DNA from: Octopus sinensis
Taxonomy: Eukaryota
DNA: 64,000 bases
NCBI RefSeq assembly: GCF_006345805.1
Contig: NC_043019.1
Coordinates: forward strand, 3,038,001 to 3,102,000
Direction of reading: 5' to 3'
This document shows positions 1-64,000 of this stretch, piece after piece. The notes beneath the pieces are model-generated. The model had not been told where the DNA came from and made no database searches. It saw nothing but the letters and a program-made list of their open reading frames with translations. The translations under genes and the position numbers were made by a program. How positions within the stretch are numbered: position 1 is the stretch's first letter; every line of letters begins with the position of its first letter.

Positions 1-1790
1 GAGAGCAATCACTGACATCTTTAAGACAATCTGAGTGTTCTAAAAATGTTACTCCTGGCTATTTCATCAATTTTATAATAAGCTAGTATATTTAAAAAAT
101 TTTTTTTGCACTAAAGACAGTGTAAATTTTCATTTGAAACTTGTTTTTATGAAATCTACAGTATGAATTCTAAGTGAAATTGGAATGATTTTCAAAGAAT
201 ATACAAAAGACCAAGGAAAATATTTGCATTCACAAGAATTGCACCACACTAAGTTAGAAATGGATTATTACAATGTGATCAAATATTGTCATATTAATTA
301 CTGGCAAAGTATTACAGTACAAGGTAATAGTATCTTAATAATATAGGTTTGAAGGACAACCACTCAACCATATACTACTTGAAAGGAAAATATATCAAAA
401 GAAAAATACCTCTTGAAAACAAAGGCATTCTAAAAATTCAGAGTAAAGGTGCAAGTGTACTGCTGGAATATACTATCTGAAATTCATGATATTCTTACAA
501 CTTGCTAACATTGACTCTTTACAAAAGACAAGAGGAATTTTTCCCTTTCAGGAAATCATTGTTCTTACTGAGAGTGATCAGCAAGCCAGTCAAGATACAC
601 TGGCAAAAATCAAAAGTATTTAGAAGTTCTTGACAATTAAGAGAATGTGGCTCTTGTTTTGATGGATGGAAGACACCTTCAGAAGTATTACTCCTAAAAT
701 TATTTGTGAGAAAGATACTTCACAAAACACTAAAATATCTTCTACCTATACCAATTGTAAGAAAGTTTCAATGAACAGAATCCATAGACCCTAAAACAGA
801 CATTAAAAACCGTTAACTGTACTAATTTATACTAATACCTAGGCTAATGTACATGCACTGATACTCTTTTAAGCATCTATAGATTTTTATGTAATAATTG
901 TAATAAAACCAAAGCCTGAATTCTAGTTTACATGGCTTTATGGTTCATTGTTGGGAAATGTTACAAGATTTCTCTCCAATTCTATTCTATATGTTCTCAG
1001 TCTTCTTACATTTTATTTTTTCCGATACACACAAACATAGCCAGGTAATGTGTCCTGAATCCATAAGAAATTATAGTTTCTACAGTGCCTATTCAGGAGA
1101 GATGCAGCATTGACTATTTCTAAGGATGAACTCTTATTTTATTTATTATTTTAATCCTTATGTATACAATCTGACTAAAATATTACATTACACACCATTG
1201 TTTACTGAATATCAACTGCTGTCATAAGCTTCTTTGCATCCTCAAAAGCAGGAATGTACAGAGTTTTTTTTATATCAATTTACATTCATCACCTGTAAAA
1301 TCATAGCCTTACAGTGAAAATCTTTACAGAACAGCAATTTGCTTTTTTGTGGTGGTATGTGGGGAGATCACTTTCACAGAAATAACAACATGCAAAACCA
1401 TGCAAAACCCCACCATTTATTTGTAAAGCTTTGTATCCATTCTTAAATAATATATATGCCATAAAAATAATGATAACTTTAATATTTATTTATTTATATA
1501 TTCTCCAGTATTTTGTTTGCAACACTTAATCACTGTATCTCTGTTCTATGTAGACTTTAATTTATAAAATATTAACGTATATCTCATAAAGAAGTTCTCA
1601 AACAATAACAGTACATTAGCAGTAACAATAAGCACAAACAAACACTTATGACAGTAACAATAAAACAATTAGAAAAAAACATACAGATTAAGACAAAATG
1701 ATTAAACATTCAACATGTAAGATTTAAAATATGAAATATCATTTTTGTGTTAGACATATTAGCTATTTTTATCAGGTGCTAATTTCTTAC

Positions 1791-1826
1791 CAGACAAAAT
1801 TTCCACAGGCTCTATAGGAAGTGCAA
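1791..1826 (-). CDS. Microexon type A variant, 36 nt, VALPIEPVEILS (most 3' copy seen)
   Basis: ttttaacag|TTGCACTTCCTATAGAGCCTGTGGAAATTTTGTCTG|gtaag. Confidence 0.72.
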
Positions 1827-2590
1827 CTGTTAAAATATACATATATTCGTTTGTGAGTTAGAGTAAATATCTTTTGGTGAAGGATATATTTCAAAATAGA
1901 GTGAGCACAATATATGAATGATTATTCTATATTTTATAAAAATGCAATATAAATTAAGTGTAAAGCAATGCAGTATGTTGGTATTTTGCCAAAGAAGACA
2001 GATGATCATAAATTGATTTTACTTTTAAATGTATGAGTTAAAAAATTCTTTACATTATCAATAAAAAATCCAAATTTGCAGTAATTGTTGGTTTTTAGCC
2101 CCATATCATCTTTGAATAGGCAGGCCAACAGTCATTTTTCCCAGCTTTTACTTTGTATAAATGAGAGAGCCTGTTATAATCACTTGATCTGCTAGAAATA
2201 ACAGCCAAATTACTTTCAAGTTAAACCTCATTACTATGATTTGCAAGAATTTTGTTTTGGTGCAAAGGGTCATTTTTGATGTAATACCAATATTATGATA
2301 ATTACATATTTGACCTAAAAGGAATGAAACTCAAACTCTACCAACTTTCTATGTATGAAGTGAGCCTATATAATACCAGTGATATTAATTATCCAAGTAA
2401 AAAAAGGGAATTTACTATTTAAGGACTTGCAGATCAAATACACTACTTCTCAGTGCCTGGTATCAAACCAGTTTGTATTCTAGATGATATAAAAATATAA
2501 TACTGTATTTTATTAGTAATACTATACCCTGCTCTATCTATGAGTGCCTGTGTTTCTGACTTAGGAACTTTTAGACAACTATATCTTCCA

Positions 2591-2980
2591 TCTTGTTTCA
2601 GTCATTTAACTGTGGCCATGTTGAGGTACTACCTTGAAGAATTTTTAGTCGTTTGTATTGACTCCAAAACTTATTTTTTTAAAGCCTGGTACTCATTGCA
2701 TTGGTTTCTATTGCTAAACCACAAAGTTACAGGAACATAAATACACCAACACCAGTTGTCAAGTGCTGGTATAGGGACAAACACTGATACAAAGACATAC
2801 GTACACATAAATGTATATATATACTGGATGGACTTCTTACAGATTCTGTCTATGAAATCCACCCACAAGACTTGACTTGGCCTGAGGCTATAGTAGAAGA
2901 GATGTACCACATAGTAGAACTGAACCCAGAACCACATGGTTGGAAATCAAACTTCTTACTATACTACTATGTCTGCACCT
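2591..2980 (-). mobile_element. tRNA-derived SINE, family 1
   Basis: Homologous to 19463, 22040, 57177, 57883 and 62308; cttgtttcagtcattt..ctgtggccatg end and tRNA-like head. Confidence 0.8.
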
Positions 2981-3133
2981 AACTATATATATGTGTGTGT
3001 GTGAACATTTTAGGTAAGATATATCGAATTACATTCACTGCTGACAACAATAAAAGAACTATAACAAAATATTTGACTGAAACATAATATTTCTTTACAA
3101 AGGAGATAATGGTCTTTAAAATTTTCTTTTTTC

Positions 3134-3330
3134 TACTCTAGGCACAAGGCCCGAAATTTTTGAGGAGGAATCCAATCGATAAGATCAACCCCAGTACACA
3201 ACTGGCTCTTAATTTATCGACTCCAAAAGGATGAAAGGCAAAGTTGACCTCTGTGGAACTTGGACTCAGAATGTAAAGACAGACGAAATACCTCTAAGCA
3301 TTTTGTCTGGTGTGCTAATGTTTCTGCCAG
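3134..3330 (-). mobile_element. tRNA-derived SINE, family 2
   Basis: Core ttaatttatcgac...aaaggatgaaaggcaaagttgacc shared by at least five copies. Confidence 0.85.
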
Positions 3331-3831
3331 AGTTATGAATGCATAGCTAGTATTTAATAATATGGATAGCACATGATTTAATGAGGAAACTTTTGATTTT
3401 CTAGAGTAAATAGAGAGAAATATCCATGTCTAAATGTATGATTATTGTTACAAACATACACAAAAGCACACATTTAAACGAAGAGCTAATGAATATTTTT
3501 GCACTAAATTGGATGTAATATAGCGAAAATAAACTTTGTGCTATATATCAATAAAATGGTATGAAATAATGGATTTTTTAAGTGTATTTTAAATTCTTTA
3601 AATTCATTCTTATAAACAGGTATCAATAATTCCAAATAATTATTGCATAAAAATAATTACATAGCATGATCAGTGTCAATTTTGTTTTTATTTCACACTA
3701 TCATCCACAGGTTTTGTCCCAAACATTTGTTGGAAAACTACACTGATGTAATACTCTCAATAATTATGCAATTTCTTCATAGCATCTATGGGAAAGGTTT
3801 AGATTTAAGAAATCTACAAAATATTATACAC

Positions 3832-4235
3832 AGGTGAAGGAGCAACTGTGTGGCAAGAAGTTTGTTTCCGAACTACAGTTTAAGGTCCAACTCTATTGCA
3901 TGGCATCTTGGGCAAGTGCCTTCCACTGCAGCACCTCCGAGGTTGACCAAAGACTTGTGTGTGAATTTGGTAGATGGAACCTGAAAGAAGCTTACTATGT
4001 GTGCGTGTGTTACTGTTCCCTTGCCTTGACATTGCATGATAGTTGTAAATGCAAGTGGTGTCCTTCATTTCTAATCTAACATGAAACCATGTTTGGTCAT
4101 GAGGAATATGACTTACTTGGAAATAGATGAAGGTTGGAAACAGTAACAGCATACAGCCATAGAAAATCTACCTAAACAAATTTCATCTGGCCCATGCAAG
4201 CATGGAAAAGTGGACATCAAAGCAATAATGATGGT
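3832..4235 (+). mobile_element. SINE, family 1 head with family 4-like tail
   Basis: gtgtggcaagaagtttg head; catgcaagcatggaaaagtggac tail. Confidence 0.7.
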
Positions 4236-4478
4236 GAATTTCTCATACTCTCTTATATGATAACATACATGACTGACAATTTATACATGAAGGATGGCTA
4301 CACACACACACACAATTTTGGTGAAGGTGAAGTTATAAATATTAGATTTTCTTTCACAGGTAAAAGTAATATATATCATATATTAGAATATAACATACAC
4401 ATGAAAATACTGTCAAGTTAAATAGAGTTCAAGGTTAGAATTATTAGCTATATATTTTTCAAATGCTTATTTTCTTAC

Positions 4479-4511
4479 CAGTTGCAATTTCCACGGGTAT
4501 GACAGGGGGAG
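4479..4511 (-). CDS. Microexon type A variant, 33 nt, APPVIPVEIAT
   Basis: ttttaacag|CTCCCCCTGTCATACCCGTGGAAATTGCAACTG|gtaag; in-frame 6-nt deletion. Confidence 0.8.
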
Positions 4512-4820
4512 CTGTTAAAAATAGATTGTCGTATGTGTGAAGCAAAAGAAATATATTCTACAGGGTAAGTTTTAGAATAATTCAAAAAGGAAAAATTGAT
4601 GTATTTATAAAATATGTCATATTTGTATTTCTTACAAAATATAGAATGAAATATTTCATATAGAATTTTCTAAACGAAAGAAGGATTTTCAAGTGTCTGA
4701 GATATTGAAATTCTTAATATATAAAATAAGTATAATAAAAGTGAATAGCATAAATATATGATACATACATATGTGTATGCATGTGTGTAAATATATATAT
4801 GTGTGTGTGTGCATGTGTAA

Positions 4821-4854
<34 letters not shown>

Positions 4855-4858
<4 letters not shown>

Positions 4859-5148
4859 CATGGTTCAGTGGTTAGAGTGTCGGGCATGCAATCATGAGGT
4901 AGCAAGTTTGATTACTGGGCTGTGTTGTGTTCTTGAGCAAAACACTTTATTTCATGTTGCTCCAGTTCACTCTGCTGTAGAAATTAGTTGCAATATCACT
5001 GATGTTAATCTGTATCGGCCTTTGCCTTTCCCTTGGATAACATTGGTGGTACAGAGAGGGGAGGCTGGTATGCATGGGTGGTTGCTGGTCTTCCATAAAC
5101 AACCTTGCTCAGACTTGAATGGTAACGCTCTAGGTGCAATCTCAGTCA

Positions 5149-5150
<2 letters not shown>
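4855..5150 (+). mobile_element. tRNA-derived SINE, family 3
   Basis: tggttcagtggttagag A-box-like head; tgttcttgagcaaaacacttta core. Confidence 0.75.
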
Positions 5151-5208
<58 letters not shown>

Positions 5209-6224
5209 CATGTGTGTGTGTGTATGTATATATGTATGTATTATACCATGTATATACACACACATATATCATATGTCTGTATATGATATAAATATGGTTA
5301 TAGTTCATTCTCAATAAAACCCACCCACCTTAGTGAAAATCAATTCTAGTAAACCTGTATTTGTATATATTATATTACAAATGCACACACACACATACGC
5401 ACGCGCACACACACATGTATATATAAATATATACATTTCATATATATATTTTTTATATGCATAAAACATATATGTATATAATACATATATAAATATATAT
5501 GCTTGCATTTAAACATACATACATACATACATATATATAAAAAAATATAAAGGATATATATATATAAAAGAAAGATGTTGCTGAGTGCTTTTATGAAACA
5601 AGTTAATTCTAATATACAGCACATTTAACATTTTTTAATAAAAATGTTAAATATATTTACACAAAGTAAGTTCATAATCATCAGTGAGTTATTAATTTCC
5701 ATGTGTAACATGCTAAGAATTGTGATGCCCAGTTAGAACAATTAGTGATCAATACTGAATCTTAAACATGATGACTTTTGTGGGTAGAATTCTATGTTGA
5801 GTGTGAAAACAAAATGTTAAGTATGCATCTTATGATAAACAAAATTGTTCCTTGAGAACAAATAGCATGTATTCATATGTACTACTATATGTCTAGTAAA
5901 AATAACAATGGGTTGGACTTCACTTCATCATTGTAACTAAGTTATAAATGAAAGTAAAATACCAGTGTCAAGATAAGCATAAATGTGTAAGAAGCCCAAT
6001 GAACCAATGTCAGCAGAGGCAAACAGATGCTTATTGTTTCTGATTAAAATGATATTCAAATCTTGTATTTTAGACTTAATCCCTGAAGACAAAGGCAATC
6101 ATTATATACTTTAAATATTAACAGAGAAGTGATATTAAGAAAGTGTCTCTTATGTGTGAATTTTGCATTGTTTCATTATATTCCTACTCTGTATCTGTTA
6201 TATATGTTAAAATATGTTACACAT

Positions 6225-6719
6225 GAGCAGGGTCTGGAAGAGTAGAGACGTCAGAATCGCTGCCAAATGCAGATTGGTGAATGCAATTGTCTTCCCAATA
6301 GCAACATATGGATGCGAGACCTGGACACTAAAGGAAGCTGACCAGAAGAGGATTAATGCATTTGAGCTTTGGTGTTGGAGAAGACTTTTACGGATTCCAT
6401 GGACAGCGTGGCTCACCAATGGAGAAGTTCTTAAGCAGATCAGGCCAAAAATGTCACTAGAAGCTAGGATCACCAAGCATAGATTGGCATATTTTGGTCA
6501 TATTATGAGAAAATCCCTGGAGAAGGACATCATGCTTGGAATGGTCAGTGGCAAGAGAGGAAGAGGCCGACCAAGAACCCGCTGGCTTGACACCATCAAG
6601 AGTGATACCAGAATGGACATAGCCATTCTGAAAGAAGCAGCCCAGGATAGAACTGACTGGAGGACACTGATCCATGAAGTAACCGAGAGTCGACTTTGAC
6701 TGAGCAGATAGATAGGTAG
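6225..6719 (+). mobile_element. 5'-truncated RTE-clade LINE (C-terminal ORF fragment), 11-bp TSD
   Basis: Uninterrupted peptide with YGCETWT..AFELWCWRRLLRIPW..GRPRTRWLD typical of RTE/BovB-like ORF ends; (agat)n-like tail; atgttacacat at 6214-6224 and 6720-6730. Confidence 0.93.
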
Positions 6720-7739
6720 ATGTTACACATATTTTTACTTAATGACGTGTGTGTGTGCCACAAAAACTCTCCAAACTAGACACTAATAAGAAGACACTAT
6801 GAAGAAAAATCAACCAACACCAATGTAAGTGCTCCTTCAGAGACTATTTATAATGCAATGATATCATTAATCATATTTATTTAATTTTTATTATTCATGT
6901 TTTTGTTGTATTGTTAGGAAAATTCTATACAATTTCTACATACTCATAAGCTGCACATCAAGCACAGCCATTTCTCTGACAGTACGGTGTCCTGTTCTCT
7001 CCCATGCTTACTAAAATTTTAGTCTTTGCTGTGTTTACTTTGAGACCTCTCAATTCCAATTCTGCATCCATGTCTGGAATTGCTTTTCTAAATCTGCTAG
7101 ATTCAGGAACTAGGTCAACAGTATATAAATATTTTCATGAAAATTGGGTCTTACAATCCTGAGTTATAGCTTGAAGGATTATAGTGAAGAAAGGGAGCTG
7201 ACAACTGAGTCTTAATGAACTATCTGCTGAAGACATTACCTCACACATTGCTAAATTCCATATGGTGCATGTAATATAAACTATGATTGTGTACTGGGAT
7301 ATAACAAAGAGGCTAACAAATAATGCTTGTTGTCTTGGGCAAAATGAGCACAGAGGAAATAAATTTTTTCATCCCTTAGAGGCTCCATAGAAAGGATCAT
7401 TAACGCTCCTAAAGGATTATTATAAAATGTAGTTATTTATTAAGAAATATATTAATTTAAACATATATAACCTGTATTTAACATTGAACCAATATAAGAC
7501 AAAAACAATATGCATTGTGAGACAATACTAAAATTTAGAAAAATTAAGAATATGTAAAAGTGTAAAAATAACTTGAAGTAACATTGTAATTATAAATGTG
7601 TTATTAATTTATATGTGTAACATGCTGAAATTTGAGGTGATCAATTAGAATAATTAGTGATCAGTTTGAATACTGCTATCTTATATAGGGTTACATCTGT
7701 TTTGGTGAAGTAACTAATAAAAGTGAAAAAAAACATTTG

Positions 7740-8026
7740 ACTGAGGTTGTTGCCAGTGCCGCTGGACAGGCTCTTGTGCAGGGGGCACATAAAAAGCATC
7801 AATTGAGCATGGCCATTGCCAGTACCACCTAACTGGCACTCATGTCGGTGGCACGTAAAAAGCACCCACTACACTCTCAGAGTGGTTGGCGTTAGGAAGG
7901 GCATCCAGCTGTAGAAACTCTGCCAGATCAGACTGGAGTCTGGTGCAGCCATCTGGTTTTCTAGACCTCAGTCAAATTGTCCAACCCATGCTAGCATGGA
8001 AGCGGACGTTACATGATGATGATGAT
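7740..8026 (+). mobile_element. SINE/LINE-tail repeat, family 4
   Basis: Near-identical to 54102-54293; ends in (gat)n. Confidence 0.8.
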
Positions 8027-8319
8027 CCTTACATGTTTTTTCAAAAAATTAGAATATTAATTAAATATCTGTATGATAACTAGGTTTGTTAGATGAAAGG
8101 TATTAATATGTACAGCTACATGTCATCTAGAGAAAATATTACAGAATTGATGAAACTTCTTTCATTGTTGAAAAACAAGTATCAAAACAAATATGAAGTA
8201 ATGACATAGAAAAACTGGCGATATGGAATACTTTTTTGTTATATATCATACATAATGCTTTATAATATTTCAGCAATGTATTCATCAGTATCAAAATTAC
8301 TTAAGTATACTTCAACAGC

Positions 8320-8620
8320 AGGCATGTGGTTTAGTGGTCAGGGTATTCGGGCTCATGATCGTAAGGTTGTAAGTTTGATTCCCAGCAGTGTGTTGTGTCC
8401 TTGAGGAAGACACTTTACATCACATTGCTCCAGTTCACTCAGCTCACAAAAATCACTAGTACTTGTATTTCAAAGGGCTAGCCTTGTCAGATTCTGTGTC
8501 ATGCTTAATCTCCCTAAGAACTATGTTAAGAGTATGTGTGTCAGTGGTGTGCTCAACCACTTGCACATTAATTTCACAAGCAGGCTTTTCTGTTGATCAA
8601 ATCAGCTGGAACCTTCATCA
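8320..8620 (+). mobile_element. tRNA-derived SINE, family 3
   Basis: Homologous to 4855, 50660 and 60878. Confidence 0.75.
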
Positions 8621-8779
8621 GTTGCTTCAACAGTGATAACTTATTATCAGGTTTTATGGTATTATAAATATACTGGTAGAGTATAACATACATGTTAGTT
8701 ATTTCACAGGAAAGTGCTGGCAGGTTAAATTGTTCATGGTTAAGATTATTAGTAACATTTTTTAACTAGTTTTTCTTAC

Positions 8780-8818
8780 CAGTTTTAATTTCCACGGGTA
8801 TGACAGGGGAAGGTGCAG
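8780..8818 (-). CDS. Microexon type A, 39 nt, AAPSPVIPVEIKT
   Basis: ttttaacag acceptor, gtaag donor. Confidence 0.83.
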
Positions 8819-9359
8819 CTGTTAAAAATATATTTTCTTATATGTGAGATAAAAACAGGTATATTTTCTATGATCCATATTTTTTATACAGTTGAAAGGG
8901 AAATATTTTAACATGTTATCACTACAATAGTAATTCCTTTATTTAAAAAAAAATGAGGTCAGTTTCTAGCACTTTACAAAACATAAAAGTAAATATTCCA
9001 AATAGAATTTGTAATCATCAAAGCAGGTTTATCACATATTTCAAAACATTAGTTCCCTAAAAACATTGTTTGTAGTAATATTTGAACTCATGAAGATGTA
9101 GTTACAAATCTAAAAAGTATCATTATTTTTTGAATAAATTTTGTGGTAGAAATTGTAATGTAACCAGGCATGCTTTGGGGAGAGTGTTCTAGTGAATAAA
9201 TAAATAGACATAGAAGTAGTTTCAGGTATATTACAGGATATCATATAGTCTAACATTACACTATATAATTTAATTACATACTGCATATAATACAAGATTT
9301 ACAATATATAATTTAATATTACATTTAATTAATATATAATTTATATACTAAATTCTTAC

Positions 9360-9398
9360 CAGTTGCTAATTCCACAGGTTTAACTGGGGCTGGAGGAG
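9360..9398 (-). CDS. Microexon type B, 39 nt, APPAPVKPVELAT
   Basis: ttttcttag acceptor, gtaag donor. Confidence 0.85.
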
Positions 9399-10321
9399 CT
9401 AAGAAAATGATATGAAATATATGAGTTCACTGATATAACATTAACTAAGAATAATTGAAACACTTTATTTAGTGTTAGCACAATTAACAAAATACTTCAG
9501 ATAGAAGTGGAAATGAAACTGTTAGCTGTATAAAATGGAAACATATTGTATAATTCTCTCTAAGTGAATCTGGATAGTCTAAACCATGAGCCATTGGGTA
9601 GTTATCGACACAATTGAGTACTCAGTGTCATTAAGTTAATTGAGAAATGAAAAAAAAATGCAATATTATGCAAAAAAGAAAAATATGATACAGACAAAAA
9701 ATATTAATAATAATAACCTGATAATTACTTTATAATTAATAATTTTATATGCACATATTCTCTCAATATCAACTAAGAAATCTCCACAGATTGAAATAAT
9801 TAACTCAATACATAACTGAAATGTGTGTGTGTATACACACACACACACACAATCAAAAGTAAAAAAATCTATAAACACTTTCGGAAAGATTTTAATTCAA
9901 GATTAAGAGCACGAGAAGAAAATGCTATTGATCATATATGTTTTTAAAATCTTCTGTTTTCTTACATCTCCTACAGTGTTGATAGATTAAAAAAATTCAG
10001 TGGAAAGTTATTTTAAAGTATATGATAATTTAATGATAACATAATTTCAAATAAATGATAATAATATAGCATTAAACATATATATACATAAGGGATTGCT
10101 CAGAGAAAATGAAAAGTACACATATAGTTGAACTTCTGTTCATTATTGAAATTAAAATAAGTGTCCATATATGAAATATGAGGATGAATAACCTCAAGGA
10201 CAAAGTTGATTCCACCAATGTATTTCACCTGTAACAACTGAAGAGAATAGCATCTATGAAACAAGCTGTTACATAACTACTTGAAATATATATATATATC
10301 AAATGTATTTGAAAGTTGAAA

Positions 10322-10334
10322 AATTGGTGTTGTG

Positions 10335-10365
<31 letters not shown>

Positions 10366-10453
10366 CACAGAAACCAATTTTATATATATATATATATATA
10401 AAATTGGTTTCTGTGATATATATATATATATATATAAAATCACAACACCAATT
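10322..10453. repeat. Near-perfect palindrome of about 130 bp with (TA)n spacers
   Basis: aattggtgttgtgatttta(TA)n tcacagaaaccaatttta(TA)n taaaattggtttctgtga(TA)n taaaatcacaacaccaatt. Confidence 0.9.
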
Positions 10454-10454
10454 G

Positions 10455-10492
10455 TGCATTGAAAAGGGGCAATACCCCGAAACGCGTCTGTA
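10455..10492 (+). ncRNA. Minimal type I hammerhead-like ribozyme, U3-A8 core variant
   Basis: tgca-TTGAAAA-gggg-caata-cccc-GAA-acgcgt-C-tgta. Confidence 0.6.
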
Positions 10493-10723
10493 GCTGCCGG
10501 CCAAGTAGTGTGGAGCGACTGACCTCCCTTGTTCAAAGGTTATATGGATACAGTTTGTGTATCAAATAGCTAACTTAAGGCGATGGCCTCATGGAGCTAA
10601 TAAGCGGTCAGCTTTAATCTTATTTTTATAAGAATGCCATATTAGTATGGCGATAACTAATATTTTCCGGGAACGCTGCCGTTGTTCTCTTTTAGAGAGA
10701 CTTAGTAATTTTAATATTTCTAT

Positions 10724-10882
10724 TATATATATATATATATCACAGAAACCAATTTTATATATACATATATATATATACACATATATACACACACACATAT
10801 ATATATATATATATACACACACATATATATATACACACATATATATATATGCATATACACATATGTATATATATATATACAC

Positions 10883-10917
<35 letters not shown>

Positions 10918-10930
10918 TATATATATATAT

Positions 10931-10961
<31 letters not shown>

Positions 10962-11012
10962 CACACACACATATATATATATATACACACACACACATAT
11001 ATATATATATAT

Positions 11013-11061
<49 letters not shown>

Positions 11062-11302
11062 TATATATATACACACACACACATATATATATACACACAC
11101 ACACATATATATATATATACACACACATATATATATATATATACACACACACACATATATATATATATACACACACACACATATATATATATATACACAC
11201 ACATATATACACACACACACATATATATATACACACACACATATATATATATACACACACACACATATATATATATACACACACACACATATATATATAT
11301 AT

Positions 11303-11346
<44 letters not shown>

Positions 11347-11387
11347 GCACACACACATATACATATATATATATATATATATACATA
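10724..11387. repeat. Compound (TA)n(CA)n microsatellite, about 660 bp
   Basis: Seen directly; source of the YI/HT/VC ORFs. Confidence 0.97.
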
Positions 11388-13394
11388 CAGTAACCTTTAT
11401 GACAATTAAAATTTCCCAATGGGATGTATTAAACTCAGTACTGAAACCTAATAAATATTTAGACAGTCTCAAATAACAAAGACTGTTGAAGTGGTGAATT
11501 GAAACCAATCAACAATAAGATGGGTTAATGAAGAAGCTATTAAGAGACAAACATCTTTTTTATGGATTTAATGCAAGGTTTTGTGACAAGAAATTACTCT
11601 CCTGGCTGGTTTGATAATATATAAGTTCAAATATATTTGAATTTTACAACTTTTAAACAATATAATTAAGAAATATTAAATCATATTTTATCGCATTAAT
11701 TCTACAATTCATCCAAAAACATATATCATACTCTACAATATATTATATCAATATATGAATTATTTTGAAAATTATTTGAACACTATCTTAGTTTAAATAT
11801 ACAGTAAATGTATTCTGGAAAGATATATAAAATTAATTCCAAAGTAAATAAGTGACACAACGAATTCTGGAGTATATTTCCGTTTCCATAATAGGATCTT
11901 CTGTAAATATGTTCTAAATTGACTCTAAAATTATGCCTCACAACAGATTTCTACATTGCTAATATAATATGCATAATGAACTTGCCATCCGATTGATGAC
12001 TGGCATCTGTGCTAGTGGAGCGCTAAGAGCACCATCCGAGTATGATCGTTGCCAGAGCAGCTAACTGGCTTCCGTGCCAGTGGCATGTAAAAAGCGCCAT
12101 TCGAGTGTGATTTTTTAAGCATTACTCAGATGAATTCAAATAATGTACCATGTAATAATTTTATGAGGGTACCTCAGGGTATGACTAAGTACCAGTTTAT
12201 GAATTATTATCAGAGTGTAATTTTAAATGCATAATATGGTACTGTACCTAATATTGAAGCAATATGAAATTATAAAGGTATGCTGGGACAATAAATATGT
12301 TTATTCTATAAAATGTAAACAGTATAGTGACATGGAGCACCATTGTAATTATAGATGTGTTATTAATTCCTAGGTGCAACATGCTAAACATTGGAGTACA
12401 CAGTTAGGATAATTAATGATCGATATTGAATATGGCTATCTTATGTATGATTACTTTTATGGGATGAACTTTTGTAAAACAATTATCATTATGAGTGATA
12501 TCCAGACAACAGTGGAAAAGGTAAGCCGCTGGATTTGGTTAAAAAAGAGATGATGAGTGGCTAGAGGGCCAGTGCTGTCAAAAAAAAAAAAGGCTTTGAA
12601 ATGGTATTCTCTTCTCATGACCCCATAAATTCGTTAGCATTTGGTATGCAGAGCTTACAACTGGTAGCACTTGCATCTGCAAGTTATATGCAAAAAAAAT
12701 ATTATAAGAGAATATACCATTGATTAAGAAAAATACTAGTTTTAAATTACCAGTTACAGTGACAATTTTTATGTAACTAGTGTAAAATAATTAGAAAAAA
12801 TGAACTATCTTTTTATAAAAATTTGCATGAATTATGTCATTAGTGAATTAATGCAGTCTGGCCATAGATTACAATAAAACTTCTCTCAGGTGATGAGTAT
12901 AAGAAAATTAATGAGGTGATGAAGAAAATGAATATTAAGATTAAATGAATACCAAAGAATTTTCTGGTGATTAACATTTTTGAAGTTAATTTATTTAACA
13001 GAAATATTTTATTTAATTTAATTTAATAAATATAATGATTATTTACTAGATAAATACCAACTTCATTCAAGTAGTTTGTAATGTAATAATTTCATCATGT
13101 CACAGTAATAGTAGTATAATTGGCTGTAGATGATTATTATTAAAAAAGCAATTGAAACATATTATGTGGCAGTCAGTATTGACCAATACTATTTTGAATT
13201 AATAGATGATATGCATTCTGAGATAATAATGATATGTTGGAAAAAAGTAAAAATAAAATTAACATGTAAACAACATATCTTAACATGAAATATCATTATA
13301 GTTATAAGTGTATGATTAATTTCTGAGTGGTGTAACATGCTAAAATAAGAGGTGCTCAGTTAGAATAAGTTATTGATAATGAACTTTGATAGGT

Positions 13395-13400
<6 letters not shown>

Positions 13401-13446
<46 letters not shown>

Positions 13447-13564
13447 TATATACATATATATATATATATACACATGTATACATATATATATATACATATA
13501 TATACATATATATATACAAATATATGTACATATATATATGTATACACATATATATATATATACA

Positions 13565-13596
<32 letters not shown>

Positions 13597-13703
13597 CATA
13601 TATATATATGTATACACATACATATATATATATGTATACACATACATATATATATATGTATACATATATATATACACATATATATATACACATATATACA
13701 TAC

Positions 13704-13752
<49 letters not shown>
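13401..13752. repeat. (TA)n/TACA microsatellite
   Basis: Seen directly. Confidence 0.97.
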
Positions 13753-15181
13753 ATATACATTTGTGGGGGGGGGGGAGTGAGTGGAAACTTTTGTGCTAAT
13801 GATAATAGAATTCTAAATAAGTAATCTATACGATAGTGAGCTGTTATGTGAAAATAAGACACCTGTATTAATATGTACAGTTACATATCATCTACTAAAT
13901 GAAATATCATTGCACTGGTTTTCTTCACTATAATGGTACTCTAATAACTATTATGATATAAGGAATTTTATATAAAATGCTCAAGGAAATTGTATGACAA
14001 GGAACTCATGCTAACACAGTGATCGGCAATAAGAATTGTTTAATTATCTATATGAACTAGCTCTAAGCATTTTTATTTGTCAATAAAATTAATTTCAACA
14101 TTTACTGAAGTTGAACTTTGACTAGAATACAAAACAGATGAGAGAACAATCTGTGCCTACCATGACTGTTTGACTATAGTTCAGGTTTCAAAATTGTAAA
14201 ATCAAAATGTAAAGCTACCAAATAAACTGTAAGTTTGCAGTACAATCATTCCTTGTCATAGAGAGTTATATTATTGTGTAAGATCAACTTACAGCCATGT
14301 GGATATGGCCACTCAGAAATAAGTCTTTGGGCCATAATCACAACATGATGATGATAGCAAAAAGTTGACCAGTATTTTAGAAGCAGCTACACGCATTTAC
14401 ATGCAAATAATTTATTTAGATAATGCATGTTTAGCAAAGATGTTAAGCTAATTAATTAAATTACATTATCAGTAACATAAATATACACATGGTAATAAGT
14501 ATGATTTATAAAGCATTATTTATATACATATTTGTATATAAATATAACAAAAATGCATTAAAATAACATTATCACAAAGACTAGCAATTGTATGTTTTAT
14601 CATTATTTTACTATTGCTAATATTCTTCTAATTAGAAAAAAACCTAAATTTCAAAGAAAATTTGAAACCCACTTGTCAGAAGAAAGGGCTTGTAGTAGAA
14701 AATTATCAATATAATTGTTATATCGCATGTTCCGATGACCTCTACTCAACTCCCACCGTCTAGACTTCTCCCTCTATATCTATGTATTGGGCTAGCCTAC
14801 TTCATCGTCTAATATGTATTAAGCAGTGTGTTGATAATCTCATTAGATTATCCAATAACATATTTTAGATTAAATAACTGAAGCCAAACGTGAAATAATG
14901 ACATTAAATCTCATATAGATTGTTTTATAACATTTGATACTATATGTTAGCCATGATACATATCTCAATGTATTTAATTTAATACAGACCAGTTATATAT
15001 ACTAATATCATTAATTGAAATATTTCTTTAATTATTGATAACATTAAAAATATACAGAATATACATGGTGCATACTGGAATAAACATACACTTTAGATAT
15101 TGTGCAGGAAAGTACTGGCAAGTAAAATAGTGATCATGGTTAGAATTATTAGCTATATACTCATCAGATACTAAGTCTTAC

Positions 15182-15220
15182 CAGTTGTTTTTTCCACAGG
15201 TATAACAGGGGGAGGTGCAG
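15182..15220 (-). CDS. Microexon type A, 39 nt, AAPPPVIPVEKTT
   Basis: ttttaacag acceptor, gtaag donor. Confidence 0.85.
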
Positions 15221-15610
15221 CTGTTAAAAATATTTTATCTTATATGTTAGATAAAAATCATGTAAATTTTACATAATTAAAAAGGAAATTATCTTAAGAT
15301 ATTATATCAAACATAATTTATGAAATAATTGTTATATTTATGTTTCTTGCAAAAACAGAAAAGTGAATATTTTAAAAATATATTTTATTTATGTTTTCTA
15401 TGAAAGAAATAATTTAATCAGATATAATTTATATTGAACTTTGTCATGAATTTTAGATGTTAAAATTTTGTCACAGAAATAATATTATGGATTTTATAGG
15501 ATATCAGATTTTATAGGATATATATATATATAATATATATAAGATATATAATGTATCGTTTAATTTCATATTTATTTAGTTTCTATTTAATTTAAGCACT
15601 AAATTCTTAC

Positions 15611-15649
15611 CAGTTGTTAATTCCATGGGTTTAACTGGAGCTGGAGGAG
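15611..15649 (-). CDS. Microexon type B, 39 nt, APPAPVKPMELTT
   Basis: tttctgtag acceptor, gtaag donor. Confidence 0.85.
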
Positions 15650-17425
15650 CTACAGAAATGATATAGAATATGTAAGTTCACTGATATAATAACATCACAC
15701 TACCTTAGAATAATTGATGACTGAGTATATCATATTATATTTTTAATACAGTTTTTCTTATTATATATGGTTTTGATAGTGAAGGCTTATAAATTATATC
15801 AAAATGTCAAAGTAATTGATACACTATTTAATTTTGTATAAAACTTATCAATACAACCTTTTGGAAAGGCTTTAAGATACATGTCATGTTATGAAAATGT
15901 GTTCATGTGTTCTATGGCTTGTGTTTTCATGATATGAATGACAGTTAATTCAGCTATATCATAAAAGCGATAAATATTTTAAGCATTGTAGTATCTTTTA
16001 TGTTAAGCAATGGATGTAACAATGTAATTGTTTAGAATAATTAGAAAAAGTGGATTATATTTGTGACTCAATATGACGTGAATTATGAAACTAGCATGAG
16101 AAAAAGAATGATGTAATAAAGAATATTAATAATACGAATTAACTGAATACACTCAATAGTAAAGTATCGTTTGGTAATTAGTATAAAAAAAATTTTATTA
16201 CAGAAATATTAATCTGATATATATTAATTTAAATAAATTATTATTTACAACAAACTTATAAAAATTATATGATAAACATTAGCCCTGTTCAGAGTGATAT
16301 ATAACATTACATTTAATTGGACAAATGAATATAGCCATAAATATCTAGTATTATGCAGAATATATCGTATTTCAATTAATATCATGTAATAGAATTCTAA
16401 AATGCACCATGTATGTAGAACATTCTTGTGAATTTTAAGAGATACTGAAGTTAAAGAATGTGGAAACCCTTTCTTTGACAATATTAGTAGTTGAATCAAT
16501 ATAGAAATATGTAATATCAGTAGTTTTAACAGAACACTTGTATACTATACTCCTCTGAATAGAGTTTCTATCCAAGGGAAAATCACCACCGGATCTGCAA
16601 TTTCAGTTATGTGTTATGCTGAGTGGCATAATTAAATTGTCTTAAGTACTACTAACTATGCTGCTATGAAATATATACACACATGATTGAAGTATAAAGC
16701 ATAATGCATGTTACCTTACAACCATGGATTAAATTAATGTTATTATGCAGACTATCATCTACTTTCTTATTATTTTTAGCATCTCCTAAAATATACTTAC
16801 AAACAACTGATGAGCACCTCACAAATATGGAGATAAATTGTCAGAAATATTTGTACCAGCAAATCCTAACTATAATTTGAACTCTTTCTCAAATTGAAGA
16901 AACAAAAGTAATAAACTTCTGTCTATTTCTAGCAATATTTCTATTTCCCGTAATATATATACATATCAATCTATCATACCAATATATGAAGTAATCATAT
17001 CATTGTTCTAAACAGCATTCCTCAAAATAGGACAAATAAGTATTTAGTGCCATGGTGATAATCTCATATACTTTACATAAAATAAGTTATATATACATAG
17101 ACACTGACATACTAGAAACGATTATATTGTGTTACAAAAGAATTTAAAAGTGTGTGAAATACATGTTATGCAAGTGCTTCTATTATTTTGGTATTATTAG
17201 AATTACAAAGGTATACTTCACATATAATTATATTTGCAAATATCATTAATCATGAAACTATTTCATTATTAATAACAATATATCTAAATAATAATATTCA
17301 GATTATATATGTGCATATTGGAATAAAAGATACACATTAGCTTTTGTGCAGGAAAGTACTCTCAAGTAAAATAGTGATCAAGGTTAGAATTATTAGCTAT
17401 ATATACATCAGATGCTAATTCTTAC

Positions 17426-17464
17426 CAGTAGTTTTTTCCACAGGTATAACAGGGGGAGGTACAG
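17426..17464 (-). CDS. Microexon type A, 39 nt, AVPPPVIPVEKTT
   Basis: ctttaacag acceptor, gtaag donor. Confidence 0.85.
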
Positions 17465-17795
17465 CTGTTAAAGATATAGTTTCTTATATGTGAGATAGCA
17501 TTTGAAATTATGAGAGATTTACATATTAAGCTTTATAAAGAATATTTTGCTTTTTTAAAACTTATATGATACAAAAATATAATTTATTTATGCATGATTT
17601 AAGTATGTCTTTCTAATGAAATTGATAAAGTATTAGAATAAAGGGACTTAATTTAAGCACACAAATAATTTGATGTAAATATTTTACCATACCATAATAC
17701 TTATTTTAATTTAGGATATCACATAGTGTGTGTGTGGGTGATATAGTATTAAATTTAATATTTTGTTCTTATTTATTTGAGGACTAAATTCTTAC

Positions 17796-17834
17796 CAGTT
17801 GTTAATTCCACAGGTTTAACTGGAGCTGCAGGAG
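17796..17834 (-). CDS. Microexon type B, 39 nt, APAAPVKPVELTT
   Basis: tttacaaag acceptor, gtaag donor. Confidence 0.82.
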
Positions 17835-18269
17835 CTTTGTAAATGATATGAAACAAATGAGTTCACTGGTATAATAACATCATATTACTTAAGAATAACT
17901 TGAGACTAAGTATAATATATAAATTACTAATTTTATACAGAATTTACTTATAAAATTTTCAAGAAGATTTTAGAGTTTATGATGCAAAGGCTGTGATGAG
18001 GATGTACAGAGTTTTTATGAAATTCTATGGTTTGACTTTTCTTTCATGGTATCATAAATGAGTAATATTTTAAATATGTCATAAATGTGGTAAATATTGG
18101 TAAATATATTTCATACTGAATTTAAATGCTGATTTCTTAGCTGATAAAGGTTTCCTAGATAATATTGAAGTAGAAAATATTGTACAATATTTAATGCCAG
18201 GCGACAGGCTTCATGGTACATTATCAATCCAGGAGAAAACTAGAAAATGAGATTATTTGGGGATAAATA

Positions 18270-18457
18270 TTCTTTTCTACTCCAGGCACAAGGCTCGAAA
18301 TTTTGGTTAAGTAGATTGACCCCAGTACACAACTGGTACTTAATTTATCGACCCTGAAAGGATGAAAGGCAAAGTCGATGGAATTTGAACTCAGAACGTA
18401 AAGACAAGACAAAATACCACTAAACATTTTGCCTGGTTTGCTAATGCTTTTGCCACC
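18270..18457 (-). mobile_element. SINE, family 2
   Basis: Family core; absent at the paralogous site near 21310. Confidence 0.85.
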
Positions 18458-19462
18458 TTATTTGGGGGGGTGGGATAAATATTGCAAGAAGTATGACAAT
18501 GATGAATCAGCACAGTCTGGTGATAGATTGAAAGAGTGCTTCTTTCTGTGCAAATAGTTGAAACAAGATAATAGAAGAGGAGATGATATAATGTGATGAG
18601 AACAAAAAGAATTAATAATAAGGTTCGAGTGAATAAAGAATTGCCTGATGATTAACCTTTCTGAAGTGAATACATGTTATATGAAAATCATTCTAATACA
18701 ATTGTAACAAGTATAATGATTATTTACAACAAACTTATGAAAATATAACCATCAGGTTTATTCTGGTAATTTTATTAATTTCATTATGTTGCAATCATAT
18801 GACTGAGTAGGAATTAGGGAAATGGTTACAAAAGGTAATAATTCAACTACATCCCATTGAGTTATTATATTTGTGTCAGAAATTTCGCATCAGAGAGCAA
18901 CATATTTGTTCAGTATTAAATCAATATGTAACTAGAGATGATAAGCATTCTGTTACAAACTGATATTTTAGGAAATGTAAAAATATATTAACCTGAAGTT
19001 AATTTGTAGTTATAAGTGTGTTATTAATTTCCAAGTGTAACATGCTAAATTTTCAGGTGACTAGTTAGAACAATTAGTGTTCAAAATTAAACATTGATAT
19101 TCTATATATTACTGATATTGGTTAAAAAACTTTTGGGTTTGTGATAATAAACTTTTATGCATGATAACTGTAATTGTCATTTGAGAATGTGTCACATCTT
19201 TATATGTTTTTGTATTTTCATCTAGCCAATATTTTCTTAAAATTAAGTATCTTTCATTTCTTAGAGTTAAGACATCTGAAATGAATATATGTTGTACAAC
19301 TAATTCAGAGAACCATTAATTCCAGGTACAAACTGTTGTGAAAATATTGATACACCTAAGAAATGTGTGATGTCAGCTTTATCAGTTAGCTGAAGATACA
19401 CCAAACCATGCGATTTATCTTATTACTTTAAAAGGAATCTCAAATAAAAACAAATTTGTTTC

Positions 19463-19853
19463 TGGCGCAAGCATGGTTGTGTGGTAAGAAGATTGGTTCC
19501 CAACTATGTGGTTCCGGGTTCAGTCCCCAGTGTGGCACCTTTGAAAAATGGCTGCTACTGTAGCCTCAGACCAACCAAAGCTTTGTCAATGGATTTGGTA
19601 AATGGAAACCATTGTATATATCTATATAGATACATGTGTATGCCTGGGTTTCTCCCCTATCACCTTTTGATAACTTGTGCTGGTGTGTATAAATCACAAA
19701 AACTCAGTGGTTAGGCCAAGGAGACCAATGGATCAAGTACCAGTCTTTAAAAAAATAAGTACTGGGGTTGATGTGTCCAACTAAAGTTTTTCAAAGTGGT
19801 GCCCCAGCATGGCTGCAGTCAAAATTACTTAAACAAGTAAAAGATAGAAGATA
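19463..19853 (+). mobile_element. SINE, family 1
   Basis: gtgtggtaagaag...gggttcagtccc head to aaacaagtaaaaga end. Confidence 0.8.
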
Positions 19854-20541
19854 AAATGCAGTAGTCTATTGCTTCTAAATCTTCCAATTAGTAATCTCAT
19901 GCAGAAGTCTTTGTGACAATAATTACAAATTCTCATAGACAATAAATGTGAGCTTAATTATATAGTAAAAACATGACTTAGAAATATACACATGAACATA
20001 GTTAAAAAATGAATTATGTACAAATGTTATGAAAAGAGACCACTGTCCATTCCTATCAATATTTCTATTTCTTTAATATATGTCGGTATAAGTTTGTTAT
20101 TGTGGTAAAATATGGAGCAAATTCAATGTTCTTAGTTATATACCTCAAAATAGTACTAATACATACTTAGTGCTGGGGTGATAATCTCATTAGTAATCAA
20201 GCAACATACTTTACATAGAATAATTTGTGTATACATGAATACTGACATACAATAAATGATATTAAGGTAAAGTCTTCTATGTTATGTAAATATTTTTGAC
20301 TTTTATATTATTAGAAATACTAAGGTATACTTCATCAAAGACACTTATTTGTGCTAATACCATTAACTATGAAAGTGACTTCATTATTTATAAAAATATA
20401 TCTTGATAACATAATCCAGATTATATGTGCATATTGCAATAAAACATACACATTATATATTGTGCAGAAAATTACTTTCAAGTAAAATAGTGATCATGGT
20501 TAGACTTATTAGCTACATACTCATCAGATACTAATTCTTAC

Positions 20542-20580
20542 CAGTAGTTTTTTCCTCGGGTATAACAGGGGGAGGTACAG
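20542..20580 (-). CDS. Microexon type A, 39 nt, AVPPPVIPEEKTT
   Basis: tttttagcag acceptor (tandem NAGNAG), gtaag donor. Confidence 0.83.
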
Positions 20581-20852
20581 CTGCTAAAAATATAGTTTCT
20601 TACAAGTGAGATGGCTTTTGAAATCATGAGTTATAGGTTTACGCATTAATCAGTGTAAAGGATATGTTACTTTTTTTTTAACTAATATTATACAAAAATA
20701 TAATTTATTTATGCATAGTTTAAGTATGTCTTACTAATGAAATCAAAAAAGTAATAGAATAAAGAAGATTTTAATTTCATTAAAGAAATAATATGATATA
20801 TATCATTTAATGTTATGTTTAATTCCTATTTATTTGAGCACTAAATCCTTAC

Positions 20853-20891
20853 CAGTTGTTAATTCCACAGGTTTAATTGGTGCTGCAGGAG
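20853..20891 (-). CDS. Microexon type B, 39 nt, APAAPIKPVELTT
   Basis: tttacatag acceptor, gtaag donor. Confidence 0.85.
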
Positions 20892-21180
20892 CTATGTAAA
20901 TGATATAAAATAGCTGAGTTCACTGACATAACAAAATCACATTAGTTAGAAACTGAATATAACATATTAGCACTAATTTTAGCAGAATTTATTTAATAAA
21001 ATTGCATCAATATTCTCAGTTTAAGACATGAGAATTGATTTTAATGAACAGATGTTTTATACATTCTACAGTTTGATTTTTCTTGCATGGTAACATGAGT
21101 GAGTAATACTTTAAATATGTCATAAATATGGTAAATATTGTTACATATATTAACACTGAATTTAATTTCTGAATTCTTAC

Positions 21181-21207
21181 CAGCTGATACAGGTTTACTA
21201 GATAATA
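21181..21207 (-). CDS. Candidate third-type microexon (C), 27 nt, VLSSKPVSA
   Basis: tttcctgttacag|TATTATCTAGTAAACCTGTATCAGCTG|gtaag; phase-1 symmetric; paralogous positions in other units lack the GT donor. Confidence 0.4.
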
Positions 21208-22039
21208 CTGTAACAGGAAATATTTTAATGTTAGGCAACAATATTTTAATGTTAGGTAACAATCTTCATGATATATGATCAATTCAGAAAAAACTAGAAA
21301 ATGAGACTTAGGTGGGATAAAAATTCCATGAATTATGGCAATAATGAATCAGCATAGTCTGCTGATAGATTGAAAGAGTGAGAAAACAGATAATGAAAGA
21401 GGAGATGCTGTAATGTGATGAGATCAAAAACATATAGAATAAGGTTTAAGTGAATAAAGTGTTCCTAAGTGGTTAACTTTCTTGAAGTCAATGCATGTCA
21501 CAATAAAATCAATTTAATACAACGTAACAAATATAATGATTATTTACATCAAACTTGTGAAAAGATAACTATCAGATTTATTCTGAAAGTTGTATTATGT
21601 GCATTATGCTGCAGTTATGCCTGTAGCTAGGAATTAGGAAAAAGGTTAAAAATACAATAATTTAAACATATATATGTAGATTATACCATTTATGTTAGAA
21701 ATCATACCTTTTACCATTAACACATTGTTTCAATATTGAATCAATGTGTAACTATAGATCATAAACATTCTGATACAAACTGATATTTCAAGAAGTGTAA
21801 AAATATATAAACCTGAAGTTAATTTGTAATTATAAGTGTGTTATTAATTTCCAAGTGTGACATGCTAAACTTTCAGGTGACTAGTTAGAATAATTTGTGT
21901 TCAAAATTAAACATTGATATTTTATTTTGGTTAAAGAACTTTGGGATTTTGTAATGATAAATGTTTATGCATGATAACTGTAATAATCATTTGGGAATAT
22001 GTAACATTTTGATATATTTTTGCATTTTCACCTACTCCT

Positions 22040-22251
22040 TTACTAGCTTCAGTCATTTGACTGTGGCCATGCTGGAGCACAGCCTTTAGTCGAAAAAGTC
22101 GCCCCCATGACTTATTCTTTGTAAGTCTAGTACCTATTCTCTCAGTCTCTTTTGCTGAACCACTAAGTTACGGTGACATAAACACATGAACATCAGTTGT
22201 CAAGCAATGGCAGGGGGACAAACATAGATGCACAAAAAATATACGTGTTTG

Positions 22252-22291
<40 letters not shown>

Positions 22292-22305
22292 TGTATAGAC
22301 ATATA

Positions 22306-22351
<46 letters not shown>

Positions 22352-22508
22352 ACGGGCTTCTTTCAGTTTCCGTCTACCAAATCCACTCACAAGGCTTTGA
22401 TTGGCCTAAGGCTATAGTAGAAGACACTTACCTAAGGTGTCACACAGTGGAGCTGAACCCAGAACCATGTAGTTGGTAGGCAAGCTACTCACCACACAGC
22501 CATGCCTT
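22040..22508 (-). mobile_element. SINE, family 1, with internal TA/CA microsatellite
   Basis: Family homology. Confidence 0.85.
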
Positions 22509-23773
22509 CTTAAACTAAAATATCCATCACTAATAAGAGTCACATAATTGAGTTGAATGTGTGTGTTGTATGATAAACTCACTGATCCACTAATTCCAGG
22601 TAGAAACTATTGTGAAAATTTTGATGAGCATAAAATATGAGTGATGCTAGCCCTCTGAGTTAGCTGAAGATATGCCTAGCCATATGATTATGTTATTACT
22701 CTAAAATGAACCTCATATAAAAGCTAAAAACAATTAATTTCAGTAAACACTGGCTATTTGCCTTTAGAATTTCAAATTGCTAAATTCTAAATCATTAAGC
22801 TACTAATAAGCTGCCAAAATAGTAAAATTAAAACAAAAAGTTACCAACAAGATTAAGTTACCCTTTATAATTCAATAGGGAAGCTACAGCCAGTTGTAGT
22901 GAGTTATACAACATAGTATTTTCTGCTTACAGCCAAGAAAATCAGTCATAAATACATAAGTCCTCGTGACAAAAATCAATTTAATGTTGGGGACATATAT
23001 AAAACTGATGACATCCACTTTTCTCTACCATTCCATATTACACTGTTTCAATATCTTCAATAAGACTATATCCATATGCAGTTATGAAAACAAAAACTCA
23101 TAGATAAATTATGTTATTCTAGTTATATAATGAAAAAACAAAAATATATGAAATTCTTTAGAAATATACACATGGACATAATTAAAAATAAGCCAATGTG
23201 CACATCTTACAAAAGAAAATATGGATTAAACCAACTTCATTATATAAATAGACTACTGCCTATCACTATTTCTATTTCCTTTAATATATGTCCATATAAG
23301 TCTGTGATTGCACCAAAATATGGAGCAATTTCATTTCTGTTCTTAGCAGTATTCCTCAAAATAGTGCAAACATATAGTGCTGTGGTGATTAATCTCATTA
23401 GTTAATCAAACCACATACTTTGTGTAAAATAACACACACACACACAAACACACACACATTGACATACAATAAGTTATTAAGAAAGAGTATTTGTTTATAT
23501 TTATATCATGTTACAAATTACTGTAAAACAATGTGAGAAATATGTTACATAAATATTTTTGTTATTTTCATATTATTAGAATTGCTAAGATATACATCAT
23601 CACAGACCATTTATACTTCCTCATATCATTACCTATAACATTGATTTAAATATATAAATCGCATATAAGAATAAAGCATACACATTAGATATTGTGCAGG
23701 AAAGTACTCTCAAGTAAAATAGTGATCATGGTTAGACTTATTAGCTACATACTCATCAGATACTAATTCTTAC

Positions 23774-23812
23774 CAGTTGTTTTTTCCACAGGTATAACAG
23801 GGGGAGGTGCAG
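23774..23812 (-). CDS. Microexon type A, 39 nt, AAPPPVIPVEKTT
   Basis: ttttaacag acceptor, gtaag donor. Confidence 0.85.
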
Positions 23813-24137
23813 CTGTTAAAAGTATAGTTTCTTATATGTGAGATGGCATTTGAAATCATGAGTCTACGTATTAATCAGTACAAATGATACATTACTTTTT
23901 TTTAACTAATACTAGACAAAAATATAATTTATTTATGCATGGTTTAAGTATGTCTTAGTAATGAAATCAAAAACAATATTAGAATAAAGAGTCTTTTAAT
24001 TTCAGTACAGAACTAATTTGATATATTTTATCATATTACGATATGTACTATGTTGTAGGATAACACATAGTATACATAGAATATATATCATTAAATGTTA
24101 TATCTAGTTCCTATTTATTTGAGCACTAAATCCTTAC

Positions 24138-24176
24138 CAGTTGTTAATTCCACAGGTTTAACTGGAGCTGGAAGAG
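24138..24176 (-). CDS. Microexon type B, 39 nt, ALPAPVKPVELTT
   Basis: tttccttag acceptor, gtaag donor. Confidence 0.83.
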
Positions 24177-25079
24177 CTAAGGAAATGATATGAAATAAGT
24201 TAGTTCACTGTCATAATAAAATCACATTACTTAAGAATACATAGAGACTGAATTTAACATATTTGTCATTAATTTTATGTAGAATTTATTTATATAACTT
24301 TCATCGATAATTACAGTTAAGATGCAAAAAATCTGATGAGAATGTATAGATGTTTTACATCTTCTAGGGTTTGGTTTTTCTTACATGGTGAGTAATAGTT
24401 TAGATATATCATAAATGTGGCAAATATTGGTAAAAATATTTCATACTGAATTTAATTGCTGAATTCTTATCAGCTGATTCAATACCAAGATAATACTGAA
24501 ACATGAAATATTGTAGCTTGTAGTATTAGGTTACTGGCTCAATGAAACATTATTAATTTTAGAAAACTAGAAAATGGGATTATTCAGGCAAAATAGTACA
24601 CAAATTATGACATTGGTGACACAATAAAATCTGATCATAGATTAAAATTGTGCTTGATTCTACTGAACTAGGTAAAACAGGTAATGAGGAATGATATGTG
24701 ATGAGATGAAAAAAATCAATAAGGTTTAAGTGAATGAAGAATCCCTGGTGGTTAACCTTGAAGTAAATGCAGGTTATATGAAAATCAATCTAATACAATT
24801 GTAACAAGTATAATGATTATTTACAGCAAACTTGTGAAAATATAACCATCAGGTTTATTCTGAAAATTGTATTAATTTCATTATGATACAGTTGTATCTT
24901 TGACAAGGAATAAGGAAAACATTTACAAAACGTAATAATTCAATTATATATCATCAAATTATATTTGTGTCAGAAATCATGCATCACAGAGCAACATACT
25001 TGTTCAGTATTAGATCAATATGTAACTAGAGATGATAAATATTCTGACACAAACTGATATTTTAAGAACTGTAAAAATA

Positions 25080-26300
25080 TTAGGGTGTTCAGAAAGTAAT
25101 TGCATTTTATCAGAAAGGATACAAAAATGAATGTAAAATACATTTATCTGAATAGTTTTTAAACAACTGCAGTGCAACAGCAAAGTAACTTTTTTACATT
25201 GTGTTCTTAGAAACCTATTTCTTTCCTTGGAAAAAAAAGTCTTAAAGACTGTTTTCAACTTCCTCTGTATTTCTGAAGTTTCACCTTTCATAAAATGTTC
25301 TAGTGATCAGAACAGATGGGAATCCATACGTGCTAAACCAAGTCAGTATGAAGGATGGGGAAGAACTTCTCATCCTAATGATCTTATTTTTCTTGGGTGT
25401 TTTGAAGAGGGTGGCCATGCATTGTCATGCTGGAGAATAACACCTATTCTCTTTACCACTTTCAATGTAATTTTTCATTTACACGATCAAGTTGTTGGCA
25501 ACAAACATATGCATTGATGGTCCTTCCATGTTCAAGTAGCTTGTAATGGATGATACCTTTCATGTTCCACCAAATACAGAGCAGATATTTTGTGGATGGA
25601 GTTCTGGTTTTGGTGCTGGCACTGGCTTCTCATTATGTGATAACCATTACCTTTTTCATTTTCTGTTATGATGCAAAACCTATTTTTCATCACCTGTAAC
25701 AATGCACTGCAGAAATGACAAGTTATCACTCCTGGTTAGAAGACTGTTGCAGATGGTGGAATGTTGTGTTCCGTTTTCAAGCATAAGCTCATGTGGAACC
25801 CAAATCTCCCTTTTGCATGTTTTCCCAATTTGCCTGAAATGTTTGTAGATAGTTGAACATGATACGTTGAATTTTTGTGCTAAATCTCTGGTGTTTAGAC
25901 ATGGATCCAATACAATAGTTTCATTCAGAGTGGGTCATCTTCTAGAATAAGGCTTATCAGATATGTCACTATTGCCATCTTTAAACCTCTTAAACCACAA
26001 CTAACATGTACAAGCTTTCACTGCATCCGGATACACTTCACAAATGTTTTACATTGTATCTGTAGCAGTACTTTTCTTTTGAAACTCATAAAGTAAGCAA
26101 TGGCGAATATGCTGTTTCATAAACTTCTTACCCTACACAGGGTTAATTACTGAAATAACTATGAATGACACACTGTCAAATAGAAGAGATGATATGATAT
26201 TTCTAGACAGTTCCCACCCATTTGACTTTGGCACTGACATGATTGATTGGTTCATATTTCATAGTGGTGAAAAAACACAATTACTTTCTGAACACCCTAA
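25080..26300 (-). mobile_element. Decayed near full-length mariner DNA transposon (about 1.2 kb)
   Basis: TIRs ttagggtgttcagaaagtaattg / caattactttctgaacaccctaa, TA duplications on both sides, WVPHEL and TGDEK motifs. Confidence 0.93.
25150..26120 (-). pseudogene. Mariner transposase pseudogene
   Basis: Begins MKQHIRHCLLYEF at 26120; ORF 25680-25910 carries the HTH-like segment, WVPHEL and TGDEK followed by a stop; further stops and frameshifts. Confidence 0.88.
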
Positions 26301-26799
26301 TACATTAACTTGAAGTTAATTTGTAATTATAAGTGTGTTGTTAATTTCCAAGTGTGACATGCTAAATTTTCAGGTGACTAGTTAGAATAATTAGTGTTCA
26401 AAATTAAACATTGATGTTGAAATATATCACTGATTTGGGTTAAAAAAAAACTTCTGATTTTATGATTATAAAGTTTTACGTACAGTAACTGTAACAATCA
26501 TTTGGGGATGTTACATGTTTTGATATGTGTTAGTGTTTTAATCCAGTGAAGATTTTCTGGAACTTAAGTGTCCTCCACTACTTAGTTGAATGTGTGCATT
26601 GTACAACAAAGTCAGTGAACCACTACTTCCAGGTAAACTGCTGAGAAAACTTTGATGAACATAATGTTATGTAAGCTCTATCTATTAGTTGCATGTATTC
26701 CTGGTACCCTCATTGGAAATTATCTCTGATGACTTAAACAGGAAACAGATGCAAAAAAAAAATTGTATAAGTGAAGGCAGTTAATATATTACTTCTTAA

Positions 26800-27180
26800 C
26801 TTAGACCTTGACAAAAACATTGCAGGAACAACTAGACAGATGCTACACTTTTTATTCTGACATGTATTTAATATCAAATGACAACAGAGGATGACCTGTA
26901 AAGACCTCTACAGAGACATTCCTTCAATATCAAAGGTAGTCAGAGCCAGGAGACTCTGTTTTGCTGGGTAATACTACTAGGCTAGGAACGAATATACCAG
27001 AAATGAGTTACTCTGGGAACCAACATATGGCAACAGGAGCAGAAGTTGACCAGCTACAACATATGTTGACAGACAGACTAGTGACCAGCAATGGCCAATC
27101 AGTTCCTGAGTTGAAGACAGCAAATGAGGACAGGGACTATTGGAGGAACATCTGTGCAGATCAAGGGGAAGCTCAGTCTA
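26800..27180 (+). mobile_element. Old RTE-like LINE 3' fragment
   Basis: Frameshifted motifs LD.CYT, VRARRL.FAG, LWEPT.G.RS, ELKTA.EDRDYWR. Confidence 0.7.
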
Positions 27181-28398
27181 TGAAAAAGATAACTTTCAAA
27201 TTACTAAATGCAAAGTATAAAGCTACTGATAAGCTGGCAATAAAATAAACTGAAAACTAATAAGGTACCTTAGACAATAAGCTATGATTTATACTATTAC
27301 AGTACATCTGTATGCTGTAATATATAACAATAGCATCAGCTCAGAACCAAAAAGAAACTTGGCTGTTAATATAGAAGCCTTTGTGACAAGAACCATAATA
27401 TAGTGCTACTTATTAAACTCATGATCTCCTGTTTTCTTTGCCATAATACACACCTTCAGTATCTTCAATACTAATATTTATTTATATACATTTATGAATC
27501 CAAATTCTCATAAGATAAATTATGTTACCTCAGTTACTTAATAAAGACATACAACAGTATGTAGCTACTAAGAAACTACATATGTACATAATTGAAAATA
27601 CAAAACGATGTGCACACTACATCACAAAATGTATTGAAACCACTTTGTTATGAAAACAGACCACTGTCATCACTATTTCTAATATTTCTTGTCCACACAA
27701 GTCTATGATTGTATGACAAATAATTATGTTTTATTAATTTCCAAGTGTAACATACTCTCAGCTGCTGGGTTAAAAGATTTAGTGATCAATATCAAACACT
27801 GATATCTTATATATGATTGTTTCATTTGAAGAATTTTTGTGGTGATAAAGTTTTATAACTCTAATTGTTATTTTAGAATACAACACATGCCTTAATATTT
27901 ATTTGCATTTCATCCAGTGAATATATTTTTTAATTTAATTGCATCACTCTTCCCTCACAGAAGTCCTCAAAATATGGCACATATGTACTTAGTGCTTCAA
28001 TGATAATCTCATTAGTCATTCAAATCAAATACACCAATACTGTTTGAACAATAAGTCATATTAGGAAAAAATCTTCTATTATGTACACATTGCATTATAT
28101 ATAAGTACTTAAAGTAATATGTGAGAAATGTTATGTAAATATTTCTATTAATTTTGTATTATTAGAATTACTAAAGTATACTTCATCACAGACCAATTAT
28201 ATTTGCTAATATCATTAGCTACAACTTTTAATTAATAAGTTACAATAACGTTGTAATAATAATATTGATAATATATATGCCCATACTGGAATAAAGCATA
28301 AACATTAGATGATATTGTGCAGGTAAGTACTCTCAAGTAAAATAGTGATCAAGGTTAGAGAATTATTAGCTACATACTCATCAGACACTAATTCTTAC

Positions 28399-28437
28399 CA
28401 GTTGTTTTTTCCACAGGTATAACAGGTGGAGGTGCAG
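28399..28437 (-). CDS. Microexon type A, 39 nt, AAPPPVIPVEKTT
   Basis: ctttaacag acceptor, gtaag donor; synonymous CCC>CCA. Confidence 0.85.
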
Positions 28438-28656
28438 CTGTTAAAGATATAGTTTCTTATATGTGAGATACCATTTGAAATCATTAGTCATAGGTTTATG
28501 TATTAATTAGTATAAAAATATATCGATTTTTTTTTGTTTAACTAATATCATGGAAAAAATATAACTTGATAATGCATGGTTTAAGTAAATTTTAGTAAGG
28601 ATTTCAAAAAATATATTAAAATAAAAAATGATTTAATTCGGTTCATAAAAAATATC

Positions 28657-28719
<63 letters not shown>

Positions 28720-28738
28720 ATATATTATATATATATTT

Positions 28739-28774
<36 letters not shown>

Positions 28775-28940
28775 TATACATATATTTTATATATATATAT
28801 TTTATGCATATATTTTATATATATATATTTTATACATATATTTTATATATATATATTTTATACATATATTTTATATATATATATTTTATACATATATTTT
28901 ATACATATATATTTTATACATATATATATATATATATATA
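28657..28940. repeat. (TA)n-derived minisatellite with tatattttata units
   Basis: Seen directly; expands the intron between a B and an A exon. Confidence 0.95.
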
Positions 28941-29013
28941 CTAAGTTGTGAGATATGGGACATATATAATTTAATTTGTTTAGTTGTTATGTATTTAAGC
29001 ACTAAATTCTTAC

Positions 29014-29052
29014 CAGTTGTTAATTCCGCAAGTTTATCTGGAGCTGGAGCAG
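29014..29052 (-). CDS. Microexon type B, 39 nt, AAPAPDKLAELTT
   Basis: ttttcatag acceptor, gtaag donor; diverged. Confidence 0.72.
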
Positions 29053-31481
29053 CTATGAAAACGATATAAAATATGAGTTCACTGACAAAATAACATCACA
29101 TTGCCTCAGAACATCTGGTGATTGGGTATAACACATGTTACTAATTTTATGCAGAATTAATTGAGAAAACTTTCACCAATGTTTTTAGTTTAACATACAT
29201 TGAGATGTGGCAATGATGTGCAGATCGATCATGTAGGTGTTTTGTGGTTCAGCTTTTCTTTCAAGACATGATAAATGAGAAATAATTTAGATATGTCACT
29301 AATGTAATAAATATTGTTAAATACTTTTGATATTGAATTTAATTGCTCAATTTGTATCAGCTGACACTAAATATTTTACAGTCTATAATATTAGGTAACT
29401 GGATTAATGATACATCATAGTTTAGAATGATTAGAAGTGGATTATTTGGAGGCTAGATATTATGAGGATTGTGACACTGGTGATTCAATACAGTCTGATC
29501 ATAAATTAATGGTATATTTTTTCTATGTAAATATGTAAAACCTGAAACAAATGAGATGATGATATAATGTGATGAGATAAAGAAATTTAATAATAAGGAC
29601 TAATTGAATTGAGAATTTTCTGAAGGTTAACAGACATCAAGACAATTCATATTGCAATAAAGCCGATGCAATACTATGTAACAAATGTGAGGATTATTTA
29701 TACCAAACCTGTGAAAATATTGCGATAGCAATCAGGTATTGCCAGAAAGTTATATTAATTTCATTATGTTATTGTAGGATAAATGACTAGAAAATAGGTA
29801 AATGGTTACAAAATATCATTAAATTATAGCGTTTGTGTCAAAGACCATATCTTTTGCAGCAACATGCTTATTTAATATTGAGTCAATATATAACTATAGC
29901 TCATAATCATTCTAAAACACTGACAAATTCAAAAATTTAAAGTATATTAACCTGAATTTAAATTGTAATTATGTTTTATTAACTTCCAAGTATAACATAC
30001 TAAACATTCAGGTGCTCAAAAAATTTAGTGATCAAAATTGAACAGTGATATCTTATATATGATTGTTTTTATTTGAAGAATTTTTGTGGATGTGATAATA
30101 AAGTTTTATGATAACTATGATTGTTATTTCAGAATATGACATGTCTTAATATTTATTTGCATTTTATCCAGTGAATATACTCTCAAACTGAATTATCTTT
30201 CACTACTGAAACTCAAATAAGTGAGTCCAATGTGTGCTGTATGACAAACCCAGAGAATTAATAATTCTGGCAAAAACTTTGATGACCATAAACACAGTTA
30301 CATGAGCTGTATCAGTAAGATGAATGCACACCTGAGCACTATATCAGAGATTATATTTTATTATTTTAACATGAATAAGATATGAAATAAGTATTTCACT
30401 TCAGTAAAGGCTGTAAGTATATTGCTACTTTACTTTCAAATTACTAAACTCAAATGTATGTAGCTACTAACAAGCTACCAATATTGTAAGCTACTAAAAA
30501 TAATAAGATAGCATTTATAATTTTACAGTTCAGCTATAACTGCCTATGGTGAATTTTACAAAACAATAGTATGTGCTGTGAACCAACAAAACCAGCCATT
30601 GATACACAAGACTTTGTGACAACAATTACAATTGTTTATTTAACATTAAATAAACTGATCATCTCCTATTTTCTCAACTATAACAAGCACCTTCAGTGTC
30701 TTCAATATCACTATCTTTATATACATTTATATACACAGTACACACACATTAAGATAAGGAATGTTGGCTTAGTTATATAATAGGGGCATCTGATAATACA
30801 ATGTTGCTTAGAAAATACACATGAGCATGTTAGTATTATGTGTATAGATATGGATTACAATAACATTTTGGAAACTGGAAATTTTTTTCCTGTTATTATT
30901 TCTAATATTTCCTATAGCATATATTCGAATAAGCCTATCATAGCATCACAAATATGGAACAATGTCATTATGCAATGGGTTTGTACCAACAAATCAACAG
31001 TGTTTAGAAACATATCTCAAATTATTTAGAACTACGTATAAAGTGTTGTGTTGATAATATATCATTTTTTAAACAAATCACATACTGTACATTTACTGAG
31101 TGATGACGGAAGTATAACAACAGTAATATAGACATGAATACTGATATAATATAAGTGATATTAACATCTTAATTTTAGGTTGTGCTCCAAATATAATTAT
31201 AATAATGCATGAAATATGTTAGGCAAATATTTCTGTAATTTCCCTGTCATTAGAATTACAAAAGTATAGCACATAGTAGACCAAACAAACTTGCTACTGT
31301 CATTAATTATAATATTTCCTTAATTATTTAAAACAATGTCTTAATAATAATATTCAGATTATATATGTGCATATTGCAATAAAACATACACATTAGATAT
31401 TGTGCAGGAAAGTACTCTCAAATAAAATAGTGATCATGGTTAGAATTATTAGCTGCATACTAATCAGATACTAATTCTTAC

Positions 31482-31520
31482 CAGTAGTTTTTTCCACGGG
31501 TATAACAGGGGGAGGTGCAG
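31482..31520 (-). CDS. Microexon type A, 39 nt, AAPPPVIPVEKTT
   Basis: ttttaacag acceptor, gtaag donor; only synonymous differences from other A copies. Confidence 0.85.
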
Positions 31521-31857
31521 CTGTTAAAAATATAGTTTCTTATATGTGAGATAGCATTTTAAATCATCAGATATAGGCTTACAAACTAATTAGTATAAAT
31601 AATAATTTGCATTTTTAAAAACTGATATTATACAAAGATATGATTTAGTCATGCATGATTTAAGGATGTTTGTCTAATGAAATAATAAAAAAATAATAGA
31701 ATAAAGATGCTTTTAATTTCAGTAAAAATAATATAATACATATATTTCACCATATCATAATACCTATTATATTTTAGGGTTATTTTATAATATAAATGTG
31801 ATATATATCATTAAATGTTATATTTAATTCCTATTTATTTGAGCACTAAATTCTTAC

Positions 31858-31896
31858 CAGTTGTTAATTCCACAGGTTTAACTGGTGCTGCAGGAG
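31858..31896 (-). CDS. Microexon type B, 39 nt, APAAPVKPVELTT
   Basis: tttacatag acceptor, gtaag donor. Confidence 0.85.
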
Positions 31897-33784
31897 CTAT
31901 GTAAATGATATGAAATAAGTGAGTTCACTGACATAATAACATCACATTACTTAAGAATAACTAATATGAGTATAACATATTTGTTATTAATTTTATGGAG
32001 AATTTATTAATAAATTTTGATCAATATGTGTACTTTAAGATATACAAAGATGGAATGAGAATATGCAGATCTTATATATATTTTATGATTCGCCCTTTTC
32101 TTACATGGTATCATAAGCAATTATTTATATATGTTATAAATGTGATAAATATTGGTAAATATATAGGTTAATGAATTTAACTGCTAAATTCTTATCAACT
32201 GAAACTAATACATGTTTAATAGGTAACTGGAAAACTAAATATTGTACAGTCCATAACATTAGGCTACTGGTTTAATGACATTATTATTAGTTTAGAATAA
32301 TTTAAAAAATGTTTTTTTAAGGTTAAATATTGCAAGAATTATGACATAACGCAATCTGATCAAAGATTAAAAGAGTGCTTCTTTCTGTGTGAACAAATAA
32401 AACAAATAATGAATGAGGTGATAAAATGTGATAAAATGAAGAAAATTTATAATAAGGATTAAAGGATTAAGAATAAAGAATTTTCTGGTGGTTAATATAC
32501 TTCAAGACAATACAATGTTACAAACATAATAACTATTTATAACAAACCTCTGAAATATCAAAGTAAGCATCATTTTTATTCAGACAATTGTATTGTATTC
32601 GCTATATCACAGCTGTATACAGTTACAAATTGTAAAAATTTCAGCATATAAAGCAATAAATCTGAGCAGAGTATATGTATTGTATGACAAACTCAGTGAA
32701 CCACTAAAAGATAGCACATTGTTGTGAAATTCGTGATAAGCAGAAACAAAGAGTTATACGAACTGTATCACTTAGTTGAAGGAATGCTTAATTGGGAATT
32801 ATATCTTATAACCTTAAAATGAATCAGAGAAAAAACTTCTATAACCATATAAGTGGTAGTGTATATCTTCTAAAATTTAAAAGGCATACATTCAAAATAA
32901 TTGCTGAAAATAATAAGCTATCATTTATGATTTTACAGTATAGTTACCATCAGCTATAGTAAATTATACAACACAATAATATCTGCTTGGAGCCAAGAAA
33001 CTTATCATTGATGCAGAAGTTTTTGTAACAAAAGTCACAATCACAATGTAGTGCTTGTAACATGAAATAAAATGAAGACCTGTTTTCTTCACCATATCTT
33101 CAACAACACAATATTTATACACAGTTATGTATATAAATCCTCATAGATATATTATGTTAGCTGAGTTACTTAATAAAGATATATAACAGTATAATGCTGC
33201 ATAGAAATATACATATGGACATAACTGCAGAATAGACCACTGTCTATTTTCATCACTAGTCATAATACCTCCTATACTATACATGTCTATATAAGCCTAT
33301 GAGTGTTCTTAGCAGCATTCCTCAAAATATAAAATATGTAAATAGAGACGTGTTGATATCACATTATTTCATCAAGTAACATATTTTTACATTAAATGAC
33401 TGAAGACACATACATAAACTAAAAAATATATATGTGAATACTGACATACAATAAATGATACGTAGAAAGAACCTCTTGTTATATTTAAATTGAGCTACAA
33501 AAGCATACAAGACAATATGTGAAATACAGTATGCAGATATTTCTGTAATAGTCTTATCATTAGAGTTAATAGAGTATCACAGACCAATTATATTTGCTAG
33601 CATCATGAATTAGATATTTTTAAAATTATTTATAACAATGTTTTAACAAAGATACTGAGAATATATATGTGCATATTGGAATAAAACATACACATTAGGT
33701 ATTGTGCAGGAAAAAAACTGTCAAGTAAAATAGTGATCATAGTTAGAATCGTTAGCTATAAAATCATTAGATACTAATTCTTAC

Positions 33785-33823
33785 CAGTAGTTTTTGCCAT
33801 CAGTGTAACAGGGGGAGGTGCAG
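33785..33823 (-). CDS. Microexon type A, 39 nt, diverged, AAPPPVTLMAKTT
   Basis: Splice sites intact; four clustered amino-acid changes. Confidence 0.65.
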
Positions 33824-34131
33824 CTGTTAAAAATATTTTTTTCTTATGTGTGAGATAGCATTTGAAATTATGAGTTATATCAAAACTTACAAAGAATATT
33901 TTACTAAGATTATGGAAATAATTTAAGTTCTTCATGCATGATTCAAGTTCATTTTTCTAATGAAATTGAAAATATACATTAGAATAGATAATTTTTTAAT
34001 TTCAGTGCGGAAATAATTTGATGTGTATATTACAGCATTTTATGATATTATATCATATAGTATATATGGGCTGTATACCATTTATTGTCATAGTTAGTTC
34101 CCATTTATTTATTTAAGCGCTTTATTCTTAC

Positions 34132-34169
34132 TGTAGTTATTTCCATAGGTTTAATTAGAACTGCAAGAG
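34132..34169 (-). pseudogene. Type B pseudo-exon, 38 nt (frameshifting), ALAVLIKPMEITT-like
   Basis: AG and GTAAG retained but 1 nt short, with several non-synonymous changes. Confidence 0.75.
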
Positions 34170-35974
34170 CTATGAAAATGATATGAAATAAGTGAGTTCA
34201 CTGACATAACATCATAGTTTCTTAGATTAACTGCAGACTAAGTATAAAATATGTTACTAATTTTACACAGAATTTATGTAAAAGATTTTCATGAATGTTT
34301 TCAGTTTAAGATACATTGAGATGTGATGAGAATGTACAAATATTTTATGTATTTTATCGTTTGGCTTTCCATATATGGTATCATAAATGATTAATACTTT
34401 AGATACACTGTGGTAAATAGTGTTAAATATATTTGATACAGAATTTAATGGTTGAATTCTTATCAGCTGGTACTGACACATCTTTGACAGATAACAGTGA
34501 AACTGCAAATAATTCACAGTCTGTAATGTTAGGTTATGAACTTAATAATACATCATTAGTTTCAAATAATTTGGAAACAAATATTATGGGAATTACGACA
34601 TTACTGATTCAATATAGACAGATCACAGATTAAAAGAAAACTTCCTCCTATGTAAATATGCAAAACAGGTAATGAATAAGATCATATAATGTGATGAGAT
34701 GTAGAAAATTAATAATAAGGATGAATTAAATAAAGAATCTTCTGCTGGTTAACATACTTGAAGTTAATTCATGTTGCAATAAAATCAATTTATTACAAAG
34801 TAAGTAATATAATGGTTATTTACAGCAAACCTCTGAAAATATCAGAGATAATTTTTATGCAGACAATTGTATTATGTTCATTATTTCAATGTATAACTGA
34901 CTAGTATTTAGGTAAATAGTTAAAAAGTATAATAATTTAAATATATCTGTTTAAATTATAGCATTTGTGTCAGAAGTCATATCTTCTATAGCTACTCATT
35001 AATTCATTATTGAACCAACATGTTATAGAAGATACGACTTCTGACACAAACTGATATCTTGTGAAATATAAAAATACATCAGCCTGAAATTAAATTCTAA
35101 TTGTCAGTGTGTTGTTAATTTCCAAGTATATTGCATTCAACCTTGGAGTGCTTAGTTAGAAAAATTAGTGATCTGAAATGAATATTTATTTTATACAAAA
35201 TCATCATTTTTGGATAAAGAAATTTTGAGGTTGTGATAACTTTTTAGGCTAAACTATAATTATTATTTTAGAACATGTCACATGTGTTAATATGTATTTG
35301 CATTTTGAGTGAATATTCTCTTGAAATGAAGTATCCTTCACTATTGAAATTGAAAATAACTGAGTCCAATGTATGTTTTATATGAGAAGCTCAGGGATTC
35401 CAGGTACAGGCTGTTGTGAAAAGTTTGATGCATATGAACAAAGAATTATGTGAGCTGTATCTGTTAACTGAAGGTACACCTGACCACTTGACTGGAAATC
35501 AGGGGTTATTTAACATGAACCAGAAGGGGAAAAATTCACTTTCAGCAAAGTGAATAAGTCTATTGCTACTTAACATTAAAATTACTAAATTCAAATGTAT
35601 TAAACCAGCAATAAAATAAACTCAAAGCTAATATGTTACCAAAAATAATAAGCTATCATTTATAATTTTACAGTGCAGCTACAACCAGATGTGTTAAATT
35701 ATACAACACAATACTATCAGCTCAGAACCAGAAAACTTGGTTGTTGATACAAAAGTCTTCGTGAAAACAATCAGGATGCATGTTTGTAACATTAAATAAA
35801 CTGAAGGCCTCTATTTCCTTTACCATAACACAAGCCTTCAATATCTACAAAAAGATAGTATTTGTATACATTTATGTATCCAAATTCTCAGAGATAAAGT
35901 ATGTTACCTTAATTACTTAATAAAGACATATGACAGTAAGACACTACTTTGAAATATACATATAGACATAACTG

Positions 35975-36185
35975 ATTTCAAATTTTAGCACAAGAACTGC
36001 AATTTCAGAGGAGGGGTAAGTTGATTATATCAATCCCAGTGCTCATCTAGTACTTAATTTATTGACCCCATAAAGATGAAAAGCAAAGTTGACTTCTGTG
36101 GAATTTGAACACAGAACATGGGGACAGGTGAAATGCCACTAAGCATTTTGCTCAGCATGCTCAAGATTCTGCTAGGTCATTGCCT
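35975..36185 (-). mobile_element. SINE, family 2, with imperfect TSD
   Basis: tacatatagacataactg / tacatatggacataattg flanks. Confidence 0.85.
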
Positions 36186-36478
36186 TACATATGGACATAA
36201 TTGGCAAACTAAAATAGTATGCACATGTTACATCACTAAAATGGACTGCAACAAGTTTATTATTAAAACAGACCAGTCTATTTCTATCAATAGATTTATT
36301 TCCTATAATATAAGTGTATTACTGCACCAAAATATGTAACAATTTCATCACTGTTCTTAGTAGCATCCCTCAAAATAGGACAAATATGTACTTAGTGCTG
36401 TGGTGATAATCTCATTAGTTAATCATGCCACAAATGTTACATAAATTAACTTATATATATACATATATGTGTGTGTGA

Positions 36479-36526
<48 letters not shown>

Positions 36527-37048
36527 TGTGTGTGTGCGTGTGTATGAGCTGTATATATATATTATCCATAATAATAAAGGGTAAAATTAATTAATAATTC
36601 CACCAAGTAGCATTCGGCATGTTAAAAGGACCATTTACGGTAAACTTAAACAATATTTTTTATAATTATACTCATATATACATATATATATATATATATG
36701 AATACTGACATGTAATAAATGATATTAAGAAAGAGTCTCTGTTACAAATAATTTGTGTTATAAAGGAATTTAAAATAATGTATGAGAAATGTTATGTAAA
36801 TATTTGTTATTTTCATACTCTCAGAATTACCAAAGTATACATCATCACAAACACTTAATATTTGCTATCATTAGCTAGAGCACTGATTCAATTATTTATA
36901 AGAATATGTCTGAATAATGATATACAAAATATATGTGTATATTGGAAAAAAACAACTCATACATTAGATATTGTGCAGGGAAGTATTGTCAAGTAAAATA
37001 GTAATTATAGTTAGAATTATTAGCTACATATCAGATACTAATTCTTAC

Positions 37049-37072
37049 CAGGTATAACAGGGGGAAATGTAG
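37049..37072 (-). CDS. Microexon type A with in-frame 15-nt deletion, 24 nt, ATFPPVIP
   Basis: ttttaacag|CTACATTTCCCCCTGTTATACCTG|gtaag. Confidence 0.6.
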
Positions 37073-37404
37073 CTGTTAAAAATATTTTTTCTTATGAGAT
37101 GGCATTTGGAATAACAAGTTATAGGTTTACATATCAAGTCTTATAAAGAATATTTTGCTTTTTGAACTATTACTACAGGAAAAAATGTAACTGATTTATT
37201 CATGATTTAAGTATTTTTTTCCTATGAAGTCATAAAAAATGTAAGAATAAAGAGTCTTTTAATTTCTGTGCAGAAATAATTTGACATGTATAATACACCA
37301 TATCATGATAGTTATTATGTTGTAGGACAACACACAGTATATATAGGATGTATATCATTAAATGTAATGTTTATTTCCTATTTATTTAAGCATTAAATTC
37401 TTAT

Positions 37405-37443
37405 CAGTTGTTAATTCCACAGGATTAACTAGAGCTGGAGGAG
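37405..37443 (-). pseudogene. Type B pseudo-exon (APPALVNPVELTT), donor GT mutated to AT
   Basis: + strand cttat instead of cttac; two non-synonymous changes from the B consensus. Confidence 0.8.
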
Positions 37444-39793
37444 CTATGCAAATGATATGAAACAAGTGAGTTCACTGACACAATAACATCAAAGCCCACA
37501 GAATAACTGGAGACTAAGTATATGTTACTAATTTTATGCAGAATTTATTTATAAAATTTTCAATATTCTCAGTTCAAGATATATTGAGATGTGATGTGAA
37601 TGTACAGAAGTTTTATGTATTTTATGATTTGGCTTTTCATATATGGTATCATAAGTGAGTAATAATTTAAGTATGATATAAATATTGCAAATATTGGCAA
37701 ATATATATGTTAATGAATTTAAATGATGAATTCTTATCAACTGAGATAGATAGATTTTTAATAGGTAACTGTAAAACTGAATATTGTAGTCTGTTATGTT
37801 AGGCAACTGGTTTATTGAATCATCATTTGTCTAGAATTAGAAAAAGAGGATTATTTTGGGGCTAAATATTACATGAATGACATTGATGACTCAATACAGT
37901 CTAATCCTAGATTAAAAGAATACTTTTTCTAATGTAAACATGTAAAAGTGATAATGAATAAGGAGATGGTATAATGTGATGAGACAAAGAAAATTTATAG
38001 CAAGGACAAATTGAATCAAGAATCATCTGGTGGTTAATGAACTTGACAATTCATATTTACAATAAAATCAGTTAATACAGTATAACAAATATGATTATTT
38101 ACAGCAAACCTCTGAAATTATTGAGATAAACATCATCTTTATTCAGAAAATTGTATTATGTGCATTATGTGACAGAAGTGTAACTGACTAGGAATTAGGT
38201 AAATGGTTAAAAAATATAATTTAAACATATATCTGTAGATTTGTATCAGAAATCATGCCTTTTATTATTACAGATTGGTTCAATATTGAATCAATATGTA
38301 GCTATAAATGATAAGCATTCTGACACAAACTGATATTTTAGGAAATGTAAACATATATTTTCCTGAAGTTATATTGCAATTGTGTGTTATTAATTTCCAA
38401 GTGTAACATGCTAAACTTTCATGTGAATCATTAGAATAGTTAGTGATCTGAATTGAACATTGATATTCTATATAAAACTGTTTTTAGTTAAAGAAATTTT
38501 GAAGTTATGATGATAAAGTTTAATGTATGATAGTTATAATTGTTATCTAAGAATATATCTCCTGTATTCATATGTATTTGTACTTTCATCTAGTGTATAT
38601 GTTATTCAACTTAACTATCCTTCACTATTGAGAGTAATATAACAGTTGACTATATGTACTGTATGACAAACTGGATCACTAATACCAGGTATAAGCTGGT
38701 GAGAAATTTGCAATGATCATAAACAAAGAGTTATACAAGCTGTATCAATCAGTTGAAGGTACACCTAACCACCTGATCGGAAATTATATCATTAATTTAA
38801 AATGAATCAAATATGAAAAAAAAAATTTAATTTCAGGAAATGCTGTTTAGCATTGCTTCTAAAGTTTCATATTAATAAATTGAAAAGTATTAAGATACTA
38901 ATAAGCTACCAAGATAGAAAACTTGAAACTTATAAGTCACCAGAGATAAGCTATCATTCATAATTTTACAGAGCAGCTACACCAAGTTGTAGTGAATTAT
39001 ATAAAATAATCTTTACTGCTCTAGGCACAAGGCCCATGAATGATATAAAATAATATTAGCTAAGAGCCAAAAAATTTGGCTATTGATGCAGAAGTCTTTG
39101 CAACAACAATCACAATTTAGTGCTAGTAACATTCAGTCAAGTAATGACCTCCAGTTTTCTAGACCATGATATGTACCTTCAATATATTCAATATCACTAT
39201 ACTTATATACATTTATATACTCAAATTTTCTAAGATAAAGTATGTTAGTTAAGTTATATAATAATGACATGGTAAAGTATGGATTATACATTTGTATTAT
39301 AATACAATGTACACATCATACATAGCACACATACACACACATTAAAATAAATTTCAGGAAACTGAAATTTGTTTTGTCATTATTTGTAATATTTCCAATA
39401 ATACATGTTCAAATAAGTCTAAGATTGGATTGGAAATATGGAACACTTTTGTCAGGCAATGGATTTGTTCCAGAAAATTATTAGTGAACTGAGCAACATA
39501 TCTCAAACTATGAGAAATATGTGCTTATTGCTGTCTTCATAATTTCATAACTAATCAAATCACATATTTTATATTAAATAACTAAAGAGAAGAATATAAA
39601 TACAGTAATGTAATACATCGATACTGATTATACAATCAACTATATCAGGAAAGAGTCTCCAATTACATACACATTATTATAAGACAATGTGTAAGAAATA
39701 TTATGCAAATATTTCAGTTATTTTCTTGTTGTTAGAATAGCTGAAGCATACAACACTACAGACCAATTATATTTCCTAATATCATTAATTATA

Positions 39794-39936
39794 TGATGCA
39801 GCACGGAATTTTGTCAGTGAACAGGTTGCGGTCTCAAAGCAACGAAAATATTTTGGCAAATTAAATTTAAATGTTGAAGTGAATCTAATGGTTTTTGTGT
39901 GTTTCTTAAATGGCTTATAAACACCTTCCACACTGT
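39794..39936. mobile_element. 143-bp insertion carrying the hammerhead fold (probable Penelope-like terminal fragment)
   Basis: Absent from paralogous units; flanked by direct repeat attaattata at 39784-39793 and 39937-39946. Confidence 0.7.
39810..39860 (+). ncRNA. Minimal type I hammerhead-like ribozyme, G3-C8 core variant
   Basis: tttgtca-GTGAACA-g-gttgc-ggtctcaaa-gcaac-GAA-aatatt-T-tggcaaa. Confidence 0.65.
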
Positions 39937-40130
39937 ATTAATTATAAATAGTTTCTTAATTTATTTTTAATAACAATATGTCATAATAATAATAATATTC
40001 AGTATATATATATATATATATATTGGAATAAAACATACACATTAGATATTGTGCAGGAAAGTACTCTTAAGTAAAATAGTGATCATGGTTAGAGTTATTA
40101 GCTACATGTTAATCAGATACTAATTCTTAC

Positions 40131-40169
40131 CAGTAGTTTTTTCCACAGGTATAACAGGGGGAGGTGCAG
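40131..40169 (-). CDS. Microexon type A, 39 nt, AAPPPVIPVEKTT
   Basis: ttttaacag acceptor, gtaag donor. Confidence 0.85.
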
Positions 40170-40473
40170 CTGTTAAAAGTATAGTTTCTTACACGTGAGA
40201 TGGCATTTGAAATCATGAGTTATAGATTTACATATAAGGAATTTTTTAACCAATATTATGGTATAAATCTAATTTGAGCATGCATGATTTAAGTCCATTT
40301 TACAAAAGAATTCAAAAAATATATTTAAATAAAATATCTTTTAATTTTGGTACAGAAATATTATAGTTTATCAGGATGTATAATATATACAGCATATCAT
40401 ATAGTATATATATGGGATGTATATTATTTAATGTTATATTTAATTCCTATTTATTTAAGCACTAAATTCTTAC

Positions 40474-40512
40474 CAGTTGTTAATTCCATAGGTTTAACTG
40501 GAGCTGGAGGAG
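40474..40512 (-). CDS. Microexon type B, 39 nt, APPAPVKPMELTT
   Basis: ttttcatag acceptor, gtaag donor. Confidence 0.85.
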
Positions 40513-41839
40513 CTATGAAAATGATATGAAATAAGTTAGTTTACTAATGTAATAACATCACATTACCTTAGAATAACTGGAGACTGAGTATAACATATGT
40601 TACAAATTTCATGTAGAAATTAAGAAAACTTTTATCAATATTTTCAGTTTAAGATACAAAGGATATGATGAGAATACACAGATCTTTTAGGTATTTTATG
40701 ATTTAGCCTTTGTTATATGATGTCCTAACAGAGTAATGATTTAGATATGTCATAACTGAGGAATGATTTAGATATGTCATAAATGTGACAAATATTGTAA
40801 AAAAAATATTTGAAGCTAAATTTTATTCCTGCTAGTATTATACATGCTTAACAGGTAACAGTGAAACTAAATATTAACTGAGTAATGCTAGGCTATATTA
40901 CTAGGTATAAATAACTGAGAAAAAGCAGATCATTAGGAGTTAAGTTTTACTAAAATTCTAACATTGGTGACAGAATATAATCTCAGTCATAGACTAGAAT
41001 AATATTTGTATGGATATCAATAAAACAGTTAATGAATGTTGAGATGAAATAGGATTATGTTAAGAAGAAAATTATTATGATTATCTATGTAATAAGTAAT
41101 TTCTTGATTATAAGCATTGTTGATATTAAATTATATTATCAAATAATTATCTAATTTAATGAAACTGGTTATTTACAAGTATATTAATATGAAAGTAACA
41201 TTGTAATCATAAGTCCATTATTTCTATGTGGAATATGGTAGAATGTGAAGTGCCCAGTTAATCTAATTAATGATCAATATTGAATATTGATATACTGCTT
41301 ATAATTTCTGTAGGAAGACCTTTCATATTTGTGATAACAGAGTTTTAAAAAAATGTCTGCATGTTAAATAAGATTGTAAAGTGATAATATATACAGAAGA
41401 AATTATCAATGTGTACAGTTATACGTCATCTAGTAAAAATATGTTTTATGCTGCCCCCCCCCCCCCAAGTAGCGAAACTAAAATGTCTGTGTCAAATTAT
41501 GAGGGTATATTTTGTAAGGTAAACTCAGTGATCAAATGTTAGCAGGCACAAACACATGTAAGAATATTGACAAGAATAAACAAAAAGTTTTAGAATCCTC
41601 TCTGTCAATAAATCATAAATTATTTCTCATTAATTCACTCCTTTTTAGCTTGTGAAGGACCACTGGAATGGAAATTGTTTGACTGATTACTTTAAGACCA
41701 ATCTAAACATAGAAAAATCTGTCTGCAAGAGTATCTGATCCATTGTTTACATAAAATAGTAAACTCAAATTTAAGATACAAAACCATTTGGAATGCTAAA
41801 GTGCAACAACTATTGTAATATCTGGTTACAATCATATGG

Positions 41840-42680
41840 GCATGGTCATCATACTCTCAACTTCCTTTTTATTAACTTGCTGATTATAGCAGAAGGAGAA
41901 GAGCTTGCAGACCATCCTAGGCTGGTGACAGTGACACCATTAGTGTTCTTTTTCAACTTTTGCAAATGAACATCTGTAGGAAAGACATGAACAAAAGAGG
42001 AATCCTTAACAACTGACTTTCTAGAAAGAATGGCCTAGGCATTATTATCAGTGTGATGTCTGAGTGGAGGGGGGGAACAAAATGTAGCCAGCTCTGAGGA
42101 ACAGATTAGATTGGATACCACTATAATTGTGGTAGAAAAGACAAATAAAGTAGACAGCATGCCTATGAATCAAAAGCTGGAGTGCTGTCTGTGAATGACT
42201 TTATGCAAATCAGTCAAATGTCTCTTTCCTAGGTACATTCTAAGATGTCATTGAATGCAGCACCAGTATTGTCCCAGATGTGGGCTTCACTTCAGCTTTG
42301 CAGATTGTCAATAGTTGTTGGAGACTGAGTTATCTTCTGGTTTCAAAAGAGAAGAGCCAGGCAATGTGAAGCAGAACTATATATATGGAGGGATCATTGG
42401 AGGTATTAAGGTTCACCAATTAGAACAATTATGAGGATTCTAGTTGCAGTTTTGATTATGATTAAGAATGTGTAGTGTGATGATGTTTTCTTGATAAGAG
42501 TAACATTTGTGTTTTCTCACTGATCACAGAGAGAAGATAAGCATATCAACATTGGAGGATGCTGTCAGTATCTCTTCTCATGGAATCAGTGTGGGTTTGG
42601 TGTGTGGTGTCTTAATTGTGACTCAATAATACACTGTGATTGAGCATAACAAAGAGTTGTTAAATGATGTTTAGCATTTA
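41840..42680. mobile_element. Old insertion, possibly a degraded LINE fragment
   Basis: Higher-GC island not present in paralogous units; no intact motif recognised. Confidence 0.3.
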
Positions 42681-43006
42681 GGTATACAGTGTGCGTGTAC
42701 GGGTGCGCATGTGTAATATTTGAATTCTAAAACTGAATTTGAAATTCCACTGTAATGGAAATTTGTCTGATTACTTTAATATAAATCAACTTAGAGAAAA
42801 TTTTCTGTTAGGAAACCTATAAAAATTAGGAGATAAGCATAATCTCTATTCAATATTGAACCAGTATGTATCTAATGAAGAATGCCTCTGAAACAATATG
42901 AATATATCTAGCTATTAGAATATATCATATCCATTAGCTGTTCAACATGGAAGTACTGTCAAGATAAATCATGTTTATGGTTTCTATTATTAGTTAATTC
43001 TCTTAC

Positions 43007-43045
43007 CAGTTTTAATTTCCACAGGTATAACAAGGGGAAGTGCAT
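43007..43045 (-). CDS. Microexon type A, 39 nt, DALPLVIPVEIKT
   Basis: ttttaacag acceptor, gtaag donor. Confidence 0.75.
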
Positions 43046-43610
43046 CTGTTAAAAATATTTTTTCTTATATGTGAGATAAAGGGGGATATATTATCAAATA
43101 CTTTAACAAGATATCATTTTTATCAAATTTTGTTCAGAAATTCATAAAGTGAGGTTTGTAATTCCTTACATATAAAAGTCAACTTTAAAAAAAATTTTAA
43201 ACTATCAATATATGATTTGAAATATACACGTCGATTTTCATAGAATATTATCATGAATTAAGGCTTACATATATTGAATTATACAAATATAGCTTTCAAA
43301 GATTTAAAAAATATATGAGGTCAATTAATCATGCATTGATAATGTAGAACTTTTAAGTAAAGATAGAGAATATTAAAGTATTTTATCATTCTTGATACTC
43401 GTTCCGAAATAATTTTGTGAATATTACAGCCTATCATAGTATAATATGGGAAGTAATTTAAGTATGCACTGTTTACTTAGATTATTATAGGGAATTACAA
43501 AATTAATGAAGTATTTTATAATTTCTGGTATGTATAGTAAATGGGGTATGTAACATTTAAAATTGGATATTACATTTAGTTCCTATTCAATTTAAGCTCT
43601 GAATTCTTAC

Positions 43611-43649
43611 CAGTTGATAATTCCAAAATTTTAACGGGAGCTGCAGGAG
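43611..43649 (-). CDS. Microexon type B, 39 nt, APAAPVKILELST
   Basis: ttttcttag acceptor, gtaag donor. Confidence 0.78.
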
Positions 43650-45016
43650 CTAAGAAAATGATATGAAATTCAACAGTTAACTGATATAACATCATATTAC
43701 CAAATAATAATTGGGCACTGAGTATAACATATATTCCTACATAACTAATACACTCTTTATTATATATGGTATCAATAATCATAGATAATAAATTCTTATC
43801 ATTTATAGACAATGGAAAATGAAAATATTTTAAAATATTTTATCAGGTTATGTTAAAATATGTTATCAAATTTTAAGCATAATTTATTAAACCATCTAGA
43901 ATGATTTCAGTTATGATAAACACAAAGTTAAAGATGGTTTATGTATTAAACAATTTCGGTTTATTTATATCATGAAGGGCTGAATATTTAGATATGTAAT
44001 ATATATCTTATGCTGAATTTGCTTGCTGATTTATTACCTGTTAATACTTAATCATGTTTAATAGGTAAAAGAGAAGTTGTGAATATTATATTATCTGATA
44101 TGTTAAACTAATCACATTAGCTTAGTATAATTTGATAAAGTGAATTATCATTTATTACATGAATTAAGACATTTTATCATATCACTGGAGATTCAATATT
44201 CTCTAATTATAGACTAGAATAAATCTTTTTTCACATATAAATAATTAAAACATAGTTATTGTCTACTAAGAAAGTAAATGATGTGATGAAGAATATGAAT
44301 AAGGATTATCTAAATAAGAAATCTGGTGATTAACACTGATAAAGGCAATCTATATTATATCAAACTAAAAGATAAATACCAGCTCTATCCAGATCATATA
44401 TAATGTCATAATCTTATTATGGTTCTGACTGGGAATTAGGTAGATGCATATTATAAGACATGTGTAAGCATACATCATGTAGCATTCAATACTGAACCAC
44501 TGTGTTTCTATAGAACTCATCTGAAACAATACTGATATTTTGAAACAAGAATATATAACAATGAAATAACATTTTAAGTGTATTATTTATTTTTAGTGTA
44601 CCATGCTAAAATTTGAAGAACTCAGAATAATTAGTGATCAATATTCAACATTGATATCCTCCATAGAGAGAATTTTGTTGTGGCAGTCAAACAGTTTCAC
44701 AATTTGATAACTAGAATTATTAGGTGATGAGAATTATTAAGCAAGAATAAATTACCTGTATTAATAGGTACAGCTACAATTGATCTAATGAAAACAATTT
44801 TAAACTGAATTTTCCTTCACTTCTGGAATTATCATAAATGTTTCTAGATGTGAGGATATATATCATATGATAAACTCTGTGAAACAATTTTACCAGGGAC
44901 AAACTCATGCCAAAATGTTGATGAACATTAGGAGTTATTAAATGATCTATCTTAATTATCTTTAAGATGTATATATATATATATTCTTATGAGTCAGTCA
45001 TTAGTTTGAGCCTTAA

Positions 45017-45238
45017 CCCTTTAATGTTTAGATTACTCTGTTAAATGTAATACTTTTTCACTCAAATTGTTTTGACTTAATCCTGGATTATCTTACAGCT
45101 TTGAGGTTTTCAATGATGTGATTGTTTATTTTTAGAATGGCATTGTAGGTTAGGTGTGAGAAGCTAGATATTGCCAGTTTGAATATAAAACATGTAGAAT
45201 ATATTGGGCCGGATTTGGCCAGTTTAAACACTAAAGGG
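45017..45238. mobile_element. piggyBac-type MITE
   Basis: ttaa|ccctttaatgtttag ... ttaaacactaaaggg|ttaa: TTAA TSD and CCC/GGG termini. Confidence 0.85.
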
Positions 45239-45855
45239 TTAAAACTGAATTTGCAAGCCTACTAATGGAAGTTATGTCTGATTACATAAACATAAATCAG
45301 CTCAGACAAAAATTTCTGTTTTTACCTTTTGAAATGGAAAACTCAAAGCCAACAGCTCTCAAATCATTTTTAACTTTATAAAGCTTTCACTAATGATATA
45401 GTGAATTATCCCAATACTGTTAAGTACTTTCGCCACAATAGTGCTAATAATGTAATTTGAAGTGCAAATCATCCATTTGCTTCACTACTAAAACATCAAG
45501 TTAACCACTTTCAGCATCTTAAATAACACATTGTTTAGATAATGTGTGTTAGTAAAATTATTAGTATGATATAATAAAAACTAATTTATTCCATTATATT
45601 ATTGTTAACAATATAATTCATAGTTATGTTTGAATTAGAAAATTTTGAGTACATATTACTTTACAACAATGTATTGAAAGAACTCTATTATGTGGGCTGA
45701 CTATGGTCTACTTTATTTAATATATATTAGGGAAAATGTTAAAAATAATAACAAAATAAGTATTTCATAGAAAATTTGGAATTAATTTATCACGCCATGG
45801 GTTTGTAGCAGTAAATTATCATTGCACTAAATTTTGCAGTATTTCTCAAAATATT

Positions 45856-46067
45856 GATTTCACATTTTGGCACAAGGCCACCAAGTTTGGGAGAGGGGTT
45901 AAGTCGATTACACTGACCCCAGTGGTTAACTCATACTTATTTTATTGACTCTGGGAGGTTCAAAGACAAAGTCAACCTCAGTAAATTTGAACTCAGAATG
46001 TAAAGACAGACAAAATGCAACTAAGCACTTAGCTGGGTATGCTTATGATTCTGCCAGCTGCTGCCTT
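45856..46067 (-). mobile_element. SINE, family 2, 18-bp TSD
   Basis: agtatttctcaaaatatt at 45838-45855 and 46068-46085. Confidence 0.88.
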
Positions 46068-46485
46068 AGTATTTCTCAAAATATTAGAAATATTTTGATG
46101 ACTTAAAAAATATATTTTTAATTAAATAGCTTAAAACAGAGATAAAAGCATTATAATATAAACATGAATATGGACACATAAAACATATTTTATTGCATTT
46201 GAAACGATGTGAATGCTATATTATGTACATCTTTCAGTTACATATTCTTCATTATTACAATTACTGAAATGCATTTCAACAGAGATTATTTATTTTTCAT
46301 AAATATAAATTATACTAGTTATTTAATTATTAATAGCTATGTTTTAATGATAATATTAAGAATATACTTGTGGTTATAAGAATATAACATTCATTTTAAA
46401 TATTCTCATGAAAGTACAGTCAAGTTAAATAATGTTCATAGTCATTAATATTAGTTCAGTTTTTGTTAGGTACTAATTTTCTTAC

Positions 46486-46524
46486 CAGTTTTAATTTCCA
46501 AGGGTATAACAGGGGGAAATGCAG
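46486..46524 (-). CDS. Microexon type A, 39 nt, AAFPPVIPLEIKT
   Basis: ttttaacag acceptor, gtaag donor. Confidence 0.78.
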
Positions 46525-47052
46525 CTGTTAAAAATATATTATCTTACATGTGAGATATAAAAGGGAATGTATTTTCAAATACTTCAAAGAGATATTGTAT
46601 CACATTTTGTTTATGAATTCATTGGGTGAAATTTGTACTCCTTACAAAATGTAAAAGTTAATATTTAAAGGAAAAATTTTAAACTATCAATATATGATTT
46701 GAAACAGACATTTAAGTTTCATAAAACGTTATCATGAATTCAGGCTAACATATCTAGCATTGTACAAAAATATATTGTTCTTCAATATTGTAAAGGAATT
46801 TTAAAAATCAAATTAATAATTCTTTTTTATCACTTTTTGATAATTATTTTAAAATAATTATATGTATATTATAGGCCATCATAGTAAAATATAGTAAGTA
46901 ATTTGATTATGCACAATTTAATTAGATCTATGTAGAGTATTATTAAGATGATATAGAATTTATACTTTCTAGTATAAATAGTATATGGGATGCAACATAT
47001 AAAATTTAATGTTATTTTTAGTTACTATTTAATTTAAACTCTGAACTCTCAC

Positions 47053-47091
47053 CAGCTGATAATTCTACAAATTTAACTGGAACTACAGGAG
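47053..47091 (-). CDS. Microexon type B, 39 nt, APVVPVKFVELSA
   Basis: ttttatag acceptor, gtgag donor; diverged B copy. Confidence 0.7.
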
Positions 47092-47906
47092 CTATAAAAT
47101 ATGAAATTTGACAATTCACTGACATAATAACATCAAATTACCACAGAATTATTAGAGACTGAGGATAAAATATATGCTTCTATATAATTAATACATTCCT
47201 TATCATACATAGTATCAATTAGAATAGCAACAAAAAAAAACTGCCTCGTTATTTACAAAAAAATAGGTGAAAAACAAAGAAGAATGCTATGGCTCTGATG
47301 ATAGCATTATTCTTTAAGGTCATTCAATTTTTCTCAGTTGATCCATTGATCAACTGAGTAAACCGATCAATGAATGAACCTATACTCTCAGAAACAGCTG
47401 TAAGTGGAATTTACTACAATAAAGGAATATGTAATGAACATTATTTATACCCTGTCTTGTATATCACTGTGTGTATAAAACCAGCTTACCTAGGAATACA
47501 ACCATGGGTTTACAAAAAAGAATAGTGATGAGCCTCAGACCCTCTCACAGGCATACATAGCATCCTTTATTAATCTAAAAAACTTTGTTAGCCTGCTGTA
47601 TTTGCATTAACAGAGAGCTTATAAAGTATTTTGCCTGGATTGATAAGCCCTTGTTAATAACTCTTTGTTATACATATCTATTTGGTATGAAAAGGTAATA
47701 GTGTAACTACGACTGTTATATAATTATCAACAATCTTAACCTGTATATAATGCATCTACCAACAAAGATTTTAATTTTTCAACCAGAAATATGAATGGTC
47801 CAATAAAACTAAATGGAGTATAAATTATCTATTTACCCTTTAAATTGGGTAACAATTTGCAATTTATTAATAATGAAAAACTCTCTGATAAGATCATGAC
47901 TATAAT

Positions 47907-48123
47907 CCTTTCTACTATAGGCACAAGACTGAAATTTATTGGGAGGGGGCCAGTCAATTAGATCAACCCAGTATGCAACTGGTACTTAATTTATTGACCT
48001 TGAAAGGATGAAAGGCAAAGTTGACCCTGGCAGAATCTGAACTCAGAATGTAAAGACAGATGAAATACTGCTAAGCATTTTGCCCAGCATGCTAATAATT
48101 CTGCCAGCTCACTGCCTTCTGAG
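47907..48123 (-). mobile_element. SINE, family 2, 12-bp TSD
   Basis: catgactataat on both flanks. Confidence 0.88.
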
Positions 48124-50659
48124 CATGACTATAATAGCAGATCTTATACATATTCCCCAATTATTTTAAAATTAAACCAAGTTAATTAAGTCATACACAC
48201 ACACTCACACACATATAAATTTAATTTTTATAGCTCTTTCAGAAATGGTTAGACCCAGGCAAGTATCAGTTGATAGGATTTGATACAGAAGTGTATGCAC
48301 TCATGTGTGTACATAAATTTCTCATACATGAGTGACAAATGTATGTATTGATTTTGTCAACCAAATTTTGTAGAAGAAATTTTATGCACAATCTATGAAG
48401 ATACTTTGATGATAATATATAGAATTACTAAAAGATTTGTTAAATTTTGGTAAATAAATAAATTTTGGTAAATAGATAATCTTTTGGTAAATAGGTAATC
48501 TTAATATTACAGATTATTATATATTATGAGAAGCACAACTAGCATCTAGTGTTAAATTTAGTTCATATCTAATTTTTTAAATATTCCTGTAACTGTTTCT
48601 GAAAGAATCATAAAATTATATTTGATATGAGTGTGTGTGTATGTATATAAGGTACATGACATCAATTTAGAATAATTGGGGAAGTCGTGTAAGATTTAAT
48701 ACAGTGACTATTTATGTTTTATCAGGGATTCTTTCACTATGTAAAAATTATGCATTATCATACAGTTTAAATATGATTTTTACGGTATTTAGTTTTATTT
48801 AAAATTAAAAATAAAATATTTAGGGATAAGTTTTTCTAAAGTTTAATAAATAATAAAATAGATTTTCATATTCTATTACACACAAAGAAGAATTAACTGT
48901 ATAGGGAAAAATGATAACTATACAAAAGTAATGTATTAGTTAATATAATCACTAAACTCATACAAATTGATATCTTCATAGGTTTAACTGTGAAGATATT
49001 AATTTGCGAAGGTATAAATCTTATATCACTTTCTTATGTTAATTAGTTAGTTTGAGAATTTGTATAACGTTTATCTTACTCACTGAATATCATGTATTTT
49101 ATCACTGATTTAAATTAATTATACTTATTAAGAACTTCACAAAAATATTGTACTTCATGAGACAATAACATTTTTTACAGTGATGCATAAAAGCTATTCA
49201 GGTCATACCAATAAATATAAATAGATCATGATAATAATAATGGTAAAAATTTTAAATGTGTTCAGAAGCAAGTTAATGATAAAATGGATAACATCTAAAA
49301 CCTGAGGAAATTATGAAATTCCATTTCCTCGATGGTAATTCAGTGTGCTCTAATTATAATACAGAATGAACCTTACATTAGATATAATTTTTTGTTTTGT
49401 TTTCTTAATAAAATAGTCAGAGTAGGAAGATCAGTACCAATGATCATTGAAAGCCTATCTCCTAGGGTAGTGAGAATGATGTGATTGATGTTCATTCTCA
49501 CCATAAACCAGTGACTGTAGAAAAATATGAATTGGGAGAGGATTGCATTATGGGGTGGAAAAGTAGTCAAAATGTTCAGTGTGACATCTGAAAGGTGACA
49601 CAACAGGGAGAACAGGAGAAGGAAAAAAGAGCAGGTGAAGTAAATATTGAAGCAGATTGACTAGTTCAGAGAAGCAGAGATTCTTGTAGCTAGGGTAGAA
49701 GAAATAGGGAGAAGAAACAGTAAATATGTAAGCATGTGACTGTAGAGAAAGGCTAGCTAAATATTTTCCAATCAATGGACTGGCCATTCTTTTAAGATCT
49801 CAGATTTTAATGTGTGTAGCAAAAGTACCATATCTTGTATGTTATCAGTAATCTAATGTGAGTCTTACTTTAATAGACATAGGAGCGAAAATGATTTAGA
49901 AGAATAGGGACTTCTTGGAAACTATGAACAGTTGAAGTGATGTAAATGATAAATAGCAGAAACAAAATTTGTCACAGAAGTAGAAGTATGATCTTAAATC
50001 TATTTCAAAATAGTATAAAATATTTGCCACAACTTTTAGCAATTAACAGATATACAACAGGCATAATCATATAATGTGTAATGTATTAATTTTATAATAA
50101 TGACACACAAGTATACAAGATTTTAAAACAGGTTGTTACTCATGTGTTATATAGATGAGAGTAAAATCTTTCCCTTGAAAAATGGTCAGTTTCTCAGGTA
50201 ATTTTTCCACCAGGAAACCAGGAAAAGTCATAGTCAGCAATGCAAGTTAACCCCTTCTGATGTGATCTGTGTTTGCAGTATTATAACATCTTAAAGCTTT
50301 GTTACACATACAACTTCAGGCTAATGACAGTTACAAACTGCTAACTTTCAATTGCAATTTTCTTATACATAATTTAAATACAAATTAAAGGTTCTCTAGA
50401 TAGCCTATTATGTTTTTAGTTTTGTTACAGGCAATCAATCATTCTCTCCTGTGACTTTTACATCCTCACTATGCATTTTACAAATGGCTAATTCATATTT
50501 TTACAACATATGCTAGTCATTTGTTTTTCTGCAGCAATAAATAATATAATCTTATTAAAACATCATCACCATTTCTGACATTTTCTACAAAATGCACATG
50601 TTAAAATAACCCAAAGACTTCTTCATATATGTAGAAATAATGTATCAGGTAATAAAAAT

Positions 50660-51016
50660 GTGGCACTGTGTTGGTTATGACAACGAGGGTTCCAGATGAT
50701 CTGATCAATGGAACAGCTTGCTCGTGAAATTAATGTGCAAGTGTACCCTTAACGTAGTTCTTGGGGAGATTCGGCATGACACAGAGAATGACAAGGCTGG
50801 CCCTTTGAAATGCAGGTACAAAAGAAACAGGAAGAAAAAGTGAGAAAAAATTGTGGTGAAAAAGTACAGCAGGGTTTTCCACCACCCCTTGCCAGAGACT
50901 CATGGAGCTTTAGGTGTTTTCGCTCAATAAACACTCACAACGCCTGGTCTGGGAATCGAAACCATGATGCTACAACCATGAGTCGACTGCTCTAACCATT
51001 CAGCCATTGTGCCTCC
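50660..51016 (-). mobile_element. SINE, family 3-related
   Basis: Shares ctgatcaa..gaacagc..gtgaaattaatgtgcaagt block with 60878; tRNA-like end. Confidence 0.75.
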
Positions 51017-53380
51017 ACATAAGGTTATAGGTTCATACCAAGCAAATTATGAAATTACATTTTATAACTTTGGCGAAACTATCAAATATATATACATATT
51101 ATGCAGCAATATATTAATTTACAAAACAAATAATGAAAGAGGACATAAACATGACAATACAAACATGAAATGCTGATTTAGAAAACTGATATTATGAAGA
51201 GTCAGCTGTAATAGTCACTTATACATCATGCTTCCTTATATCCCAAAAATTGTTTTATGTGTATATTTTTTAAACATACTCATCATTATAAGAATTAACA
51301 AATTCAGCAGAGATATTTTATTAATAACATATATACTTAATTATAAATAACGATATGCTTCAATGAAAATATTAGGAATATATTTCTGGTTATTAGTATA
51401 TAAAATGCACAGGAAAGTAGTTAAGTTAAATTATATTCATAGTTAAAATTAATAACTATATTTTTGTCAAATATTAATTTATTGCCAGTTATGAATAAAA
51501 GAAGTATAACATTAAATTATATAAATAGAAATTTCCCCAAAGAATGAGCTTCTAATTAAATTTTGCTAAAAATTTATTAAGATGCTAAAATAATTCAAAA
51601 AAATTATTTTTATGATAAACTGTTATGTAAATTTTACAATATCATATGTAATGGTAATTTGGTTACTGATTGCATGCAAAGCAAATATTTTAATTAATAT
51701 TTATTTCATATTAAATCAATCTATCAATTATTCTCAGCTTTATGTAGAGGAGCTATGGAAATTATATCCTTGCTTATGATTTGATCAGCAATTCAATGAT
51801 CTCATTTTAACATAATTAAGGAAGTTTTACAATATTGACTTTACATTGATAAATCACTTTCTCATAAGAAAACCAAATGGCATGGTAGTATATATATTTA
51901 TACCACCTTAGTAAGTAATTTCTATAATTTTATTTCCATTAATTTTTAGTAAATTATATTATCTAATAATTCAGTTTCAGTGGTAATTAGGTACATTTTT
52001 AAACAGGATTCTGAAAATATAAATCTATTTATATTTATAACTATAATCTAGTAATTTTCTGAGTCTAAAGAAATAAAATAATTTTGAGATGACATGAATC
52101 TAATTACTAATTGACAATTTAACCTAGAGAAAAATACAACATTCTGAACTGATGTACTATGTCACTATAGATTCAACAACACCATTATATGGCGTGAAAA
52201 ATACATGGAATTTATTTTATCATTATGAAGAATTATAATTGTTATTAAACATGCATTATTAATTTTCACATGTCACCATCTATGATTAGAAGTGTCAAGT
52301 TAAATGAAAAGAAGTCTGCATGAGATGTTGAAACCACATATGTTGTACCTTGGATGAGGATAAGTTTTAATATAGCTAAACTCTAACAGAAGATAATTTA
52401 TGCAGATAATTAACAGACATTGATAAATCTTTAAATCAATGACTCTTTTTAGTGTTTTTCTTTGTAATGTCATGCCAGGAGAAAGGGGTATTACCTATGG
52501 CCCTCTGAAACTGACAAGTCTGATGCTGTTTATGTTGCACTTAAAATGTAGAAAGTGAACAACTGCAGGAAAATATAATTAGGAAAAGAATTTCAGAATA
52601 CCAACATTCTTAGACAGAAGAGTTGTTACAGAAAGTCCCAGTATCAGCACCTGTAAATCCCTCTCCAAGGTGTAAACCTGAGCTAGGTAGGTGTGTGTGT
52701 GTGTGTGTAAGACTATATTGTCTAAATGAAAAGTACATCCATAGCTTTACACCTGTGTCATTGCAGAAATTGCAGTCAGAATACAAAGAACCAGAATGAT
52801 ACTGCAAGATATCCTATTCAGCAATCTTACAGTTAAACCAATCCATCACCTTATGTACAATTTCTAGATGAGTATCAACTCTTTGTTTATGCATATTAAA
52901 AATGCATAGAAATCAATGACTAACATGAGGTGAAAACAATGTTTTTTTCCTTTATGGTACAAAAATAACATTGAAATATATGAAAATATGTTCTGTTGGT
53001 GATTTCAAAACAATGAATATACACATATACATTCATGCCTTATATTAGCTTTATACATTATCAAGCTAACTCCAGCAATTGTAAATATGCTTTGTCTATA
53101 AGTACAGTAGATTTTCTAAATATTAATACAATTCATGATTATGAATTAGTTTATCAACAACTGAAGTTGTCAGCTATTATATCAGGCACAATGTAGGAAG
53201 AAATTTTGAAGTGAAAGATGATATACAGCTTATGTTTTATAAAAATCATAAGCTACATTAACTAATATCTAGGACGAAAGATAAATATATTTCTTAAAAT
53301 ATTTAGTAAATAATAATAGTGTTAGCATTAATTGATAAGTATGTTTTAATTTTATAATTAGTTAATTACTAAATTCTTAC

Positions 53381-53413
53381 CAGTTGATACTTCCACGCGT
53401 GGTGCTGGTGGCC
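53381..53413 (-). CDS. Microexon, 33 nt, GPPAPRVEVST
   Basis: ttttctcag|GGCCACCAGCACCACGCGTGGAAGTATCAACTG|gtaag. Confidence 0.8.
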
Positions 53414-54101
53414 CTGAGAAAATTATATTATCTAATATATTAATAAATAAAAATGCATAATAACATAGTATCATTTGTACATAATTTTTTCCAACTTTGA
53501 CAGTACCTAAGCTACTATATAGAATAAAAATATCTTTTATCATCTTCCTGTTGTATTTATGAATATCAGTATTACAGACAATTCGTTGGCAAACAAAATT
53601 AGTCAACACAAATTTCAATGCGATACCATAATTATGTCAACAATTTACTTTATAATATATGTTGCTTTTTACTGTTTCTCATTACTTTGGTAGAATCTTG
53701 TAATATCCAAATGAATAAAGCACTCATTCAAAGATATTCAAACTAAAGCAGAAAAGATACTTTTCAACACTAGTAAATATGTCTTAGCCAGTGATTGGGA
53801 TCAAACCTGCTGTAATAATAATTAGCTCAAATAAAGATGGACAAAATAATTATCTGATGGGACAATAACATTTCATCTTCTAGACTAAGAATTTAGACTG
53901 GCGTGTGTCACATTAACATAGCTTTCATTAAAGACACTTCCAAACTTTACTTTAAATATTCCAAGATCATTGAGTACCAGTAAAAAAATAGCCTGTTATA
54001 AACATATTCAATTCGAACCAAAGTTGTGACACCTGTGTAAGATGTGTAAATTATTCTTTAGTTAAATGCTATTGAAAGCAAATCCACAATTCATTTCTTT
54101 A

Positions 54102-54293
54102 GTGCAGGTGGCACGTAAAAAGCACCCACTACACTCTCAGAGTGGTTGGTGTTAGGAAGAGCATCCAGCTGTAGAAACTCTGCCAGATCAAGACTGGAGC
54201 CTGGTGTAGCCATCTGGTTGCCAGCCCTCAGTCAAAACCGTCCAACCCATGCTAGCATGGAAAACAGACGTTAAATGATGATGATGATGATGA
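54102..54293 (+). mobile_element. SINE/LINE-tail repeat, family 4
   Basis: Homologous to 7847-8026. Confidence 0.8.
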
Positions 54294-56349
54294 TTACCAG
54301 GCATCGTTGGATATAAAGTTATTTTCATATCATCATATTATCATGAAAATATTAAAAGTGAAGTGACAATTATATTATCTAATTGAGCATAGTAACTAAG
54401 TAAATACCGAGACATATTGCTAAAATCAATTCTTTTTATTAAAATAAAAATAAAATTTAATTTTTAAAATCAGAATAAAAATTTGAAGTAAACTTGCATG
54501 TATTATCAAATATTTGTTAGACAGTAACATAATAATTGTGTAATGCATTAAATGATTGAATGACATAGAGGTTTAGTGTGATATGTAACAAACAAGGTTT
54601 AGTGTGATATATAATAAACAAGGTTTGAGTCAATATAATAATATCAAAGAATAAGTAACAACTGCCAGGTGAGTAAAAACAAACAAACATTATCTTCTCT
54701 TAGTTTTTAGTGGTGGCTGTTACATTTCACTTAAACTTTTAATGTATCTGAACAAAGAATAAATTGTTCATATATTGATTTCAGTCTGTTATTTTAGAAT
54801 TGGAAAATAGATGTGAATAAATTTCAGTAACATGCTGGAACTGGAAGTGACCAGTTAATATAATTAGTGACTTATAATTAAAGATAGTATCCCTATAAAC
54901 AACAATAACCTAATTTAACAATAAACAATTAATTGTTAACAGTTGATGATTTCTGTGGAGTTTTTCTAAAAGTTTTCTAAAAATTGTTGCTAATTACACC
55001 ATATTTTGTAAACTAGCAAAATATATTGAGCATAAAGTATTAATCAGCTAAAAGACTAGCCAAGTACAAATGACAATTTTTTTTTTTTTTTTTTTTTTGC
55101 AGATTAACAATGTATAACTGCAAGTCTATCGTAAATTATATTGAATAGATAGATAACAATATTCTAACACTTATCTTATTTTATGATATATTTAAATAAA
55201 CAATTAGGCAATTTATAATAGAAATAGGATGAGAAGAATGTAACTTTATGGGAGGATATAGTTAATAACATAGTATGATAACAAGGATGGTATGTTTAGA
55301 GCACCGATACAACTAAATGGAATACAAATAGATGCATCAAAATATTTACTCCAACACTCAGCAAAGCATAACACTCAGCCATTTTACATCATAAAAATAA
55401 TCCTAACATAAGAACAAGGCTTAGTTTTGCAGGGCGGCATATTTAGTCAGTTATATTGTTCATGCCTCTATCCAGTGCTTTATTTTACCACCTCTGGAAT
55501 AAGGGAAGTTAAACTGATACTAATAACAGTGATAGCTATCTCATTTCAGGTTATCAAATATACATGTTGGTTTTAAGAATTAAGTGAACTTGTTGCCTAC
55601 AGTACCAGCACACAAATGTGCCCAAATAGTTAGGGAGTTTGCTCTTCATTTAGGAGATCTCAGTTTTATTCCTACAACATCTCACCCTGAGAAAGCACTA
55701 AATTGAAGGTGATATAAGCTTTGTTAGTGAAACTGTGTAGATGAAAAACTGTCTGGAAGCCCAGTTTTAATTGTATCTGTAATTCAAAGGGCCAACTCTG
55801 TCATGCAGATTCTCCCAAAATTTTACATTAAGAATACACATATCTGTAAAATACTCAGCCATTTACATGTTAATGAATAGGCTGTTTCATTGATCAAACA
55901 ATCAGAACACAATTGGAACATGATAGAGATCCATTTGAATTATATTACACATAGAAAAGAAAGTATGATGAAAAAATTATAGAGCTATTTTTAACATTTC
56001 CAATACCTTCATCTTTTACAATAAAACTACCTTTTATCTATAAAACTTCTTTCTAGCAAAGTATTCATGTAATATACACTGAATTCAGAGAATATAATGT
56101 TAATCATTGCAAGTATCATGCATATATAATATGACAGGAATTAGAAAAATTACAACTCTATTCCTCATTTAATGTACCTTTCACAATATTGGCAACAAAA
56201 TGAAATTTGAACTCAGAACAATGATGAATGAAATTTTGCTAAGTATTTTGTCTGGTGTGCTAATGATCCTGCCAGTTCACTACCTTAACCTAGCAAATAT
56301 CAATACTTTGATTTGGTATTCAGTGCCATTTAGTGTGTGTGTGTGTGTT

Positions 56350-56387
<38 letters not shown>

Positions 56388-56954
56388 TATTCTGTCTTTT
56401 CTATTCAACTTGTACCTTAACCTCACAACTCACTTCCCAGATAAGGGAGCTACTTATTCACCTCTTCAACAATATATCTGTTCCTGTCTCTTCATCATAC
56501 TTTCATATCCCTCAATGACATATCCTAGTCAGCTAAGGGGTCTTGTCTTGCAGGTACTTGGTGACCTCTAAGTGATGATGCCACATAAAAGAAGTCTGTG
56601 AAGTGATTGGCGTTAGGAAGGGCATCCCAGATGTAGCAATCATACTTAAACAGACACTGGAGCTTGGTACAACCCCTCTGGCCCATCAGTGCATGCTGAC
56701 TGATCCAACTCAAGCCAGAACAGAAAAGTGGGATAAGGAGTAAGAGATGGGGGCAGAGGAGATTAGAGATAGGCAATAACTGTAAATATTGGGTAGGGAT
56801 GAAGGGTATATACAAGTATTGTTTAAAGAATATAACTATATAATCTGTGGTTAAATGCAGCAGACATTTACTGTTAACTGTTGAGAAAAAAAAGTGCATC
56901 CACAGGTGAAATTCAGACTAACAAGAGATTAACTCAACAAAAATAAGACATATA

Positions 56955-57152
56955 CAAGATGGGCCAAAACTTGTGCACCAAGACATTTTATTTGTATTAT
57001 GTTATGATTATTATTCATGTTATCATGTACATGCAGGTGTGTATTCATTATTATTTTATTTACTTTATACAAATTTAGAAAAACTGAAGCATGTCTTTGA
57101 CATCTCTGGAGCGTATTGAACTTATTTTGTTCGTGACTTTTGGCCTATACTG
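56955..57152. mobile_element. Possible Tc1/mariner-type MITE
   Basis: Degenerate TIRs ta-caagatgggccaaaa / ttttggcctatactg. Confidence 0.35.
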
Positions 57153-57176
57153 TGTGTGTGTATATATATATATACT

Positions 57177-57430
57177 TTTCTTTTACTTGTTTTAGTCATT
57201 TGACTGCAGCCACACAGGAGCACAGCCTTGAAGGATTTTAGTCGAACAAATCATGCCCCAGGACTTATATTTTTAAGCCTAGTACTTATTCTATCAGTCT
57301 TGTCTGCCAAACTGCTAAGTTACGGACACATAAACACACCAACATCAGTTGTCAAGCAGTGATGGGGTGAGAAACAAAGACACACACACACACAGATATA
57401 TATATGACAGGCTTCTTTCAGTTTCCGTCT
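57177..57430 (-). mobile_element. SINE, family 1, truncated at the inverted repeat
   Basis: Family homology stops at gtttccgtct. Confidence 0.8.
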
Positions 57431-57432
57431 CT

Positions 57433-57688
57433 AGAAAATAGAGATAATTAAATTAACAATTATTTATTAATTACAAAAATTGGACATCATCTCTGACAGC
57501 TGTTTTGATTCAAGATTTTAGAAATTAATAAGTATAATTTAAAACATTTTAAAGTTGAATCTCATAGGAGTGGAAAAAGATATACTCTTATACCAATTAA
57601 TTTCTAAAGTCTTGAATCGAAACAGCTGTCAGAGATGATGTCCAATTTTTATAATTAATAAATAATTATTAATTTATCTCTATTTTCT
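57433..57688. repeat. Long inverted repeat (arms about 95 bp, spacer about 66 bp)
   Basis: 57433-57529 is the reverse complement of 57596-57688 with few differences. Confidence 0.9.
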
Positions 57689-57830
57689 TATTTTTCTAAA
57701 ATATATATAAACCCCAGTTTATCTAATTACCTTACAGTTGAATATTAAATGTAATAGTCAATACTTTTTGTAATAGGTAATAAACCAATATATTCACTGG
57801 ATTTTATTATCCCTTATTCAGGTTTTTATC

Positions 57831-57882
<52 letters not shown>

Positions 57883-57884
<2 letters not shown>

Positions 57885-58080
57885 TTTATCTTTTACTCGT
57901 TTCAGTCATTAGACTGTGGCTATGCTGGGGCACCACCTTGAGGAACTTTAGTCAAATGAATTGACCCCAGTACTTTTATTTTTTAAGCTTGATGTTTATT
58001 CTATCAGACTTTTTTTTTTGCCAAACTGCTAAGTTAAGGGAACTTAAACACACCAACACTGGTTATCAGGCAGTGGGAAT
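57883..58080 (-). mobile_element. SINE, family 1, partial
   Basis: Family homology. Confidence 0.75.
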
Positions 58081-58843
58081 CTGAACACATCTATTCATTT
58101 ATCTGACTGCTGTTGTTTTACATCATTGGATAATTGCATGTTTGAAAACGCATCACCTAAAGGGAAAAGGAGTTCTTTGATGACAAAAACAGCGATCACA
58201 TATTCACAATTGAATCTGCCAAAGCCTACTAAGAATGAATAGAAATGTTACTGTTATATATAAAATTATTATCTTTAAAGCATTTGCTTATAATATCAAT
58301 ACTTTAAATTTGCACTATTTCTAATATTGCTGGTAAGATTGTTAATTTGAATATGTGCATACAAATTAGAATTCTTATCCAGAGTAAAATGCAGTTTTCA
58401 ATACAAATAATGGAATTAACTTGCTAGAGATGTTATTTGGAACAGATTAAAATCAACATTTGGAAAACTGATATTTAATCTGTAAAACAATTTATAAAAA
58501 AATTAAACAAAACTGTTGTTCTACTTGATCTGAAACCAGACATTATTTTGTTATTGGTTTTTCAAAGATGCAAACTTCTACAAATTCAACGATAATTATA
58601 AAAATTAGATCATTTTGCTTGTTAATATAATTCTTTTCACTTTTGAGAAAACACTATAATCATATGAACCCTATAAATATATTTCAACAAATATTCAGAA
58701 ACTAGAATATTCTTGCCTTCTCATCACAAAATGAAAATATCAGAAACCAGAAAAGAAATGAAGAAATATTATTCTTTTAAGTTCTGTTAGTGTCCACATG
58801 CTGAAAATTATGATTAAATCCATGATTAATAATGTTTGCTTAC

Positions 58844-58879
58844 CAGTTGAAATTACTTTTGGAGGTGTTGTAGGAGGAG
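58844..58879 (-). CDS. Microexon, 36 nt, APPTTPPKVIST (most 5' copy seen)
   Basis: ttttgacag|CTCCTCCTACAACACCTCCAAAAGTAATTTCAACTG|gtaag. Confidence 0.8.
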
Positions 58880-59634
58880 CTGTCAAAACAAAAATCACTA
58901 ATAAACAAAATATCTAAATATTTCAATTTCATGACTTCTTTCATGAAATAATTTCTTTTGATTAATTTAACACAGATTGATTCCAATAGTGGTACTGTTT
59001 CATCTCCTTGATGGAACAAGAAGTGATAATGGAATTAGAGTAATTTGGACTCAGAAAAGATATGTAGTAAAATAAATTCTATAACATCTATTGTTCAACT
59101 ATTTTATTTGCAACTACAATTCATAGCAGTTTTCTACTCAACAAATACTTAGCAGTATTAAATACATAGCAAAAGAGTATCACAATAGTTAAAATTAGTT
59201 AAATATTATCAGAAATTGAAAACATATTTTGCTTCAGTCATTATAATGAACTTCAAAATCTAATAACAAGAAACAAAGTTGTAATTATGACTGAGAAGTA
59301 AGTTGTATCAGTTAAAACACATTAACATAAACAGTAAAATTAGTATATCATATCATTAGTATACATTATCATTATACACCTAAATGAATAAGAATTCTTC
59401 CACTATTGACTGCAATGAAGGAGAGACTTCAGAATGTACACCATATTATTTATTCCATAAAATTTATATATATAATGTATGATAAAGTTAAGTAAGTGGA
59501 ATGATAGACCATTGTTGCATATGTAAACAAAGATGATAATAATGATAATAATAATAATAATAATGATAATAATGATAATAATAATAATAATAATAATGAT
59601 AATAATAATGATAATAATAATAATAATAAATAAT

Positions 59635-59857
59635 AAATTGTCTTAACTGGTACATCACACGTATTGAGAAGAGCATTGTCGATGTGAGAACTGTTGCTGC
59701 TCATGTATTTTAATTTAACTTAAAAAAAAAAAAAATGAACGAACTACTGAGTTTGGTTTAATGGCCTACCAATATACACTATGAGTTTCTTTGCCCTAGG
59801 AGTCGGGAAGACACTCGGCAAGAAATGGAAGAAAATTTGAAAGAAGAAAAAAAAAGT
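59635..59857 (+). mobile_element. 3' end of an R4/Dong-like non-LTR retrotransposon inside (TAA)n
   Basis: IVLTGTSHVLRRALSM* at 59637-59687 resembles R4/Dong ORF C-termini; 3' UTR ends in an A-run followed by (TAA)n. Confidence 0.7.
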
Positions 59858-59885
59858 AATAATAATAATAATAATAATAATGATG

Positions 59886-59968
<83 letters not shown>

Positions 59969-59969
<1 letters not shown>

Positions 59970-60126
59970 GTTTCTTAAACATTCTCTAGACCAACAGTAT
60001 GTACAAAACTAAATATATGGCATCTTAGGTATAACACCAACATGAACTTCTAACTTGTTGTCTCTTGAGGTCTCTGGGTGAGACTTGGAGCCAACTTGTA
60101 CAAATGCAAAGCAAAAGTCAAACATA

Positions 60127-60128
<2 letters not shown>
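59969..60128 (+). mobile_element. Second probable R4/Dong-like 3' UTR fragment inside (TAA)n
   Basis: Unique 160-bp island flanked by (TAA)n on both sides; no coding part left. Confidence 0.45.
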
Positions 60129-60175
<47 letters not shown>

Positions 60176-60820
60176 GATAATAATAATGATAATAATAATA
60201 ATAATAATGTAAAAACTGTACAAATACATATAAACTGGTTTAAAGCAAGAATGCCACTGAGAATAAACAATCATTACTGTTTAAGAAAAGCATGGAAATT
60301 AATAATATCTAACAGAAATCTGAAAGAAATGAAATAATACAACTTTTACAAAATATTTCTTAACAAGTACACATATATAATTATGCTATATATTTGCTTT
60401 ATTTGTCATAAATGAACCAAATTTATTTAAATATATTTTCTGTACATAACAGCTTTCATAATTGATAAAGACATGTATTATTGTCTTTCAAGTACATTCT
60501 TCTCATGAATATTCAAGAGGAAAAAGTATGTGCAGATAGTTATAGGTGAATATTAAAGAAACATTATTTGGATCTATGATCACATACTAATTCTTCTGTA
60601 ATATGTTGTTTCAAATAGATGTGTATACAATTTTTATAAAGGATATTCAGAATTAACATCAAAGAAATATTGGACAATACCCAACTGTGTATTGATATGT
60701 CACTAAATGTCTTAATTACTTAATTGCATATTGTCTCTAGTGTCTCATCATTTAGTTTATAAGAGGAAGTTTACTGACAGACATGTTATATATATATATG
60801 ATCTGTCTATCAGTAAACCA

Positions 60821-60877
<57 letters not shown>

Positions 60878-60879
<2 letters not shown>

Positions 60880-61187
60880 CTGGCACTCCAGTGGTTACAA
60901 CGATGAGAGTTAAAGCTGATCTGATCAACAAAACAGCCTGTGCATGAAATTAATGTGCAAGTGGTTGAGCACTCCACAGACATATGTATCATTAACATAG
61001 TTCTCAAGGAGATTCAGCACAACAAATCTGGCCCCTTGAAATGCACGTACTACTCATGTTTGTGGAGGGACTGGAGCCATGTGAAATAAAGTATCTTGCT
61101 CAAGGACACATCACATTGCCAGGAATAGAACTCACAACCTCATGATCATGAGCCAAATACCCTAACCACCAACCAAGCCACATGCCT
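60878..61187 (-). mobile_element. SINE, family 3
   Basis: Reverse-complement homology to 8320-8620. Confidence 0.75.
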
Positions 61188-61685
61188 TATATATCTTCAT
61201 CTTTTTAATGTCCACTTTTCCATGCTTGCATGCATTGAACAGAATTTATTGTAGCAAATTTTTTATGGTCAGATACCCTTTCTGTTGCCAACCTTCACCC
61301 ACTTCCAAGTAAGATATTTCCCCATGGCTGCATATACTTTCATGGAAGATTGGAAACTGGTGCTCAGTTCTAACAATCATCATAACATTATATTAAATAT
61401 TAGACCAAAATACAGAACAATGATGCAAAATGAATCGAAAGAAACTCAACAGATTTTTATTTACCTATTTCAATTTGACAAACATGTTATTAACAACTGA
61501 TCCAAATAAAAATTAGGGTTGCAAGAATATGAATTAAATCCCAAAGTTAAAACAGAATCTGTTATTGGACAAGCAGGAGAAACAATTAGTATTTTATACA
61601 AATTATGAACTGACCTATGAACATCAAAAGGAGAGCAAATAAATCTGTTTATGTGCAATTCTCATTGACAAAATTTTATAATATT

Positions 61686-61724
<39 letters not shown>

Positions 61725-62046
61725 ATAGGATAAAATTTTTCGAAAAAATTCTATCAATGGTCAGCACATTAAAAAATACCTTTAAAGGTTAAATTTATAA
61801 ACAACTTATAAACAAGGGCAAAAGTTGTGTGTGTGTGTATATATATATATACACACACACGCATATATACACACACATACAAAGAAAAATTTTCTACATT
61901 TAATCAGAGGGAGGGCGAATAACAAGGTTAGAAAATATGACAGTCATTCAAATTACAAATGAAAGATGCAGTTAAAATATCTGTACATGAAATTATGCAT
62001 GAATGATGAATTTCTGAAAGTACATGTGCATTTTATGTATGAGCAT

Positions 62047-62080
<34 letters not shown>

Positions 62081-62129
62081 GCAATAATAAATCTCTGAAC
62101 GAGATGTAAACAGTAACTGCACGACAATG

Positions 62130-62234
62130 TAAGGTATACTGGCCATCTCAATATGGCTAACCACTAATGGCTAACCAATATGGCTAACACCTACCCTTAG
62201 TGGTTAGCCATATTGAGATGGTTAGTATACCTTA
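62130..62234. repeat. Inverted repeat, 38-bp arms
   Basis: taaggtatactggccatctcaatatggctaaccactaa / ttagtggttagccatattgagatggttagtatacctta. Confidence 0.9.
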
Positions 62235-62307
62235 TATATATATATATATATATAAAATGCACATACATGTGTGTGTGTGTATATATATAAATACACACAC
62301 ACACATA

Positions 62308-62511
62308 TACTCTTTTACTTGTTTCAGTCATTTGACAGTGGCCATGCTGGAGCACCACCTTTAGTCAAGCACATCGACCCCAGGACTTATTCTTTGTAAG
62401 CCTAGTACTTATTCTATCGGTCTCTTTTGCCGAACAGGGACGTAAACAAACCAGCATTGGTTGTCAAGCGATGTTGGGGGAAGAAACACAGACACACAAA
62501 CATATACACAC

Positions 62512-62558
<47 letters not shown>

Positions 62559-62636
62559 TATGATGGGTTTATTTCAGTTTCCATCTACCAAATCCACTCA
62601 CAAGGCCTCGGTTGGCCTGAGGCTATAGTAGAAGAT
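62308..62636 (-). mobile_element. SINE, family 1, partial
   Basis: Family homology. Confidence 0.8.
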
Positions 62637-62694
62637 GCATATACATATATATATATACACACATATACATACATACATTTATATATATACACAC

Positions 62695-62737
<43 letters not shown>

Positions 62738-64000
62738 CACAAAATATACACATAAGTGTAGTAGAGCAATTGGTCCTTTAAAAGAGAGAAGATATTAACT
62801 ACATGCATGTGTGCGTATGCATGGGTGTGTTCATGTGCGTCTCATTCTATCATGTCTTTGCATGAAATGCTTCAAGCAAAAGAAGAAATACATTGAAAAT
62901 ACACTCAAATATCATATTTCATTCAATGTTTTTGAAGCAAATAAATAAAAAACCCTTAGATGCACGAAAATACTTCAACAATATGTTAGCAGCCATATAT
63001 ACTTCATATTATAAATTTATTTTAATATTGTATAATAATATTCATTTGTAATGTTTACGTTTAAGTGTATATATATATCTGTACTTATATTTTATTGTTC
63101 TTTAGTATATGCATTGTGGAAAGAATATGTAGATATATTTTTGTCTGTTTGAGCCATACGTATACATATATGTATATATGTATGAATATACTTATGTATA
63201 TTTGTTTACATATGTTAGTCTATCTATACCTATGATTATATGTATATAGTGATATGCTTAGCATGTGCATGTCTACATAGTTTATCTCTCCCTTTTTACT
63301 TTCCGTGTGTGAACTAACGTATACGTGTGTATACATGCAAGTAACCTACCATGGTTTCCTACTTTTGTCCTTTTCTTTTATTGATTTTTCCCCTTCAGTA
63401 CACCAACTTTCCATCTTTGACGACATACTTACATAAATGAGATTATAAACTGCTGTAGTGTCTACAGCAATTTGAGTATGCTGATAATGAAATGAAACTG
63501 CACCCTATTTATATCACTAAGGTAATTGGTGAGAAAGGCATGCCATTTGTTCTTTACCAATTCAACTCTCCACTCTCACATTTATTGTATTTTTCCCCCG
63601 ACAAGCCTGGTTGTCTTTGATTTCTCCTCTACAGTAGACAATCTTCCACAACAAAGTTGTGTGTACCCAACAGTCATAGCTTTACATAAGATACATCCAA
63701 TGAGCTTTTGAAACAACTATAGTATTCAAGAATCTCTTGCCTCTTTTACTTACAGACTATATCACATAATATGCAATGTTTGTTACCTTCTAAATGGAAT
63801 TATACAGCACCTATCATCTAATTACAATTTTCTCTCTACTCTCAATATGAAATGAAATGTATATGAAGCATTGACGAATAAGTTTTCTTGAACAATTATT
63901 GAGTCATGTATTTTCTTGACAAGAGACTAGCAAATGATGTATTACCAAATATATTATAATTATTGTATGTGATATATATATATATATATGTGAACATATA

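Follow-up and report, generated by a model that had tools for sequence, protein, structure and literature searches.

The 26 intact exons of a microexon array on the minus strand of an Octopus sinensis locus probably encode most of a Pro/Thr-rich linker of ~390 residues in a VWA/EGF host protein that is likely secreted, and this linker likely forms an extended, O-glycosylated spacer parting blocks of VWA domains in a matrix or gel. The window, namely the whole stretch of 64,000 nucleotides that was analysed, lies entirely inside the model of the host gene LOC115223644 (1..64000, minus strand), and the array is one of the host's Pro/Thr linkers, located between two long runs of VWA domains. The observation in the preliminary description is hence confirmed, in that the array exons are real and coding, and its interpretation is partly supported.

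In the window, 28 homologous units were found on the minus strand (1791..58879), 26 of which are preceded by AG and followed by GT, have a length of 24, 33, 36 or 39 nt and sum up to 981 nt. These 26 units are open solely in the phase-1 frame, with many stops in the other two frames, and have uniformly strong donors, all but one of the 26 reading GTAAG. When a splice-site matrix derived from 25 units was scanned over the window and 100 kb on either side (264 kb), 32 rows were obtained on the minus strand vs none on the plus strand; the rows in the window were the 26 intact units and a 38-nt unit with a 1-nt deletion (34169-34132). The donor of the 28th unit (37443-37405) is changed from GT to AT. 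A profile search with no splice-site requirement recovered the same units and one more, which carries a stop codon and lies just outside the window (-2959..-2997). The matrix scan and the translation thus bear out what had been described of the units, namely their number, splice sites, 1-1 phase, total length and stop-free frame, and also the absence of Cys, Trp and Tyr, which holds for the 25-exon translated form. Skipping of any intact unit would indeed be frame-safe, as had been proposed, since all of them are phase 1-1 with a length divisible by 3.

The first array exon in the window is a 36-nt phase 1-1 exon (58844..58879) that is only weakly related to the A and B units and encodes residues 1051-1062 of the RefSeq protein; it is followed by a B-related exon of 33 nt (53381..53413), which is present in the RefSeq and Octopus bimaculoides models. 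The array is then organised as 12 two-exon pairs, each with a B-type and an A-type unit, at 47053..47091 (donor GTGAGA) and 46486..46524 (pair 1, 39 nt each), 43611..43649 and 43007..43045 (pair 2), 40474..40512 and 40131..40169 (pair 3), 37405..37443 and 37049..37072 (pair 4), 34132..34169 and 33785..33823 (pair 5), 31858..31896 and 31482..31520 (pair 6), 29014..29052 and 28399..28437 (pair 7), 24138..24176 and 23774..23812 (pair 8), 20853..20891 and 20542..20583 (pair 9), 17796..17834 and 17426..17464 (pair 10), 15611..15649 and 15182..15220 (pair 11), and 9360..9398 and 8780..8818 (pair 12), all on the minus strand. An unpaired A-type exon of 33 nt (4479..4511) and an unpaired A-related exon of 36 nt (1791..1826) complete the array in the window. 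The B-type units of pairs 4 and 5 are decayed, the latter being frameshifting if used, and neither is in the RefSeq model; the A-type unit of pair 4, shortened to 24 nt, is also absent from the model, but its AG/GT sites are intact and it is in frame. All the other units are supported by both the splice matrix and the RefSeq match. The A-type exon of pair 9 has a tandem acceptor (TAGCAG) that yields 39 nt (from 20580) or, as in RefSeq, 42 nt (from 20583, 3 nt upstream); the 42-nt form is also found in an O. bimaculoides model.

Letter for letter, 25 of the 26 intact exons correspond to residues 1051-1369 of XP_036368516.1 (LOC115223644, 4624 aa), so that the claim of real symmetric coding exons for a Pro/Thr-rich spacer in a cephalopod gene is borne out. 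The array was not hidden from standard annotation, as had been supposed; it is part of the RefSeq models for two species of Octopus. It is very improbable that the units are non-coding, duplicated pieces of intron joined up by a gene predictor. In favor of this idea, intron sequence next to the exons is conserved almost to the level of the exons themselves (identity among copies of 86-87% in exons, 76-82% in the neighbouring 40 nt and 52-64% at a distance of 100-200 nt), and reads from four of 24 runs over 36600-54500 gave no array-exon junction among the 15 of 620 joints listed, dispersed repeats having filled the tables of joints and loose ends and three of the runs (X16, X18 and X19) covering introns like DNA. 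Against it, however, AG/GT sites, lengths in multiples of 3 and a frame open in the phase of the VWA exons are retained by 26 units, and the models of the two species have the same units, with the same acceptor shift of 3 nt and the same exons of 15 and 18 nt. Contigs of run X10, furthermore, cover both the B and A exons of pair 3 but not the neighbouring intron (25 and 20 nt away, respectively).

On both sides of the array, the host gene consists of VWA exons, which are located at window-equivalent positions of 87.8-109.7 kb upstream and -8.2 kb to -100 kb downstream; after the exon at 1791..1826, the model runs through linker exons of 15 and 42 nt into a VWA exon ~13 kb past the window start. 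The Pfam VWA domain was detected in all three flanking exons tested (E-values of 5e-46 to 2e-39). XP_036368516.1 gives about 20 VWA matches, with DxSxS present in 15 of 17 motif matches, and a gap of 397 residues between VWA matches has a P+T content of 41%. Phase 1-1 symmetry is common to the VWA exons whose boundaries were read and therefore does not single out the array. Runs of five Gly-X-Y were found in none of the five proteins tested, including XP_036368516.1 and its O. bimaculoides counterpart XP_052831912.1, both of which are 5'-incomplete models: the former begins within a VWA domain and lacks the opposite-strand 5' cluster, while the latter skips near-identical tandem VWA units. The host is therefore not titin but a giant multi-VWA/EGF protein of a mollusc, with no collagen helix. 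The preliminary description had expected Ig/FN3 flanks from a titin-like protein and a signal peptide, vWD or chitin-binding domains from a secreted one; VWA and EGF domains were found, on the secreted side, and the titin-like outcome was not.

In the titin PEVK array and in the Schistosoma micro-exon genes, one short repeat is encoded per symmetric exon, allowing length to change without a frameshift. An intracellular, titin-like PEVK spring would accordingly share with our array its one repeat per symmetric exon, its richness in Pro, Val, Glu and Lys (P+E+V+K of 54%) and, with 26 residues in a B+A pair, a length near that of the PPAK repeat. Nonetheless, such a spring is exceedingly improbable given the VWA and Cys-rich EGF flanks, the lack of Ig/FN3 in the Pfam lists of mollusc relatives and the signal-peptide-like stretches with which relatives start. 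Membership in titin PEVK, where P+E+V+K is about 70%, is ruled out by the flanks and the composition, and the titin-like design entertained earlier thus fails. Schistosoma micro-exon genes take most of their coding sequence from symmetric microexons, and membership in this group is also ruled out; the octopus host is an extracellular VWA protein to which the array contributes 319 of 4624 residues (about 7%).

A close likeness was found in giant VWA/EGF proteins of bivalves and gastropods. Scallop LOC110464458, Pecten LOC117317678, Pomacea XP_025106489, Mya LOC128240703, Potamilus CHS0354_012500 and Batillaria BaRGS_00006381 have 13-24 VWA domains by profile, and these relatives resemble the octopus host in P/T-rich linkers between VWA domains, a VWA/EGF tail and isoforms differing by whole segments. 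Their P/T linkers are at most about 160 residues, unlike that of the octopus array, and the Mya, Ruditapes and Dreissena relatives have PKD-domain inserts instead. A domain-cluster search with the protein tail gave VWA/EGF clusters only. While the database name of XP_052831912.1, “collagen alpha-3(VI) chain,” reflects the tandem VWA domains shared with collagen VI alpha-3, it is based on similarity only; membership in collagen VI is ruled out by the missing Gly-X-Y triple helix, and the collagen and Kunitz Pfam families of the vertebrate matches are absent from the mollusc relatives. The VWA and EGF domains at the host's tail resemble those of VWA2 and matrilins. With multiple VWA domains and no Gly-X-Y helix, the host resembles a class of mollusc proteins that are matrix components, RNAi of six of which disorders nacre in the pearl oyster (PMC5597905). 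As described there, the pearl-oyster proteins are likewise collagen-related VWA proteins with no Gly-X-Y helix and a proposed role in network cross-linking, but they are shell proteins, some with chitin-binding domains, that need not be orthologues of this gene, and the octopus is shell-less. No literature naming the accessions was found, supplementary proteome tables being outside the search, and none on symmetric exons with VWA or on octopus mucus proteomics; judging by titles and the start of the abstracts, the papers found on microexons in cephalopods did not concern this gene.

A secreted host is suggested by N-termini that appear, by eye, signal-like in three bivalve relatives and by the final 300 residues of the octopus protein, which contain no hydrophobic span. 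The spacer may then adopt a polyproline-II-like rod or coil, on either side of which the VWA domains would bind their partners in a metal-dependent manner. Ser and Thr account for 47 of the 319 array residues (15%), and Pro is at +3 for 23 of the 47. The GalNAc transferase of a snail prefers Pro at -3, -1, +1 and +3 and is blocked by Leu at -1 (PMC4245494), which would disfavour the first Thr at the ends of B-type exons. GalNAc might be placed on the Thr with which exons end, Pro at +3 being contributed by the exon that follows. The O-glycosylated stalk proposed earlier hence stands as a Pro/Thr-rich spacer with candidate sites and not as a dense mucin domain. In mucins, S+T of the PTS domain is above about 40%, and such a domain is ruled out here.

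The array grew via tandem duplication of a two-exon cassette, the introns having been duplicated along with the exons in the 12 pairs. Three copies have decayed, i.e., 37443-37405 by its donor, 34169-34132 by its length of 38 nt and -2959..-2997 by its stop codon; the reading frame survives such decay, since a phase 1-1 exon that has died can simply be left out. In XP_052831912.1, the orthologous array is shorter (seven pairs vs 12), and one-to-one alignment with O. bimaculoides starts at the B-type exon of pair 8 and runs to the 3' end. Between species, therefore, the spacer length is for certain set by duplication and loss. The array motif was found in only three of ~230 proteins compared, all of them Octopus or Octopus-matching, squid and cuttlefish being barely sampled; when proteins of 30-2542 aa were compared with the array region, one match was obtained among the 8000 candidates scored, which, with a query of low complexity, is weak evidence on squid or cuttlefish.

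As a tentative possibility, this growth may have been nearly neutral: some flexible linker would suffice, the cassette would multiply by unequal crossing-over and be tolerated, and selection would act on frame, splice sites and composition only. Indeed, pN/pS among paralogous copies is near 1 (0.85 for 11 A units and 1.41 for 10 B units), which implies no visible purifying selection on amino-acid identity between copies. The three decayed copies, the 24-nt copy omitted from the model and the difference in pair number between the two species are also in line with near-neutral growth, and the locus appears prone to duplication in that the VWA exons of the host gene are amplified as well (tandem units 97-99.5% identical). 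Orthologous units, however, are as conserved between the two species as VWA domains are (145 of 154 residues in the 3' part of the array and 366 of 389 in two VWA domains, 94% each), and, of 28 strongly homologous units, 25 remain intact, for which a crude neutral simulation gave P between 0.06 and 0.00001 according to the rates chosen. Near-neutral growth is compatible with the linker acting as a spacer.

Within one animal, occasional skipping of array exons is likely. It is more doubtful that the choice of 13-residue exons and of VWA exons varies with tissue or stage so as to regulate the spacer length, as in titin PEVK. Such tuning would be consistent with the two O. bimaculoides models, between which the difference is exactly one pair (26 aa) plus one B unit (13 aa; the B-type exon of pair 9 is missing from one of them), but these models may derive from different assemblies, gaps in which could explain the difference. 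Three intact-looking VWA exons (-8163, -33680 and -71728) are omitted from XP_036368516.1, the first two having counterparts in the O. bimaculoides models, and in-frame alternative acceptors exist (+18 nt for A types and -9 nt for B types); XP_036368516.1 nonetheless has no isoform label and contains 25 of the 26 intact units, whose uniformly strong donors also speak against regulation. RefSeq isoforms of scallop, apple snail and Mya vary by whole linker or domain segments. In scallop LOC110464458, six of the seven compared with the longest one lack one P/T linker segment and one of the seven lacks a whole VWA module, but the loss of one segment may reflect enumeration of short-read models. 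A UGC near the 3' splice site is a feature of eMIC-dependent neural microexons (PMC8797185); UGC is absent within 30 nt upstream of all 26 acceptors, which argues against regulation of this kind, and neural microexons are ruled out (0 of 26).

The 5' half of the gene was observed on the opposite strand at a distance of 350-430 kb, and each half terminates at an assembly gap. An 18-nt exon at C23:2,660,083 and units of 1.85 kb and 3 kb are also present. The gene appears far larger than any model; a single inversion would unite the halves into about 43 VWA exons and roughly 9,000-10,000 aa, and the two halves point to a correctable error in scaffold orientation. The 100 kb that lie upstream of the 5' cluster's first VWA exon yielded no signal-peptide exon, C23:2,510,001-2,612,000 gave neither VWA nor N-terminal exons, and a search of representative proteins with a 5'-cluster VWA gave no full-length cephalopod protein; in a fragment from Argonauta, the first two VWA exons of the 5' cluster are joined. 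It would be a bold and rather unlikely extension that the whole is one inversion-split gene of phase 1-1 cassettes, never annotated in full, in which VWA and spacer exons chosen by tissue dial the distance between binding blocks. If so, splicing would set the mesh size or stiffness of gels in skin, sucker, cartilage or mucus, as an extracellular counterpart of titin PEVK tuning.

In conclusion, the array follows a familiar gene design, of which it is an example not described before, and is not a hidden gene. Its weight is modest, the exons being already in RefSeq and linkers made of duplicated symmetric exons being familiar. The birth and death of coding microexons are nonetheless visible here, together with one-to-one orthologues in a second species, and the tuning of spacer length in a mollusc matrix protein is therefore testable with long reads.

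The preliminary description of the array was accurate in its account of 26 intact units, which total 981 nt and have AG and GT at 26/26 with phase 1 as the sole open frame. Two more units in the window are broken, namely one at 37443-37405 (-) with the donor GT changed to AT and one at 34169-34132 (-) with a length of 38 nt. A scan of the window, positions 3,038,001-3,102,000 of contig C23, and of its 100-kb flanks with a splice-site matrix, trained on 25 array units whose high scores are hence built in, yielded 32 hits, all of them on the minus strand. When splice sites were not needed, furthermore, a profile search recovered 15 units of the A type, 12 of the B type and one further strong unit; 25 of these 28 were intact, and the set takes in a third decayed unit just beyond the window, an A-type copy that has a weak donor and is interrupted by an in-frame stop, at -2959..-2997 (window numbering extended outward, negative before the window start). 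Also, we noticed a B-like remnant of 24 nt at 48964-48987 (-), which has AG, GT and an open phase-1 frame and is outside both the preliminary count and the RefSeq model. A-type acceptors are preceded 18 nt upstream by another AG, and many B-type exons contain one 9 nt inside, both with the frame kept, so that forms of 57 and 30 nt, respectively, would be possible.

The array had been supposed to be hidden and probably missed by annotation, but residues 1051-1369 of the RefSeq model XP_036368516.1 (LOC115223644, 4624 aa) correspond exactly to 25 of the 26 exons, with that at 20580 in a 42-nt form, and the array is therefore already annotated; the 24-nt unit and the broken units are omitted from the model. 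Transcript support behind this model is suggested by its 15- and 18-nt exons and a 3-nt acceptor shift common to the Octopus bimaculoides model. None of the sequencing runs that contain the stretch is recorded as RNA. When four runs guessed to be RNA were aligned to the array section, no array junction was among the joints listed; one of them, X10, covers exon positions 40135 and 40489 and not the adjoining introns (40108-40111 and 40537-40549), which the other three cover at least partly. This pattern weakly favours spliced RNA and is silent on skipping.

In the host gene, eight single-exon VWA domains lie upstream of the array on the same strand in 3-kb tandem units with 97-99.5% identity (eight to nine units at window-equivalent 87,780-112,268, each with a VWA exon and two Pro/Thr linker exons), and ~18 further VWA domains lie downstream. 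Pfam VWA was found in 3/3 exons tested, and the VWA exon boundaries that were read are also in phase 1-1. Frameshifts in several of the 3-kb units may be assembly or long-read errors. Three VWA exons with open frames (window-equivalent -8163, -33680 and -71728) are skipped by the RefSeq model; in the first, DxSxS is missing and an internal donor cuts the exon short, and the first two are present in O. bimaculoides models.

The core of the array is a B-then-A two-exon cassette in 12 copies, with spacings of 311-615 nt within pairs and 1.8-5.8 kb between pairs, and the introns were copied along with the exons. Because an A and a B exon (one of each compared) are 69% alike, the cassette itself was likely derived from one exon. 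Identity among copies is 86-87% in exons, 76-82% in the adjacent 40 nt and 52-64% with many gaps 100-200 nt away. Across copies, the amino acids look less well preserved than the frame and splice sites; pN/pS, calculated from few sites, came to 0.85 among 11 A units and to 1.41 among 10 B units. In a crude simulation, the probability of 25/28 units being intact under neutrality was 0.06 to 0.00001 by the rates assumed. Near-neutral growth is a possible, though less likely than not, explanation for the high unit number. Within the long intron that separates pairs 7 and 8, an open frame resembles, by eye, a Tc1/mariner transposase fragment (25683-25934, -), and introns at 10756-11389, 13397-13757 and 28660-28940 hold long compound TA/CA microsatellites, which are ordinary for this 2.72-Gb genome.

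The O. bimaculoides protein XP_052831912.1 has 7 pairs as compared with 12 in the window; the 3' part of the array matches it one-to-one (145/154 residues identical), at a level similar to that of two VWA domains (366/389). Another protein, P0067, is identical to XP_052831912.1 over the aligned array except that a single pair and a single B unit are missing, a shortfall that could come from exon skipping or from assembly gaps. When scallop isoforms were compared with the longest one available, one linker segment was absent in 6/7 and a VWA module in 1/7. Regulated length tuning, too, may underlie the high unit number but is less likely than not. Of ~230 proteins compared, 3 carry the array motif: XP_036368516.1, XP_052831912.1 and P0067. 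In bivalve and gastropod relatives, a profile search found 13-24 VWA domains (10 in the Dreissena model), and these proteins also have Pro/Thr linkers of up to ~160 residues and a VWA/EGF tail. Runs of PKD domains lie between VWA blocks in the Mya, Ruditapes and Dreissena relatives, and entire PKD units set Mya isoforms apart; the same gene has thus acquired different inserts in different molluscs.

A match with 92% identity to the N-terminal VWA of the O. bimaculoides model lies on the opposite strand of the same contig (NC_043019.1, C23) at C23:2,649,150 (+); the next linker of that model matches an 18-nt exon at C23:2,660,083, directly after which the array comes in that model. At C23:2,612,353-2,684,909 (+) we found five VWA exons that stand singly, a degenerate copy and a tandem run of nine 1.85-kb units, and the first three exons match domains 2-4 of the Potamilus relative in the same order; this cluster is likely the 5' half of the same gene. 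Among the assembly gaps at C23:2,685,556, 2,935,855 and 3,150,269, the 1.85-kb units stop at the first and the array-side 3-kb units at the last, with no VWA past either over the 35 and 50 kb searched. Two more units, variants of the 3-kb type at ~91%, are on the unplaced contig C2632. These results suggest a mis-oriented scaffold block, and inverting the inter-gap block once would quite probably give a single gene with ~43 VWA exons, with a small part of the 250 kb in between having been examined. Possibly, the inversion is real instead of an assembly error, or the two VWA clusters belong to two paralogues.

The linker contains 25% Pro and 15% Ser plus Thr, with a net charge of -4 and neither Cys nor Trp, and would be extended and polyproline-II-like as expected from this composition. 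With a rise of 3.1 angstrom per residue, 390 linker residues would span up to ~120 nm. Pro is at +3 for 23/47 Ser/Thr, where Thr at exon ends has its Pro supplied by the next exon. DxSxS, the MIDAS signature, is kept in 15/17 motif matches of XP_036368516.1. According to PMC4245494, a snail GalNAc transferase favours Pro at +3 and is blocked by Leu at -1, and PMC5597905 proposes that triple-helix-free VWA proteins of molluscs are cross-linked into matrix networks. We consider it likely that the array is a glycosylated spacer separating the binding blocks of a secreted matrix protein, with which both near-neutral growth and length tuning are compatible. The array may function in the manner of a PEVK or mucin stalk, but it belongs neither to titin PEVK, dense mucins nor micro-exon genes; collagen VI was rejected for the absence of a Gly-X-Y run, and neural microexons for the absence at 26/26 acceptors of UGC, a feature taken from PMC8797185.

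None of the papers searched names any of eleven accessions for the gene and its relatives, with subscription papers and supplementary tables being outside the scope. The array is real and already annotated, yet undescribed in those papers.
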